The notes: generated by a model from the sequence alone, not told the origin. DNA of 64,000 nt from an uncultured Gemmatimonadaceae bacterium (GCA_963829055.1 CAWHHI010000008.1:192001-256000), one strand, 5' to 3'; positions 1 to 64,000 are shown, counted from the first letter of the stretch. Made by a program: numbers and translations.

Positions 1-1774
1 CATTGGGGACACAAGGCGCTCAACATCGTTTCGTCGTCGTCGCCCACCGGAACGCAGTTCCTGCAGGCCGTCGGCGCGGCCGAAGCGACGCTTCGCGCCA
101 AGCTTCTCGATATCACGACCGGTTTCCAGGACGACGAAGTCGTTTTCGTCTCGACCGGTGACGGCACGACGAGCGAGGGCGAGTTCTGGGAATCGCTGAA
201 CACGGCGTCGAACCTCAAGCTTCCCGTCATCTACCTCGTCGAAGACAACGGCTACGCGATCTCCGTCCCGGTCGAGGTGAACACGGCCGGCGGCTCGATC
301 TCGAAGCTGGTGGCGTCGTTCCCAGACCTGTTCATCCAGGAAGTGGACGGCTGCGACTTCGTCGCGAGCTACGCGGCCATGACGAAGGCAGCGGAGTACA
401 CGCGGGCGAGAAAGGGTCCGGCGCTGGTACACGCGCACGTGATTCGCCCGTACTCGCATTCGCTCTCGGACGACGAGGTGATGTACCGTCCGGCTACCGA
501 GCGCGAGGCCGACGCCGCGCGCGATCCGGTCACGACATTCCCGCAGTGGCTCGTCGCACAGGGGCACGCGACCGATGCAGACATCGCAGCGATCCAGGAA
601 GAGGTCGACGCGCTCGTTCTCGCGGCAACGGACGACGCGCTCGCGCAGCCGCAGCCGGGCGCGGAGACGGTCTACTACGGCGTGTACTCCCCCGACGTCG
701 ATCCGACCAGCGAGCAGTTCGACACCGAGGACGACCCGCAGTTCTCGGGTAACGAGACGACGATGGTCGACCTGCTCAACGCGTGCATGAAGGATGAGAT
801 GCGTCGCGATGAGCGCATCGTCGTGTTCGGCGAGGACGTGGCCGACGTCTCGCGCGAGCAGTACCTCGGCCAGGTGAAGGGCAAGGGTGGCGTGTTCAAG
901 GTGACGTGGGGCCTGCAGAAGGAATTCGGCGGCACGCGCGTCTACAACTCGCCGCTCGCCGAAGCGAACATCATCGGACGCGCGATCGGCCTCGCGCTGC
1001 GCGGCTTCAAGCCGGTCGTCGAGATCCAGTTCTTCGACTACATCTGGCCGGCGTACATGCAGCTGCGCGAACGAGCTCGCGACGATGCGCTGGCGCTCGA
1101 ACAACAACTTCTCCGCGCCTGTCGTCGTCCGGACGACGTACGGCGGCTACATCCGCGGCGCGATCTATCACTCGCAGACCGGCGCGTCGCTGTTCACGCA
1201 CTGCCCCGGGCTGCGCGTCGTTTGCCCGGCAACGGCGCTCGATGCGAACGGGTTGCTGCGCACGGCGATCCGCTGCGACGATCCGGTGATCTTCCTCGAG
1301 CACAAGCATCTCTACCGTCAGACGTACAACAAGGCCGCGTATCCTGGTCCGAACTTCATGATTCCGTTCGGAAAGGCGCAGGACGGTGCGCGAGGGAACG
1401 GACGTCACGGTGGTCACGTACGGCGCGACGGTGCAGCGCGCGTTCGCGGCGGCGAACCAGGTGGCGGAGAACGGACTCTCCGTCGAGGTGATCGACCTGC
1501 GCTCGCTGTCCCCGTGGGACCAGGAGGCCGTGTACGCGTCGGTGAAGAAGACGAATCGCGTCATCGTCGCCTACGAGGATTCGCTGTCGTGGGGCTACGG
1601 CGCGGAGATCGCGGCTCGCGATTGCCGACGACTGCTTCCCATGGCTGGATGCTCCCGTTAGGCGCGTCGGCGTCGACGGATACGTTCGTCGGCTACGCGC
1701 CGCAGCTCGAGGATGCGATCCTGCCGCAGGTCGAGGACTTCAGGAAGGCGTACGAGGAGATCGTGAAGTTTTAA
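1..1774 (+). CDS. 2-oxoacid (probably branched-chain) dehydrogenase E1, fused alpha+beta subunits; 5' end outside window; several frameshifts
   Basis: Frame 1 from base 1 reads [19 protein letters not shown]...[15 protein letters not shown] (ThDP motif). Beta-subunit motifs [24 protein letters not shown] and VEVIDLRSL are spread over ORFs 277, 1085 and 1386; TAA at 1772-1774. Confidence 0.9.
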
Positions 1775-1780
1775 CGACCG

Positions 1781-1818
1781 ACGGCGCTGGTTGGCTCGGG
1801 TGACGCAACCAGCGCCGT
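1781..1818. terminator. 13-bp stem hairpin between convergent genes (REP-like or bidirectional terminator)
   Basis: ACGGCGCTGGTTG (1781-1793) pairs with CAACCAGCGCCGT (1806-1818). Confidence 0.6.
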
Positions 1819-1829
1819 GCGAACACGAC

Positions 1830-2545
1830 TCAGGGCTTCTTGAAGAGGCCTTTGAGTCCCTTCTTCACCGCCGAGCCCTTGTCGTCCTTCGTCCTTCGTG
1901 CTCGCGTTCTCGAGTGAGTCGGTGAGGCCGGTGTTCTTCCCTGCCTTGTTCGCGCTGTCGGCGGCCACCTGAGTGGCTTCCAGCCCGGCCGTCATGTCCG
2001 TCACGGCGTAGTCGCGCGGATACGTGAACAGGCCGGCATCGATCGGGCCTTTCTTGATGTCCGACACCGACGTGACGAGCGTGTCGTACGTCGTCGCCTT
2101 CTTGTCATCCGTCTGCTGCATGTACGTCGTGGCTTTCAGCACGACGCCACGGCCGGGCCCTTTCACGTAGTCGTCCAGCGTGGCCATGAGCTCCGGGTTG
2201 GTGGTACGAAGGCCGCCGGCGAAGCTCGTCACCCAGACGCGAATGGCGGCGTCGTCCGGCGCCAGGTCTGGCGAGACGAACGCATCCATGGTGCTCGTCG
2301 AGGTTGTCTTGGTGCGTGAGATGAGCACGCGCATCTCGATCGTCTGCCCGGACGTGATGCGAACGTGCCGCGTCTTGAAGCCCTGGATGGTCTCGCCTGC
2401 GCCAAGATCCTGAAAGTCGAACGTCTCGTTAAAGTCGAACGTCTCGTTCGACGTCTTCATCTTGATGAGCGGATTGTTCGTGAGCGCGCCGAGCGTGCCG
2501 CCTCACGCGCCAGCCGGCATGATCATGACCTGCTTCCGCTCCCGA
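1830..2545 (-). pseudogene. DUF4412-like exported protein remnant (5' truncated, in-frame TGA, two tandem duplications)
   Basis: Reads ERKQVMIMPAGA*GGTLGALTNNPLIKMKTSNETFDF... and includes ETIQGFKTRHVRIT and IDAGLFTYPRDY. 18-bp duplication at 2413-2448; a 7-bp duplication at 1884-1897 shifts the natural end KKGLKGLFKKP*. Confidence 0.55.
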
Positions 2546-3136
2546 TCTCGCAATCACTACCACCCGTCGTGGTGTAGATCACGTGTCACAGGTGCTGTAG
2601 CGCACTTGCGACGGGGCCAGTATAAACCGCTGCGGTTATGCCACAGTTAGAAGCGTCTCATCTCCGGCCGACAACACTTACAAGTATTTGGTTCCCAACC
2701 AAATTGAGGTGGCCGGATCCGATTCTGACGGCGCGCTGACGCTGACAGACGGACCGTTGACTGGCCCGTTCACGCTCACCCCCGCGGCGCGTTGATACCA
2801 CTCCGGTGCGCATGCGCCCACGCCCGGGCAGGCGCCGACGGGAAGAAATCTGCGAGAGCCGGCGGGACAACGGCCGGTTGCCTAACGCGGCGTCGGCGGG
2901 ACGAGTGTACACAACGACACGGAGTAGGCGGCCGAGCGGCTGCGCACTCGCCGACAGCCATCGCGCCAGACGCCTTGGGCGTGGTCGGGGTGCCGCGTTC
3001 AGTTAGGCGGCCACGAGCTCACATCGCTCAGGCGGGGCGGGCGTGATAATCGCTCTAACCCGCGCCACGGGGTCGGTCGAATGTGCTCTAGCGCACAAGC
3101 GTCTCTTCGGCTAACCTAACCGCTCTGCGTCGTCCA

Positions 3137-6100
3137 TTGGAAAGCACCCACTTCCGGCCCCACCACAAGAGCGTGCTTCACCTTCGGCTACTCGGCGGCG
3201 CAGCGGTCCTGTCATCCGATGGCGCCCTCACCGGGGCGGCAGGACGACGACGCGCACTCGCGTTGTTGGCGCTCGTGGCTTCGGCGCGGGACGACGGCCT
3301 GGCGCGGGATCGCGCGCTGGCGCTGCTGTGGCCCGAGCTCGATTTCGACCGCGCCCGCAACAATCTGAAGCAGCTGGTCTTCTCGCTCCGACGAGCGCTC
3401 TCGCCCGACGTGTTCGCTGCCACGGGGGCCTCGCTGCGACTCGACCCAAACGTCATCACCGTCGACGTTTGGGCCTACGAGAAGTCCATCGCCGATGGCG
3501 CGCTCGAAAGTGCCGTGGCGCGGTACGGCGGACCGTTCCTCGACGGCTTCAGCGTTCCCGGTCTCCCCGAGTTCGAACGGTGGGTCGAGACGGAGCGCGA
3601 GCGACTGTCGCGCGTTCATGCCGAGACGCTCGACACCCTGGCCGAGCGCGCTCGTCGTGCCGGGCAGTTCGAGATCGCGGCGGCGTGGCGACGCCACCTC
3701 GCCGCGCTCGACCCTCTCAGCGCGCGATACGCGGTGTCCTTCGTGCGCTCGCTATCGGACGCCGGTGACGTGCCCGGGGCGCTGCGGCATGCGCTCCTGT
3801 TCGAGCGCCTCGTGCGAAGTGAGCTCGATGCGGACGTTGGACCCGATATGCGCCTCCTGGTGGCGCAACTCCGCCTCCGATCCGAGACGCTCACAGGAAC
3901 GCGCCATCACCAGCGCCGAAGTAGCGATCCTGACCGCCGAGTCGCGCGCGGCCGCCGCCGCTGCCGTCAGTGCTGACGCGCAGGAGACGTCCCCTCCCGA
4001 GCAAGAACATCAAGAAAAACAGCGTTCGCGGTGGCGTTCGGCGATGGGGCGGGCGGTTCCGCGAATCAGTCCGCGACGTGTAGCCATCGGCGGACTGTCG
4101 ATCGCCGTCATTCTTCTCGGGCTGATGAGCCGATCGCGACTCTTCGCTCCGACTGCCGCGATGGGCGAAGTGCCCTCTGATGTGCCGGCGACGGTGGCAG
4201 TGTTCGCGTTCGATGGACGCACCAGCGCGTTGACCGGCGAACTGTCGCGCGCGACCGCCGAGCTGCTCACCGCTTCGCTCGACGGCGGCACGGGCCTAAC
4301 GGCGATCACCGCCCCAGTCGACGCGCAGCCGGACGTGCGGAAGATGTCGGCGGATTCCTCCGTCATCGATCCGGCGAGCGCCGCCCGCACGGCGGGACGC
4401 CTCGGTGCGAGACTGTTCGTGCTCGGTCGTATCGTGGAGGTCGGCGGCCGCCTGCGCGTCACCGCGACGATGCACGACCGGGCGAGGACCGATCCGCCCC
4501 TTGCCCGCGCATCCGCGGAAGGCTCCGCGAACGAAATCTTCGAAGTCGTCGATCACGTCGCGTCGCAGCTGCTCGCGGGTCGGTTCCCCGGAACGAGGGG
4601 AGCACTCGCACGAGTAGCCGCGACGACCTCGGCCTCTCTGCCTGCTGCCAAGGCGTACTTCGCGGCGGAGCAACAGATGGGCAATGGCCGCTTTTCCGCG
4701 GCGCTCGATGCGCTTCGGGATGCCGTGCGCCTCGACAGTGGTTTCGCGGTCGCGTACTACCGCATGAGCCACGCGGCCGAGTTGATCGGTAACGACGCGG
4801 AGACGCGATGGGCTGCCGACGCGGCGGTGCGTTCCGCCTCGAGACTCGACGACCACTATCGTCGCGTACTCGTCGCGGCTGCTGCCCGTGACGAAGGCGA
4901 CATCACGACAGCCGAACGCGCGTATTCGCGCCTCACGCTGGACTATCCCAACGACGCCGATGCGTGGTTCGGCCTCGGCGAGGCGCTGTTTCATCTGAAC
5001 CAGCTTCGCGGCCGCTCGCCGGTCGAAGCGCGCGACGCGTTCGTACACGTCGTGGAGCTCGATGGACGTCACGTCGAGGCGCTCGTGCATCTGGCGCGCA
5101 TCGACGCCATTCGCGGCGATTCCGCCAGCGTCGATGGATGGCTGTCTCGCGCGCGGCAATACGCCTCCGACGAACTGGTCGGCCGAGTCGCGTTGCATGT
5201 CCGAGCCCTGAGCGGCGTGGACCGGCAGCGCCTCCAGCGCGCCAGCATGCTTCGCGGGGGAGCGGGCGCGCGCCAGTTGCTCGTTGGCGCGGACCCGGGT
5301 GATGTCGAGCAGTTCGCCGCACAGTTCCTCACCGCCGACATACCGGGCGACCTCGCCGCGTACGGTCACCGACTCTCGGCCTATGCGAGCGCCGCTCAGG
5401 GAAAGTTCCGTATCGCGCTCCGGCATCTCAATGAAGTGCAGGAGTCCGACGTCGATTCCGACATCGAGGTTCGGTCCCTGATCGTCGCCACTCCAGGCGC
5501 ACCGTTCGATTCCGCGACGATTGCCCAGACGCGGATGGCGGTGGAGCGTTGGCAGCCGTCAGATCTTCGCGATCCCGATCAGTCGCTCGATGCGATCGCG
5601 GCGAGTCGCGGTCATACGTTGCTTCGGCTCCATCGGGCGGGCCTCATCGCGCTTCGAATGGGTGACACGGCCGCCGCAGCGACTGCGGCTGCACGACTGG
5701 CGCGTATCTCCGAACCCGACTCGGAAATGACGCCGACCGCAACCGCTCTCGCGCTCAGTCTCAGGGCCCGCCTTGCGGCAGCTGCGGGAGATTCCGCGCG
5801 GGCACTCGCGCTGCTCGATCAGGTGCAATGGGCGCGCGTCGGACGCGCGGCGGCAACCGAGCCGCTCGATCGACTGCTGCGGGCGGATCTGCTGGCGGCC
5901 ACGGGGCGCTATCCCGAAGCCCTTCGCTGGTACGCGACGTTGGGCCTCGGCTGCCCGCAGGAGTTGCCGCTGGTCGGGTTCGCGGCCCTCGGGATGGCGC
6001 GAACGAGCGAGCGTATGGGCGATCGGGCGGGAGCGGCAAAGCAGTACCGACGCGTCGCCGACTTGTGGCGCGACGCCGACCCCGCATTGCAGGCGATCGC

Positions 6101-6149
6101 CGCCGCGGCGACGCAGCGCATCACGGCCCTCGATACCGCCGCTCGTTAG
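3137..6149 (+). CDS. SARP/BTAD-domain transcriptional regulator fused to a transmembrane helix and TPR-rich region (frameshift near 3900)
   Basis: N-terminus LRLLGG...LLWPE...ARNNLKQLVFSLRRAL...YGGPFLDGF...FERWVETERERL (BTAD). ORF 3495 supplies the TM segment VAIGGLSIAVILLGL, VAVFAF and TPR repeats. Confidence 0.8.
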
Positions 6150-6188
6150 GTCGGCGGCGGTTGCATCGATCCTCTCCAGCCCTCCGAG

Positions 6189-7893
6189 CTACTCGGGGGG
6201 CTTTCGTTCGTAGACGACCCGCCCGCCTACCGCGGTGAGCGCCACGTGGGCGTCGCGGATCTGCTCGGGCGCAATGCGCGTGAGATCACGGTCGATGATC
6301 GCGAAATCCGCCAGCGCTCCGACAGCTGAGAATTCCCTTCTCTTTCTCATCGAACGAGGCATAGGCTCCGCCGTGCGTGTAGGCGCGCAGCGCGTCCTCG
6401 ACCGAGATCTTCTGCTCGGGAACCCAGCCGTTCGGATTCCGGTCGTCGAGCGTGCGCCGCGTGACCGCCGCGTAGATGCCTTCAAGCGGCGTCGGTGGCG
6501 CGACGAACCAGTCGCTCCCGAATGCGAGCGTCGCGCCGGCATCGCGGAGCGACCGGAAGGCATATGTCGTTTTCGCTCGCTCGGCGCCGATGACCTTTTC
6601 CGCCCACCGGCCATCATCGATGGCGTGATACGGCTGCATGCTCGCGACGACGCCGAGCGCCGCGAAGCGCGGGATGTCGGCCGGCGCGATGTGTTGCGCA
6701 TGCTCGATGCGAAACCGCCGATCACGCGGGCCGTTTTCCTTCTCGACCCGTTCGTAGATGTCGAGTTGTTGCCGGATTGCCCGGTCGCCGATCGCGTGGA
6801 CGATGACGTGCAGCCCCGCCTTGTCGGCGCCGGAGACCCACCGATACAAGTCGTCGGGGGTGTTCACGAACAGGCCGGTATCCGATGGCGCGTCGGTGAA
6901 CGGCTCGAGCATCGCGGCGGTATGCGAACCTAACGACCCATCGACGAACCCTTTGAGCGCTCCGATTCTGAACCAGGCGTCACCACGGCCGCGCGCAGCG
7001 ACCGTATCGCGCAGCTGCTCCCACGTCGACAGCGGTACGGCAGCATAGATCCGCGTCCGGAGCCGATCGGCTTTGCGCGCGCGTTCGAAAACCGCGACGT
7101 CGTTCCACGAGCCCATATTGTGGATGGACGTCACGCCCTGTGCAGCCACATACGCCATTGCCGCATCCAGCGCGCGATCCTCGAGCTCCGGAGGCGGGTT
7201 CGGCGCGACGGCATTCACGACATCCATCGCGTTGTCCTTCAAGACACCAGTCGGCTCGCCAGAAGCGTTGCGAACGATCGTCCCGCCAGCTACGTCGCGC
7301 GACGCGCGGGTCACCTTCGCCGCCGCGAGCGTCGCGGAATTCGCGAGCGCCATGTGCCCGTCGAGCCGAGACACCCAGACCGGGTTGTTCGGCGTGACCG
7401 AATCGATCCACTCGCGACGCGGGAGCTCGCCTCCCCAATGCTCGTGATCCCAATCGCCACCGGTGATCCATGCCCCAGCCGGGATCGTCGCGGCGAACGC
7501 CTTGATGCGCGCGATGAACTCAGCAGGTGTCTTCGCGTCGCGAAGCTGCACCGAAGAGAGGCGGAAGCCGCCATCGACAAAATGCACGTGCGCATCGACG
7601 AATCCGGGCACGACCATTTTCCCGCCGGCGTCGATCACGCGGGCGTTGCCCGTGACTTTGCGGACCGCCGCGCTCGACCCGACCATGGCGATACGCTCGC
7701 CGCGCACCGCGAGCGCCTCGGCCCATGGACGAGTCGAGTCTCCGGTCCAAACGCGCGCGTTGACGACGGCGAGCGTCATGGGACCTCCCGAGGCGGCACC
7801 GGTGTCTCCGGCGGCGGCATTCCTGTCGCTCATCTGACAGCTAGCGGAAAGGCTGCCGACCAACAGCGCGGAGACGAGCGGTCCGAGACGCAT
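6189..7893 (-). CDS. Amidohydrolase 3 family (YtcJ-like) lipoprotein; frameshift near 6330
   Basis: PGFVDAHVH, KGFVDGSLGS, HAIGDRA, RIEHAQ and FGSDW motifs; C-terminus LADFAIIDRD...TAVGGRVVY lies in ORF 6189. Confidence 0.9.
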
Positions 7894-7896
7894 GCG

Positions 7897-8076
7897 TCAC
7901 CGCCGCTCGACGGCGTCGCGTACGTCGAGCAGGATCTCGAAATAGAGCTGTTCGCGGCGGTAGGCGAAGTCGAGCGTGGCCATCTGGGCAGCGTCGCCAG
8001 TTTCCTTGGCGCGCTCGAAGGCCTCGCGGTACATCTCATCAAGGTTGGCGAGAATGCGATCTCGGGAGCGTGACAT
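7897..8076 (-). CDS. Small helical hypothetical protein (start could extend to 8214)
   Basis: MSRSRDRILANLDEMYREAF...YFEILLDVRDAVERR; typical codon usage; directly upstream of the amidohydrolase. Confidence 0.6.
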   Translation of the reverse strand: MSRSRDRILANLDEMYREAFERAKETGDAAQMATLDFAYRREQLYFEILLDVRDAVERR

Positions 8077-8213
8077 TCGGGTATTGTCGATGGCTTTGGA
8101 AGTGAGACGCGGCGGCTCGTCGACTGGCTCATCGCGCTCGCGATCGAGCGAGTCGAGGAGGTACCGGCGAGCGGCCCCCATCATCATACGGCGCGAGTTG
8201 AGAGGGTCGGTCA

Positions 8214-8513
8214 TTGAACCGTGAAGAAGTCTTCGCGCGCGACGGTCACCGGTGCGTGTACTGCGGCGAGGTCTTTCTCGACGACGAGCTGACGATCGAT
8301 CACGTGCAGCCGCGTGTCAGAGGCGGGGACCGGTCGGGTGGCAACTTAGTTACGGCCTGCAGGGGCTGCAACGTTCTAAAGGGCCATCGGCGCCTGGCCG
8401 AGTTCCTTCGGACAACGCCGTCGGCGTACGAGAACTTCCGGCGGTATGCCAAGCATCTCTGGCCCCGACATTGGCGGGTTCTCGAGGAAGAAATGGGACC
8501 AGACAACGGATAG
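8214..8513 (+). CDS. Stand-alone HNH endonuclease (McrA-like)
   Basis: RDGHRCVYCG...LTIDHVQPRVRGG...NLVTACRGCNVLKG. Confidence 0.9.
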   Translation: MNREEVFARDGHRCVYCGEVFLDDELTIDHVQPRVRGGDRSGGNLVTACRGCNVLKGHRRLAEFLRTTPSAYENFRRYAKHLWPRHWRVLEEEMGPDNG

Positions 8514-8627
8514 CTGGTTGCTGGGTGGTCGTGCTGGTTGCTGGGTGACGCTGAGTGACCTGCTGAACGCCCAGCTCGCAACCGAGCGTCACGCCAGCAA
8601 CCAGCACCCACACCCAGCAACAAGCGC
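8513..8627. repeat. Imperfect inverted cluster of GCTGGTTGCTGGGTG / CCAGCAACCAGCAC repeats
   Basis: Two GCTGGTTGCTGGGTG copies (8513, 8533) followed by complementary CCAGCAACCAGCACCCACACCCAGCAAC. Confidence 0.6.
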
Positions 8628-8663
8628 CGTTGGAACCCGTGCTGTCTGTCGGGTATTATTTCG

Positions 8664-8782
8664 TCAGCAAAGGGGAGTAGCCACGCGAGCCTCGGCTCGC
8701 GCCTTCGAGTCGTCAGGACTGCGCCGCAAAGCGGCGCACGGTTCGATGGGGTCGCACAGTGACTAGGCGAGACCTTCGTGAA
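8664..8782 (+). ncRNA. yybP-ykoY (Mn2+-sensing class) riboswitch aptamer
   Basis: Hallmark elements AAAGGGGAGTAGC (8669-8681), GTCGTCA (8709-8715) and GGCGAGACCTT (8766-8776), with intervening hairpins, in the 5' leader of htpX; TATTAT -10-like box at 8654-8659. Confidence 0.85.
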
Positions 8783-8859
8783 CGCCGGGCAACGACTGCC
8801 TGGCACGCGAAGGGGCTCGCCTTTCGCGTACTCGGGACCCACGTGCGATGGAGAGCGGT

Positions 8860-9690
8860 ATGAACAACCTCAAGGTCTTCGTTCTGATGGCGGGGCTCAC
8901 CTCGCTGTTCGTGGCCATCGGCGGGTATTTCGGTGGCCAGGGCGGGATGATCATGGCGTTCCTCTTCGCCGGCCTCATGAACTTCGTGATGTACTTCGCG
9001 TCATCGAAAATGGTGCTGCGGATGTACGGCGCGCGCGTCGTCACCGAGCGTGAGGCGCCGGACCTGTACGCCATGGTCGATCGTCTACGCCAGCGGGCTG
9101 GACTGCCAATGCCGACGCTGGCGATCGCGCCGCACGCGCAGCCGAACGCGTTCGCGACGGGACGCAATCCGCAGAATGCGGTCGTGGCGGTGACCGAAGG
9201 CATTCTGCAGCTCGTCTCTCGGGAGGAGCTCGAGGGAGTGCTCGCGCACGAGCTCGCGCACATCAAGAATCACGACATGCTCCTGCAGACGTTCACGGCG
9301 ACGCTGGCGGGCGCGATCAGCAACCTGGCGCAGTTCGGCTTGTTCTTCGGTGGGCGCGATGACGAGGACTCGAGTCCGGTCGCGGGAATCGCGATGGCGA
9401 TCCTCGCGCCGATCGCGGCGATGCTGATTCAGTTCGCGATCAGCCGTCAGCGGGAGTTCAAGGCGGATGCGGTTGGAGCCGCGATCAGCGGCCGTCCGCG
9501 GTCGCTCGCGAACGCGCTTCGCAAGCTCGAGGTGGGTGCGCACCGGATCCCGATGCACGTGGCGCCCGCCGTGGCGCCGCTGGCTCAGGTGAATCCGCTT
9601 GCCGCGTACGGCGGTGGACTCATGACGTTGTTCTCGACGCACCCGCCGACGGCGGAACGCGTGGCGCGGCTCGAGGCGCTGGCGGCGTAG
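8860..9690 (+). CDS. htpX: Zinc metalloprotease HtpX (M48)
   Basis: PNAFATGRNP, HELAH, SRQREFKAD and LFSTHPP motifs. Confidence 0.95.
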   Translation: MNNLKVFVLMAGLTSLFVAIGGYFGGQGGMIMAFLFAGLMNFVMYFASSKMVLRMYGARVVTEREAPDLYAMVDRLRQRAGLPMPTLAIAPHAQPNAFATGRNPQNAVVAVTEGILQLVSREELEGVLAHELAHIKNHDMLLQTFTATLAGAISNLAQFGLFFGGRDDEDSSPVAGIAMAILAPIAAMLIQFAISRQREFKADAVGAAISGRPRSLANALRKLEVGAHRIPMHVAPAVAPLAQVNPLAAYGGGLMTLFSTHPPTAERVARLEALAA

Positions 9691-9696
9691 CCGAGC

Positions 9697-10059
9697 CTAA
9701 CGCTCGTCCGCGCGGGGCGTGGTGGAGAGGCGGTGAAACACCGCCTCCTCCACCACGCGACCGTGCCGCAAGTGCTCGACGACGATTCGTTCCAGCAACG
9801 CCGGCGTGACGCCCGCGTACCAGACGCCATCGGGGTAGACGACGACGATGGGGCCGCCGACGCACACGCCAAGGCAGGGCGTTTCACCACGCTTGACCCG
9901 TGTTGGGCCGAACAGCAGATCTTCGCGCTCGAGCAACTTCGCCAGCAGACTATAGAGCTGCCGGCCGCGTCGATCCGGAGAACAGAACCCCCCCGTACAC
10001 ACCAGGACGTGGCGCTGATACGGCTCCATGCGCGGCTGGCCGACATCGAAGCCGGTCAC
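9697..10059 (-). CDS. Thioredoxin-like [2Fe-2S] ferredoxin
   Basis: HVLVCTGGFC...CLGVCVGGPIVVVYPDGVWY...IVVEHL. Confidence 0.9.
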   Translation of the reverse strand: MTGFDVGQPRMEPYQRHVLVCTGGFCSPDRRGRQLYSLLAKLLEREDLLFGPTRVKRGETPCLGVCVGGPIVVVYPDGVWYAGVTPALLERIVVEHLRHGRVVEEAVFHRLSTTPRADER

Positions 10060-10232
10060 TCAGACGTCCTCGTGCACGGCGCTCCGAATTCGACCGAGCC
10101 CCGCGCAGGCACATTGCGCCGAGCGGCGCAGAGGCATCCGTCGTGTCTGTACTTGCCCATGCGCGATAAAGCTAGCAACCAACGCCCTGTGGGGTGGAGC
10201 GCGCCCGATAGGCCCGCTATCATTTACCCGTC

Positions 10233-10565
10233 ATGGCAACGCCCGAGGAGTTTTTCGCGATCGAACTTCGTGTCGGGACCGTGACGCGGGCGGACCCGTT
10301 TCCGGAAGCACGGAAGCCGTCCATTCGGCTATGGATCGATTTCGGGTCGGAGTTGGGCGAGCGTCAATCGAGCGCGCAACTCACGCATCACTATACGCCG
10401 GAGTCACTGGTGGGCCGGCAAGTCGTCGCGGCCGTCAACCTGGGTGACCGGCGCATTGCGGGATTCGTGAGTCAGGTGCTCGTGCTCGGCGCGATGCCCA
10501 CGCCACACGAGGTCGTGCTGCTCGAGGTGGAGCGCCCGGTCGAGAACGGGACGCGGATCGGATGA
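10233..10565 (+). CDS. csaA: tRNA-binding protein / secretion chaperone CsaA
   Basis: LRVGTV...FPEARKPS...SSAQLTHHY...VNLG...IAGFVSQVLVLG. Confidence 0.9.
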   Translation: MATPEEFFAIELRVGTVTRADPFPEARKPSIRLWIDFGSELGERQSSAQLTHHYTPESLVGRQVVAAVNLGDRRIAGFVSQVLVLGAMPTPHEVVLLEVERPVENGTRIG

Positions 10566-10649
10566 GGGTCACCCGGTCGCATGAACGTTAGGCGCGCGGG
10601 GCGTCGGCTCCGTGCAGCGGATCGCATTCACATCGTCACGAGGAGCGAC

Positions 10650-11556
10650 ATGACCTCCGCCGCAACCCCCACCACCTTGCCGGCCATAGAGCAGAAGGGC
10701 TATGCACACCCCGGAGATGCTCGTCAGCACCGAGTGGCTCGCCGCGCATCTCAACGATCCGTCGATCCGCATCGTCGAGAGCGACGAGGATGTGTTGCTG
10801 TACGACATGGGCCACATTCCGAACGCGCAGAAGGTCGATTGGCACGCCGATCTGAATGATCCGGTCGTGCGCGACTACGTGAACAGCGAACAGTTTCAGG
10901 AACTACTCCGCGCGAAGGGGATCGACGAGAACACGACCGTCATCTTCTACGGCGACAAGAACAACTGGTGGGCGACGTACGCGTTCTGGGTCTTCCAGCT
11001 GTTCGGCTTCACGAACGCGCGCGTGCTCGACGGCGGGCGAACGAAGTGGGAGCAGGAAGGCCGGCCGATGGTGTCCGACGTTCCAACATTCGCGCGCACG
11101 AGCTACACCGCGCCTGCGCGCAACGACGCGAAGATCCGCGCGTTCAAGGAGCAGGTGCTGGAGCACCAGAAGAACAAGGGCAAGCTGGTCGATGTCCGCT
11201 CGCCTGACGAGTTCTCCGGAAAGAAGACGCACATGGCCGAGTACCCGCAGGAAGGCGTGCTGCGCGGCGGTCACATCCCCGGCGCGCGCAGCGTGCCCTG
11301 GGCGAAGGCAGCGAATCCCGACGGATCGTTCAAGTCAGCCGACGAGCTTCGGACGATCTACGAGAAGGAACAGGGGCTCAAGCCGAGCGATGACGTGATC
11401 GCGTATTGCCGCATCGGCGAGCGGTCATCGCACACCTGGTTCGTGCTCACCTACCTGCTTGGCTACGACAAGGTGCGCAACTACGACGGCAGCTGGACGG
11501 AGTGGGGGAACAGCGTGCGCGTGCCGGTCGAGACAGGGCCGGGCGGGAACGTCTGA
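10650..11556 (+). CDS. Two-domain rhodanese / thiosulfate sulfurtransferase (SseA/CysA-like); frameshift near 10710
   Basis: AGGAG RBS, then MTSAAT...KGYAHP joined to [15 protein letters not shown], active site [17 protein letters not shown]. Confidence 0.92.
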
Positions 11557-11564
11557 GGCTGGCC

Positions 11565-11706
11565 GTCATTCCGAGCGGAGGCCGGAGGCCGCAGTCGAGG
11601 AATCGTGATCGTCCGATAGAGAGCTCTCTACCGGCAGACGAGGTCCTCGACTCGCTCGCTCGCTCGGAATGACAACTCGCTCGGAATGACAACCGCTCGG
11701 AATGAC
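11565..11706. repeat. Palindromic MITE/REP-like element with triplicated right end
   Basis: GTCATTCCGAGCG at 11565-11577; its reverse complement CGCTCGGAATGAC at 11661, 11678 and 11694; inner GTCGAGGA...TCCTCGAC pairing. Confidence 0.75.
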
Positions 11707-11732
11707 GGACGATCGTCGCGGAGCGCCTCGTC

Positions 11733-12257
11733 GTGCCTAACGACAAATCAACCATGACCCAGGACCGCCGGATGACCGAGCCCGGAACGACCGACACAAC
11801 GCCGCCTGCCCCGGTGCAGGGGAAGCCGCCGTCTCGCGTGATCGTGCGCTGGAAGGGCGAAGGAACCATGGCGTTCGAAGGCGGCAAGGCCAAGGGTGGT
11901 CCCACGATCACGGTCGACAACACCGGGAAGGCGGAGCCGGGGCCGGTGGACACCCTGCTCATCGCGCTCGCGGCGTGTACCACGGAAGACGTGCTGACGA
12001 TCCTGGCGAAGCGCCGAACCCCGGCGACGCGACTACAGATCGAAGTCGAAGGCAAGCGAGCGAACGCGACGCCAGCGCGGCTGACGCACATCCATCTCCG
12101 GTACGTGGTGGACGGCGAAGGGATCGACCGGGCGAACACGTTGCGCGCGATCGAGCTGGCCGTAACCAAGTACTGCTCGGTACGAGATTCGCTGGACAAG
12201 TCCATCGAGATCGAATGGTCGCTCGTTCTGAACGGGAGCGACGAAGCGGACGCCTGA
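11733..12257 (+). CDS. OsmC/YhfA family protein
   Basis: GPVDTLLIALAACT...AIELAVTKYCSVRDSL. Confidence 0.88.
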   Translation: MPNDKSTMTQDRRMTEPGTTDTTPPAPVQGKPPSRVIVRWKGEGTMAFEGGKAKGGPTITVDNTGKAEPGPVDTLLIALAACTTEDVLTILAKRRTPATRLQIEVEGKRANATPARLTHIHLRYVVDGEGIDRANTLRAIELAVTKYCSVRDSLDKSIEIEWSLVLNGSDEADA

Positions 12258-12420
12258 TGTCCGGTTTGCCCCCGGAGCTCTCGTATGTAGGCCAGTAGCC
12301 GCAGTCGCGTGTGGCACATCCGCATCGGGACGAGGCGACCCGACCGGCGAAGCCCGGTCAAAGACGTTCCGGCTCAATGGGTTGAATGACTCATGCGTGC
12401 CTGCACGAAACTCGCATAGG

Positions 12421-12858
12421 TTGTGGGCATGCACCGTTCGCCGTATAGATCGCGCCCTGTCGCTCGTACTGTCGGTCTGGCTCGCCCTGTTTCTGGGCGG
12501 GTCGGAGCGTATCGTGCAGTGCTCGACGCATGGCGGCGGGACCATGGCCATGACGGCCCACGATGCCGCATCGAGCGGCACGACTGTCGTGGCGCACGAC
12601 CATCAGGCGGACGATTCCGTCGCCAGACGGATCACGGCGCGGGGCACACGTGTTCCTGCCCTGGTCCGGGGTGCTGCCCGCCCGCGGTGGCAACGGTCCC
12701 AGGATCGTCTGACGCCACTCGCCCACGTGGTCGCGGTTCACGAGGCAGTTGCCGTTTCCGCGCTCGCCGTGTTCGCGAGCGCGCAGGACCATCTCCATCC
12801 CCCTGCGACCGCGCCGCCCACCGTGGCGCCCGCGCCAGCGGTCTTTTCGGTCGTGTGA
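12421..12858 (+). CDS. Putative metal-sensing leader protein (DUF2946/CruR/CutF-like), reconstructed across two compensating frameshifts; start uncertain
   Basis: Hydrophobic N-terminus (ALSLVLSVWLALFLGG), His/Cys core (CSTH...HDH...HGAGHTCSCPGPGCCPP) and C-terminal HLHPPATAPP; lies upstream of the TonB receptor. Confidence 0.55.
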   Translation: MWACTVRRIDRALSLVLSVWLALFLGGSERIVQCSTHGGGTMAMTAHDAASSGTTVVAHDHQADDSVARRITARGTRVPALVRGAARPRWQRSQDRLTPLAHVVAVHEAVAVSALAVFASAQDHLHPPATAPPTVAPAPAVFSVV

Positions 12859-13050
12859 GTGGGTCGCGCGCCTAACGCGCGCTGACCGCCCCACCGTTCT
12901 GCCGCTGTCCGTCCGAACGCGCGTATCACGCGCTTACACGTTCGGCGCGCACACACGCTTCTCGACAATTCGCCTGGTCGCTTCGGGCACACCCCACGGT
13001 GTGTCGCGTGAGCGCCGTCTGGTCCGAGATCACTCCCGCGGTGAACCGAT

Positions 13051-15379
13051 ATGAGTCGCTCGTTGTTGTTGGGCCGTAGCCTGCCCGTTGCCCTTTCCGC
13101 ATTGTTGCTGCTCGCACCCGCGCTTCGCGCGCAGGATGCCGGCACGATCGAAGGCACTGTTCGCGCGACCGGAAGCGGCGCGCCGCTGTCCGATGTCGTC
13201 GTTGCCGTGCAAGGCACCACGCGCGGCGCCATGACGGACGCACAGGGCAGATTCCGCATTGCCGCCGTTCCGCTCGGGGAGCGCGTCGTCACTGACCCGG
13301 ATCATCGGACATGCGCGCGGTGCGCAGACCGATTCAGGTGACGGCGGACAGCGTCGTCGCACGTCGACTTCTCGCTGACGGAAGTCGCTGCCGTCATCGC
13401 GCCGACCGTGGTGAGTGCGACGCGTGAGGTGCAGCGTCGCACGGATCAGTCGTCGACGATCGATGTGCTCGAAGGCGCCGCGATTCGCGAGGTGCGCGCG
13501 GCTCACCCGTCCGGCATCATGCAGCGGCTGCCCGGCGTCCACGCGACGCAGCTGTCTGGCGAGGGCTTGAGCATGGCCATCCGCCAGCCGATCACGACCA
13601 AGCCGATGTACCTGTATCTCGAAGACGGCGTGCCGACGCGCTCGACCGGCTTCTTCAACCACAACGCGCTCTACGAAGTGAACCTGCCGCAGGCGGGCGG
13701 GCTCGAAGTCCTGAAGGGACCCGGCACCGCGCTGTACGGCAGTGACGCGATCGGCGGCGTCGTGAACGTGCTCACGCGTGCCGCTCCGGTCACGCCGACG
13801 CTCGACGCGACGGTGGAAGGCGGGCAGTTCGGCTACACGCGCATGCTGGCGACTGGCGGCTTCACGAAGGGCGTCAACGGGGTGCGTGCGGACCTCAACC
13901 TCACGCATGCGGACGGATGGCGAGACGAGGGCGGCTTCAAGCGCCAGAGCGGAACGATCCGCTGGGATGGCGCGTTCGGCGCGTTCACGACGAAGACCGT
14001 GGTCGCCGCGCTCGAACATTGATCAGGCGGAAGCGGCCGGGCTGACTCAGGCGCAGTACGATTCGCGCCCCGAGATCAACCCGTCGCCGATCGCGTTCCG
14101 AAAGGTGCAGGCGCTCCGCGTGTCGACGGCGATCGAGAAGGACAACGGGCGCAGCCTGTTCAGCCTAACGCCGTACGCTCGTCACAACGTGCTCGAGATC
14201 ATGCCCTCGTGGCAGCTGACGTTCAACCAGCAAGTCTGGGACACGCGGAACAACTCGGTCGGCTTGCTGGCGAAGTACCGCCGCGACTTCGCGCCGATGC
14301 GCACGCGCGTGATCGCGGGTGCAGACCTGGACCTGAGCCCGGGCTCGTTCGTGGCGAACAAGATCACGGCGCCGGCGAGCGGCGGGATCTTCCCCTCGTA
14401 CACGACGGGCGAAAAGCAGTACGACTACGATGTCACCTATCGTCAGGCGTCGCCGTACGTGCACACCGAGTTTTCGCCGGTGAGCCGCCTGCGCCTCGAC
14501 GCTGGCGTGCGGTACGATGCGTCCGGCTACGTCTACGACACGAAGCTCGATCCGATCCAGACGGGCCGCTGGCGCCGGCCGGCCGACACGACGGTCAACT
14601 ACACGCGCCTGAGCCCGAAGCTCGGCGCGACACTCGACGTGACGCGCAACGTCAACCTGTTCGCGTCGTACCGCGAAGGGTTCCGCGCACCGGGGCAGAG
14701 CCAGCTGTTCCAGCAGAACTCCAACGTGGCGAGCACCGTCGGCCTCAAGCCGGTGACGGCGAAGAGCGTCGAGGGCGGAGCGCGCGGACAGGTCGGCGGT
14801 CGGCTCATCTACTCGCTTGCCATCTATGACATGCACATCCAGAACGACATCCTGAGCGTCCTCGACGCGCAGGGCGCGCAAACGACGTCGAACGCGGGCG
14901 AGACGCGGCACCGCGGCGTGGAAGCTCAGCGCCGGGACCATGATCACGAGCCAGCTCCGATTCGACGCGGCGTACTCGACGTCGAAGCAGACGTACGAGG
15001 AGTGGGTGATCCCGGTGGCTGGCAAGAACGTGAGCTACGCCGGGAAGACGATCGAAACGGCGCCGCACACGTCGACGAACCTGCTGCTGACGTACTCGCC
15101 TAACGTTTGAACGGCGGTCGCGTCGCGGCCGAGTGGTCGGCGACCGGCAAGTACTACGCGGATCCGGAGAACACGCAGACGTACGATGGCTTCAACCTCA
15201 TCACGCTGCACGGCAACTACGTGCTCCGTAACATCGGCGAGTTCTTCGTGCGCGTGACGAACGTGACGAACGAGAAGTACTCGGAGGTCGCGACGTACAA
15301 CGCGTTCAACAAGTGGCAGTACACGCCGGGCACGCCGCGGTCGGTGTTCGCGGGGTTGCGATACAACTGGCAGAAGTGA
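13051..15379 (+). CDS. TonB-dependent receptor with N-terminal carboxypeptidase-regulatory-like domain; multiple frameshifts
   Basis: Signal peptide, GTIEGTV...TDAQGRF, plug EVLKGPGTALYGSDAIGGVVNV, barrel SPKLG...NLFASYREGFRAP, C-terminus PGTPRSVFAGLRYNW. Confidence 0.9.
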
Positions 15380-16668
15380 TGAAGATGAAACGAAACCACT
15401 TCCCCGCTCTCCTCGCACTCGTGCTCACGGCCGCGTGTCGTGACGCCGGAGCGCGCACGACGTTCTCCGATCCCGAGACGGTGAGTGCGGCAACGACCGT
15501 CGGCGCCGCGCCCATGTTCGCGCTGTCGCCCAGCGGCAAGCGCGCCGTCGCGTGGGTGTCGGCGCCCGGTGGCGGCACCGACGGTCGGCTCTACGTCACC
15601 ACCGGCGGCGCGCCGACCGAGTTGCGTGACTCGTTAGGCCCCATCGAACCACACGGTGAAGCGCCACCGAAGCTCTCCTATGGTCCTGACGGCACGCTGT
15701 ACGCGCTGTACGCCGTCGGCAAGGTCGTGCCGGGACGGCGGTTTCCGATGAGCTCTCTTCGCCTGGCGAAGTCGGCCGACGACGGCAAAACCTGGACGGC
15801 ACCAGTCACGATCGCGTCCGACAGTGCGTTCGGCACGCGCAACTTCCACGCACTCCACGTGGGCAGCGATGGCGCGCTCTACGTCGCCTGGCTCGAGGCA
15901 AGCCAGGGCAAGTCGAAGACGTTCCTGACGCGCTCCACCGATCAGGGTACGACGTGGACGACTCCGGTCGCCGCCGACGTCAACCAGTCGTGCCCGTGCT
16001 GCCGCACGGCGATCGCGACGGCGGACGACGGTACGCTGTACCTCGCGTGGCGTACGGTGCTGCCGGGTAACGTCCGTGACGTCGTCGTCGCGAGATCGAG
16101 CGATCACGGCGCGACGTGGGCGGCGCCGGTTCGCGTGCACGCCGATGACTGGGTGTTCGACGGCTGCCCGCACGCTGGTCCGTCGATGCAGGTCGATTCC
16201 GCCGGCACGGTGCACATCGCGTGGTGGACCGGGAAGCAGGGCGCGGCCGGCACATTCTACGCCCGATCGGCCGACCGAGGCGCAACGTTCGGGACGCCGA
16301 TCCCACTCGGGGTCGGCGAATTCTCAGCGCCTGCGCACGTCCAGCTCGCGTTAGGCCAGGGGCACACGGTCGTCGCCGTGTGGGACGATGGCACGGTGAG
16401 GACGCCGAAGGTCGTGATGCGCGTCTCGCACGACAACGGCGAGTCATTCAGCCCTGCCGCGCTCGTGAGCACCGAAGGGCGAGCGGCGACGTTCCCCGTG
16501 CTGGCGCTGCGCGACCGAGATCTAACGATCGCATGGTCCGAGCAGTCGGAGGCCGAACACGATCACGAGAAGGAGATGGCGCCGAACATGAAGGACCCCA
16601 AAGCCATGAAGGGCCTGTCACGGGTCGGTGAGTCGGCTGTGCGCGTTCGTAACGGGCGCCTGCAATGA
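15379..16668 (+). CDS. BNR/Asp-box (sialidase-fold) lipoprotein with CPCC and CPH motifs
   Basis: Lipobox LTAAC; Asp-boxes SADDGKTW, STDQGTTW, SSDHGATW, SADRGATF and SHDNGESF; QSCPCCRT; DGCPHAGP. Confidence 0.85.
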   Translation: MKMKRNHFPALLALVLTAACRDAGARTTFSDPETVSAATTVGAAPMFALSPSGKRAVAWVSAPGGGTDGRLYVTTGGAPTELRDSLGPIEPHGEAPPKLSYGPDGTLYALYAVGKVVPGRRFPMSSLRLAKSADDGKTWTAPVTIASDSAFGTRNFHALHVGSDGALYVAWLEASQGKSKTFLTRSTDQGTTWTTPVAADVNQSCPCCRTAIATADDGTLYLAWRTVLPGNVRDVVVARSSDHGATWAAPVRVHADDWVFDGCPHAGPSMQVDSAGTVHIAWWTGKQGAAGTFYARSADRGATFGTPIPLGVGEFSAPAHVQLALGQGHTVVAVWDDGTVRTPKVVMRVSHDNGESFSPAALVSTEGRAATFPVLALRDRDLTIAWSEQSEAEHDHEKEMAPNMKDPKAMKGLSRVGESAVRVRNGRLQ

Positions 16669-17255
16669 GCCGCCGCGTGAAATGGTTCCTGGCCCGTCCG
16701 GCTGCGGTGTTTGCCACGGCTCTGCTCGGCGCGCTCGGCGCCTGCAGGCCTAACGCTGATTCCGCCGACGCGTTTCGGCCGATTGCGGTTGGCGAGCTAG
16801 TGCCCGAATACGCGGTGCGAACGCTCGAGGGCGACAGCGCTCGTGTGACGGCCGCGCAGCCGGTGACGCTGCTCCACGTCTGGGCGACCTGGTGTGGGCC
16901 ATGCGAGAAGGAGTTTCCGGAGATCGAAGCCCTTCAGCGCGAGTTCGCGCCGCGCGGACTCCGTATCGTCGCGGTGAGCGTCGACGAAGGTGACGACGAT
17001 GCGGTCCAAGCGTTCGTGAAGGAGAAAGGCGCGACCTTCGAGATCGGCCGCGACCCGACGGGCGCTGTCCGTCGCCTGTATCAGGGCATCGGTGTGCCGG
17101 AGAGCTATCTCATTTCCGCGGACGGTCGCCTGCTCGTTCGCCAGTTCGGCGCCATTCCCGAGGGTGCCGCCGCGATGCGCGCCGCGATCGAGAAGGCGCT
17201 CGCGGCGCAGGCACAGGCGAGCCCCTCCCGTGAGGTCAGGCGAACGTCGACCTAA
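16665..17255 (+). CDS. TlpA/ResA-family thiol-disulfide oxidoreductase (lipoprotein)
   Basis: LHVWATWCGPCEKEFP, GVPESYLI, lipobox LGAC. Confidence 0.9.
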   Translation: MSRRVKWFLARPAAVFATALLGALGACRPNADSADAFRPIAVGELVPEYAVRTLEGDSARVTAAQPVTLLHVWATWCGPCEKEFPEIEALQREFAPRGLRIVAVSVDEGDDDAVQAFVKEKGATFEIGRDPTGAVRRLYQGIGVPESYLISADGRLLVRQFGAIPEGAAAMRAAIEKALAAQAQASPSREVRRTST

Positions 17256-17277
17256 CGATTCGTCGCGCGGACGCCCG

Positions 17278-18714
17278 TCAGCGAGAACCGTCGAGGGGCG
17301 AGAGCGCGCCGAGCACCTGCTGCCGGCGCGCTTCGTCGTTCGTGATGATGATGGCCGCGAGATTCCGGTCGATGACCATCGTCGGCTGCGCACGCCACTT
17401 GATCATCATCCCGGGCGGAGCGACCCTCGCGGTGTCGAGTTTCGCCGTGTCCATCGCGCGCGTGGCGGAATCGGCGTAGATGAACAGCTGCAGCTGATCG
17501 CCGTCAGCGAGCTCGTAGGACTTCGCCGGAATCGACATGAAGATGTGCGGGCCGGTCTCGGGCAGCGCTCGGGCCGCAATACCGGCATCGCGCAGCCGCC
17601 GCTCGACGACCTCGGCGGACCAGAGTGGCGTCATGTTGTGGCCGGCGTGGCCCTCATGGCCGGTCGATGCAGGCGATGTCGCGGGCGCAGGAGTCGCGAG
17701 GCCGGCACCGCCCGACGCCCCGCCCATCTTCGCGACGCCCATCGATACGGCCATGTTCTGCCATTCGGCCACGGTCATCACGGACGAGGTATCGTCGCGA
17801 TACCGCCGCGCGGCAAGCAGGATCTCGGCTCGCTTTCGCGATCGCGGAATGGTCGTGTCGGCGAGCACATCGGAGATGACGTCGTGCATCGCGTGGAGGT
17901 TGTCGAAGATGATCGCGACCTCCGGATAGCGGCGGGAGAACTCCGGCGCGACGGCCGCAGTCATTGGCATCACGGCCGGCATGCTCGCCGGCGGGTTCGC
18001 AAGCATCTGCCTGAACCGCGCGAGCGCGGCGGTCACTCCCTGTTGTCGCTCGTCTCGCGTTCTGGCCGTGACGAGAGGCTCGTAGAGCCCGATCTGCAGC
18101 CAGTGATAGGCCCAGATCAACCCGTTGAACTTTGGATAGCGTCGCCGGAACGCGAGCGAATACGGCTGGCCCTCCATGAGGTCCATGTCCTTCGGCTGAC
18201 TGCTGAACGCGACATCCCGACGTGACCTGTAGTACCTGACGAGCTCGCGAATGGCGGCGTCCTTCTGGTCAACCGGGATGCGCTCGTCCGCCCAGACGTC
18301 GTACACCTGGCGATGCAGCACGTGCGCCCACTCGAACATCTGCTTCGCTTCGGGGACGAGCTTCGCGTACTCCGGCTCGATCGCCGACTCCTCGAGTGGT
18401 AGCCGCGGCGGCTTCACGAGGAGCCGACGTGTTATGAAGTCGTACTCGGCCTGTTCGAGTCGCGCGACGGGAGCCGACGGCGCTCTCAACAGCGTTTCGT
18501 ACAGGATCGCATGGCCGTAGTCGAACGCGTTGAATAGCCGGTCCGCAGTCGGGTAGTTCGCGCGGAACTGCCAGTTGTGGGATGCCTGACGATAGAACTG
18601 GTCGTGCGCCGTGGACCACTGCGAGAGTACAGGGCGCCCGCTGGACGCCAGCGCAGTGAGTGCCAGCGCCACGGAGAGAAACGGACGCACTCGCGAACCG
18701 CGAACAGGAGGCAT
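17278..18714 (-). CDS. Exported uncharacterised helical protein with duplicated HxxH motifs (putative metal-binding)
   Basis: Start overlaps the upstream stop (TGATG); signal peptide; FEWAHVLH and FDNLHAMH; Met/His-rich linkers. Confidence 0.75.
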   Translation of the reverse strand: MPPVRGSRVRPFLSVALALTALASSGRPVLSQWSTAHDQFYRQASHNWQFRANYPTADRLFNAFDYGHAILYETLLRAPSAPVARLEQAEYDFITRRLLVKPPRLPLEESAIEPEYAKLVPEAKQMFEWAHVLHRQVYDVWADERIPVDQKDAAIRELVRYYRSRRDVAFSSQPKDMDLMEGQPYSLAFRRRYPKFNGLIWAYHWLQIGLYEPLVTARTRDERQQGVTAALARFRQMLANPPASMPAVMPMTAAVAPEFSRRYPEVAIIFDNLHAMHDVISDVLADTTIPRSRKRAEILLAARRYRDDTSSVMTVAEWQNMAVSMGVAKMGGASGGAGLATPAPATSPASTGHEGHAGHNMTPLWSAEVVERRLRDAGIAARALPETGPHIFMSIPAKSYELADGDQLQLFIYADSATRAMDTAKLDTARVAPPGMMIKWRAQPTMVIDRNLAAIIITNDEARRQQVLGALSPLDGSR

Positions 18715-19574
18715 CAGCGAAGTCCCAGCGCGAACGCTGAGCCGAAGGTTACATACCATGCTCGGTCGTCTCCGGTGAATCGACGACCGATCCCGCCGTC
18801 GATCGCCCAGCGAGGCGCGAGTTGATAGCGCAGGCCCGCTGCGGCGTTCCACGCCACGGATTCCGCACTGTCGATGGGCTGCTCGGCGAAGGACTCGATG
18901 CTCACGAGCAGCGAGTGCAGCGGAAACGTCTTGTCGACGGCGACGCCCGCGAGCCATCGCGACACATCCGAGCTCTGAACGGAGGATGGGACATCAGTAC
19001 CAGTCGTAGTACCGGTCGCAGTTTGGCTCGGCCCGACGGTGAGTTGGGCGTTCGCGTGGAACCGAGCCCATGGCGTCGTTCGCGTGACGATGCCCTTGAG
19101 CGTGCCGTACGTCGCATCGGCGGCAAGCGGTCCGGCGGGCAGTACCACGTCAGCCGCAACCGCGAGCGCCGGAATCGATGTCTCGGCGTTCAACGCATGG
19201 AGCAGAGAGATCTCGAGACCCGCAACGCCGCCACTCGACGTTCCGTTCGCATCCAGATACGCGATAGGCAGGCCGACCTGAAGCTGTGTACGGGGCAGCA
19301 ACCCGACAGCCGTTTCCGGGTGCAGCGACCACCGCCGCTGGCCGCCGCCCGCACTCTCGAAGCGTAGTGGTGCGACGTCGAACTCGATCGCGCGGTACTC
19401 TACCGGGGATGCGTCCTCTATCCGGAGCGGACGGCCGACGCTCGTGTTGTAGTAGTCAGTCTGCGCTTCCACGAGACGCGCCGACGGAAACAGCCCGAGG
19501 AGCGCTGCCACACCTAACGAGATGCACCGGCGAGGCAGTCCGCCCGACTCCGACCTTGCAGCTTGAAGTTTCAT
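18714..19574 (-). CDS. Exported hypothetical protein, probable outer-membrane beta-barrel
   Basis: Signal peptide ending VEA-Q; alternating amphipathic strands (TQLQVGLPIAY, WNAAAGLRYQL, WAIDGGIG, WYVTFGSAFAL); coupled to csoR. Confidence 0.65.
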   Translation of the reverse strand: MKLQAARSESGGLPRRCISLGVAALLGLFPSARLVEAQTDYYNTSVGRPLRIEDASPVEYRAIEFDVAPLRFESAGGGQRRWSLHPETAVGLLPRTQLQVGLPIAYLDANGTSSGGVAGLEISLLHALNAETSIPALAVAADVVLPAGPLAADATYGTLKGIVTRTTPWARFHANAQLTVGPSQTATGTTTGTDVPSSVQSSDVSRWLAGVAVDKTFPLHSLLVSIESFAEQPIDSAESVAWNAAAGLRYQLAPRWAIDGGIGRRFTGDDRAWYVTFGSAFALGLR

Positions 19575-19993
19575 CACCGGGCGTGCTTGTACATCAGCTC
19601 GAGAAGCTCGTCGTACATGGCGTCGGCTTTATCGGATCCGGAAGCAATCGCTGTCGAGGCGCAGTGTTTCAGGTGGTTGCGCATCAGCTCGCGTCCGACA
19701 GAACGCAGCGCCTCGTGAACCGACGAAATCTGCATCATGATGTCTGCGCAGTAGCGATCATCGTCGACCATTTTCTGCAGTCCGCGAATCTGACCCTCAA
19801 TGCGGCGCAGACGCTTCACGTTCCGCGCCTTGATGTCGGGGTCGACGGCAACCGCGTGGCGATGCTCGCCCGACTCGTCGGCCGCTCCGCAGGCACAGCC
19901 GACGACCGTCGGTTCCTCCTGGGCGTCCGTCCGAACGTCCGTGGAACGCGTGCGGCGCAGGTGGGGCGCTGGTGTGGTTGCCACGGGTGTCAC
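19574..19993 (-). CDS. csoR: CsoR-family metal-sensitive repressor
   Basis: [16 protein letters not shown]...YCADIMMQI...NHLKHCA (Cys, His and Cys Cu(I) ligand positions). Confidence 0.92.
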
Positions 19994-22377
19994 CTCGTTG
20001 CTACGCGCGGGTCATAGCGTCGCAGTCGAAGGCTGTTCGACACGACACTCACAGAGCTGAACGCCATCGCGGCGCTCGCGAGTATGGGACTGAGCAGGAT
20101 TCCGACGACGGGGTAGAGTGCGCCCGCGGCAACAGGAATGCCCACGACGTTGTAGATGAATGCCCAGAAGAGGTTCTGCTTCATCGTGCGCATCGTTCGC
20201 CGCGAGAGCGCGATGGCGTGCGCGACGGCAGCGAGATCACCGCGCATGAGCGTTACGTCGCTGGCCTCGATCGCGATGTCGGTGCCTGACCCGACCGCAA
20301 TCCCGATATCAGCCTGCGCCAGCGCGGGAGCATCGTTTACGCCGTCACCTACCATGGCCACAACTTTCCCCGCCGACTGGAGCCGCTTTACCTCCGCGAC
20401 CTTGCCGTCGGGCAGCACGCCCGCGACGACGTCATCGATGCCAATCGCATGGGCGACAGCCGAGGCAACGCGCTCGTTGTCGCCGGTGAGCAGCACAACC
20501 TCCAGGCCCATGCGACGGAGTGAAGCAACCGCCTCACGCGAGCCCGCCTTGATCGGATCCGCGATCGCGATTGCGCCCGCGAGCGCGCCATCCACGGCGA
20601 CGAACACCACGGTCTTCGCTTCGCGCGCCAACCGGTCGGCATGGCCGGCGAGCGGCGACACGTCGATGCTCCACTCTTCCATGAGCCGCGCGTTACCGGC
20701 CGCGACGGCAGTTCCAGCCACGACGCCCGTCACGCCACGGCCGGTGTGTGACACGAATGACTCGGCGGTGCCTAACGTCGCGCCACGATCCCGCGCGGCG
20801 GCAACGATCGCGTCGGCAAGCGGATGCTCGGACTGTCGTTCGACGGTCGCGACGAGCGTCAGCACCTCGGCCTCGCTCCGACCATCCGGCGTGACGACCA
20901 CGTCCGTCACTGCAGGGCGCCCCTCCGTCACCGTTCCTGTCTTGTCGAGGACGACGGTGTCGAGCGAGCCGGCGCGCTGGAGCGCCTCTCCACCCTTGAT
21001 CAGAATACCGAGCTCCGCGCCCTTCCCCGTCGCGACCATGACCGCGGTCGGCACGGCGAGCCCCATCGCGCACGGACAGGCAATGATCAACACCGCAACC
21101 GCAGCCGCGAACGCGCGAACCGCGGGAGCCGTATCGGCGACGACGTACCAGATGGCGAACGTCGCGATCGCGAGCGAGATCACGACCGGCACAAATACCG
21201 CACTGATCCGGTCAGCGAGCCGCTGAATCGGCGCGCGGGAGCCCTGCGCCTCACGCATCAACCGAATGATCTGCGCCAATGTGCTGTCAGCGCCGAGCGT
21301 CGTCGCGCGATAGCGAAATGCGCCCGTGCGGTTGACCGTGCCGCCGATCACGCGGTCGCCGGTCTGCTTCTTCACCGGATCGGACTCGCCGGTCAGCATG
21401 GACTCGTCCACAGCGCTCGTTCCGCTCACGACCTCGCCGTCCACCGGCAGGCGCTCGCCGGGCCGCACCGTGACGACGTCACCGCGCCTAACGTCGGCGA
21501 CGGCAATGTCGACCTCGACGCCGTCACGCTCGACCCTGGCCGTCGTCGGCTGCAACGCAGCGAGGCCACGCAACGCCGTCGCCGTCTGGCGCTTGGCGCG
21601 CGCTTCGAGCGCATTGCCCACCAGAATCAGCGCAATGATGATGATCACGGCCTCGTAATACGTGTCCGGCGCAACGCCACGGTCGATGAAGAAGCGCGGC
21701 GCGACGGTCGCAAACACGGAGAACACGAACGCGGCGCCCGTGCCGACGGCGATGAGCGTATTCATGTCCGCCGAGTGGTGGCGGAAAGAGGCCCAGGCTC
21801 GCGTGTAGAAGTGACGACCGGCCCACACCATGATGCCGAGCGTCAACGCCAGAAGCGCGTAGGCGATGACCCGAGGATCTACCGCGTAGAGCCACGGCAA
21901 CGCGCCGCTGAGCACGGGCGTGAGCGACGACGACACCCACCTCATGAATGGGTCGGACGTGCCTCCCATCGCGCCGTGCACGCTGGGCGTCATGAGCGGC
22001 ATCGAGATGAGCATCGCGACGACACCCGCAACGAAGCTGACGATCGCCTTTCGCTTGAGCTCCGCATACTCCTCGGCGTAGGCGACATCCTGGGCTTCCT
22101 GCTCCTCGAGCGCGGTGCGGTCGATGGCGGGAAGGTCAGCGCCGTATCCGGTTGCGCGGATCGCGTCGATCAAGGCCTCGGGCGAGGCGGCAGCGGGATC
22201 GTACGTCACGGTCGCGGTATTCGTCATCAAGTTGACCGCCGCGTCGTGGACGCCAGGCTGGCGCGTGAGCGTGCGCTGCACGCGCGCCTGACACGCCGCG
22301 CACGTCATCCCCGAGACGGGGATGTCGATGCGCTCGTCGGACTCGTGTATCTCGTTAGGTGCAACGCGTGTTGCCAT
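19990..22377 (-). CDS. copA: Cu(I)-translocating P1B-type ATPase
   Basis: GMTCAAC, TGE, CPC, DKTGT, SEHP, GDGVND, YN and MAFSS motifs. Confidence 0.96.
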
Positions 22378-22410
22378 GATTCCCTTCCTCGGCTCGGCCG
22401 TCGGAGTTCG

Positions 22411-22792
22411 TCAGTGTTCGACGACGAGCGTGCCGTGCAGCATGCCCATACCGCACGTGAAGTCGAAACGGCCCGGCTGCGCGGGGCGTCAGTTCCACGA
22501 CGGTCTTCTGAAACGCGGGCAGAAATCTCCGGATGCCGAAGTCGCCGAGCACGATCTCCTCCGAGCAGCTCGACGTCTCCTGTCGGTCGAACACCAGGCG
22601 AAGCGGCATTCCTTCTTTCGCGTGAATCACGGCGGGTGTGTAGCCACCCTTCACCGTGATCGCGACTTCCTGCACGCCACCGCTCGTCGTGACAGCGCTG
22701 GCGGACGCCCGCTCCGCGGCGAAGAAGTACCAGTTGACCCAGCCAATCGCGACGACCGCTCCGGCAATGACCAGCCAATCGTTCATCGACAT
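22411..22792 (-). CDS. Membrane-anchored cupredoxin (CupA-like); frameshift near 22485
   Basis: TM helix, VKGGYTP, SSCSEE, then GRFDFTCGMGMLHGTLVVEH* in the alternate frame. Confidence 0.88.
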
Positions 22793-22802
22793 TTGACGAT
22801 CC

Positions 22803-23012
22803 TCAGGTCTTCGCCTGTGCGCTGTACCCAGCGTCCTCGACGGCGAGCACGATCTGCTCGGGCGAGATCTGGTCGGGCTGATAACTCACCTGTGCAGCGC
22901 CGACCGCAACGTGCTCGACGTTGACGCCAGGCAGCTCGCGAAGGGCCTGCGAGACGGCCGACACGCAGTGGCTGCATGACATGCCGTCGATTTCAAGCTC
23001 GAGATTGTTCAT
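22803..23012 (-). CDS. copZ: Copper chaperone CopZ (HMA domain)
   Basis: IDGMSCSHCV...AVEDAGY; GGAGA RBS. Confidence 0.93.
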   Translation of the reverse strand: MNNLELEIDGMSCSHCVSAVSQALRELPGVNVEHVAVGAAQVSYQPDQISPEQIVLAVEDAGYSAQAKT

Positions 23013-23044
23013 GGTCTCCGTCGCTCCAATGGCTTCTGGGGTGT

Positions 23045-23073
23045 AAACTAGATACCCCCCACCCCTATGTCAA
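23045..23073 (-). promoter_or_regulatory. Sigma70 promoter of the cop operon with a CsoR/RcnR-type G-tract operator in the spacer
   Basis: Minus strand reads TTGACA-N17-TAGTTT; the spacer region reads ATAGGGGTGGGGGGTAT. Confidence 0.8.
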
Positions 23074-23219
23074 CCCGGACCGCCTGATCGGTCGGACGGC
23101 CCATCCCCGCACGCTTGCATCGGGCGTTCCCGCCGTCTTGCTTCCGCAGTGTGACCGCGCGTGGAGCCGACGGCAGGCCCCGTCGATCACGCACCGACCC
23201 ACCCAGTGAGGATGGCTTC

Positions 23220-24626
23220 GTGAGTCCACATCGACTGTCCGGCGTCGACCGCGACAGGCTGCCGATCGGTCGTCTTCGCGGCCTCATCGCGGCTCTCATG
23301 ATCGTCGTGCCGGCCGCGGCAATGGCCCAGACCGTACCGGCGCTCGCACACGAGAAGTACACGCTGCCTAACGGGCTCGAGGTGATCCTCGCGGAGGATC
23401 ACTCGGTGCCGGTAGTAGCCGTGAACACGTGGTTCAAAGTCGGATCGGGCGACGAGCAGGTCGGCCGCACCGGGTTCGCCCACCTGTTCGAGCACATCAT
23501 GTTCATGGGCTCGGAGAACGTGCCGGTCGGCAAGTTCGATCAGTGGCTCGAAGCCGCGGGAGCGAACAACAACGGCTCGACCAATTCCGATCGGACGAAC
23601 TACTACGAGTGGCTGCCGTCCAATGCCCTGCCGCTCGCGCTCTGGCTCGACGCCGATCGCATGGGGCGGCTCCTGCCGACGATGGACCTCGCGAAGGTCG
23701 ACGTGCAGCGCGACGTGGTGAAGAACGAGCGCCGCCAGAGCTACGACAACGTGCCGTATGGTCGAGCCTACGAGACGATCCTCGCGGCGCTGTATCCGCC
23801 GACGCATCCGTACTCGCATTCGACCATCGGCTCGATGACCGACCTCAGCGCGGCATCGCTCGAGGACGTGAAGAATTTCTTCCGTATCTACTACGCGCCT
23901 AACAACGCCACGCTGTCCATTGTGGGCGACTTCCAGCGCGACTCCGTGAAGAAGCTCGTGCAACAATACTTCGGCGGAATTCCGCGTGGCCCTGCTCTCC
24001 CGCCACGCCCGCAGATCACGTCGCAGCCGGTCCCGCGCGACACGTTCCTCGTGCTCGAGGACAAGGTCCAGCTCCCGCGACTGTACTACGCGTGGCGGGC
24101 CGTGAAAGCGTTCCACGAGGACGACGCGCCGCTCGACGTCGTTGCGTACGTGCTCGCGGGTGACAAGAACTCGCGTCTCTACAAACGTCTCGTGTACGAC
24201 ATGCAGGTCGCGCAGGATGTGAGCGCGTTCAACAACAGTCAGCGCCTCGACGGCGGGTTCCAGATCGTCGTCACGCCCAAGCCGGGTCACACGCCCGCCG
24301 AGATGGCCAAGCTCGTGAACGAGGAGCTGCAAAAGCTCCTGGCCAACGGCGTCACGGAGCGAGAGCTCGCGCGCGCGCAGAACACGACCCGTGCGCAATT
24401 CCTCGATCGCATCGCGAGCACTCTCGGGAAGGCAGATCAGCTCAACTACTACAACTACTTCGTCGGCGACCCCGATTACGCCCGCCAGGATGCCGCGCGC
24501 TACGACAAGGTGACGCTCGCCGATGTGAAGCGAGTGGCTGCGTCGTACCTGGGCAAGCCGCGAGTCACACTCACCGTCGTCCCCGAGGGGAAGCGCGACC
24601 TCATGGTGACGGGAGTGATCCAGTGA
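23220..24626 (+). CDS. M16 zinc peptidase, catalytic subunit
   Basis: GAGGA RBS and GTG at 23220; GFAHLFEHIMF (HxxEH); VKNERR. Confidence 0.92.
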   Translation: MSPHRLSGVDRDRLPIGRLRGLIAALMIVVPAAAMAQTVPALAHEKYTLPNGLEVILAEDHSVPVVAVNTWFKVGSGDEQVGRTGFAHLFEHIMFMGSENVPVGKFDQWLEAAGANNNGSTNSDRTNYYEWLPSNALPLALWLDADRMGRLLPTMDLAKVDVQRDVVKNERRQSYDNVPYGRAYETILAALYPPTHPYSHSTIGSMTDLSAASLEDVKNFFRIYYAPNNATLSIVGDFQRDSVKKLVQQYFGGIPRGPALPPRPQITSQPVPRDTFLVLEDKVQLPRLYYAWRAVKAFHEDDAPLDVVAYVLAGDKNSRLYKRLVYDMQVAQDVSAFNNSQRLDGGFQIVVTPKPGHTPAEMAKLVNEELQKLLANGVTERELARAQNTTRAQFLDRIASTLGKADQLNYYNYFVGDPDYARQDAARYDKVTLADVKRVAASYLGKPRVTLTVVPEGKRDLMVTGVIQ

Positions 24627-26153
24627 TGCGCCACCAATTGCTCGGCTCACCGATCTCGCGAGCACTCGCGTGTGCGCTGTTGACGGTCGGCGCCGCCTGT
24701 TCGCAGCGTCGAACCACGCCTCCGACGACGACGCCCACTCCGGCACCCGCCACCGCGGCACCAGCAACCGCGGCACCAGCAACCGCGGCGGTCGACCTGA
24801 CGAAACCGCCGGTGCTCGGACCGCCAAAGGCACTGTCGCTACCCGCGGTCGTGACGCGGGAGCTGCCGAACGGCCTGCAACTCATGGTCGTCGAGCAGCA
24901 CGAGCTGCCGCTCGCGGATTTCGTGCTCGTCGTGAAGAGCGGAGCCGAGACGGATGAGGTCAGCAAGCTCGGGACGGCGACGCTCGCGACGTCTCTCCTC
25001 AAGGAAGGCACCACGTCTCGCAATTCGCTTCAGATCGCCGACCAGGAAGCGTTCCTGGGCGTCGACATCTCCACGGGGAGCGGGTGGGATGCGACGACGC
25101 TGCAACTCCACACGCCGACGGCGCAGATGGACAGCGCGCTCGCGCTGTTCGCGGACATCGCGCTTGCGTCCCGCGTTTCCGGCGAACGAGCTCGAACGCC
25201 TGCGCAAGAACCGCCTAACGAGCCTGCTGCAGGTGAAGGACCGCGGGCCGGAGATGGCCAATCGCGCCTACGCGGCAATCGTCTTCGGCTCGGCGGCGTA
25301 CGGACGGCCGTCGACGGGCAATGAGGCGACCACGAACGCGATCCAGCAGAGCGACATCCGCCGCTTCTACGAGACGTACTTCCGGCCCAACAACGCGACG
25401 TTGGTCGTGGTGGGCGACGTGAAGCCCGACGACATCGAGCGCCGCGTACGCGCGCTGTTCGGCGGCTGGGAGCGTCGTGCCGTGCCAGCCGCCACGTATG
25501 GTCAACCGGCGCCGGCCAAGGCGACGACGATCTACGTCGTGGACAAGCCCGGCGCGGCGCAGTCCTCATTCCGCATCGGCAGCGTAGGCGTCGCGCGCAA
25601 CACTGCGGATTACTTCCCGCTCACAGTGATGAACACCGTGTTAGGCGGGTCGTTCACCAGCCGCCTCAACCAGAACCTTCGCGAGACCAAGGCCTACACG
25701 TACGGCGCGAGCTCGGGCTTCGGCATGCGTCGCGCGCCAGGGCCGTTCATCGCGAGCGCCGAGGTCGTTGCGGCAAAGACGGACTCGGCGCTGCTCGAGT
25801 TCATGAAGGAGTTGCGCGCGATTCGCGATACGGTGCCTCGCGATGAGCTCGAGAAAACGAAGCGGTACCTGCAGCTTCAGCTACCGGGCAGTTTCGAGAC
25901 CACCGGCGGGATCGCAGGTCAGCTCGCGCAACTCGTGCCGTACGACGTGCCGCCGAGTTTCTACAACGACTACACGCAAGGGATTGCGACAGTGACGCAG
26001 GCGGACGTGCAGCGGGTCGCGCGTCAGTACATCGATCCGGACAAGCTCTCGATCGTCATCGTCGGCGATCGGAAGTCGATCGAGCCGGGACTCAAGTCGA
26101 CGAAGGTGGGTGATGTCGTCATCGTAGACATCACCGGACGGCCAGCGATGTAA
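24626..26153 (+). CDS. M16 peptidase, non-catalytic partner subunit (lipoprotein); frameshift near 25165
   Basis: Lipobox GAAC, Pro/Thr/Ala linker, LPNGL, LGGSFTSRLNQNLRETKAYTYG; lacks HxxEH. Confidence 0.88.
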
Positions 26154-26183
26154 CCCGTTCGCGTGATGCGCACTTCAGGTACG

Positions 26184-26444
26184 TCAGGTATTCAGCCCCG
26201 CGGCACGCAGGGTCTCCATCACGCGGCGGCGCAGCGTTTCGGGCGCGCGGGCCTCGCTCTCTTTCGCCGACGAAAGCGCGGCGAGAAAGACGCGGGCATA
26301 GTCGTGATGCGGGAGACAACTCCCACAGCGCTCGAGGTGTCGGCGTACGTCGCCCATGCGTTCGGGCGTCAGCTCGTCGTCGAGGTAGTCCCAGAGCTTC
26401 TGGACTGCGGTGCGGCAGTCGATTTCGTCATTGCAGTCAGTCAT
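26184..26444 (-). CDS. Zinc-binding (ZAS, zf-HC2) anti-sigma factor
   Basis: CRTAVQKLWDYLDDEL...HLERCGSC; overlaps the sigma stop codon. Confidence 0.88.
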   Translation of the reverse strand: MTDCNDEIDCRTAVQKLWDYLDDELTPERMGDVRRHLERCGSCLPHHDYARVFLAALSSAKESEARAPETLRRRVMETLRAAGLNT

Positions 26445-27174
26445 CCTTCGTTCCGCGTTGGCCGCGTTGGGCGGTCGTGAAGCCGGCATCGCGCGCGTAA
26501 GTAATGAGTTTGTCCTGGAGTATCCGCCGACCGCGGAAGAGGCGGGAGCGGACGGTTCCTATGGGTACACCGAGAATTTGTGCGGCCGCCTCGTACGACT
26601 GGTCTTCGAGGTCCACGAGCAACACCGCCGACTTGAATGGCTCATCCAACTCATCGAGCGCCCGACGGAGCGCTGGCGCGAGGTCGATTCGCGAAAGAAT
26701 CTGATCGCTGCCATCACGCACCATCTGGCCGTGGGTCGCGAATGTCGTCAGTGCCTCGACGTCGCCGTCCTCGATGTCCACGTGCCGACGTTCACGCTCA
26801 CGCGATCTCAGGAAGACGTTTCGCGTGATCGTGAACAGCCATCGCCGCGCGTCGCTTCCAGGCTGGAATGTGTGCCAGGAGCGATACGCGCGAAGAAAGG
26901 TTTCCTGGACGATATCATCCGCATCCGACGCGTCGCGTGTGAGCGACAGCGCAAACCGGTAGACGTCGTCGATGAACGGAAGAGCTTCGGATTCGAACCG
27001 AACGTCCTCCTCACGCGTGGTGCTGGGCGAGACGGACGTTTCCGGCACTAACCGTTCTGACGCTTCCTTGGTTCCCACGTCGGCGTCCGAGGGTGGCCGC
27101 CCAGGGGCCCCGTCGCCACCGGGCACCTCTTCAGCCCCTCCCGCCGACGTGCTCGACCGCGTATCAATTGCCAT
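26437..27174 (-). CDS. ECF sigma-70 factor (SigR/SigH-like); true start may be 27048
   Basis: DADDIVQETFLRAYRSW, WLFTITRN, SYEAAAQILGVPIGTVRSRLFRGR. Confidence 0.92.
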   Translation of the reverse strand: MAIDTRSSTSAGGAEEVPGGDGAPGRPPSDADVGTKEASERLVPETSVSPSTTREEDVRFESEALPFIDDVYRFALSLTRDASDADDIVQETFLRAYRSWHTFQPGSDARRWLFTITRNVFLRSRERERRHVDIEDGDVEALTTFATHGQMVRDGSDQILSRIDLAPALRRALDELDEPFKSAVLLVDLEDQSYEAAAQILGVPIGTVRSRLFRGRRILQDKLITYARDAGFTTAQRGQRGTKDD

Positions 27175-27243
27175 CGTCCGCCCTTCGTCCGGAGTGATCG
27201 ACTGATCCTCGCCTCGCCTACTCTAATCGCCGCGGTCGCATCC

Positions 27244-30087
27244 GTGGTCGCCACCGGCGCGGTGCTCGCTCTCATAGTAGAGCACGCGCGGCGTCGCGGC
27301 GCTACGCGCGGGCTGGAGCTTCGCGACGGGACGATCGACAGACTCAACGGCGACGTCGTCGCGCTGCGATCGATGCTGCAGGATTATACCCACCAGCGCG
27401 AGGCCGCGGAGGAAGTGTTACGACACGGCGAGGAGCGCTACCGGGTCCTCGTCGACAATCTGACGACGATCGTGTTCCAGATCGACCGCGACCTGCGCTG
27501 GACCTTTCTGAATCCGGCGTGGGAGACCGTCACGGGCCGATCCCCAGCGGAAAGCATCGGCCAGGTGGCAACGGCACTCATGGTCGACGAGGACGCGTCG
27601 GAGTGCGCTACGGAGCTCCGCGCCCTGATCGACGGCCAACGTTCGCTCGCCGAGCACGTGGTTCGCGTGCGGTGCGTCGCTGGCCAGATGCACTGGCTCG
27701 AGCTCCGCGCGTTGCCGATGGTCGATACCCACGGCGTGATCGTTGGTGTCAGCGGCACGCTGAGCGATGTCACCGCTCGGGTATCCGTCGAGCTCGAGCT
27801 ACGCCGTCAACAGACGCTCTACCGCCTCATCGCAGAGAACTCGAGCGATATGATCGCGCTCATTTCTCTGCATGGCGGCCAGTTCACGTATGTCAGCCCG
27901 TCGACGCAACACGTCCTGGGATACACCGCGGAAGAAGTCGTCGGCATGGAGTGGTGGACGCTGCTCGATCCGGCGGACGGCGAACGCATCAAGCGTACGG
28001 TGACGACCATCCGAGACCAGAAGCCGCTCACGGAAACGGCTCGCGTGCGGCGGAAGGATGGCACCTGGGTGTGGCTGGAAGCGCGTGTCGACGCGGTACT
28101 CGAGGAGGACGGGACGGTCGTCGGCTACCGAATAACAGCCCGGGATTACACCGAGCAACGCGACGCCGGACTCGCCCTCACCGAAAGTGAGGCCAAGTAT
28201 CGCCTGTTGGCCGAGTCGATCGATGACATCGTGTGCCTGCAGGATCTGGACGGCACGGCGCTGTACTACTCGGCGTCCACCGAGAAAACGCTCGGCTTCA
28301 CGCCCGCTGAGCTGGTCGGCAAGGATGCGTTCGCGCTCACGCACCCCGACGACCTGGCCAAGCTCGCCGGCGATACGTACCTCGCCGTGCTGCGGGGGGA
28401 AACACCGTTGGTCGAGTGGCGTTGTCTCCGGAAAGACGGCTCGTACATCTGGGTCGAGACCCACACCGCACTGCTTCGCAACGAGTCAGGCGTGCCGGAC
28501 CGCCTGCTCAGCGTCACTCGTGACATTGAGGCGCGGAAGCACGCGCAGGAAGCGCTGCATCAGTCCGAGGAACGAATGCGCGCGCTCATTGCGCGCGCCG
28601 CCTACGGGATCTTCCGTTCGACGCGAGAGGGTCGCTTCCTCGACGTGAACCCGGCGCTCGTCTCGTTACTCGGCTACGACTCGGCTGAGCAGTTGATGTC
28701 GATCGACATCCCGCGTGAGCTTTACGTCGACCCAGAAGAGCGCGATCGCTGGATCACCGCAATCGATAGCGGCGCGCATCCGGAGTGGTTCGACCTAACG
28801 TGGCGACGAAAGGACGGTGCTCTGATCGCCGTTCGTCTGTCCGCGCGTGCGGCACGCGACCCGTACGGCGACGTGTTGTGGTACGAAGGCATCGCGGAGA
28901 ACGTCACGGAGCGGCTCCGCCGCGAGGTGGTCGTCCGCCGCGCGGAGCGGATGGCGAGCCTCGGGCATACGTTGGCCGGCGTGGCGCACGAGTTGAACAA
29001 CCCGCTGGCGGCGATCTCCGGCTTCGCGCAGATCCTGATGAAGACGAATCTTCCGAAGGAGGATCGCAGCGCCATCGAGACGGTCCATCGCGAAGCGAAG
29101 CGCGCGGCGAAGATCGTCAAGGACCTGCTGACGTTCGCGCGGCGCCAGGAATCGTCGGAGCGGCACATCGTCGACCTCAACGGCATCGTGCGCTACATCG
29201 CCGACACGCAGCGCTACGCGATGGAAACGCACGGTGTAGTCTGCCAGCTCGCGCTGAGCGACGCGCCGGCATTTGTCTCCGCGGATCCGGCGCAGCTCGA
29301 GCAGGTCATGCTCAACCTCCTCGTGAATGCTCGTCAGGCGCTGGAGACGATAACTGCACCGACTGTGTCCGGCGGTGTCGCGTCAGGCACGCTCCGGACT
29401 CCGATGGTCGTCATTCGAACGTCGGTTCGTGCGAACACGGTGACGCTCGAAATCAGCGACAATGGCCCGGGTATCGCACCGGCGGAGCTACCGCGCATCT
29501 GGGATCCGTTCTGGACGACGAAAGAAGAAGGCGAAGGCACAGGCCTCGGGCTATCTGTCGTACACGGCATCGTCACCGAACACGGCGGCAGCATCGACGT
29601 CGAGACGCATGTCGGTGCGGGAACGACGTTCTGTGTGTCATTGCCCTCGTTCAACCGCGACAGCAGCGACGGCCGCCTGGCGGTGGAGACGGTTCCGCTT
29701 GGTCCACCATCGCAGCATGCGGAGCGGCCACTGGACATTCTCGTCATCGACGATGAGGAAGTGATCGTTGGCCTGTTGGTGCGCTATTTCTCCTCACGAG
29801 GACACGCGGTGGTTCCCGCGCACGAAGGGCGTCAGGCGCTCCGCGTCGCGCAGCACTCGAGCTTCGACGTGGTGATCTGCGATCTACGAATGCCGGGCAT
29901 GGATGGCGCAGAGGTGATCCGGCGACTCAAGGAAATACCGACGTGCTCGAGTGCGCGGTTCGTGCTATCGACGGGTGATACCGCGACGCCCGTGGTGCGC
30001 GAACGCATCGAGGGGTTGAATCTGGCCGCCGTCGTGGAAAAGCCGTACGAGGTCGAAGCGTTGCGACGCATCGTCGAAGATGGGTGA
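27244..30087 (+). CDS. Hybrid sensor histidine kinase: TM, 4 PAS/PAC, HisKA, HATPase, receiver (start possibly 27194)
   Basis: Four PAS blocks; AGVAHELNNPL; NLLVNA; DNGPG; GTGLGL; DVVICDLRMPGMDG. Confidence 0.93.
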   Translation: MVATGAVLALIVEHARRRGATRGLELRDGTIDRLNGDVVALRSMLQDYTHQREAAEEVLRHGEERYRVLVDNLTTIVFQIDRDLRWTFLNPAWETVTGRSPAESIGQVATALMVDEDASECATELRALIDGQRSLAEHVVRVRCVAGQMHWLELRALPMVDTHGVIVGVSGTLSDVTARVSVELELRRQQTLYRLIAENSSDMIALISLHGGQFTYVSPSTQHVLGYTAEEVVGMEWWTLLDPADGERIKRTVTTIRDQKPLTETARVRRKDGTWVWLEARVDAVLEEDGTVVGYRITARDYTEQRDAGLALTESEAKYRLLAESIDDIVCLQDLDGTALYYSASTEKTLGFTPAELVGKDAFALTHPDDLAKLAGDTYLAVLRGETPLVEWRCLRKDGSYIWVETHTALLRNESGVPDRLLSVTRDIEARKHAQEALHQSEERMRALIARAAYGIFRSTREGRFLDVNPALVSLLGYDSAEQLMSIDIPRELYVDPEERDRWITAIDSGAHPEWFDLTWRRKDGALIAVRLSARAARDPYGDVLWYEGIAENVTERLRREVVVRRAERMASLGHTLAGVAHELNNPLAAISGFAQILMKTNLPKEDRSAIETVHREAKRAAKIVKDLLTFARRQESSERHIVDLNGIVRYIADTQRYAMETHGVVCQLALSDAPAFVSADPAQLEQVMLNLLVNARQALETITAPTVSGGVASGTLRTPMVVIRTSVRANTVTLEISDNGPGIAPAELPRIWDPFWTTKEEGEGTGLGLSVVHGIVTEHGGSIDVETHVGAGTTFCVSLPSFNRDSSDGRLAVETVPLGPPSQHAERPLDILVIDDEEVIVGLLVRYFSSRGHAVVPAHEGRQALRVAQHSSFDVVICDLRMPGMDGAEVIRRLKEIPTCSSARFVLSTGDTATPVVRERIEGLNLAAVVEKPYEVEALRRIVEDG

Positions 30088-30848
30088 GACATCGTCCGCG
30101 GCCGCCGAGTCGGTCGACCGCGCGCGGTCGTTGCTACGGCGCGCGAGGCGAGTGGTAGCCCTCACGGGTGCGGGCGTGAGCGCCGAGTCCGGAGTGCCCA
30201 CATTTCGAGGCCAGGGTGGTCTGTGGCGTCAGTATCGTGCGGAGGACCTCGCTACTCCGGAGGCCTTCGCGCACGACCCGCGACTCGTGTGGGAGTGGTA
30301 CGGATGGCGCCGCAGCGTCGTATCCGGCTGCGCACCTAACGCCGCACATGCTGCGCTCGCCAGCGCGGCGGCCGCACACGACGACTTCCGGATCGTCACG
30401 CAGAACGTGGACGGCCTGCACGTCCAGGCGGCGCAGCGACGTTCGGGCCATGCCACTCGAGCTGCACGGCTCGCTGTACCGATCCCGCTGTACGCGCTGC
30501 GATCACCGCTGGGATGATCGCGGCACCATTGATGCAACTTCACGCGAGACACTCCCACGGTGCGCCGCCTGCGGCATGCTCGCTCGGCCGGACATTGTGT
30601 GGTTCGGCGAGGCGCTCGATCCGTCGGTTCTCGGCGAGGCGATGCGCCTCGCCGAGAATGCCGAAGTGTGCCTCGTGATCGGCACGAGCGCGCTCGTCCA
30701 TCCAGCCGCCGGTCTCGCCGATCTCACGCGTCGTCATGGTGGCAGCGTGATCGAGATCAACGTCGCCGATACGCCGCTCACACCAACAGCCACTGTGTCA
30801 CTCCGCGGGCCCGCTGCCGCGATCGTGCCCGATCTCCTCGCCTCCTAG
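30080..30848 (+). CDS. cobB: NAD-dependent protein deacylase (class III sirtuin); frameshift near 30440
   Basis: TGAGVSAESGVPTFRG, WYGWRR, TQNVDGLH, ELHGS, CxxC/CxxC, RPDIVWFGE, GTS. Confidence 0.92.
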
Positions 30849-30857
30849 ACGCAGCCC

Positions 30858-31502
30858 ATGGGCATCCTGGATCTCGCCGCGATCCGTAAGGACTACGCGC
30901 TCTCGTCACTGACGGAGCGCGATGTCGATGCGGACCCGATCCGACAGTTCGAGCGGTGGTTCGCCGATGCGCTATCCGCGCAGGTGCTCGAGCCTAACGC
31001 CATGACGCTCGCCACCGCCACGCGCGACGGATCTCCCTCGGCGCGCATTGTCCTGCTCAAGGGCGTGGACGCCCATGGCTTCACGTTCTTCACGGACTAC
31101 CGAAGTCGAAAGGGCGCCGAGCTGACGGAGAACCCGCTCGCGGCGCTCACCTTTCTCTGGAAGGAGATCGAGCGTCAGGTGCGCATCGCGGGTGCCGTGT
31201 CACGCGTGAGCAGCGCCGAGTCCGAGGCGTATTTCCGTTCACGCCCGCCGGGCAGCCGACTGGGCGCGTGGGCATCGCATCAGAGCGCCGTCATCGCCAG
31301 CCGTGAAGCGCTCGAGGAGCGTCTTCGCGACGTGACGCGGCAGTTCCCGACCGATGACATTCCGCTACCGCCGCACTGGGGCGGGTTCCGTGTCGTTCCA
31401 GACGAGATCGAGTTCTGGCAGGGACGTCCGAGCCGGCTGCACGATCGGCTGCGGTATCATCGCGAGCCAAGCGGGTGGCGGATAGAGAGGCTGTCGCCGT
31501 GA
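30858..31502 (+). CDS. pdxH: Pyridoxamine 5'-phosphate oxidase
   Basis: [38 protein letters not shown]. Confidence 0.96.
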
Positions 31503-31589
31503 GGAGGCCGGCGGTCGGGGGCCTTAGGAAGGAGGCCTCAGGAAGGCGGAGGGCGGACGACGTGACGGCGGAACGACGGCAGCGCCACC

Positions 31590-32502
31590 TTACCAGAGAC
31601 GCGCCGCCTCCTGTAGCTCCTCCCGGAGCTTTACGTAGCTCTCGTGGCGGCGGGCGCTCACGTCGCGCGCGGCGATCGCCTCCAGCACCGCGCAGCCTGG
31701 CTCCACCGTGTGCGTGCAGTCCGCAAATCGACACAACGCTGTCAGCGGGCGGAATTCCGGAAAGCAGTCGGCCAGGTCGCTCGGGTCCAGGCCCCACATG
31801 CCGATCTCGCGCAGACCCGGCGTGTCGGCCACGAAGCCGCCGTCGGGGAGCGGATGCAGCAGCGCACCGACGGTCGTGTGGCGGCCCTTGTTGACCGACT
31901 CGCTGATCTCGCCGACGCGCAGGTTGAGGCCCGGATACAGCGCGTTCATGAGGGACGATTTCCCCACGCCGGACGGACCCGTGAGCGCAGACGTTCGGTT
32001 CTGCAGTGCGTCGTGCAGCGGCGCGAGCCCTCGGCCGCCGTCCTTCGTACTCGTTAGGTGCAGCGGGTAGCCGGCGCGCACGTGGTCGGCGAACATTGCC
32101 TGCGCTTCCGACTCGCTCGCGAGGTCGACCTTGTTGACGACGATGCGCGCCGCCAGCGAGTTCGCCTCGGCGATCACGAGAAAGCGATCGAGCATCGCCG
32201 GGTGGGGCGTCGGCTTCACGAGCGCGAACACGACGACCACCTGATCGACGTTCGCGGCGATGATCCGCTCACCGCGACCCGAACCAGGCTCCCGTCGCGC
32301 CAGCTTCGAGCGCCGCGGGTGGATCTCCGCGATGACGAACCCGTCGCCGCGCGTCCTTCGGCTCGAGCTCGACCTCATCGCCGACAGCGAGCTTGAGCCC
32401 ACCAAGCTTGACCCGGCCGCGGACGGAGCAGTCATACGTTAGGCCGTCGGCGCCAAGCACGCGCCAGATACCGCCAGTTCCCGATAGCGCTGTTCCGCGC
32501 AT
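31590..32502 (-). CDS. rsgA: Ribosome small subunit-dependent GTPase A; frameshift near 32345
   Basis: ANVDQ, NKVDL, GPSGVGKSS, KGRHTT, DTPG, CRFADCTHTVEPGC. Confidence 0.93.
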
Positions 32503-32521
32503 CAGCGTGTGATCCAGTAGA

Positions 32522-32911
32522 TCATTCGTCCCTCATGGCATCCCACCATCGCCGTGACGGACGGTTCGCCGATTGCTCGTTAATGAGCTCGTCCAGAATG
32601 CGCCGGACCGCGTCGAGCTTCATCTCGCCAAGGGCCGCGCGCGCTGCGTCTTCCGTTGCGCCGTAGGCGAGAAAGTCAGTCTCCAGATGCCCCTCGATAC
32701 CCTGCGAACCAACGCGTCGCCACCGCAGGAACAGGAAGTAGGCGCCGTACGGTCGCCCGGCGATCTCCGTCCTATCGACGACGATCTCCACGCTGTACGA
32801 CATCCCGTCCGACCCCTCGAACGCCGCGGGTCTTGCATGCACGGCGCTGTACCCACCGATCGTGTTCGCGTCACCACGCGAATGATCGGGAGGCTGAAAG
32901 CGGCCGGGCAC
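32522..32911 (-). CDS. Hypothetical protein
   Basis: Compact ORF between proline dehydrogenase and rsgA on the same strand (RPAAFEGSDG...GHLETDFL). Confidence 0.65.
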   Translation of the reverse strand: MPGRFQPPDHSRGDANTIGGYSAVHARPAAFEGSDGMSYSVEIVVDRTEIAGRPYGAYFLFLRWRRVGSQGIEGHLETDFLAYGATEDAARAALGEMKLDAVRRILDELINEQSANRPSRRWWDAMRDE

Positions 32912-32913
32912 CG

Positions 32914-33847
32914 TCAGCGACCGCGCAGCATTTCTTTCACGACGTTGCCCGTCATGAACGCGACGTTCGCGGGACGTTCCGCCAGGCGGCGCATGAGATA
33001 CGGATACCACTGCGTGCCGAACGGCACGTACACGCGCATGCGGTACCCTTCGCGCACGAGCTGTTCCTGCAGGTCGCGGCGGACGCCATAGAGCATCTGG
33101 AACTCGTATCGGTCCGTCGCGATCTTCCGCTCGGCCGCGAATCGCTTCGCGTCAGCGATGATGCGCTCGTCGTGCGTGGCGATGCCCGGGTAGTTGCCGT
33201 CGCTCATGAGCGACGTGCATGCAGCGGATGTACTGCTCGTCCACGTCGCGCTTGTCCGGGAATGCGACCGACGCCGGCTCCTGATACGCGCCCTTGCAGA
33301 TGCGAACGCGAGCGTGCAGGCGGTTCGCCATCTCGACGTCGGCGTACGTGCGACGCAGGTAGCTCTGGAGCACGATCCCGACGTGCTTCGGGTACGACGG
33401 GTACAGGCGATGCTCGAACATATGGAGCGTGCGCTCCGTGTACGCGCTGCTCTCCATGTCGATGCGCACGAACGATCCGTAGTCGCGGGCACGGTCGAGC
33501 ACCATCTGCATGTTCGCGACGCAGAGGTCTTCGGAGACGTCGAGGCCCATCGCCGTCAGCTTGAGCGACACGTTCGCATCGAGCTTCTGCGACTGGATGC
33601 GATCGAGCAGGTCGAGATAGGACTTCGCCGTCGCCCGCGCCTCTTCCTCGCGGTGCACGCTCTCGCCCAGCAGATCGAGCGACGCCGTAATGCCGCGCGC
33701 GTTGAGCGCTCGGACCGCGGTCATTGCCTCTTCGATCGTCTCGCCCGCCACGAAACGCGACGCCATGCGTCTCGCGAGCCCGTTACGGCGCACGAACGTG
33801 AAGACTTTTTGCTGATTCGAGAGGTAGAGCAGCGTCTTCCTCAGCAT
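32914..33847 (-). CDS. Monofunctional proline dehydrogenase; frameshift near 33210
   Basis: RFVAGE, LDLLGE, SLKLT, RIDMES, RICKGAY, ATHD, EFQMLYG, YVPFG, YLMRRLAERPAN. Confidence 0.93.
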
Positions 33848-33990
33848 GAGGCCTCGTGATCGGCGCGAGAGCGAGCTAGGCGAGTGAGAGAACGTCGTGT
33901 GTTAGCGGCACCGGCGCGACAGACGCCACTATCGGCGCGTAAATATACCCAGCCCTCTGGACCGCTGGTGCAAGATGGCGGGGCCCGGTT

Positions 33991-35709
33991 TCATGCAGGA
34001 CCCAAGCCGCACTGTCCGGGTAACGCCGTCGTCAGGCGGATTGGGCTGAGGCGTAGGGCTGTGCCAGCGGCACGCTCACCGACGTTCCAGGCCACGAGTC
34101 CGTCATCGCTTCGAGGATCGATCATGTAGGTGGCAAGCACGCCGAGCGGTTGCGTGAGACGCACGACGTAGCTTCCGGGCTCGATGCGCGTGTTGGCCTG
34201 CTGCCAGCGGCCCTCCACCCGAACACTCCGGCGATTCTGGAACGCCGTGGGTGACACGATCACCGAGTCGGAGGTGAACGACTGTGCGGTCGCCGAGCAC
34301 TCGCTGCGCGTGCGCTCGACCGTGATGCCGTGAAGCGCGAGCAGTTGCGCCGCGGTCGAATCCGCGGCGGGCAGCGCGAACCCCCACGCAGTCGGCGTCG
34401 ACATCGTCGGAACGAAGCGATCGTAGACGGGCATCTGCACGCGCCGATAGCTGCCCGTCCGTCGCATGCCGCGGCGCACGCCTGGTTCGGTGCGGAGCGT
34501 GTCGCCGGTGCGTTCGAGCGTTTCGACGATCACCTCACCGGTATAGGGCTTCGTGGTCAGATCTCCGCGAATCGGGATCTGCGCCGACGATGTGCCCGTT
34601 CCCCACGACGCCACCGCCGAATCCGCTCGCGCCGAGAGCGCGCGAATGCGCGCTCCACGCTCGGCCACGAGCGTGAGCAGCTCACTCACGAATGCGTACG
34701 TCGACGCCACGCGGCGAGGAAACGGATCGTGAGAATACGCTTCGCTCAACACGGACATGCGACCGCGTAGCGCGTAGTAGTTCGTCCCGTAGCGCGGGCG
34801 ATGATCGTAGGTGAACCATCCGCGGTCCGCGGAGTCCTGCGAGACGAAGTTGCCGTAGTCGAACGTCTCGTAGCCTCGTCGGGTTCGGACGCGGCGGCGA
34901 AGCTCCGGCAGCAGTGAGTCGCGCACGAACGCGCCACCGGAGAAGGCCGGCCCAATGTCGCCAGCTGGGTTGAGCGACGGGGCATACGTCAGCGCGTACC
35001 CGTGATAGCTGCCGTCGGTCGTGTGCAGATCGACGAAGAAGTCGGGATTCCAACGATTGAACGCACTGAGCGACGCGCGAGTTTCCGGCGCGTCGGCCTT
35101 CATGTAGTCGCGATTCAGATCGAAGCTCTGCGCATTCGGCCGCTGACCGACGAGCTCCGGCCCGTTCTGTGCTCCGCGATTCTGCGCCTGGGGCGCGAAA
35201 CGCTCGTTGCCGTCGGCATTGTAGATCGGCACGGCGATGAGCACGATGGAATCGAGCACGTTGCGCTTCTTGTCGAAGACGAGATCGCGCAGCAGTGCCT
35301 GCAACGCTTCTTTGCCCTCCACTTCGCCGGCGTGAATGTTCCCCTGCACGTACACCATCGGACGACCGAGAGCGCGCGCGGCGTCCGGCGTCGAGACCGG
35401 CGGCCGAGACGCGATCACGTACGGAATCTCCCGGCCCTCACTGGTCTTTCCGATGCTGCCTACGGCAATCGGTGCCCCGAGGCGTTTCAGAGAATCGATG
35501 AATGCCACGACGTCGGCATAGTGCGACGTCTCGGTGTAGTTCGTCAGCTCGGCGCGCGTGCGAGGAAGCCGGGCATCGGTCACCGGCGGCGGCACGGCGC
35601 CGGAAACGTTAGGCGCTGCTGCCGCGCTCGGGGTGGTTCGGGAGCAGGCGACGGCTCCGCCGAGTAATGGCACGACGAGAGCGGCCGCGACGACACGCGA
35701 TCGGAACAT
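33991..35709 (-). CDS. M14 zinc carboxypeptidase family lipoprotein
   Basis: Lipobox AVAC; IHAGEVEG, YNADG, DLNRD, DLH. Confidence 0.88.
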   Translation of the reverse strand: MFRSRVVAAALVVPLLGGAVACSRTTPSAAAAPNVSGAVPPPVTDARLPRTRAELTNYTETSHYADVVAFIDSLKRLGAPIAVGSIGKTSEGREIPYVIASRPPVSTPDAARALGRPMVYVQGNIHAGEVEGKEALQALLRDLVFDKKRNVLDSIVLIAVPIYNADGNERFAPQAQNRGAQNGPELVGQRPNAQSFDLNRDYMKADAPETRASLSAFNRWNPDFFVDLHTTDGSYHGYALTYAPSLNPAGDIGPAFSGGAFVRDSLLPELRRRVRTRRGYETFDYGNFVSQDSADRGWFTYDHRPRYGTNYYALRGRMSVLSEAYSHDPFPRRVASTYAFVSELLTLVAERGARIRALSARADSAVASWGTGTSSAQIPIRGDLTTKPYTGEVIVETLERTGDTLRTEPGVRRGMRRTGSYRRVQMPVYDRFVPTMSTPTAWGFALPAADSTAAQLLALHGITVERTRSECSATAQSFTSDSVIVSPTAFQNRRSVRVEGRWQQANTRIEPGSYVVRLTQPLGVLATYMIDPRSDDGLVAWNVGERAAGTALRLSPIRLTTALPGQCGLGPA

Positions 35710-35771
35710 GACGGGTGATTGAGAGAAGAGCGAACGTGGCATCAGTGTGCTTCCGGCGTCACCCGGCTGAG

Positions 35772-37934
35772 TCAGCCGCCTAGCGGATGGCCACGCTCCG
35801 GGTAGAAGCGACGGCCTTCACGAGCCATCTCAATGAGAAGCTGCGCCGGCGCGAACCTCGGCGCGCGGTCAGCGTTCAGGCCCTCGAGCGCGCGAACGAT
35901 TCGCTCGGTACCGAGGGAATCCACGTAGCGGAATGGGCCGCCGCGGAATGGCGGGAACCCGATGCCGAACACGGCGCCAACGTCACCGTCTCTCGGCGCG
36001 CGAAGCACGCCTTCCTGGAGACAGCGCGCCGCTTCGTTCACCATCGCGAGCACGCACCGGCGCTGAATCTCGTCCCCTGGCAACTCGGCTCGCCGTTGAC
36101 CCGTCGGCAGCAAGTCGTAGACAGACGGGTCGACGCCGCTCTTCTTGCCGGCGTCGTCGTACTTGTAGAAGCCGCTCTTCCCTTTTCGTCCGGTGCGCCC
36201 CGCCGACACTACACGCTGCAACGATTGCGACGGCGCGAGCCGAGCGCCGAAGGCATCGACCATGATCGCGCCGGACTTGCCGGCGATGTCGAGCCCGACC
36301 TCGTCGATCAGCGTGATGGGACCGACCGGGAATCCGAAGTCCACGAGCGCGCGATCCACGGCGTCGATCGCCACGCCCTCGTCCAGCAGGATGCCAGCCT
36401 CGTTGATGTAGGGCGCCAGGATGCGGTTCACGAAGAATCCAGGCGCGTCGTTCACCACGATGACCGTCTTGCCTAACGACTTGCCGTAGCTCACGACCGT
36501 CGCCGTCACTTCCGGCGCCGTCGTCGGCGTGGTGATGACCTCGAGCAACGGCATCTTCGTCACCGGCGAGAAGAAGTGCATCCCGATGACCCGCTCCGGC
36601 CGCTTCGACGCTTCGGCAATTCGTGCGATCGGGATGGTGCTCGTGTTCGACGCGAAGATGGACGTGGGCCTGGTGGCGGCTTCCGTCTCGCGGAGCACGG
36701 TCTGCTTCACGGCCAGGTCCTCGAACACGGCCTCGATGACCAGGTCGACGTTCTGAAAGCCCGCGTATTCGATCGTGCCGCCAACGAGCGACATGTAGTC
36801 GTCGAGCTGCTGACGGGTGATCTGCTTCTTCGTCAGGCGCTCGCGCAGGGTCTCGCGCACCGTGGCCAACCCCTTCCCCACCCGGGCGTGGTCGGCATCC
36901 TTGAGCCGGACGATCGTTCCCTGCGGCGCTGCGATGGACGCGATACCGGATCCCATGAAACCGGCGCCGAGGATGGCGAGCTTGCGAATCGGGAGCGGTG
37001 GAGGCGCCGGCTCGGCAACGCCCGGATCCTTCTTCAACGCCGTCGTCGCGAAGAAGAGGAACACGAGCTGCCGCGAGACCTCACTGACCGCGAGCTCGCC
37101 GAAGAGCCGAGCCTCCTCCCGATATCCGCGTTCACTGCCATGGGCAAAGCCGTTGGCGACAGCATCGAGCGCGGCGAGCGGCGCGGGGAAATGGCCACGC
37201 GTGCGCGCCAATACTTTCTCGCGCGCTTGCCGAATTACCAACGCGCGTCCAACGCGATTCTCATCGAGCAGCAGGTGACGAGCACCGTGCGGACCACTCG
37301 GCGCACCACGACGAAGCGCGCCGTCGGCCAGGGCGCGGGCGCGCGCAATCGCGATCTCGTCGAGGATGGCGGGGTGCACCAGCTCGTGCACGAGACCAAT
37401 CTGCAACGCCTTCCGGCCGCGCACGTTCTTCCCCGTGAGAATCATGTCGAGCGCAGCCTCGAGTCCGACGAGGCGCGGCAGACGCTGCGTTCCGCCACCT
37501 CCAGGGATCAGGCCGAGCTGCACTTCAGGGAGCGCGAATACCGTTTTCGGGGCATCGCTCGCGACGCGATAGGCGCAGGCGAGAGCAGCTTCGAGACCAC
37601 CGCCGAGGCAGGCGCCATTGATCGCCGCGACGACAGGTGTTCGAAGATTCTCCAACCGGTCGAGGAGCGCGTGCCCGTCGCGGCTCATCGCCTCTGCCTG
37701 CGATGACGTCTCGATCTGCAGGAACTCCTCGATGTCCGCTCCCGCCACCCAGACGTCCGGCTTGCCGCTGCGAATGACCGCTGCCTGGATCGCCGGGTCC
37801 CGCTCCAGCTGATCGAGCACGCGGGCAAATTCCTCACGCACGAGTCGCGTGAACGTGTTCACGGCCGCGTTAGGCACGTCGAGTGTCACGACAGCCACGC
37901 CGTCGCGCACGTCGAGCGAGAGCGTTGAGCTCAT
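35772..37934 (-). CDS. fadJ: Fatty acid oxidation complex alpha subunit
   Basis: Hydratase motifs AGADI, GGGLE and LPEVQLG; dehydrogenase motifs GAGFMG, EAVFED, SNTS, GMHFFSP and GFPPFRGGP. Confidence 0.93.
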
Positions 37935-37947
37935 TCCGCTTTCCGTA

Positions 37948-39243
37948 TCATTGACGTTCGACGACCATCGCGAAGCCCATTCCCCCTGCCGCGCACACGG
38001 TCATGAGGCCGAACTGCCCGCCACGGCGCCCGAGCTCGTTGAGCAGCGTGGTCGTGATCCGCGCGCCAGTCGCGCCGAACGGGTGGCCGATCGCGATCGA
38101 CCCGCCCATGACGTTGAGTCGCGCCCGATCGACTTCACCAACGGGCTCGGAGAAGCCGGCTCGCTCGGCCCACGCCTGCGACTCGAAGCCACGGAGGTTC
38201 GAGAGCACCTGCGCGGCGAACGCCTCGTGCATCTCGACGAGATCGATGTCGCGGAGCGAGAGCCCCGCGCGCCGCAGCGCCACCGGTGCGGCCAGAACCG
38301 GCGCCTGCAGCAGTTGCTCTCCCGGGTCGAGCGCGGCATACGCATACGACCGAATGAAGCCGAGCGGCTCGTAGCCGAGCGCGCGTGCGCGGTCCTCGCT
38401 CATGAGCAGCACCGCGGCGCCGCCGTCGGTGAGCGGCGATGAGTTACCGGCGGTAACCGACCCGTACTTGCGATCGAACACCGGCTTCAGCGCCGCGAGC
38501 GCCTCGATGCTCGTATCCTCGCGAATGCCGTTGTCGCTCGTGAGTACCGTGTCGTACCTGGGCGGCACATACGTAGGCGCGATCTCGGCCGTGAGTCGCG
38601 AGTCCTTCGTACCTGCCGACGCGAGCCGGTGGGATCGCAAGGCGAACTGATCCTGCTCATCGCGAAGAACGTGATTGATCTTCGCCATCTTCTCGGCCGA
38701 CTGCCCCATGGTCTCACCGGTGGACGGCTCGGCGATGGCGGGCGTGATGGGCACGAGGTCTTTCGGACGAATGCGCGACAGTGCCTTGACGCGGCCACCG
38801 AGCGACTTCGCGCGCGACGCGGCCACGAGCGCGTCGGCGAACCCGCGCGAGTGAAGTACGGGCACGTTCGAGAGCGATTCCGCGCCGCCGGCAATGACGA
38901 CGGACGCGTGACCGAGTGCGATCTGGTCAGCGGCGTCGGTGATGGCTTGATTCGCGGAGGCGCACGCCCGGCTCACGGTGACGGCCTGCACGCCTTTCGG
39001 CAGCATCGGCAGGAGCGAGACCTCGCGCGCGATGTTAGGCGCGATCACAGACGGAACGACCGTGCCGAAGACGAGCGCCTCGACCTCTCGGCCGTCGAGT
39101 CCCGTGCGTTGAATCAGCTCGGTGACGCACGCCTTCCCGAGGTCGATGGCCGAGATGTTCCTGAGCGCGGTGCCGGCCCGGGCGAACGGCGTCCGCACGC
39201 CCGCCACGATCGCGACTCGACGGCCATTCCCATACGTCTCCAT
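37948..39243 (-). CDS. fadI: 3-ketoacyl-CoA thiolase
   Basis: RTPF, SRACAS, MHEAFA, GHPFGATG, CAAGG. Confidence 0.93.
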   Translation of the reverse strand: METYGNGRRVAIVAGVRTPFARAGTALRNISAIDLGKACVTELIQRTGLDGREVEALVFGTVVPSVIAPNIAREVSLLPMLPKGVQAVTVSRACASANQAITDAADQIALGHASVVIAGGAESLSNVPVLHSRGFADALVAASRAKSLGGRVKALSRIRPKDLVPITPAIAEPSTGETMGQSAEKMAKINHVLRDEQDQFALRSHRLASAGTKDSRLTAEIAPTYVPPRYDTVLTSDNGIREDTSIEALAALKPVFDRKYGSVTAGNSSPLTDGGAAVLLMSEDRARALGYEPLGFIRSYAYAALDPGEQLLQAPVLAAPVALRRAGLSLRDIDLVEMHEAFAAQVLSNLRGFESQAWAERAGFSEPVGEVDRARLNVMGGSIAIGHPFGATGARITTTLLNELGRRGGQFGLMTVCAAGGMGFAMVVERQ

Positions 39244-39371
39244 GCGGGAAACCTACTTACCGCCGCAAGTCGTTGGACTCACAATATTTGCCGGAAGCGC
39301 CCGCGGCATCCACGTTGGGACTCGCCCGGTTCGCACCGAGGAGCTTGCCGTCGCGGATACCATCGTTAGGG

Positions 39372-39913
39372 TTACCGTTTGGTTGCGACAGCACGGGCAA
39401 CGTGCCTTTCCCCAGCACTATCGCTGAGCAGTCGTTCCTCGTACTCGGAGACGTCCAGTGGCGCGACGAGCGTCCGCAGTTCGCCCGGCTCGAGCAGGTA
39501 TTCAGGGTTTCGCGGTCCGCGCGCGCGCCCGCGGGCGACGACGTCGAGGTGTGCACGCGTGAACGTCTCGTACACGAGCGTGCCGCCGGCGGTAAGCAGC
39601 GTCGCCAGTGTTGGGAAGACCGACCGATCGAGAAAGCTCACGCACACGATCGCGTCCACCGAATTGGGTCGCAGTGGACACGCCCGCGCGTCAGCGACCA
39701 AGCCGACGATGCGGTCGTCACGTCCGGTGGCTCCCTCGACGGCGGCGAACACGAAGTCCATGACGATCACGCGTCGCCCGGTGCGCGCGATCGCGGCGGC
39801 GTTGCGTCCCGAGCCTCCAGCAAGGTCGAGCACCAGCGCATGCGGCGGCAGCGCACGACATCGATCGACGACCCAGTCGGATGGGTTCCGATCGAGCTCG
39901 CAACCTCGCTCAC
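39372..39913 (-). CDS. Class I SAM-dependent methyltransferase (TehB-like); frameshift near 39885
   Basis: PSDWV...VLDLAGGSGRN, FLDR, GGTLVYETF, YLLEPGEL. Confidence 0.8.
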
Positions 39914-39971
39914 TGTACCTCTCCCGCCAATGCGCGCGGTCATCGCGTCCGGATCCGTCGCCCTGTCATCG

Positions 39972-41696
39972 ATGACTGACGAGACTCGGGACGACGTCTC
40001 CTTGCCCACGGTCCGGCGAAAGCTCGACGCGGCGGACAATCCGGCAACGCATCGTGCGGCGCGGCTGGCGCGCCTCACCGCCGAACCGTTCGATGTGCTC
40101 ATCGTCGGCGGAGGCATCACGGGCGCGGGGATCGCGCGCGACGCGGCTATGCGCGGGTTGCGCACCGCGCTCGTCGAGCGTGACGACTTCGGAAGCGGCA
40201 CATCGAGTCGCTCGTCTCGGCTGGTACACGGCGGCGTGCGCTATCTCGAGCATGGGCATCTGCATCTGGTGTTCGAGTCCAGCCGTGAGCGGCGGACGCT
40301 GATGCGCATCGCACCTCACCTCGTGCGTCCGCTGCGATTCACCTGGCCCGTCTATCGTGGCAGCCGCATCCCGCTCTGGAAGTTGAGCGCCGGCCTGTTC
40401 ATGTACGATGCGCTCGCCGCGTTTCGCAATGTAGAAAGTCATCGTTCGCTCGAGGCGCGTGAGGTGCTCGCGCATGAACCGGCTCTGCGGCGCGATGGTC
40501 TCGTCGGCGGCGCCGAGTACTATGACGCGTCCACGGATGACGCGCGACTGACGCTGGCGAACGTCATTGATGCCGAGCACCATGGCGGCGTCGCGGTGAA
40601 TCACGTGTCGGTGGTGCGGCTGCTGCGTGAGGGCGGTCGCGTGGTCGGCGCGGCGATTCGCGAAGCGCCGGATGGACCGGAGGCAGAAATTCGCGCGCGC
40701 GTCGTCGTGAATGCGACGGGGGCCTGGACCGACGCGCTTCGGGGCATGGACACGGGCGACACCGGCGACATCGGCGCGAGCGGCAACGGTGCGGTGCGCG
40801 GGACCAAGGGCGTACACATCGCGGTGTCGCGGGAGCGACTGGCAACTCAGGCTGCCCTGACGCTGCTCTCTCCCATCGATGGACGCGTCATGTTCGCGCT
40901 GCCGTCGACGGCGACGACGATCATCGGCACGACGGACACGCCAACCGATGAGCGACCAGAAGAGGTGCGTGCGTCGCCGGCGGACATCGAGTACCTGCTC
41001 GCGGCGGCGAACTCGTTCTTCCCGGCAGCGCATCTCACGCCCGACGACGTGATCGCGGCGTGGGCAGGGATTCGTCCGCTCGTCGCGTCGGGGTTCACGC
41101 GCGACCCGGCGAGTGCCTCACGCGAGCACCGCATCGACCGCAGCGCATCGGGGCTCATCTCCGTGTCCGGCGGCAAGCTCACCACGTTTCGATCGATGGC
41201 GGCGGAGGTCGTGGACGTGGTAGAGCAGTCGTTGGGGAAGCGCCCGTCGCGATCACGGACGGATCGCGTGCCGCTGCCCGGTGGTGACATGCGGGCGCTC
41301 GACGAGCTCCGTCGCGCGGCGGAGCTGGAAGTGGGCGACGCCGCCGTCGCGCGCCGGCTCGTGGAGGCGCACGGCACGCGGTGGCGCGACGTCTCCGCGC
41401 TGACGGCGGAGGAGCCGGCGTTGGCGCGCCGCATCGTGCGCGACCTGCCGTACCTGCTGGCGGAAGTCGTCTACGCGGCGGAGCGCGAGATGGCGGTGAC
41501 GCTCGCCGACGTGCTCGTTAGGCGTCTCCGTATCGCGTACGAGATGGCGGACCACGGCCGCTCCGCCTCGCGCGTCGCGACCGCGGTACTTGCCGGCCGG
41601 CTCGGCTGGGACAACGCGCGTGCTCGCGTCGAGATCATGCGCTACGACGACGAGGTCACGCGGATCTTTGGCGCACCCGCGACAACGCTCGCGTGA
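39972..41696 (+). CDS. glpD: FAD-dependent glycerol-3-phosphate dehydrogenase
   Basis: GGGITGAG, GTSSRSSRLVHGGVRYL, DDARL, VNATGAW, GTTD, SREH, GGKLTT. Confidence 0.93.
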   Translation: MTDETRDDVSLPTVRRKLDAADNPATHRAARLARLTAEPFDVLIVGGGITGAGIARDAAMRGLRTALVERDDFGSGTSSRSSRLVHGGVRYLEHGHLHLVFESSRERRTLMRIAPHLVRPLRFTWPVYRGSRIPLWKLSAGLFMYDALAAFRNVESHRSLEAREVLAHEPALRRDGLVGGAEYYDASTDDARLTLANVIDAEHHGGVAVNHVSVVRLLREGGRVVGAAIREAPDGPEAEIRARVVVNATGAWTDALRGMDTGDTGDIGASGNGAVRGTKGVHIAVSRERLATQAALTLLSPIDGRVMFALPSTATTIIGTTDTPTDERPEEVRASPADIEYLLAAANSFFPAAHLTPDDVIAAWAGIRPLVASGFTRDPASASREHRIDRSASGLISVSGGKLTTFRSMAAEVVDVVEQSLGKRPSRSRTDRVPLPGGDMRALDELRRAAELEVGDAAVARRLVEAHGTRWRDVSALTAEEPALARRIVRDLPYLLAEVVYAAEREMAVTLADVLVRRLRIAYEMADHGRSASRVATAVLAGRLGWDNARARVEIMRYDDEVTRIFGAPATTLA

Positions 41697-41723
41697 GAGC
41701 TGCGGCGTGCCGCGCGTGGCGCG

Positions 41724-42200
41724 CTACTCGACGACGCCCTGGTGGATGGTCGTCAGCTCGACGATGCGCAGTCGACGCGTCGCGGCCGGCAGCTTCAGCA
41801 GGATGTCGTCCCCAACAGCTTTGCCCACGAGCGCGCGACCGATGAGCGAGCCCATGCTCACGTGCCCTTCCTCGAACTCGACCGAGTCACCGAACACGAG
41901 GCTGAACGTCTCGTGGGCTTTGGTCTGCTGATCCTCACAGACGACACGCGACCCGAGCCCGACCTTGTCGGTCGGGATCTGTGCCAGATCGATCTGCGAA
42001 AGCTTACTGAGACGCTGCCGGAGTTGACCGAGCCGCGCCTGGACGAACTGCTGGCGCTCGAGGGCAGCCTTGTACTCGCTATTCTCGCGCAGGTCGCCGA
42101 GCTCCACCGCCTTCCGAATCTCGTTCGGGAGGACGACGTTCAGCTCGTGTTGGAGGCGTTGTACCTCGTCGCCCAGCTTTTGCTTCAGCTCTTCGATCAT
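41724..42200 (-). CDS. greA: Transcription elongation factor GreA
   Basis: AVELGDLRENSEYKAALERQ; SLIGRALVGK. Confidence 0.9.
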   Translation of the reverse strand: MIEELKQKLGDEVQRLQHELNVVLPNEIRKAVELGDLRENSEYKAALERQQFVQARLGQLRQRLSKLSQIDLAQIPTDKVGLGSRVVCEDQQTKAHETFSLVFGDSVEFEEGHVSMGSLIGRALVGKAVGDDILLKLPAATRRLRIVELTTIHQGVVE

Positions 42201-42233
42201 CGGGCCCCGCAGAGACAGATCCAACGGCGATAT

Positions 42234-42270
42234 AAAAAAGTGGAGCGCCCGGCCTTTCGAGCCGGGCGCT
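42234..42270 (-). terminator. Intrinsic terminator in the greA 5' leader
   Basis: 10-bp stem AGCGCCCGGC/GCCGGGCGCT followed on the minus strand by CCACTTTTTT; no co-directional gene upstream. Confidence 0.75.
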
Positions 42271-42282
42271 ACGCCCTTGTTC

Positions 42283-42311
42283 AAGGTAAGCCGCGTGCAT
42301 GAGCGAGGCAA
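42283..42311 (-). promoter_or_regulatory. Candidate greA sigma70 promoter
   Basis: Minus strand TTGCCT-N17-TACCTT immediately before the leader hairpin. Confidence 0.5.
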
Positions 42312-42332
42312 ACCCGGCGGACAACGGATGGG

Positions 42333-43135
42333 ATGATACGCATCGAGCAACACGGCGACGTCACGCGGCTCGAAATGTCGAGCCTGTGGAGTCGCGCGAT
42401 CGGCTATACGGCGAGCGCGTATCTCGTGCGTGGGGTGCTCATTGATTGCGGGTTTCATGGCGTTGGTCGCGAGGTGCACGCGATGCTCGCGGAAACGCGT
42501 CCGCGCGGCCTGCTCATCACGCACTACCACGAGGACCACGCGGGGAACGTGGAGCGCGTGGCTCGACTTGGCATTCCCATCGCGGCATCGACCGACACGC
42601 TTCGCCCGGCTGCGGTCGCCGGCTCCGATTCGGTTGTACCGCCGGGTCACGTGGGGAGCCGCTCCTGCGTTGCGCTCCAACGTGACTCCGTTTCTGAGAC
42701 GATGCGCTCACGCTGATTGCCGCGCCGGGGCACTCGGTGGACCATCACGTGGTGTGGGACGCGACCGACGGGACGCTGTTCGGCGGCGACCTGTACCTCG
42801 GCGTCAAGGTGCGCGTGGCGCACCCGGGCGAGGACCCGCGGGTGCTGGCGGCGACGCTTCGCCGCATCGCCGCGTTAGGCCCGACGCGACTGTTCGATGC
42901 GCACCGTGGGTACGTGGCGAACCCTGCTCCGCTGCTGCTTGCGAAAGCGGACTGGATCGATGAGACGATTGCTTCTATCGAACGGCGGATTGCCGACGGC
43001 GCATCGGATTCCGCGATCGTGCGAGAGTTGTTTGGCGGGGAGTCTATGCCGGGACGCTTCTCTGGTGGCGACTACTCGCGCACGAACTTTGTTCGGGCGG
43101 TCAGGACGGGGACTGGGGACGGGTACGGGGACTGA
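42333..43135 (+). CDS. Metallo-beta-lactamase fold hydrolase; frameshifts between 42600 and 42710
   Basis: LIDCG, THYHEDHAG, PGHS, LFGGDL, FDAHRG. Confidence 0.85.
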
Positions 43136-43295
43136 GACTAGCTACACGCTGGGAACATCTGCCGACGGCTGCATGCTGCGGCCGCACGCTGCCCGCTGCT
43201 GCTATTACTGCCGGCGATCACCCAGCGCGCTGCTCGCTGGTCGCCCGAACAACCCAGTCCCGATTCCCAGTCCCCAGTCCCCAGTCCCCAGTCCC
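43107..43295. repeat. Inverted pair of heptamer tracts (GGGGACT)n ... (CCCCAGT)n
   Basis: GGGGACTGGGGAC...GGGGACTG at 43108-43134; CCCAGTCCCCAGTCCCCAGTCCCCAGTCCC at 43266-43295; between convergent genes. Confidence 0.7.
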
Positions 43296-44699
43296 TACCT
43301 GTGCATTGGCAGCTTCGCGTCGGCCGTCTCGGCAGACGCCGGCTCGCCGCCGGCGCGTTCGTACTCGCTGCGTAGCGTGTCCATCAGCTCGCGGCGACGA
43401 TCGTAGAGACGGCGCAGCGGACGCTTGCCGCGCACGGCGAGCGCGTACGACGTCAGCAGCGGCAGCGCCACCGTCGAGTCGAGGTAGCACACCACCGCGT
43501 CAGGCAGGCGATCCGGATCGATCTTTCCCCAGCTCACCGCCTCCGCCGGCGTCGCGCCCGAAAGGCCACCCGTGTCGGGGCGCGCGTCCGTGATCTGCAG
43601 GAAGAAGTCGTGCCCCTTCTCATCGATGCCGAGCACTTCCTGAATCTGCGGCTCCGTCTGCAGCATGAAGTTTTTCGGGCTGCCACCGCCCGCGATCAGC
43701 ACGCCGCTCCGGCCGCCGCCGCGCTTGGCGCCGAGCACGATCGACGCCGTCTCGTTCACGTCCGCATTCGGATCGATCACGCATTGATTTCCGTCGAGCG
43801 CGAGCGCCGCGACGTTCATGCCGATGGACGAATCGCCCGGGCGACGACGTGTAGATCGGCACACCCGCGACGAACGCGGCGGACAGGAGTGACTTCTGCC
43901 CGATGCCTAACGCCTTCTCGCGCTCGCGGACGTACTTGCCGCACAGCCAGTGGAACTCCGCGCTCGACATCGGGCGCTGGAACTCCGGGCCCTGGATGAT
44001 CTTCCGGAAGAATGCGTCCGTCGACAGCAGCACGTCGTAGTCGAAGAAGATGTCGTAGATGCGGACGATCCCCTCCTCACGGAGCACGACGTCCGACTCC
44101 TGCGCGTTGCCACGATGCATCGCGAGCCCGAGCCCGAAGTGCGTGTCGTGGTAGAGATTCGCGCCGGTCGAGATGATCCAGTCGACGAAGCCCGCCTCGA
44201 TGAGCGGGATGAGCACCGCCATTCCCAGACCCGCGGGCGTGAGCGCACCCGTGAGCGTCATGCCCACCGTGACATCCGGGTCGAGCATCTTCTGCGTGAA
44301 GAGCTGACACGCCTCGCGGAGCCGCGCGGCGTTATACGCGAGAAAGGTCCCGTCGATCAGCTCGGTGACCGTCTCGGTGCCATCGATGCGGCGCGGATCG
44401 ATCCGCTGGCCGCGAAGAAACCGGCTGGTCTCGTGCGACGTGTGCTTCACGCCCGCCTGCTCACGCTCCTCGGCCGCACGCTTCTGGTCGGCTTTTGGTC
44501 CGGCCGGCGTCGAGCGCTTGATGGTCTTCCCCGGCCGAGAGCTCTTGAGCCCGCGCGGCCGCGACTGCGACGGTCGCGATTCCGGCGCCGGCTTGGCGGG
44601 CGCCGCCTTGCGCGCGTTAGGCACCGCTACTTTTCGGGCGTTCGGTCGCGGCTTCTTTCCGTTCCCGGTTCCCCCACTCCGGTTCCCTTTCTTTTTCAT
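43295..44699 (-). CDS. Deoxyhypusine synthase-like protein (homospermidine synthase/SpeY-like) with basic N-terminal extension; frameshift near 43845
   Basis: [35 protein letters not shown] (catalytic Lys motif); ATGA overlap with the LOG stop. Confidence 0.88.
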
Positions 44700-45727
44700 T
44701 CCCCTTCCCCCTCCATTCGCCCGCGCGAGGTATCGAGCTGTGCCCGGTAAGCCGATACGACAGCGGCGGCGGCTTCTGCCGGGTCGTCGGTGAGCAGCAT
44801 GAGATCCATGTCCCCTGGCGAGATCTTTCGCTCAGTGAGCACGCGCGTCTGCAACCAGCGCACGAGGCCCGCCCAGTAGTGCCGGCCGAAGAGGACAACC
44901 GGGAACTGATAGATCTTGCCGGTCTGGATCAGCGTGAGCGCCTCGAACAGTTCATCGAGCGTGCCGAATCCGCCGGGGAAAATGATGAACGCCACCGAGT
45001 ACTTGATGAACATCGTCTTCCGGACGAAGAAGTAGCGGAAGTTCACCAGCGTATCGACGTACGGGTTCGCGCCCTGCTCGAACGGCAGCTCGATGTTGCA
45101 GCCGATGGAACGGCCGTTCCCCATGCGCGCGCCCTTGTTCGCCGCCTCCATGATGCCCGGCCCCGCGCCTGTGATGATCGCGAAGCCCGCCTCGGCCAGC
45201 AGCCGCGCGACTTCCACGGCGCTCTGATACTGCGGGTCATCGGGTCCGGTGCGGGCCGAGCCGAACACCGTCACGCCCTTCTGCACCGACGCGAGCGTGT
45301 CGAATCCCTCGATGAACTCACTCGTTATGCGCAGCACGCGCCACGTATCCGTGCGCGTGAAGTCATCGTAGCGGCCGGGCTGCTGCAGCAGCTTTTCGTC
45401 CTCGGTCACCACCGCGTACGGGTTGCTGCGAATGGCGTCGTCGATCGCGCGCGTCGCGCCCGAGCTGCGAAGCGCTGGGGTCTGCGACGGCGGCGTGCGG
45501 CCAGCCATGAGGTGCCCCTGTTCCGTGCGTTCCCGGAGCCCCTCGAGCGCGTTCTGCGCCGCGTCCGCCAGCGTGCCGGCGTTTACCTTTTTACCGGACG
45601 CCGTTCTGGGACCTTTGGCGCTCTTGCTGGCAGCGCGTGGGGGGCTAGTCTCAGAGAGTCGTCTCGGCGCCTTCTTCGACGCCGCAGCAGGTCGCGGGGT
45701 GTCCGGTCGTTGTTTTCGTTTCGCCAT
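44696..45727 (-). CDS. LOG family nucleotide phosphoribohydrolase (TIGR00730-like); alternative start 45508
   Basis: [36 protein letters not shown]. Confidence 0.92.
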
Positions 45728-45874
45728 TACACTCGGGTCGGCAGGAACGCTCGCGCGCGTCGCGCGGCAAGCGAATGAGTTTATCGACCCCACGACTCGG
45801 CGCGCCACTCGTAACGGCTCGCTGATTCGCCGGCCGGCGCCATCACGCTCATCGTACTTCGCTCAGGCACAGAC

Positions 45875-47365
45875 TTGTCGGTCATCATTCTTCTCGCGGA
45901 TGGGGCGCGTCCCGACGTCTTTCGTCGCGCGATGGACGACGGATCCCTCCCCGCGCTGGCCCGCCTGAGAGATGAGGGTGCGCTGCACACGGTGGCGACG
46001 GCGTTCCCGTCGGTCACCGGCCCGGCATATGCGCCGTTCCTCATGGGCCGGTATCCCGGGACCCATCGGGCTGCCGGGGCTGCGCTGGTTCGATCGCAGT
46101 CGCGAAACGGCTCGGGGCTTCGGCAACTGCCGCAGCTACGTCGGCTCGGAGATGCGGCACGTCGATGCCGACCTCGCCGCTGACGCCCCGACCATCTTCG
46201 AGCTCGCCGGCCCGTCCGTCGGGGCGCTGAGCGTGATCTGGCGCGGACTGCGGCGGACCGAGCAGGTTGGCCGCAATCTCGCGTTCGTGGCGCGCGCGGC
46301 ACGTACCCACTTCGCCGGCAACGTCGCAGGCTGGCTTCGAGATCGACCGTGAGGTCGGCGCTGAGGTAGCGCGACGCGTCCGTGAGCACGAGCCGCGCGT
46401 CACGTTCGCCGCGCTGCACGGGCATCGACAAAGCGTCGCACTCCGCCGGGCATGATTCGCCCGCCGTGCACGAGGCGATGCGCATCGTCGACGACATCGC
46501 GGCCGAGATTCGCCAGGACGCCGAGCGTGCGGGACGGTGGGACGCGATGCACCTCTGGGTCACGAGCGATCATGGCCACTCGCCGGTCACGGGCCACGAC
46601 GACCTCGCAATGCTGCTGCGGTCGTGGGGGCATCGGACCGTCGCGCATCCGTGGACGTTCGCCGGAGGCCGTGACGCCGCCGTGATGGTCAGCGGCAACG
46701 CCATGGCGCACATCTATCTCGAGCTCGATCGCCGGGAGCGTCCGTGGTGGCCCGAGCTCGCAACGCGGTGGTCTCCCCTCGTGGCATCGCTGCTCGAGCG
46801 ACCGTCGGTAGACCTTCTCATTCTGTCACACAGTACCACGTTGTTCGAAGTGCACAGTCCCGCGCGCGGCGCCGCAATGCTTGCCGTGCACGGCAATACA
46901 TTCAGCTATCGACCGACGAGTGGCGATCCATTGTCGATCGGGCCACACGAGGGACTGAGCGACACCGAGGCGTTCGACGTCACCGCCGAGTCGGACTACC
47001 CCGACGCGATCGTACAGATCGCGCGGCTCGCCGGCTCGTCGCGTTCGGGCGAGGTCATTCTGTCAGCGGCTCGCGACTGGGATTTTCGCGAACGGCACGA
47101 GCCCATTCCGCACGTGTCTTCGCACGGCGCGCTGCACCGTGAGCACATGCTCGTTCCACTGCTCACGAACCGCCCGCTTGCGCGCACGCCTCGGCGAACG
47201 GTCGATGTCATGCCGAGCGCACTGGCAGCGCTCGGACTGGAAATTCCGCCCGGGCTCGATGGTACGAGCTTCCTCGGCAGCGCGCCGGGCGGGAGCGGGA
47301 GTGACGGGCATCTTGCGCGTGAGCGCTCCGATAACGACCGTGGTGCCGAGTCCGCCGTGGCGTGA
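45875..47365 (+). CDS. Alkaline phosphatase superfamily (nucleotide pyrophosphatase/phosphodiesterase-like); several frameshifts
   Basis: LADGARPD, FPSVTGP (Thr nucleophile), DKASH, TSDHGH, SHGALH. Confidence 0.8.
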
Positions 47366-47404
47366 TGCCGCGGCGTCATACAACCCGGCACACCTGGGGG
47401 GGTC

Positions 47405-47815
47405 ATGCGTGCTCGCGTCATACTGACTGCGCTCGCGGTCGCTGTCTGCAGTGCGTGTGCATCGAGTGGAGGCGCGTCGAAGGCCAAGTCCGGAGGCTCG
47501 CGGAGTCAGGACTTCATCGGCGAAGCTGAGATCGCGCAGCGCGCGCGCGACGCCACGAATGCGCTGGCGGTCATCGAGAGGCTGCGGCCGCAAATGCTTA
47601 CCAGCCGCGGCGCTACTTCACCAAATAACACGGGCGCCGAGGACGTATTGCCGCGGGTGTACGTCGATGACGTTTCGTACGGTTCCATCAACTCACTGAC
47701 CAACGTGACCACGGGCCAGATCAAGGAGATTCACTTCATCAAAGGTCCGGACGCGACGACTCGATGGGGAACCGGGCACGTATCGGGGGTAATTTTGGTG
47801 CTGACCAAGAAGTAG
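47405..47815 (+). CDS. Small lipoprotein consisting of a TonB-receptor plug-like domain
   Basis: Lipobox CSAC; PRVYVDDV...IKEIHFIKGPDATTRWG...GVILVLTK resembles plug C-terminal motifs. Confidence 0.7.
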   Translation: MRARVILTALAVAVCSACASSGGASKAKSGGSRSQDFIGEAEIAQRARDATNALAVIERLRPQMLTSRGATSPNNTGAEDVLPRVYVDDVSYGSINSLTNVTTGQIKEIHFIKGPDATTRWGTGHVSGVILVLTKK

Positions 47816-47858
47816 GAAGTGCGACGCGAAACTCAGAAGCACCTGATGCGAGCCCCGA

Positions 47859-48137
47859 ATGCCACTCCCGAGAGAAATCCAGGAAGAGCTCGAGCGGAAA
47901 CGCCGAGCCGAGCATGTCCAGGCAGAGCGCGATGCGTTCTGGGCGAACGTGCGAGCGGCCCTCATGTGCGTGGCGTGGTCCGCGGCAGGACTCGCGTGCA
48001 TGGGTTGGGGTCTTCACACCAACGATGCAGAGCTCGGGGGGATCGCCTGGAAGGGCGGCATGATCATCGGCTACGTGGGAATCCTGGTGACGGTGGTGCG
48101 CTGGTACACGAAGGCGAAGGACCGTGGCGACGCGTGA
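47859..48137 (+). CDS. Small two-TM membrane protein
   Basis: Two hydrophobic segments; operon-like spacing. Confidence 0.6.
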   Translation: MPLPREIQEELERKRRAEHVQAERDAFWANVRAALMCVAWSAAGLACMGWGLHTNDAELGGIAWKGGMIIGYVGILVTVVRWYTKAKDRGDA

Positions 48138-48150
48138 CAACGTGGGTGTC

Positions 48151-48396
48151 ATGACCTGGCTACGCCTCACGCTCCAACTCGCGACTCGAGCCGCGTTCAA
48201 CCCAGCGCTCGCGGCCGACCTGCTCCGTGTCGCGTGGCGATTCCGGACCCGCGCCTGGTACCGGCGCTTCCCCTTCCTTCCGATCCCATCGCGTAAGTAC
48301 GTGCGCTGGCGGATGCACACGGCGTATGGTCAGTACGATGTAGTTCCGCCCGTCGAAGACGTTGTGCGCTACGCGCGCTGGGTCGGGCGCGGATGA
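48151..48396 (+). CDS. Small hypothetical protein
   Basis: WYRRFPFLPIPSRKYVRWRMHTAYG; stop overlaps the queG start. Confidence 0.7.
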   Translation: MTWLRLTLQLATRAAFNPALAADLLRVAWRFRTRAWYRRFPFLPIPSRKYVRWRMHTAYGQYDVVPPVEDVVRYARWVGRG

Positions 48397-49483
48397 GCGC
48401 ACTGCCGCGGCCGTCGCTTTCAGACGCCGCTGTCGAGACCACCGCGCATTCGCTCGAACAACGGATCAAGGCGCAGGCGTACGGACTCGGCTTCGATCTC
48501 GTTGGCATCACGCGCACGGGACCGGCACCGACGTCCGGCCGGTTCGAGCAATGGCTTCGCGCGGGCCGCGCCGGCGACATGCACTATCTCGAGCGCGGCG
48601 CGGAGAAGCGTCGCGACTCGCGACGTCCGGTGGACGGTGCACGCAGCGCGGTGGTCGTCGGTCTCGACTACGGCGGCCGCGAGCCCGCGGGACCAGTCGC
48701 TCGTTATGCACGCGGCGCGGACTATCACGACGTCATGGAAGCGCGCCTGCGGGAGCTTCACCGTCGCCTGAATGAATGGGTCGGCGCGCCGGTGCGCGGA
48801 AAGGCGTACGTCGATACCGGGCCGATTCTGGAGCGCGACCTCGCGCGCCGTGCCGGGCTCGGATGGTTCGGCAAGAACACGATGCTCATCAACCCACGCA
48901 GCGGATCGTTCTTCTTTCTCGGTGCGCTGCTGCTCGACGTCGAACTCGCGCCGGACACGCCGTTCGAGAGCGAGCATTGCGGGCACTGCACGCGGTGTCT
49001 CGATGCGTGTCCGACCGACGCGCTGCTGGAGCCGGGCGTGCTCGATGCGCGGCGCTGCATCTCGTACCTGACGATCGAGCTCAAGGGCGAGATCCCGGTG
49101 GAGTTGCGCGAGGCGATCGGCGGTCTCGTCTACGGATGCGACATCTGTCAGGACGTGTGCCCGTGGAACATCAAGTTCGCGAAGCTCCTGCCCGACGAGT
49201 CTCCGTTCGCGCCGCGTGAGGCGTTAGGCGGCAAGGACGCGCGGTCGCTCGCCCGCGACGTGTTAGGCATGACTCAGGAGGAGTTCAGCCGCGCCTTCAA
49301 GGGCTCGCCGATGAAGCGCGCGAAGTTGCGCGGGCTGAAGCGCAACGCGACCGTGGTGCTCGGCAACGTCGGAACGCGCGGACGACACCGACGTGCTCAC
49401 GCGTTCGCTCGACGACCGAGGAGCCGCTCGTACGCGAACATGCGGCGTGGGCACTGAGGCGGCTCAGCGCGCGACACAGCTAA
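48393..49483 (+). CDS. queG: Epoxyqueuosine reductase; frameshifts near 49378-49415
   Basis: ARYARGADYH, VDTGPILER, GWFGKN, CGHCTRCLDACPT, CISYLTIE, GCDICQDVCPWN; HEAT tail EPLVREHAAWAL ends at TAA 49481-49483. Confidence 0.93.
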
Positions 49484-49559
49484 CCCGCCTCACGGCTAGG
49501 AAGGCGATCGGCAGAGTGCCGTGCGATCACTGAGGCCGACACCCCCGCCCTGGCCATCG

Positions 49560-49590
49560 CGGGGAGTCAGGCGTCGACGCTGACTCCCCG
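49560..49590. terminator. GC-rich hairpin between convergent genes
   Basis: CGGGGAGTCAG pairs with CTGACTCCCCG. Confidence 0.55.
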
Positions 49591-49626
49591 TTCGTCGGAG
49601 CTCTCGACCTCCTGGCCTGACCATCC

Positions 49627-51815
<2,189 letters not shown>

Positions 51816-51867
51816 CTATTCCTCCACGCGGCTGGAAACACGGCGGCGATCGATCTATCCTGCGGTC

Positions 51868-52866
51868 ATGTCGAATGGACCAACTCATCGCGGACGGAAC
51901 GCTCCGGTGACATCACCTTCGGTAGAGTCGGACGCCGCGATGCGAGGGGCTCAGGACGCAGCGCGCGTCGCGGCGCTGTGTGCCGAGCTCGCGGCACTTC
52001 TCGAGCAGCGGACTGGCGTTGATGGCGGGCACGAGACGCCGATTCCGCAGCTGACCCTGTGGCGGTTCTCCAACCCGACCGAACCGGCGCATGTGCTCCA
52101 GCAACCGGCGGTGTACGTCGTGGTACAGGGCCGCAAGCAGGTGACGGTCGGCGACGAGACGTACGTCTACGACCCATCGCAGTACCTCGCGGTGTCACTC
52201 GAGCTGCCGACCGTAACGCACGTCGTGGAGGCGAGCCCTGACGCGCCTTACCTCTGCATGACGCTGCGCGTGGATGCGCGCGAGCTCGCGGCGTTGATCG
52301 TCGAGACGGAACGGCCAGCCCCCCGCGACGATCACGATGGACGGGCGCTCTTCGTGAGCTCACTGCAGGCGCCGCTCCTCGACGGGTTTCTGCGGCTGGT
52401 GCGGCTGCTCGATGCGCCGCACGACATCCCAGTGCTCGCGCCTCTCATTCTGCGGGAGCTGCACTTCCGGTTGCTGCAAGGAGAGCAGCACGGCCGTCTA
52501 GCCGAGATGGCGATTGGCGACGGACGGGTGCGCCGCGTGGCCGGGGCGATCAGCTGGATCAAGGAGCACTACACGGAGCCGCTGCAAATCGACGCGCTCG
52601 CGAAGCGCGTGAACATGAGCGCCTCGGCGCTGCACGGTCACTTCAAGGCGGTCGCGGGGGTGAGCCCGATCCAGTATCAGAAGCACCTGCGACTGCAGGA
52701 GGCTCGTCGCCTGCTGCTGTCGGGAGCGACGAGCGCGGAAGCGGTCGCCTACGAGGTGGGCTACGCGAGCGCTTCGCAGTTCAGCCGGGAGTACGGGCGG
52801 CTGTTCGGACAGCCGCCGCGTCGCGACGCCGAGCGGATGCGCGAGCTAACTCCTGTGCGATCTTAG
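51868..52866 (+). CDS. AraC-family regulator (AraC_N, YqhC-like)
   Basis: VVQGRK, SPIQYQKHLRLQEARRLL, VGYASASQFSREY; divergent from the SDR-AKR pair. Confidence 0.92.
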   Translation: MSNGPTHRGRNAPVTSPSVESDAAMRGAQDAARVAALCAELAALLEQRTGVDGGHETPIPQLTLWRFSNPTEPAHVLQQPAVYVVVQGRKQVTVGDETYVYDPSQYLAVSLELPTVTHVVEASPDAPYLCMTLRVDARELAALIVETERPAPRDDHDGRALFVSSLQAPLLDGFLRLVRLLDAPHDIPVLAPLILRELHFRLLQGEQHGRLAEMAIGDGRVRRVAGAISWIKEHYTEPLQIDALAKRVNMSASALHGHFKAVAGVSPIQYQKHLRLQEARRLLLSGATSAEAVAYEVGYASASQFSREYGRLFGQPPRRDAERMRELTPVRS

Positions 52867-52869
52867 AGT

Positions 52870-53135
52870 TCGCGCGCCGGTGCCGAGCGCGATCTCATAA
52901 CGGTTTGCCGATACATCTCCCAGGACGTGTGTCCGTCAAACGTCGCGGCGCGCGCCGTCGCCGTTCTCGACGCGTGACGCGTTCGGCGCGAAGAACGGAC
53001 GCGCGCGCGCGCGAGTTGTTAGGCATGCGCCAGGAGGAGTTCAGCCACGCCGTCACGGGCTCGCCGATGAAGCGGGCGAAGGTGCGAGGCCTCAAGCGCA
53101 ACGCGGCTGTGGCGCTCGGGAACGTCGGCACGACC
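52870..53135 (+). pseudogene. Degenerate duplicate of the queG 3' region
   Basis: CAGGACGTGTGTCCG matches queG QDVCP codons; LGMRQEEFSHAVTGSPMKRAKVRGLKRNAAVALGNVGT versus queG LGMTQEEFSRAFKGSPMKRAKLRGLKRNATVVLGNVGT. Confidence 0.85.
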
Positions 53136-53287
53136 ATCACGCGCTCCACGGTCGGAGGTCGATGATCGTGGTCGTCGCGTGAGTGAGGCCCCGATGATGC
53201 AGCGAGGTTCTGCCTATCTCGTCTACGCCGGCGCACTCAACCGTCGTGGCGCTCGGGATCCACGTTTCCCCATGCGGAGGTGCTGAC

Positions 53288-53425
53288 GTGTCGGACTCCA
53301 CTCCCCGGCAGCCCGCGGGCCTCATCACGATCGCGGCCTACTGGCTGGTCGCGGCACTGATGGCGCTCGCAATCATCTACTCGCTCGTGATCGTGATGCG
53401 GAACTGGTCCCACATCAGAGTCTGA
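53288..53425 (+). CDS. 45-aa single-TM protein upstream of norC (not in the ORF track)
   Basis: GGAGG at 53276-53280, GTG start, MSDSTPRQPAGLITIAAYWLVAALMALAIIYSLVIVMRNWSHIRV*; ends 9 nt before norC. Confidence 0.7.
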   Translation: MSDSTPRQPAGLITIAAYWLVAALMALAIIYSLVIVMRNWSHIRV

Positions 53426-53434
53426 GAGAGAGCG

Positions 53435-54256
53435 ATGCTGACCAAACGACAGACGCGCGCCTTCTTCTACGGCAGCAGCGGCATCTTCGCGCTCATCTTC
53501 CTCGGCCTCACCGTCGACACGCATCGCCAGGTTCCGAGGCTCACCAACGAGGCGAACAACACGCCCGAGGTCATCGCCGGCAAGCACGTGTGGCACCGGA
53601 AGGACTGCATCAACTGCCACACCCTGCTGGGCGAGGGCGCCTACTACGCTCCCGATCTCACGAAGATCACACAGCAGCGAGGCAGTGCGTATCTCGCCGC
53701 GTTCCTCAAGGATCCGACGAAGTTCTATTCGGAGGAGCGCGATCGCAGGATCATGCCCAACATGAACCTGAGCGACCAAGAGATTCAGCAAGTCATCGCG
53801 TTTCTCGATTGGGTCTCGAAGATCAATACCCAGGGTTGGCCACCGCGCCCGATCATGGTCTCCGGAAGCGTGACTCCGGGGACGGAGGAGCTCGGGGGCG
53901 CACCACCGTCGTCCGCGTCGAACGATCCGGTCGCGCTGGGACAGGCGCTCTTCCGCACGACGCCACCCGGCTGCTTCACCTGCCACTCGACGGCGGCTGG
54001 CGTCACGCTCGTCGGTCCTTCGCTCGCCAACTTCGCCACGATCGCCGCGCAGCGCGTCAAGGACCCGAACTATCACGGCAAGGCAACCGACGCTGCATCG
54101 TACATGCGCGAGTCCATCATCGAACCGAGTGCGTACATCGTCCCCGGCGCTACTTACTCCGCCGGCGGAGTCTCGTTCATGCCACCGGGCTTCAACGTGT
54201 CGCTCACCGCGCGGCAGGTTGACGATCTCGTCGCATATCTCACAACGCTCAAGTAG
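53435..54256 (+). CDS. norC: Nitric oxide reductase cytochrome c subunit, extended diheme form
   Basis: TM anchor; CINCHTLLGEGAYYAPDLT and RIMP; second heme motif CFTCH...FMP. Confidence 0.9.
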   Translation: MLTKRQTRAFFYGSSGIFALIFLGLTVDTHRQVPRLTNEANNTPEVIAGKHVWHRKDCINCHTLLGEGAYYAPDLTKITQQRGSAYLAAFLKDPTKFYSEERDRRIMPNMNLSDQEIQQVIAFLDWVSKINTQGWPPRPIMVSGSVTPGTEELGGAPPSSASNDPVALGQALFRTTPPGCFTCHSTAAGVTLVGPSLANFATIAAQRVKDPNYHGKATDAASYMRESIIEPSAYIVPGATYSAGGVSFMPPGFNVSLTARQVDDLVAYLTTLK

Positions 54257-54270
54257 GAGCTCGCCCAGCA

Positions 54271-55646
54271 ATGCGCCACCGGACTCAGGGCGTCGCGTAC
54301 GCGTACTTCGTGGTCGCGCTCCTTCTCTACGGGCTCCAAATGGTCTTTGGACTGCTGGCCATCTCCGAAGTACCTCGGGCCCGATCCGATCCGCGACTGG
54401 CTCCCGTTCGACCGCGTCAAGGAGATCCATACCAATCTCCTCATCGTGTGGGTGCTCACCGGCTTCATGGGAGCCACGTACTGGGTCGTCCCCGAGGAAT
54501 CGCGCGCGGAACTGTACTCGCCCAAACTGGCCTACTGGTCGCTCGGCCTCTGGACGCTGGCCGGCGTCACGGCCGTGGTCGGCTACATCTTCGGCTGGAC
54601 CGAGGGGAACAAGCTCCTCGAACAACCCTACCCGGTGAAGCTTGCGATCGTCGTGGTCATGCTCCTCTTCCTGTACAACATCGGGATGACCATCAGAGAA
54701 TTCCGGACGATTCACGACCACCGAAGGCGTGCTCGTTGCCGGACTCGCGCTCGCCGCGCTGCTCTACCTGCCGGCACTGCTGACGTACGACAACTATACG
54801 CTGAGCATCTACTATCGCTGGTGGACGGTGCATCTCTGGGTGGAAGGCGTGTGGGAGATGATCCAGGCATCACTGCTCGCCTATCTGCTGATCCGTCTCT
54901 CCGGCGCCGACCGAGAGGTCATGGAGAAGTGGCTCTACGTCATCGTCGGCCTGACGTTCATCGCCGGCATCCTGGGGACCGCGCACCACTATTTCTGGAT
55001 CGGCGTGCCGCAATACTGGCTTCCGATCGGCGGCATATTCAGCGCTCTCGAGCCGTTGGCCTTCCTGGGCATGGCGATCTACGCGTACAACGCGATCCGC
55101 CGCTCCGGTATCGCGCACCCGAATCGACTCGCGCTCCACTGGTCGCTTGGGAGCGCGGTCTTCTCCGCGCTCGGGGCCGGGATCCTCGGTTTCGCGCACA
55201 CGTGGCCCTCGGTCAATCAGTGGACGCACGGCACGATGATCACCGCGATGCACGGTCACATGGCCTTTTTCGGGGCGTATGTGATGATCGTGCTCGCGAT
55301 CATCGCCTATGCGCTGCCGCAGTACTTCAACTATCCCGAGGAGCAGCGTGAGAGCGCCGCCGGGTTGTGGGCCTTCTGGCTCCAGATCAGCGGGATGTTC
55401 GGAATGACGATGGCCTTCGCAGCGGCCGGAATCGTCCAGACTTATCTCGAGCGCATCCTTGGAATCGGCTACCTCGAGACGCAGCGCAAGATGCAGGTAC
55501 ACTACCTGATGTTGGTGGGGGCCGGCATTCTATTCGTCCTCGGTGTGGCGCTCTATCTCTACGACTTCTTCATCGTTGCGCCACGGCACGAGCATGCTGA
55601 CGTTCGTCAGCACGGCACCGTCGACGTTCGTGCCGCGGAGGCGTGA
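54271..55646 (+). CDS. norB: Nitric oxide reductase large subunit (cNOR type); frameshifts near 54360 and 54710
   Basis: IHTNLLIVW, WWTVHLWVEGVWE, GTAHHYFWIG, SALEPL, HGHMAFFGAY; short form lacking the qNOR N-terminal domain. Confidence 0.92.
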
Positions 55647-56497
55647 TGCAGACGACAGCGCCATTCTCCCCCCATGACGCGTCGTCGAACGCACCGGCGG
55701 CCGGGAGCCTCCGTCTCCCTCCGGCAGAGCCTCCGTATTATGTCGCTGGCGGCGAGGAAATAGCGCTATTCGAAGCGGCTCATGCCGACGGCACCGCCGT
55801 GATGCTCAAGGGCCCGACCGGCTGCGGGAAGACGCGTTTCGTCGAATTCATGTCGTGGCGCCTCGCGCGACCGCTCGTCACCCTGGCCTGTCATGACGAC
55901 CTATCGGCAACCGACCTCACCGGACGCTGGCTCGTTCGGGGCGGCGACACCGTGTGGCAGGACGGCGCACTCACCCTCGCTGCGCGACATGGAGCGATCT
56001 GTTATCTGGACGAGGTCGTCGAGTCGCGGCAGGACGTGGTCGTTGTCATTCACCCGCTCAGCGATCACCGTCGTCTCCTGCCGATCGAGAAACACGGCGA
56101 GATCGTCGATGCCGCGCCAGGCTTCCAACTCGTTATCTCGTACAATCCCGGCTACCAACACTCGCTCAAGGAGCTCAAGCCGAGCACGCGACAGCGCTTC
56201 ATCACCGTTAGCTTCGATTTCCCGCCGCCGGATGTCGAGCGCGAGATCGTGGTGCACGAAGGACGCGTGGACGAGGCGACGGCGCGACAGCTCGTTGAAC
56301 TGGCGATTCGCGTCCGCCGACTCCGCGATCGGGGGCTTCCCGAGGTGCCCAGCACGCGCGTGCTCGTTGCTACCGCAAGGCTGATTGCTCGAGGAATAAG
56401 CCCAACAGTGGCCTGTCAGTCGGCGATTGCCGGCCCCCTGACCGACGACCCCGACGTCCTCACGGCCATCGACGATCTGATACGGGGAATGTTCTGA
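55643..56497 (+). CDS. norQ: NorQ/CbbQ/NirQ AAA+ ATPase
   Basis: LKGPTGCGKTRF, CYLDEVVE, SYNPGYQ, LKPSTRQRF, STR. Confidence 0.93.
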   Translation: MMQTTAPFSPHDASSNAPAAGSLRLPPAEPPYYVAGGEEIALFEAAHADGTAVMLKGPTGCGKTRFVEFMSWRLARPLVTLACHDDLSATDLTGRWLVRGGDTVWQDGALTLAARHGAICYLDEVVESRQDVVVVIHPLSDHRRLLPIEKHGEIVDAAPGFQLVISYNPGYQHSLKELKPSTRQRFITVSFDFPPPDVEREIVVHEGRVDEATARQLVELAIRVRRLRDRGLPEVPSTRVLVATARLIARGISPTVACQSAIAGPLTDDPDVLTAIDDLIRGMF

Positions 56498-56512
56498 CGG
56501 TGGGCTGACGAC

Positions 56513-58501
56513 GTGTCGGAGCCGGAAGAGGTCATCACCGACGCAGCACTCATCGCGACGTCGGCGGCCCGCACGCTCTGGGCGAGTCGGCGCACGCCCG
56601 ATGCGCGGGCAGCGCTCGGCGATGTTCGGCGCCGTGTCGAGCTGTTCATCGCAACGCTGTTCCCCGGTGCGCCGATGATCGGCGCGGCGGAACCGCCGGC
56701 CCCGCTGTCACTCCTGGCCAGGCTGGCCGGATACGCCGACCGCGCCGCGCCTCCGATCCCGTTGGCCTCTGTCGATGGAACGCGACTCCGTCTTCCACCG
56801 CGAGTCGATGCAACTGGAGAGCGGGCAGTCGCTCTCTATCGTCTGCTGGCGCTGGAGCAGGCGGCGCGTGCCGAGCGAGGGACGACTTCGTCCGTCCCTT
56901 CGGATGATCGGCTCGTTCGCGACCTGTACCTGCTGTCGGAGGCGGCGATGGTGGATATGCAACTGGCGACGTTACTGCCACGCCTCGGCCACGACATCGC
57001 TGACGCGCGGGCGACGGCACTCGCGGAGCGGCGACGGGGGAAGTCGACGCCGAAGGAAACGGCAGTGGAGCAGCTCGTTTCGGCACTCCTCGCTGCACCG
57101 CCCCTCGAGCCGCCAGCGCCGTTCGCGCACTGTGACACACCGCTCGAATCTCTCACCTGGGCGCGCTCGACTGGATCAGCCATGGCATTGCTGCGGGGCC
57201 GATACCGCGGAGCCACACCAGTCGCGTTGTGGGGGACGATCGCTCCTCCTCGCGACGCGATCCCCCCCGCACCTGAGAGTGATGAGTCGAGGCGCCCGAC
57301 GAATTCGCCGCGCTCGCACACGATGCGACGTCGCCCGCGCGTGCGCGAAGCCTCCGCCGACGAGAGCGACCCACAACCTGGTATCTGGATCGTCCGTGCT
57401 GACGATCCGCAGGAGAGCGTCGAGGACCCAGTGGGCCTTCAGCGCCCCGTTGACCAGGAGAAAGCCCCGAACGCCGCTGAGCTAGGCGACGCACTCTCAG
57501 ACCTGCGCGAGGCAAGGCTCGTTCGCACTCCCGACAGTCCGCACGACGTGCTCGCAAGTGAGGAACCGGTCCCCCGCGCACCAGCGGAACGTTCGAGCGG
57601 CGAGCCGCAGCGATTCGCGATCGTCTACCCCGAGTGGGACTACCGCATTTCGAGCTACAATCTGGATGGCGCTGTCGTGCGCGAGTTGGAGAGTGGGCGT
57701 TCCGATTCAGCATGGGCGAATCGAATGCTCGCCGAGCGTGCGTCGCTGGTGCGGCAGGTGCGGCGTGACTTCGAGAGACTTCGTCCCCGGCGAGAAATCG
57801 TCAGACGCCAGCACGACGGTTTTGACATCGACATCGACGCCTGGGTCACGACCGCAGCCGACGTGGCTGCCGCAGGCGCTCCCGACGAACGGCTCTACCT
57901 GTCCGATCGGCGACTGCGGCGCGACGCGGCGATCGTCCTGCTCGTGGACGTCAGCGCCTCCACCGATTCGTGGATTGCCGGCGTGCGTCGCGTGATCGAC
58001 GTCGAGCGGGAGGCGCTCCTCATTGTGAGTGAGGCGCTCGCGGCGCTAGGCGATCCACATGGGATCTACGCCTTCCGCGCACAGGGATCGCGCCATGTGG
58101 ACCTGCTTCGGATCAAGGGCTTCGCCGACCCCACCGGCGGCACGGTGACCGCGCGCATTGCGGGACTCGAGCCCGACGGGTACACGCGAATGGGCGCTGC
58201 GGTTCGCCACGCCACCGCACTCCTCGGGCGCGAGCGCGCGCGCCACCGTCTGTTGCTGCTCCTGTCCGACGGTCGGCCCAATGACGTGGACCTGTACGAG
58301 GGAAAATACGGTCTCGAGGATACCCGACAGGCGTTCGCGGAGGCCCGCGCGCAGGACGTACATCCCTTCTGCGTCACCGTCGACCGCGATGCGCCGGCGT
58401 ATGCGTCGCACGTCTTTGGGCGGGGGCACGCGGTGCTGCGGGATCCGGCGCTGCTGCCACAGGTGCTGATCGGTGTTCTCCGAAGATTGCTTCCGCGCTG
58501 A
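56513..58501 (+). CDS. norD: NorD VWA-domain activation protein
   Basis: YPEWDY, DVSAST (MIDAS), YTRMGAAVRHA, LSDGRPND, YGLEDTR. Confidence 0.9.
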   Translation: MSEPEEVITDAALIATSAARTLWASRRTPDARAALGDVRRRVELFIATLFPGAPMIGAAEPPAPLSLLARLAGYADRAAPPIPLASVDGTRLRLPPRVDATGERAVALYRLLALEQAARAERGTTSSVPSDDRLVRDLYLLSEAAMVDMQLATLLPRLGHDIADARATALAERRRGKSTPKETAVEQLVSALLAAPPLEPPAPFAHCDTPLESLTWARSTGSAMALLRGRYRGATPVALWGTIAPPRDAIPPAPESDESRRPTNSPRSHTMRRRPRVREASADESDPQPGIWIVRADDPQESVEDPVGLQRPVDQEKAPNAAELGDALSDLREARLVRTPDSPHDVLASEEPVPRAPAERSSGEPQRFAIVYPEWDYRISSYNLDGAVVRELESGRSDSAWANRMLAERASLVRQVRRDFERLRPRREIVRRQHDGFDIDIDAWVTTAADVAAAGAPDERLYLSDRRLRRDAAIVLLVDVSASTDSWIAGVRRVIDVEREALLIVSEALAALGDPHGIYAFRAQGSRHVDLLRIKGFADPTGGTVTARIAGLEPDGYTRMGAAVRHATALLGRERARHRLLLLLSDGRPNDVDLYEGKYGLEDTRQAFAEARAQDVHPFCVTVDRDAPAYASHVFGRGHAVLRDPALLPQVLIGVLRRLLPR

Positions 58502-58649
58502 AGCGTTCAACGGCGGATCGAGCTCGCCGCGCACCGACACTTCGGAGGCGGCCTAACGCCGGCCTCGCCGGAACTACGGGCGTTTCTGGACAGGAATGTC
58601 CGCATCGACATTGACGCGCGGCGAGAGCGGCGTGGTCGCTAGTGGCTCG

Positions 58650-59159
58650 TCAGGACGCGTCGCCGTCCAGCTCGCGCGTCATCTCGATCATCGTCCGCCG
58701 GAACCCGGCTCGAGCGAACAGGCGCTGCGCCGGCTCGTTCTGCTCCGCCGTCGAGAGGACGACGCGCGGCGCGCCCCGCGCCTCGAGCGCCGCTAGCGTC
58801 GCGTCGAGCAGCATGCGACCGACGCCGCGCCCGCGATGGGCGGGATCGACGACGATGTCGTACAACGCGCCCGCCGGCCCGCGAAGCGCCATGTAGTCGT
58901 ACCCTTCGACGCCCGCGTACGTGTAGCCGAGCACCTCACCGTCCTGTTCGGCGACAAGGATGACGATGTCCTGGTCCCGGAGCAGCGAACCCAGATACGA
59001 GCCGTAGCCGTGCTCGGTCCGCGGCGTGGCCGCGATGAAGCGCTGGGGGTCGAAGTCGTGGTGAGTCTTTACGAGGAGCGCGCCGAGTCGGCCGATGGCC
59101 GGGACGTCCGCGGGAGAGGCGGGACGGATGGTGACGGCTGAAGGTTCTACTGGCGGCAT
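58650..59159 (-). CDS. GNAT N-acetyltransferase
   Basis: VDPAHRGRGVG...NEPAQRLFARAGF. Confidence 0.9.
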   Translation of the reverse strand: MPPVEPSAVTIRPASPADVPAIGRLGALLVKTHHDFDPQRFIAATPRTEHGYGSYLGSLLRDQDIVILVAEQDGEVLGYTYAGVEGYDYMALRGPAGALYDIVVDPAHRGRGVGRMLLDATLAALEARGAPRVVLSTAEQNEPAQRLFARAGFRRTMIEMTRELDGDAS

Positions 59160-59200
59160 CGGTTGACGTTAGGCAGTGAGCGCGCCCGCCGCCAGGGCGC

Positions 59201-59920
59201 TCAGGCGTCCCTTCCCGCGACGCGGTAGCGGAGCCAGATCACGTCGTCGGCGCGCCGCTCGACCGATTCCAGCGCGAGCCGGTGCGGAGCTACGCCGTCG
59301 CCGTGGACGTCGAAGAGCGCCGGCGTCCCGATGCGGCCGTCAGCCACGGGTGCCAGGAGCAGGCTCACCTCGTCGATCAGCCCCGCGCGCAGCAGCCCGC
59401 CGTTGATCGCTCCGCCGCCTTCCAGCATCAGTGTGCGCACGGCGAAGCGCTCACCGATCTTCTCGAGTGCCGCGGCCAGATCGACGTCGCGTGCCCCGGC
59501 GATGAGATACGACACGCCGCGTTCACGCAGGAAAGCGAGATACTCGTCCGACACACGCTCCGACAGGATCGCGACGACGTGGTCGCCGTCGATGTCGTTC
59601 GACTCCCAGGCCAGCCGCCCACCCGCGTCGACCGCGAACGCGAACGACTCGTACGCGCCCGGCGCGATGAAGTCCTCGCGCGGCATACCTCCCGCCCGCT
59701 CGCGCGCGACCTCCGCTTCGGAACGCGTTCGCTTCGCGAACGGCTCCATCGTCACACGGCCGCAGATCCAGCCGTCGGCATCGTAGCCCGCGTGCACGAT
59801 CTCGTATTGCGCGGCGCGCTTCCGCCGAGATGGGCCAACCATCGACGACAATGCGCCCGTCCACGGACGCCATCATGTGGCAGATCACGCGCGGGCGCCG
59901 CGATGTCGGTGCGGTGGAGC

Positions 59921-59924
<4 letters not shown>
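59201..59924 (-). CDS. RibD C-terminal domain reductase-like protein; frameshift near 59825
   Basis: ICHMMASVDGRI, LMLEGGGAING, LIDEVSLL. Confidence 0.85.
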
Positions 59925-60931
<1,007 letters not shown>

Positions 60932-60966
60932 CGAGTTCTATCCGGATCTGGCGTAAAGGTGATTGC

Positions 60967-62001
60967 TCAAAGCTCGATCATGACCTTGATGGACTCGCGC
61001 TCATTCATCGCCCGGTAGCCATCAGGCACGCCTTCGAGATCAATCACGCGATCGAACACTCGGCCCGGTTCGATTCTGCCTTCGAGGACATCCGGCAGCA
61101 GCTCCTCAATGTAGGCGCGCACCGGAGCCGGGCCACCGGCGATGGTGACGTTGTTGAAGAACGTCTCTCGCGCCAGCGGAATCGAGTCGTCTTGCGGCAC
61201 GCCGACACGGCCAACGGCGCCGCCAGGGCGGGCGATGCTCAAGGCGGTGCGCATCGACTCCTCGTAGCCAACGCACTCGAGCACGGAGTGAGCGCCGAGC
61301 CCGCCGGTGAGCTCGCGCACGCGCTCGATCGCTTCGTCTCCGCGCTCGCTGACGACGTCCGTCGCGCCGAACTCCCGTGCGAGCGCGATCCGGTCGCGAT
61401 GACGACCCAGCATGATGATCTGCTCGGCGCCAAGTCGGCGGGCGGCGATCACGCCGCAGAGGCCGACGGCGCCATCGCCGACGACCGCCACCGTCTTCCC
61501 CCGGCGGACCTTCGCGGCGAGGGCCGCGTGGTGGCCGGTGCCCATCACGTCAGAGAGCGTGAGGAGCGAGGGCATCAATGCGTCGTCGCGGCCCACCGGA
61601 AGAGCGACGAGTGTTCCGTCCGCTTGTGGGACGCGCACCGCCTCGCCCTGACCGCCGTCCACGTCGGGACTGCCCCACCCGCCACCGTTGAGACACGAGG
61701 TCTGCAACCCATCCCGGCAGAACACGCACGTGCCGTCCGACCAGACGAACGGAGCGACGACGAGGTCGCCTGCCTTGATCGTGCGAACATCCGGGCCCAC
61801 GGCAACCACGGTGCCGATGAACTCGTGCCCCATGCGTCGCCCGGTCTCGTTAGGCTGCATCTTCTTGTACGGCCAGAGGTCGCTGCCGCAGATGCAGGCG
61901 TGGGTGATGTCGACCAAGGCATCGGTCGGTTTCATCAGCCGCGCGTCAGGAACGGTTTCGACACGGACGTCGCCCGCGCCGTACATCAGAGTTGCTCGCA
62001 T
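60967..62001 (-). CDS. Zinc-dependent alcohol dehydrogenase (MDR)
   Basis: CICGSDLW, GHEFIG, LSDVMGTG, GDGAVG. Confidence 0.92.
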   Translation of the reverse strand: MRATLMYGAGDVRVETVPDARLMKPTDALVDITHACICGSDLWPYKKMQPNETGRRMGHEFIGTVVAVGPDVRTIKAGDLVVAPFVWSDGTCVFCRDGLQTSCLNGGGWGSPDVDGGQGEAVRVPQADGTLVALPVGRDDALMPSLLTLSDVMGTGHHAALAAKVRRGKTVAVVGDGAVGLCGVIAARRLGAEQIIMLGRHRDRIALAREFGATDVVSERGDEAIERVRELTGGLGAHSVLECVGYEESMRTALSIARPGGAVGRVGVPQDDSIPLARETFFNNVTIAGGPAPVRAYIEELLPDVLEGRIEPGRVFDRVIDLEGVPDGYRAMNERESIKVMIEL

Positions 62002-62049
62002 TGATGGCCTTTCGTGTCAGTTGACAGTTGCCGGTGCTTCGTCGACAAC

Positions 62050-62305
62050 GAGAGACGAGTCGTCCGGGTAGGTGTGCCGCGTGGAGCGATAGCGTTTGCG
62101 AATCCGAGGCCGATGCGACTTCCGGAGCACTGGTTCCGACAGCGACATGCCGGGCACGACACTCTGCGCCATTCCAACGGATGTTCTCGAGCAGCGGCTG
62201 CGCCCAGTAGAGGTTGCCGACAGCCGTGCCTCCGGCGACCGCGAACAGCAGCGTCAATCCGCGGGACATCCCTGGGGGTCCGCGGTGTCCAGTGGGGCTG
62301 GTCAC
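62050..62305 (-). pseudogene. MFS transporter remnant (first TM only)
   Basis: [23 protein letters not shown] is a typical MFS TM1; similarity ends after about 42 codons. Confidence 0.65.
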
Positions 62306-62706
62306 GTGTTCGGGCGCTGGTACTGCTCATCGCTGACGTGCTCCATCCAGTCGACGGCCTTGCCGTCGAGCGCCTCCTGGATGGCGATGTGTTGCATGGC
62401 CGTGGTCGCCGCTGCGCCGTGCCAGTGCTTCTCGTTAGGCTCGAACCACACCACGTCGCCCGGACGCACTTCCTCGACCGGTCCGCCCTCGCGCTGTACC
62501 CAGCCGCAGCCGAAGGTGACGATCAGCGTCTGACCCAGCGGATGCGTGTGCCACGCGGTGCGCGCGCCAGGCTCGAACGTGACGGCATTGCCTGCCGCTC
62601 GCGCCGGAGCGCTGGCTCCGTACAACGGATCGATCCGGACGGTGCCGGTGAACCAGTCAGCCGGGCCCTTCCCCGACGGCTGTGAGCCGCTTCGCGTGAT
62701 TTTCAC
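62302..62706 (-). CDS. Cupin domain protein
   Basis: [39 protein letters not shown]. Confidence 0.92.
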
Positions 62707-62749
62707 CTGTCGTTCTCCCTGGTTGTCGTTCGTGCGCACACGACGTGGT

Positions 62750-62826
62750 GCAGCGGGCTCTCTCCGGAACAGCTCGGTCGCCACTCGTGCGATGCTGCAG
62801 TTGGCAAGAATCAGGACGTTGTTCAC
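62750..62826 (-). pseudogene. Possible N-terminal remnant of an NAD(P)-binding oxidoreductase
   Basis: [20 protein letters not shown] resembles a degenerate Rossmann beta1-alpha1 start. Confidence 0.35.
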
Positions 62827-62985
62827 GTTCGATTGCAATCAAGCGTGACTCGACACGCCGATCTACTTGACCGAGGTTGTCGCCCCGGTAAGCTCTCCTT
62901 CACAATGGCCGACGAACGACCATCTGCGTGCCAACAGACCAACAAACACGCGAGCGCAACGTCAATGGTGCCGCGAGGAGCGTCG

Positions 62986-63735
62986 ATGCCACATACACAC
63001 GTAGAGATCGCAACCGGCGATGGCCGGTGCCCGACGCACATTTATCACCCGGACGGAGCCGGGCCCTGGCCCGCGGTGATCGTGTACATGGACGCCGGCG
63101 GCATAAGGCCGGCGATGATGGAAATCGCCGAGCGGATCGCGAACGACGGGTATTACGTGCTGCTGCCGGACCTGTTCTACCGCGTGGAATTCGACGCCAG
63201 CCAGGCGATGCGAATCTTCACCGACCCTGCCTACTTTCAGGAGATCAAGACGCGCGTGATGCCTTCGGCGAGCCCGACCAACGTTATGCGCGACACCGAA
63301 ACACTGTTGGCGCATCTCGCCTCGGACCCGCGTGTACGCAGTGACCGCGTCGGGATCACCGGCTACTGCATGGGCGGTCGTCTGGCGCTGTATGCGGCGG
63401 GTCATTTCGGCGATTCGATCACCGCGTCGGCGTCGTATCACCCGGGCGGGGTTGCGACCGACTCGCCGGAGAGTCCGCACCGACTCGCCCCGCGAATGAA
63501 AGCGCGGATCTATGTCGGCGGCGCGAGAGACGATCCCGGTTTCGACGACGCACAGAAGGCGCGGCTGGAGCGAGCGCTGACCGACGCCGGCGTCGATCAC
63601 ACTGTCGAGACGTACAACGCGCTGCACGGCTGGGTACCGTCTGACACGCCGGTGCACGACGAGGCTGCGACGGCGAGGCACTGGGACACGCTGCTCGCGC
63701 TCTACCGGGATACGCTGAAAGCGGCGCAGGCGTGA
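62986..63735 (+). CDS. Dienelactone hydrolase family protein
   Basis: GAGGAG RBS; GYYVLLPDLFYR, GYCMGG, ALHGW. Confidence 0.92.
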   Translation: MPHTHVEIATGDGRCPTHIYHPDGAGPWPAVIVYMDAGGIRPAMMEIAERIANDGYYVLLPDLFYRVEFDASQAMRIFTDPAYFQEIKTRVMPSASPTNVMRDTETLLAHLASDPRVRSDRVGITGYCMGGRLALYAAGHFGDSITASASYHPGGVATDSPESPHRLAPRMKARIYVGGARDDPGFDDAQKARLERALTDAGVDHTVETYNALHGWVPSDTPVHDEAATARHWDTLLALYRDTLKAAQA

Positions 63736-63736
63736 C

Positions 63737-64000
63737 ATGGACGTATTCGAAGTTGTCATCGCATTACTCGTAGGCGGCGCCGCTCTGGCCGCCGTAGCCA
63801 GGCGCATCGGGGCACCATACCCGGCGCTCGTCGCGCTCGCCGGAGCCGGACTCGCGCTCGTGCCCGGCGCGCCGACGCTCGTCCTCGATCCCGAGCTCGC
63901 GCTCGCGCTGTTCGTCGCTCCCGTGCTGCTGGACGCCGCGTTCGACTCGTCGCCGCGCGACCTGCGCGCCAACTGGCGGGCCGTCGCGAGCCTCGCCCTC
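63737..64000 (+). CDS. CPA1 Na+/H+ antiporter (NhaP-like), runs off the window end
   Basis: MDVFEVVIALL...IGAPYPALV...LDPELALALFVAPVLLDAAF. Confidence 0.85.
   Translation, partial: MDVFEVVIALLVGGAALAAVARRIGAPYPALVALAGAGLALVPGAPTLVLDPELALALFVAPVLLDAAFDSSPRDLRANWRAVASLAL

What the first reader, a model, noticed from the sequence alone, without database searches (positions are those of the whole stretch)
1656..62440. Window-wide dispersed signal GCCTAACG/CGTTAGGC written into genes through rare codons (DUS- or HIP1-like)
Seen: by hand I count 20 GCCTAAC on + (2880, 4294, 9695, 11735, 12870, 14163, 15098, 16748, 20770, 21486, 23366, 23897, 25213, 30992, 36471, 43905, 58551, 60262, 60290, 60908). 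I count 21 GTTAGGC sites (near 1656, 3002, 10586, 15632, 16349, 25640, 32437, 35607, 37868, 39034, 41516, 42873, 44615, 49222, 49262, 51600, 53018, 59167, 60010, 61848, 62433). Of these 41, 35 are the full octamer. About 8 more are ACCTAACG variants (6144, 6928, 17250, 19512, 22353, 28793, 30334, 32052), giving a consensus RCCTAACG about every 1.3 kb. A mononucleotide model at about 68% GC predicts only 2-3 octamers in 64 kb. Most copies lie in conserved genes, in different frames, using codons rare at this GC (TTA-GGC, CTA-ACG, GTT-AGG, CCT-AAC) or serving as stop codons (6144, 9695, 17250). Known: DNA uptake sequences (Neisseria, Pasteurellaceae) and cyanobacterial HIP1 behave this way, whereas Chi and KOPS are strand-skewed, which this motif is not. 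Inference: a lineage-specific system (DNA uptake, chromosome-organising protein, or modification-linked mutation/repair drive) maintains this motif. I know of no description of it.
Basis: partly seen in the sequence, partly recalled or inferred. Interest (0 to 1): 0.88.

Follow-up and report, generated by a model that had tools for sequence, protein, structure and literature searches.

The report
Hyper-abundant GCCTAACG word in Gemmatimonadaceae
This soil bacterium has written one eight-letter DNA word about five thousand times through its ordinary genes against its own codon habits, much like the self-tags that a few bacteria use to choose which DNA to take up, and the word is the same as the conserved end of integron gene-cassette sites, but what reads it is still unknown.

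Summary
GCCTAACG occurs 35 times in the window (1.1 expected). It occurs 5,004 times in the 7.78-Mb genome, 49 times an order-2 Markov expectation, and is by far the most exceptional 8-mer.

- **Not a repeat element:** the flanks carry no information.
- **Not codon or protein composition:** a synonymous-codon shuffle leaves 135 of 3,077 coding copies. The word holds 48% of all TTA codons.
- **No strand skew:** none relative to replication.
- **Spacing:** sites avoid each other at short range.
- **Conservation:** sites are kept in 45 of 88 aligned site-genome pairs in the genus, against 14 expected.
- **Independent writing:** separate lineages wrote the word at the same peptide positions.
- **Patchy spread:** all 7 genus genomes are rich, as are a few other genera. 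Most relatives hold it almost only as the inverse core of real integron attC sites.

Integrase, competence genes and methyltransferases do not track richness.

My best reading is an uptake-sequence-like molecular drive with an unknown reader. This scan found the same word before in other genomes. I found no published description.

The parts
1656..1663 (-). GCCTAACG word
   Evidence: outside my predicted CDS; kept in 3 of 4 aligned genus genomes
2880..2887 (+). GCCTAACG word
   Evidence: outside my predicted CDS; not aligned in relatives
4294..4301 (+). GCCTAACG word
   Evidence: in TPR gene 4125-6149(+) read xGC CTA ACG; kept in 0 of 3 (present only in this genome among those aligned)
6144..6151 (-). 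ACCTAACG variant; its TAG is the stop of 4125-6149(+)
6928..6935 (+). ACCTAACG variant: a decayed word
   Evidence: all 5 aligned genus genomes have the perfect word here
9695..9702 (+). GCCTAACG word
   Evidence: between CDS 8848-9690 and 10233; kept in 0 of 3
10586..10593 (-). GCCTAACG word
   Evidence: kept in 3 of 4
11735..11742 (+). GCCTAACG word
   Evidence: start of CDS 11733-12257(+), xxG CCT AAC Gxx
12870..12877 (+). GCCTAACG word
   Evidence: kept in 2 of 2
14163..14170 (+). GCCTAACG word
   Evidence: TonB-receptor gene 13967-15103(+), xGC CTA ACG; kept in 3 of 4 (the fourth has GCCTGACG)
15098..15105 (+). GCCTAACG word; its TAA is the stop of 13967-15103(+)
   Evidence: kept in 1 of 4
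15632..15639 (-). GCCTAACG word
   Evidence: BNR gene 15376-16668(+), xCG TTA GGC; kept in 4 of 4
16349..16356 (-). GCCTAACG word
   Evidence: same gene, xCG TTA GGC; kept in 0 of 3 (relatives have CTT or ATT in place of TTA, or GGA in place of GGC)
16748..16755 (+). GCCTAACG word
   Evidence: CDS 16665-17255(+), xxG CCT AAC Gxx; kept in 1 of 2
17250..17257 (+). ACCTAACG variant; its TAA is the stop of 16665-17255(+)
19512..19519 (+). ACCTAACG variant
   Evidence: relatives unrelated here
20770..20777 (+). GCCTAACG word
   Evidence: P-type ATPase 19990-22377(-), xCG TTA GGC; kept in 1 of 3
21486..21493 (+). GCCTAACG word
   Evidence: same gene, xxC GTT AGG Cxx; kept in 0 of 2
22353..22360 (-). 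ACCTAACG variant
23366..23373 (+). GCCTAACG word, present only in this genome among those aligned
   Evidence: all 5 relatives differ at position 4 (G, C or A), three of them elsewhere too; peptidase M16 gene, xxG CCT AAC Gxx
25213..25220 (+). GCCTAACG word
   Evidence: CDS 25164-26153(+), xGC CTA ACG; kept in 5 of 5
28793..28800 (+). ACCTAACG variant, nearer the word than the relatives are
   Evidence: relatives have ATCTCACG, ATCTCACA, ACGCCACG or ACGTCACG
30334..30341 (+). ACCTAACG variant of a word
   Evidence: 3 relatives perfect, 1 ACCTAACG, 1 CCCTAACG
30992..30999 (+). GCCTAACG word
   Evidence: CDS 30858-31502(+); kept in 5 of 5
32052..32059 (-). ACCTAACG variant
32437..32444 (-). GCCTAACG word, present only in this genome among those aligned
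   Evidence: kept in 0 of 5
35607..35614 (-). GCCTAACG word
   Evidence: kept in 2 of 2
36471..36478 (+). GCCTAACG word
   Evidence: FadB-like gene 35772-37934(-), K-S-L-G written xCG TTA GGC; kept in 3 of 4; the same position is written in two other rich lineages (L018, L023)
37868..37875 (-). GCCTAACG word
   Evidence: same gene, V-P-N-A written xxG CCT AAC Gxx; kept in 5 of 5; written independently in L016
41516..41523 (-). GCCTAACG word, present only in this genome among those aligned
   Evidence: all 5 relatives have CGTSAGGC
42873..42880 (-). GCCTAACG word
   Evidence: kept in 1 of 4, two others CGTTAGGT
43905..43912 (+). GCCTAACG word
   Evidence: kept in 5 of 5
44615..44622 (-). GCCTAACG word
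49222..49229 (-). GCCTAACG word
   Evidence: QueG-like gene 48393-49457(+), xCG TTA GGC; kept in 1 of 5
51600..51607 (-). GCCTAACG word
58551..58558 (+). GCCTAACG word
59167..59174 (-). GCCTAACG word
60010..60017 (-). GCCTAACG word
   Evidence: aldo/keto reductase 59921-60931(-), xxG CCT AAC Gxx
60262..60269 (+). GCCTAACG word
   Evidence: same gene, xxC GTT AGG Cxx
60290..60297 (+). GCCTAACG word
   Evidence: same gene, xCG TTA GGC
60908..60915 (+). GCCTAACG word
   Evidence: same gene, xCG TTA GGC
61848..61855 (-). GCCTAACG word
   Evidence: alcohol dehydrogenase 60967-61986(-), xxG CCT AAC Gxx
62433..62440 (-). GCCTAACG word
   Evidence: CDS 62302-62838(-), xxG CCT AAC Gxx

Best explanation
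**What it is.** GCCTAACG is a free-standing 8-bp double-stranded DNA signal. Positions 2-7 are strict, and the outer positions allow G>A>C at 1 and G>A at 8. It is not part of any longer repeat.

**How it most likely works (inferred).**
- It has been spread through the chromosome one point mutation at a time by a biased-transmission process of the kind worked out for the uptake sequences of Neisseriaceae and Pasteurellaceae.
- A component that handles incoming DNA, at uptake or at a step just after it, favours fragments that carry the word.
- Homologous recombination then fixes word-creating alleles.
- The word therefore accumulates wherever the encoded protein tolerates it, in either orientation, until roughly every 1.5 kb carries one.

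**Shown:** the excess, the writing through rare synonymous codons and some amino-acid shifts, the strand balance, the short-range spacing rule, conservation and turnover within the genus, and independent writing in separate lineages.

**Inferred:** that the bias acts on incoming DNA.

**Link to integrons.** The word is identical to the inverse core (R'' box plus one base) of the attC sites of this order's own integrons.
For: **Size of the excess**
- 5,004 copies in the genome, at 38-49 times order-1 and order-2 Markov expectation. It is the top 8-mer.
- Other GC-rich TAA-containing 8-mers sit at a median observed/expected of 0.43.
- Flank information is at most 0.13 bit per position.

**Survives a protein-preserving null**
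- 3,077 coding copies observed against 135 after the shuffle.
- 1,249 of 2,581 TTA codons lie in the word.
- Share of permissive peptide contexts that are written: 22.8% of [SPTA]-L-G, 20.5% of [SRCG]-L-T, 59.0% of x-P-N-[ADEGV] and 11.1% of x-V-R-[LPHQR].
- P-N is followed 1.2-1.5 times too often by the residues whose codons start with G.
- The word supplies 345 stop codons.

**Orientation and spacing**
- 2,457 on one strand against 2,547 on the other. Neighbouring sites share orientation in 0.519 of cases.
- There is no flip of orientation at the C16 terminus beyond what gene orientation explains.
- Gaps of 200 bp or less make up 4.4% of gaps, against 12.3% for a random scatter.

**Maintenance and turnover**
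- 45 of 88 aligned site-genome pairs are kept, against 14.0 expected.
- Per-base identity is 0.844 inside the word and 0.760 in the flanks.
- The one-off variant ACCTAACG is kept in only 1 of 28 pairs.

**Independent writing**
- The same peptide positions of a FadB-like enzyme are written in separate rich clades. Poor clades use common codons there.
- The rich state needs at least 6 changes on a 74-row tree.

**Hardware for DNA import**
- ComEC, PilM and ComEA-like genes are found in 31 of 31 relatives.
- This genome also has DprA and 7 pilin-like genes.
Against: - No biased uptake has been measured, and no reader has been found.
- The import genes are just as present in word-poor relatives, so they do not explain who is rich.
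- This genome's only ComEA-like hit is weak (35 bits, 81-aa frame).
- Three orphan pilins exist. I tested two across 31 relatives, and neither separated rich from poor.
- Known uptake sequences drift into lineage 'dialects'. Here the same exact 8-mer recurs in separate genera, and by earlier unchecked notes in other phyla. A private self-tag would not be expected to do that.
- No inverted pairs of the word act as terminators, unlike in Neisseria.
Confidence: 0.45

Rival explanations
1. The word is the binding site of an abundant chromosomal DNA-binding protein, and selection keeps each site. The protein could be a nucleoid-associated or chromosome-organising factor. It could also be a domesticated tyrosine-recombinase relative that recognises the attC/attI R box.
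For: - The match is exact and non-palindromic, and sites are conserved.
- The spacing is regular at short range.
- The word is identical to the R'' box that integron integrases bind.
- The same word recurs in separate lineages. This fits a reader whose specificity is pinned by another function.
Against: - Five thousand sites written against codon bias would need selection at each site. A drive explains that more easily.
- Integrase does not track richness. It scores over the cut-off in 18 of 31 relatives, rich and poor alike. It is only in broken pieces in the richest genome, G014, and was not found over the cut-off in the rich genomes G002, G004 and G006.
- No candidate protein was identified.
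Confidence: 0.2
2. A modification- or repair-linked mutational drive, of the HIP1 or very-short-patch kind. An enzyme marks the word, and a mismatch repair activity keeps converting near-words into it.
For: - HIP1 is a precedent for a hyper-abundant octamer tied to methylases (abstract and Discussion of bioRxiv 10.64898/2026.06.24.733823).
- This genome encodes an Eco57I/MmeI-type methylase-helicase and a D12-class methylase-like gene.
Against: - Vsr was not found in any of the 8 rich genomes. It is found in 3 poor ones.
- C5 methylase was found in 0 of 8 rich genomes.
- N6_N4_Mtase was found in 0 of 7 genus genomes, and N6_Mtase in 1 of 7.
- The Eco57I-type gene has full-length orthologues in poor genomes too (G008; G012's match is cut by its contig end).
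- The single-mismatch neighbours are not specifically depleted once the baseline for TAA-containing words is used.
- A repair drive of known type gives far smaller excesses (established knowledge of Dcm/Vsr in E. coli, recalled).
- These are incomplete MAGs (77-92% complete), so 'not found' is not 'absent'.
Confidence: 0.12
3. A Chi-like signal. The word tells a helicase-nuclease to stop degrading linear DNA and start recombination. Word-bearing incoming DNA therefore survives and recombines more often.
For: - The size (8 bp) and density (about one per 3 kb per orientation) are in the Chi range.
- Such a signal would also act as a drive through recombination.
- Native DNA carries the word, while three large blocks of foreign-looking DNA lack it.
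Against: - There is no orientation bias relative to replication. On C16, 40% of sites are + on one side of the terminus and 53% on the other.
- The excess is far larger than for known Chi sites (recalled).
- I did not search for RecBCD, AddAB or AdnAB.
Confidence: 0.1
4. A by-product of integron activity. The words are footprints of, or landing sites for, integrase-mediated cassette recombination at secondary (attG-like) sites.
For: - The word equals the attC inverse core.
- In word-poor relatives most copies are real attC sites in cassette arrays. In G021, 40 of 65 copies are.
- Cassettes are known to integrate at genomic attG sites (passage in PMC12614218 citing Loot et al. 2024).
Against: - The words sit in frame inside intact conserved genes with no inserted sequence, and they arise by synonymous point changes.
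- Only 7 attC-like hairpin loci were found among 5,004 words.
- There is no excess of inverted pairs.
- Integrase presence does not track richness.
- Thousands of good integrase targets inside genes should be harmful.
Confidence: 0.06

Closest known systems
DNA uptake sequences: DUS of Neisseriaceae and USS of Pasteurellaceae
   Same: - A short exact word at about one per 1-1.5 kb, in both orientations.
- It lies mostly inside genes, in whichever frames the protein tolerates.
- It is shared by related species.
- It is spread by point mutation rather than by transposition.
- Close pairs are under-represented.
   Different: - No uptake bias has been measured and no receptor is known.
- The organism is uncultured.
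- There are no inverted-repeat terminator pairs.
- The same 8-mer recurs in several separate genera instead of drifting into dialects.
- The word coincides with a mobile-element recombination site.
HIP1 of cyanobacteria (GCGATCGC)
   Same: - A hyper-abundant octamer written into genes.
- It is conserved beyond expectation and quasi-regularly spaced.
- It is now argued to aid transformation (PMC5861425 abstract only; bioRxiv 10.64898/2026.06.24.733823 abstract and Discussion).
   Different: - HIP1 is a palindrome recognised by two methylases.
- This word is not a palindrome.
- The three main DNA-methylase Pfam families were found in almost none of the rich genus genomes.
Integron attC site: inverse core RYYYAAC and core GTTRRRY (R'' and R' boxes)
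   Same: - The first seven letters are a perfect instance of RYYYAAC (passages of PMC3053210).
- In word-poor relatives the 8-mer is the R'' end of about 100-nt attC sites, in same-strand cassette arrays next to intI.
   Different: - An attC is a structured imperfect inverted repeat of 57-141 bp that recombines as a folded single strand.
- The genomic words are lone 8-mers with random flanks.
- They have no partner box, no array and no cassette.
Chi and KOPS/AIMS
   Same: Over-represented 8-mers read by DNA-processing motors.
   Different: Those are strongly skewed towards the leading strand. This word is not.
NTS repeats read by the Ssn single-strand nuclease in Neisseria
   Same: A dispersed sequence, present in hundreds of copies, that modulates natural transformation (abstract of PMC11893778).
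   Different: - That abstract reports only hundreds of NTS copies, surrounding important genes, read by a dedicated GIY-YIG nuclease.
- This word is an 8-mer with no conserved flanks, present in thousands of copies and mostly inside genes.
- I did not search for Ssn homologues.

Membership tests
DNA uptake sequence (DUS/USS) | Genome-wide hyper-abundance of one short word far beyond composition and coding needs | tested here: met
   5,004 copies, 49 times the order-2 Markov expectation. After a synonymous shuffle, 135 coding copies remain against 3,077 observed.
DNA uptake sequence (DUS/USS) | Both orientations equally frequent, with no replication skew | tested here: met
   2,457 against 2,547. 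Neighbouring sites share orientation in 0.519 of cases, and there is no flip at the C16 terminus.
DNA uptake sequence (DUS/USS) | DNA carrying the word is taken up or transformed preferentially | not testable with these tools
   This needs a cultured strain and uptake or transformation competition assays.
DNA uptake sequence (DUS/USS) | Competence machinery present | tested here: met
   ComEC 31 of 31, PilM 31 of 31 and ComEA-like 31 of 31 relatives. DprA and 7 pilin-like genes are in G000. These genes are equally present in word-poor genomes, so this is compatible but not discriminating.
DNA uptake sequence (DUS/USS) | A cognate sequence-specific receptor (ComP-type minor pilin in Neisseria) | tested here: inconclusive
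   I searched two of three orphan pilins across 31 relatives. Orthologues were found only within the genus, with about 40% identical pilins everywhere else, rich or poor.
HIP1-type methylation-linked word | Palindromic word recognised by cognate DNA methyltransferases | tested here: not met
   The word is not a palindrome. PF00145 was found in 0 of 8 rich genomes, PF01555 in 0 of 7 genus genomes and PF02384 in 1 of 7. The Eco57I-type gene of G000 also occurs in poor genomes. Base modification itself was not testable.
Very-short-patch repair drive (Dcm/Vsr) | Vsr endonuclease with a partner C5 methylase | tested here: not met
   Vsr was not found in any of the 8 rich genomes. It is present in 3 poor ones, and G012 and G028 also carry a C5 methylase.
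Chi / KOPS | Orientation bias with the direction of replication | tested here: not met
   99 + against 146 - left of the C16 terminus, and 182 + against 164 - right of it. Gene orientation explains this.
Integron attC site | Sequence of the inverse core RYYYAAC | tested here: met
   GCCTAAC fits RYYYAAC (PMC3053210). It is the R'' end of real attC sites in relatives.
Integron attC site | Paired R''/R' and L''/L' boxes forming a 57-141 nt hairpin, in same-strand arrays by intI | tested here: not met
   Only 7 hairpin loci were found in the genome (10 strand-wise hits). There is no excess of inverted pairs. The only array is a small, degenerate one beside intI at C20:208 kb.
REP / MITE repeat | Conserved sequence beyond the core | tested here: not met
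   Flank information is at most 0.13 bit per position over 15 bases on each side.

The most novel reading that the evidence does not exclude

Cells that carry it would preferentially import or keep gene cassettes, each of which carries the word. As a side effect, the same bias acting on DNA from their own kind has driven the word through the whole chromosome.

This would explain three things:
- why the identical 8-mer, rather than diverging dialects, recurs in separate genera, and by earlier notes in other phyla;
- why richness is patchy;
- why integrase itself does not track it.
Probability: 0.12. Interest if true: 0.95.

Novelty: new variant of a known kind. Interest (0 to 1): 0.8.

Why it matters
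- Sequence-biased DNA uptake is experimentally established in only two bacterial families, and is now argued for cyanobacteria.
- A third or fourth system, in abundant and uncultured soil phyla, would change how we think about gene flow in soil.
- The spelling is shared with the integron recombination site. That would link natural transformation, homologous recombination and cassette capture in one signal.
- The word is also a practical marker. It separates native DNA from foreign or mis-binned DNA in metagenome bins (the three deserts here). It also distorts codon usage and even peptide composition, which matters for gene finding and codon-based inference in these genomes.

Tried and rejected
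**Tests that did not separate rich from poor genomes**
- Integrase as reader: TIGR02249 across 31 relatives does not track richness.
- Competence genes as discriminators: ComEC, PilM and ComEA-like are in all 31.
- Orphan pilins L091 and L092 show no rich-specific pattern. The third orphan (L089) and the four-gene minor-pilin cluster (L090) were not searched.
- Methylases and Vsr. The Eco57I-type methylase-helicase of G000 (C8:73.5-78.3 kb, in three frames in this assembly) is conserved in rich and poor genomes alike.

**Neighbour depletion as a repair signature**
- The apparent 0.2-0.4 depletion equals the baseline for TAA-containing GC-rich 8-mers (median 0.43), so I dropped it.

**Deserts as prophages**
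- The three large word-free blocks hold housekeeping genes, not phage genes.
- Gaps of 10-16 kb are only about twice as frequent as a random scatter predicts, and they hold mixed ordinary genes.

**Public reads**
- All 24 runs listed are kept as contigs, so no modification signal can be read.
- I laid four runs. None of the 40 differences shown (of 652) falls in a word, but only 0.2 were expected, so the test has no power.

**Gene finder**
- My own gene finder covers only 68.6% of the genome. So the 1,920 copies classed as non-CDS or at a gene edge include unrecognised genes.
- Coding-versus-intergenic density should therefore not be read closely.

**FadB tree**
- It is a quick FastTree of one gene.
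- 6 of the 80 rows (79 loci and the window) had frames shorter than 650 aa and were dropped before the tree. Some rows carry a wrong longest frame (long branches).
- 7 rows were dropped for the position analysis.

**Literature**
- Three searches listed no paper on this word as a genomic signal.
- 478 papers hold the letters. I saw only the top 30, all primers or constructs.

Full report
**1. Observation**

- GCCTAAC occurs 41 times in the window, 20 on + and 21 on -, against 2.35 expected.
- 35 of these are the octamer GCCTAACG. Expected is 1.11, the largest of 100 dinucleotide-preserving shuffles is 4, and none reaches 35.
- Eight more sites are ACCTAACG.
- The window is ordinary chromosome at 65-68% GC. 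It carries metabolic and regulatory genes: amidohydrolase, M48 and M16 peptidases, a P-type ATPase, a FadB-like enzyme, a thiolase, a PAS histidine kinase and others.

**2. The whole genome**

- The window lies on contig 8 of a 7.78-Mb, 20-contig assembly that is 85.9% complete.
- Its closest public relatives are soil and rhizosphere MAGs labelled Gemmatimonadaceae (record titles).
- The word occurs 2,457 + 2,547 = 5,004 times, once per 1.56 kb.
- Observed over expected is 17 (order 0), 38 (order 1), 49 (order 2) and 19 (order 3). Only from order 4 upward, where the model is trained on the word's own sub-words, does the excess fade (1.7 at order 4, about 1.0 at orders 5-6).
- It is by far the most exceptional 8-mer. 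The next ones are its own overlapping shifts.
- Other GC-rich 8-mers with TAA in the middle sit at a median observed/expected of 0.43. Against its peers, the word is about 90-fold enriched.
- Fifteen bases on each side carry at most 0.13 bit per position, apart from codon periodicity. So this is not a REP, a MITE or a piece of a longer repeat.
- Some one-letter variants are also enriched: ACCTAACG (827), GCATAACG (583), GCCTAACA (435), CCCTAACG (428) and GCCTGACG (1,763). Changes at positions 2, 6 and 7 sit at baseline.

**3. It is written against the coding sequence, not by it**

I used a crude gene finder of my own. It covers 68.6% of the genome, so the non-CDS class is inflated.

| Class | Copies |
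|---|---|
| xCG TTA GGC | 1,246 |
| xxG CCT AAC Gxx | 847 |
| xGC CTA ACG | 573 |
| xxC GTT AGG Cxx | 398 |
| The two frames that would give a stop | 20 |
| Outside predicted genes or at their edges | 1,920 |

- Shuffling synonymous codons within each gene keeps every protein and each gene's codon usage. It leaves 93 + 42 copies against 1,429 + 1,648 observed (10 shuffles). Even this null is generous, because it keeps the rare codons that the word itself contributes.
- 48.4% of all TTA codons and 16.9% of all CTA codons in the gene set lie inside the word.
- Counted by opportunity, the word is used at 22.8% of [SPTA]-L-G, 20.5% of [SRCG]-L-T, 59.0% of x-P-N-[ADEGV] and 11.1% of x-V-R-[LPHQR].
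- It supplies the stop codon of 345 of 5,993 predicted genes. That is 188 of 754 TAA stops and 157 of 1,579 TAG stops.
- The proteome itself is bent. P-N is followed 1.2-1.5 times too often by A, D, E, G or V, whose codons start with G. It is followed only 0.55-0.9 times as often as expected by the other residues tested.

**4. Geometry**

- Orientation is balanced, and neighbouring sites share orientation in 0.519 of cases.
- Contig C16 holds a switch of GC skew and gene orientation near 550 kb, which I read as the terminus. The word is 40% + on one side and 53% + on the other. This small shift follows gene orientation and is nothing like Chi or KOPS.
- Sites avoid each other at short range. 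0.6% of gaps are 50 bp or less, against 3.2% for a random scatter. 4.4% are 200 bp or less, against 12.3%.
- Inverted pairs show no excess.
- Three stretches have no word at all: C6:5,440-55,037, C11:1-46,789 and C6:591,808-623,330.
- These stretches lie at contig ends, and two have higher GC. They hold housekeeping genes (chorismate synthase, trp genes, FtsK, FolD and others) that have second copies elsewhere in the genome at only 47-64% identity.
- I read them as foreign or mis-assembled DNA from a word-poor organism.

**5. Relatives**

- All 6 other genomes of the genus are rich, with 2,501-5,112 copies.
- One genome of another genus, G014, has 6,360 copies in 5.1 Mb.
- Three genomes are intermediate (G010 605, G030 345, G018 194).
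- The other 20 of the 31 have 3-65 copies, several-fold fewer than the reversed-word control.
- I surveyed 250 further genomes of the phylum. Seven exceed twice their control: five of the same family (G114, G124, G159, G188, G235) and two of one genus of a sister family (G167, G206).
- None of the 84 genomes of the ten other families does.
- These tallies include the unpublished genomes G013, G078, G117 and G198. All four are word-poor, and no conclusion rests on them.
- Around a FadB-like gene in 79 species, 28 loci carry at least one word and 51 carry none.
- On a quick single-gene tree of 74 rows, the rich state needs at least 6 changes. Shuffled labels need 19.9 on average, and 0 of 500 shuffles needs as few.

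**6. Conservation, turnover and convergence**

- I aligned window 1-60,000 to five genus genomes at about 77% identity.
- The 29 word sites are fully kept in 45 of 88 aligned site-genome pairs, against 14.0 expected from all 8-mers.
- Per-base identity is 0.844 inside the word and 0.760 in the 12 + 12 flanking bases.
- Kin are not independent, so this is an effect size rather than a p-value.
- The variant ACCTAACG is kept in only 1 of 28 pairs. At 6928 all five relatives have the perfect word, so this copy has decayed. At 28793 and 32052 this genome is closer to the word than its relatives are.
- Some words are present only in this genome among those aligned (23366, 41516, 32437, 4294).
- In the FadB-like protein, the invariant K-x-L-G-K-T is spelled xCG TTA GGC in this genus. 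It is spelled the same way, separately, in two other rich lineages, while poor lineages use CTC, CTG or ATC.
- V-P-N-A/E is spelled CCT AAC in this genus and independently in L016, while poor lineages with the same P-N use CCG or CCC. D-T-L-G is written in a third rich clade.
- So the same force acts in separate lineages, through point changes, wherever the protein allows.

**7. The integron link**

- Earlier notes of this scan pointed to integrons, and I tested the lead.
- In word-poor relatives the hits cluster on one strand about 550 bp apart.
- They are the 5' ends of attC sites about 100 nt long. Each starts with GCCTAACG, continues through an imperfect inverted repeat, and ends in GTTAGGC, usually preceded by T.
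- These sites form cassette arrays. One array directly abuts an intI fragment.
- In G021, 40 of 65 hits lie in three such arrays.
- The published consensus of attC ends is RYYYAAC and GTTRRRY (passages of PMC3053210).
- The 5,004 words of this genome are not attC sites. Only 7 loci form an attC-like hairpin. The one integron, with intI at C20:208,008-208,958 scoring 265.7 bits, has a short degenerate array.
- Integrase scores over its cut-off in 18 of 31 relatives, rich and poor alike. It is in pieces in the richest genome.

**8. Search for a reader**

- ComEC, PilM and ComEA-like genes are in 31 of 31 relatives.
- This genome also has DprA and seven pilin-like genes.
- Two orphan pilins show no rich-specific pattern.
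- Vsr was found in none of the 8 rich genomes, and C5 methylase in none of the 8.
- N6_N4_Mtase was found in 0 of 7 genus genomes, and N6_Mtase in 1 of 7.
- An Eco57I/MmeI-type methylase-helicase, broken into three frames in this assembly, is conserved in rich and poor genomes alike.
- A D12-class methylase-like gene was not followed further.
- None of the candidates I tested explains who is rich.

**9. Reading**

- The anatomy matches what is known for uptake sequences, and for the molecular-drive model of their spread (established knowledge, recalled). It also matches what is now argued for HIP1 (abstract of PMC5861425; abstract and Discussion of bioRxiv 10.64898/2026.06.24.733823).
- Against it: there is no functional data, the import genes do not discriminate, and an identical word across separate lineages is unlike the dialects of known uptake sequences.
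That is my boldest reading (0.12).

**10. Novelty**

- Three full-text searches listed no paper on this word as a genomic signal. Only the top-ranked rows were seen.
- The survey of abundant oligonucleotides in bacteria (PMC2843746) mentions neither the taxon nor the letters CTAACG (find).
- The scan itself has reported the same word in other Gemmatimonadota and, with a ninth base, in soil Verrucomicrobia. I did not test those reports.

Noticed in passing
window 11560-11700: This is a second, unrelated repeat family. It is a palindromic, MITE-like element of about 128 bp, with inverted ends GTCATTCCGAGCG...CGCTCGGAATGAC. It gives 377 BLAST hits in this genome and many in the genus genomes. It explains the other over-represented 8-mers (ATTCCGAG, GGAATGAC and the like).
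   Followed up: partly
G000 C6:5440-55037, C11:1-46789, C6:591808-623330 (outside the window): These are three word-free blocks of 31-50 kb at contig ends. They hold housekeeping genes whose second copies elsewhere in the genome are only 47-64% identical. They are probably chimeric assembly or mis-binned DNA from another organism, or else recently acquired DNA.
   Followed up: partly
G000 C8:73551-78317 (locus L190 2551-7317), outside the window: This is a large Eco57I/MmeI-type methylase fused to an SNF2/ResIII helicase. It is split over three reading frames here but is intact (1,024-1,137 aa frames) in nearly all of the ten relatives searched (G012's match is cut by its contig end). Chorismate synthase and a D12 methylase-like gene are also split. 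This suggests indel errors in the assembly.
   Followed up: partly
G000 C20:200400-208958 (outside the window): This is the genome's own integron. The intI scores just over the family cut-off (265.7 bits). On its 3' side is a short run of same-strand GCCTAACG sites, two of which have recognisable attC partners (GTTAGGT, GTTAGCC). The array lies downstream of intI rather than upstream.
   Followed up: partly
G021:C95:1-24000, G021:C80, G019:C3, G029:C1 (loci L080-L083): Word-poor Gemmatimonadales carry large chromosomal integron arrays. There are at least 27 cassettes on one contig, with two recurring attC types of about 100 nt.
   Followed up: partly
whole-genome survey: Word-rich genomes tend to be the larger ones (3.9-7.8 Mb against a typical 3-4 Mb). 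Density varies continuously from about 0.1 to 1.25 per kb, as if lineages were at different stages of gain or decay.
   Followed up: no
window 12001-32000: Near-identical strains (contigs 98-99% alike) occur in rhizosphere, soil and freshwater-sediment metagenomes of 16 studies. The organism is widespread.
   Followed up: no
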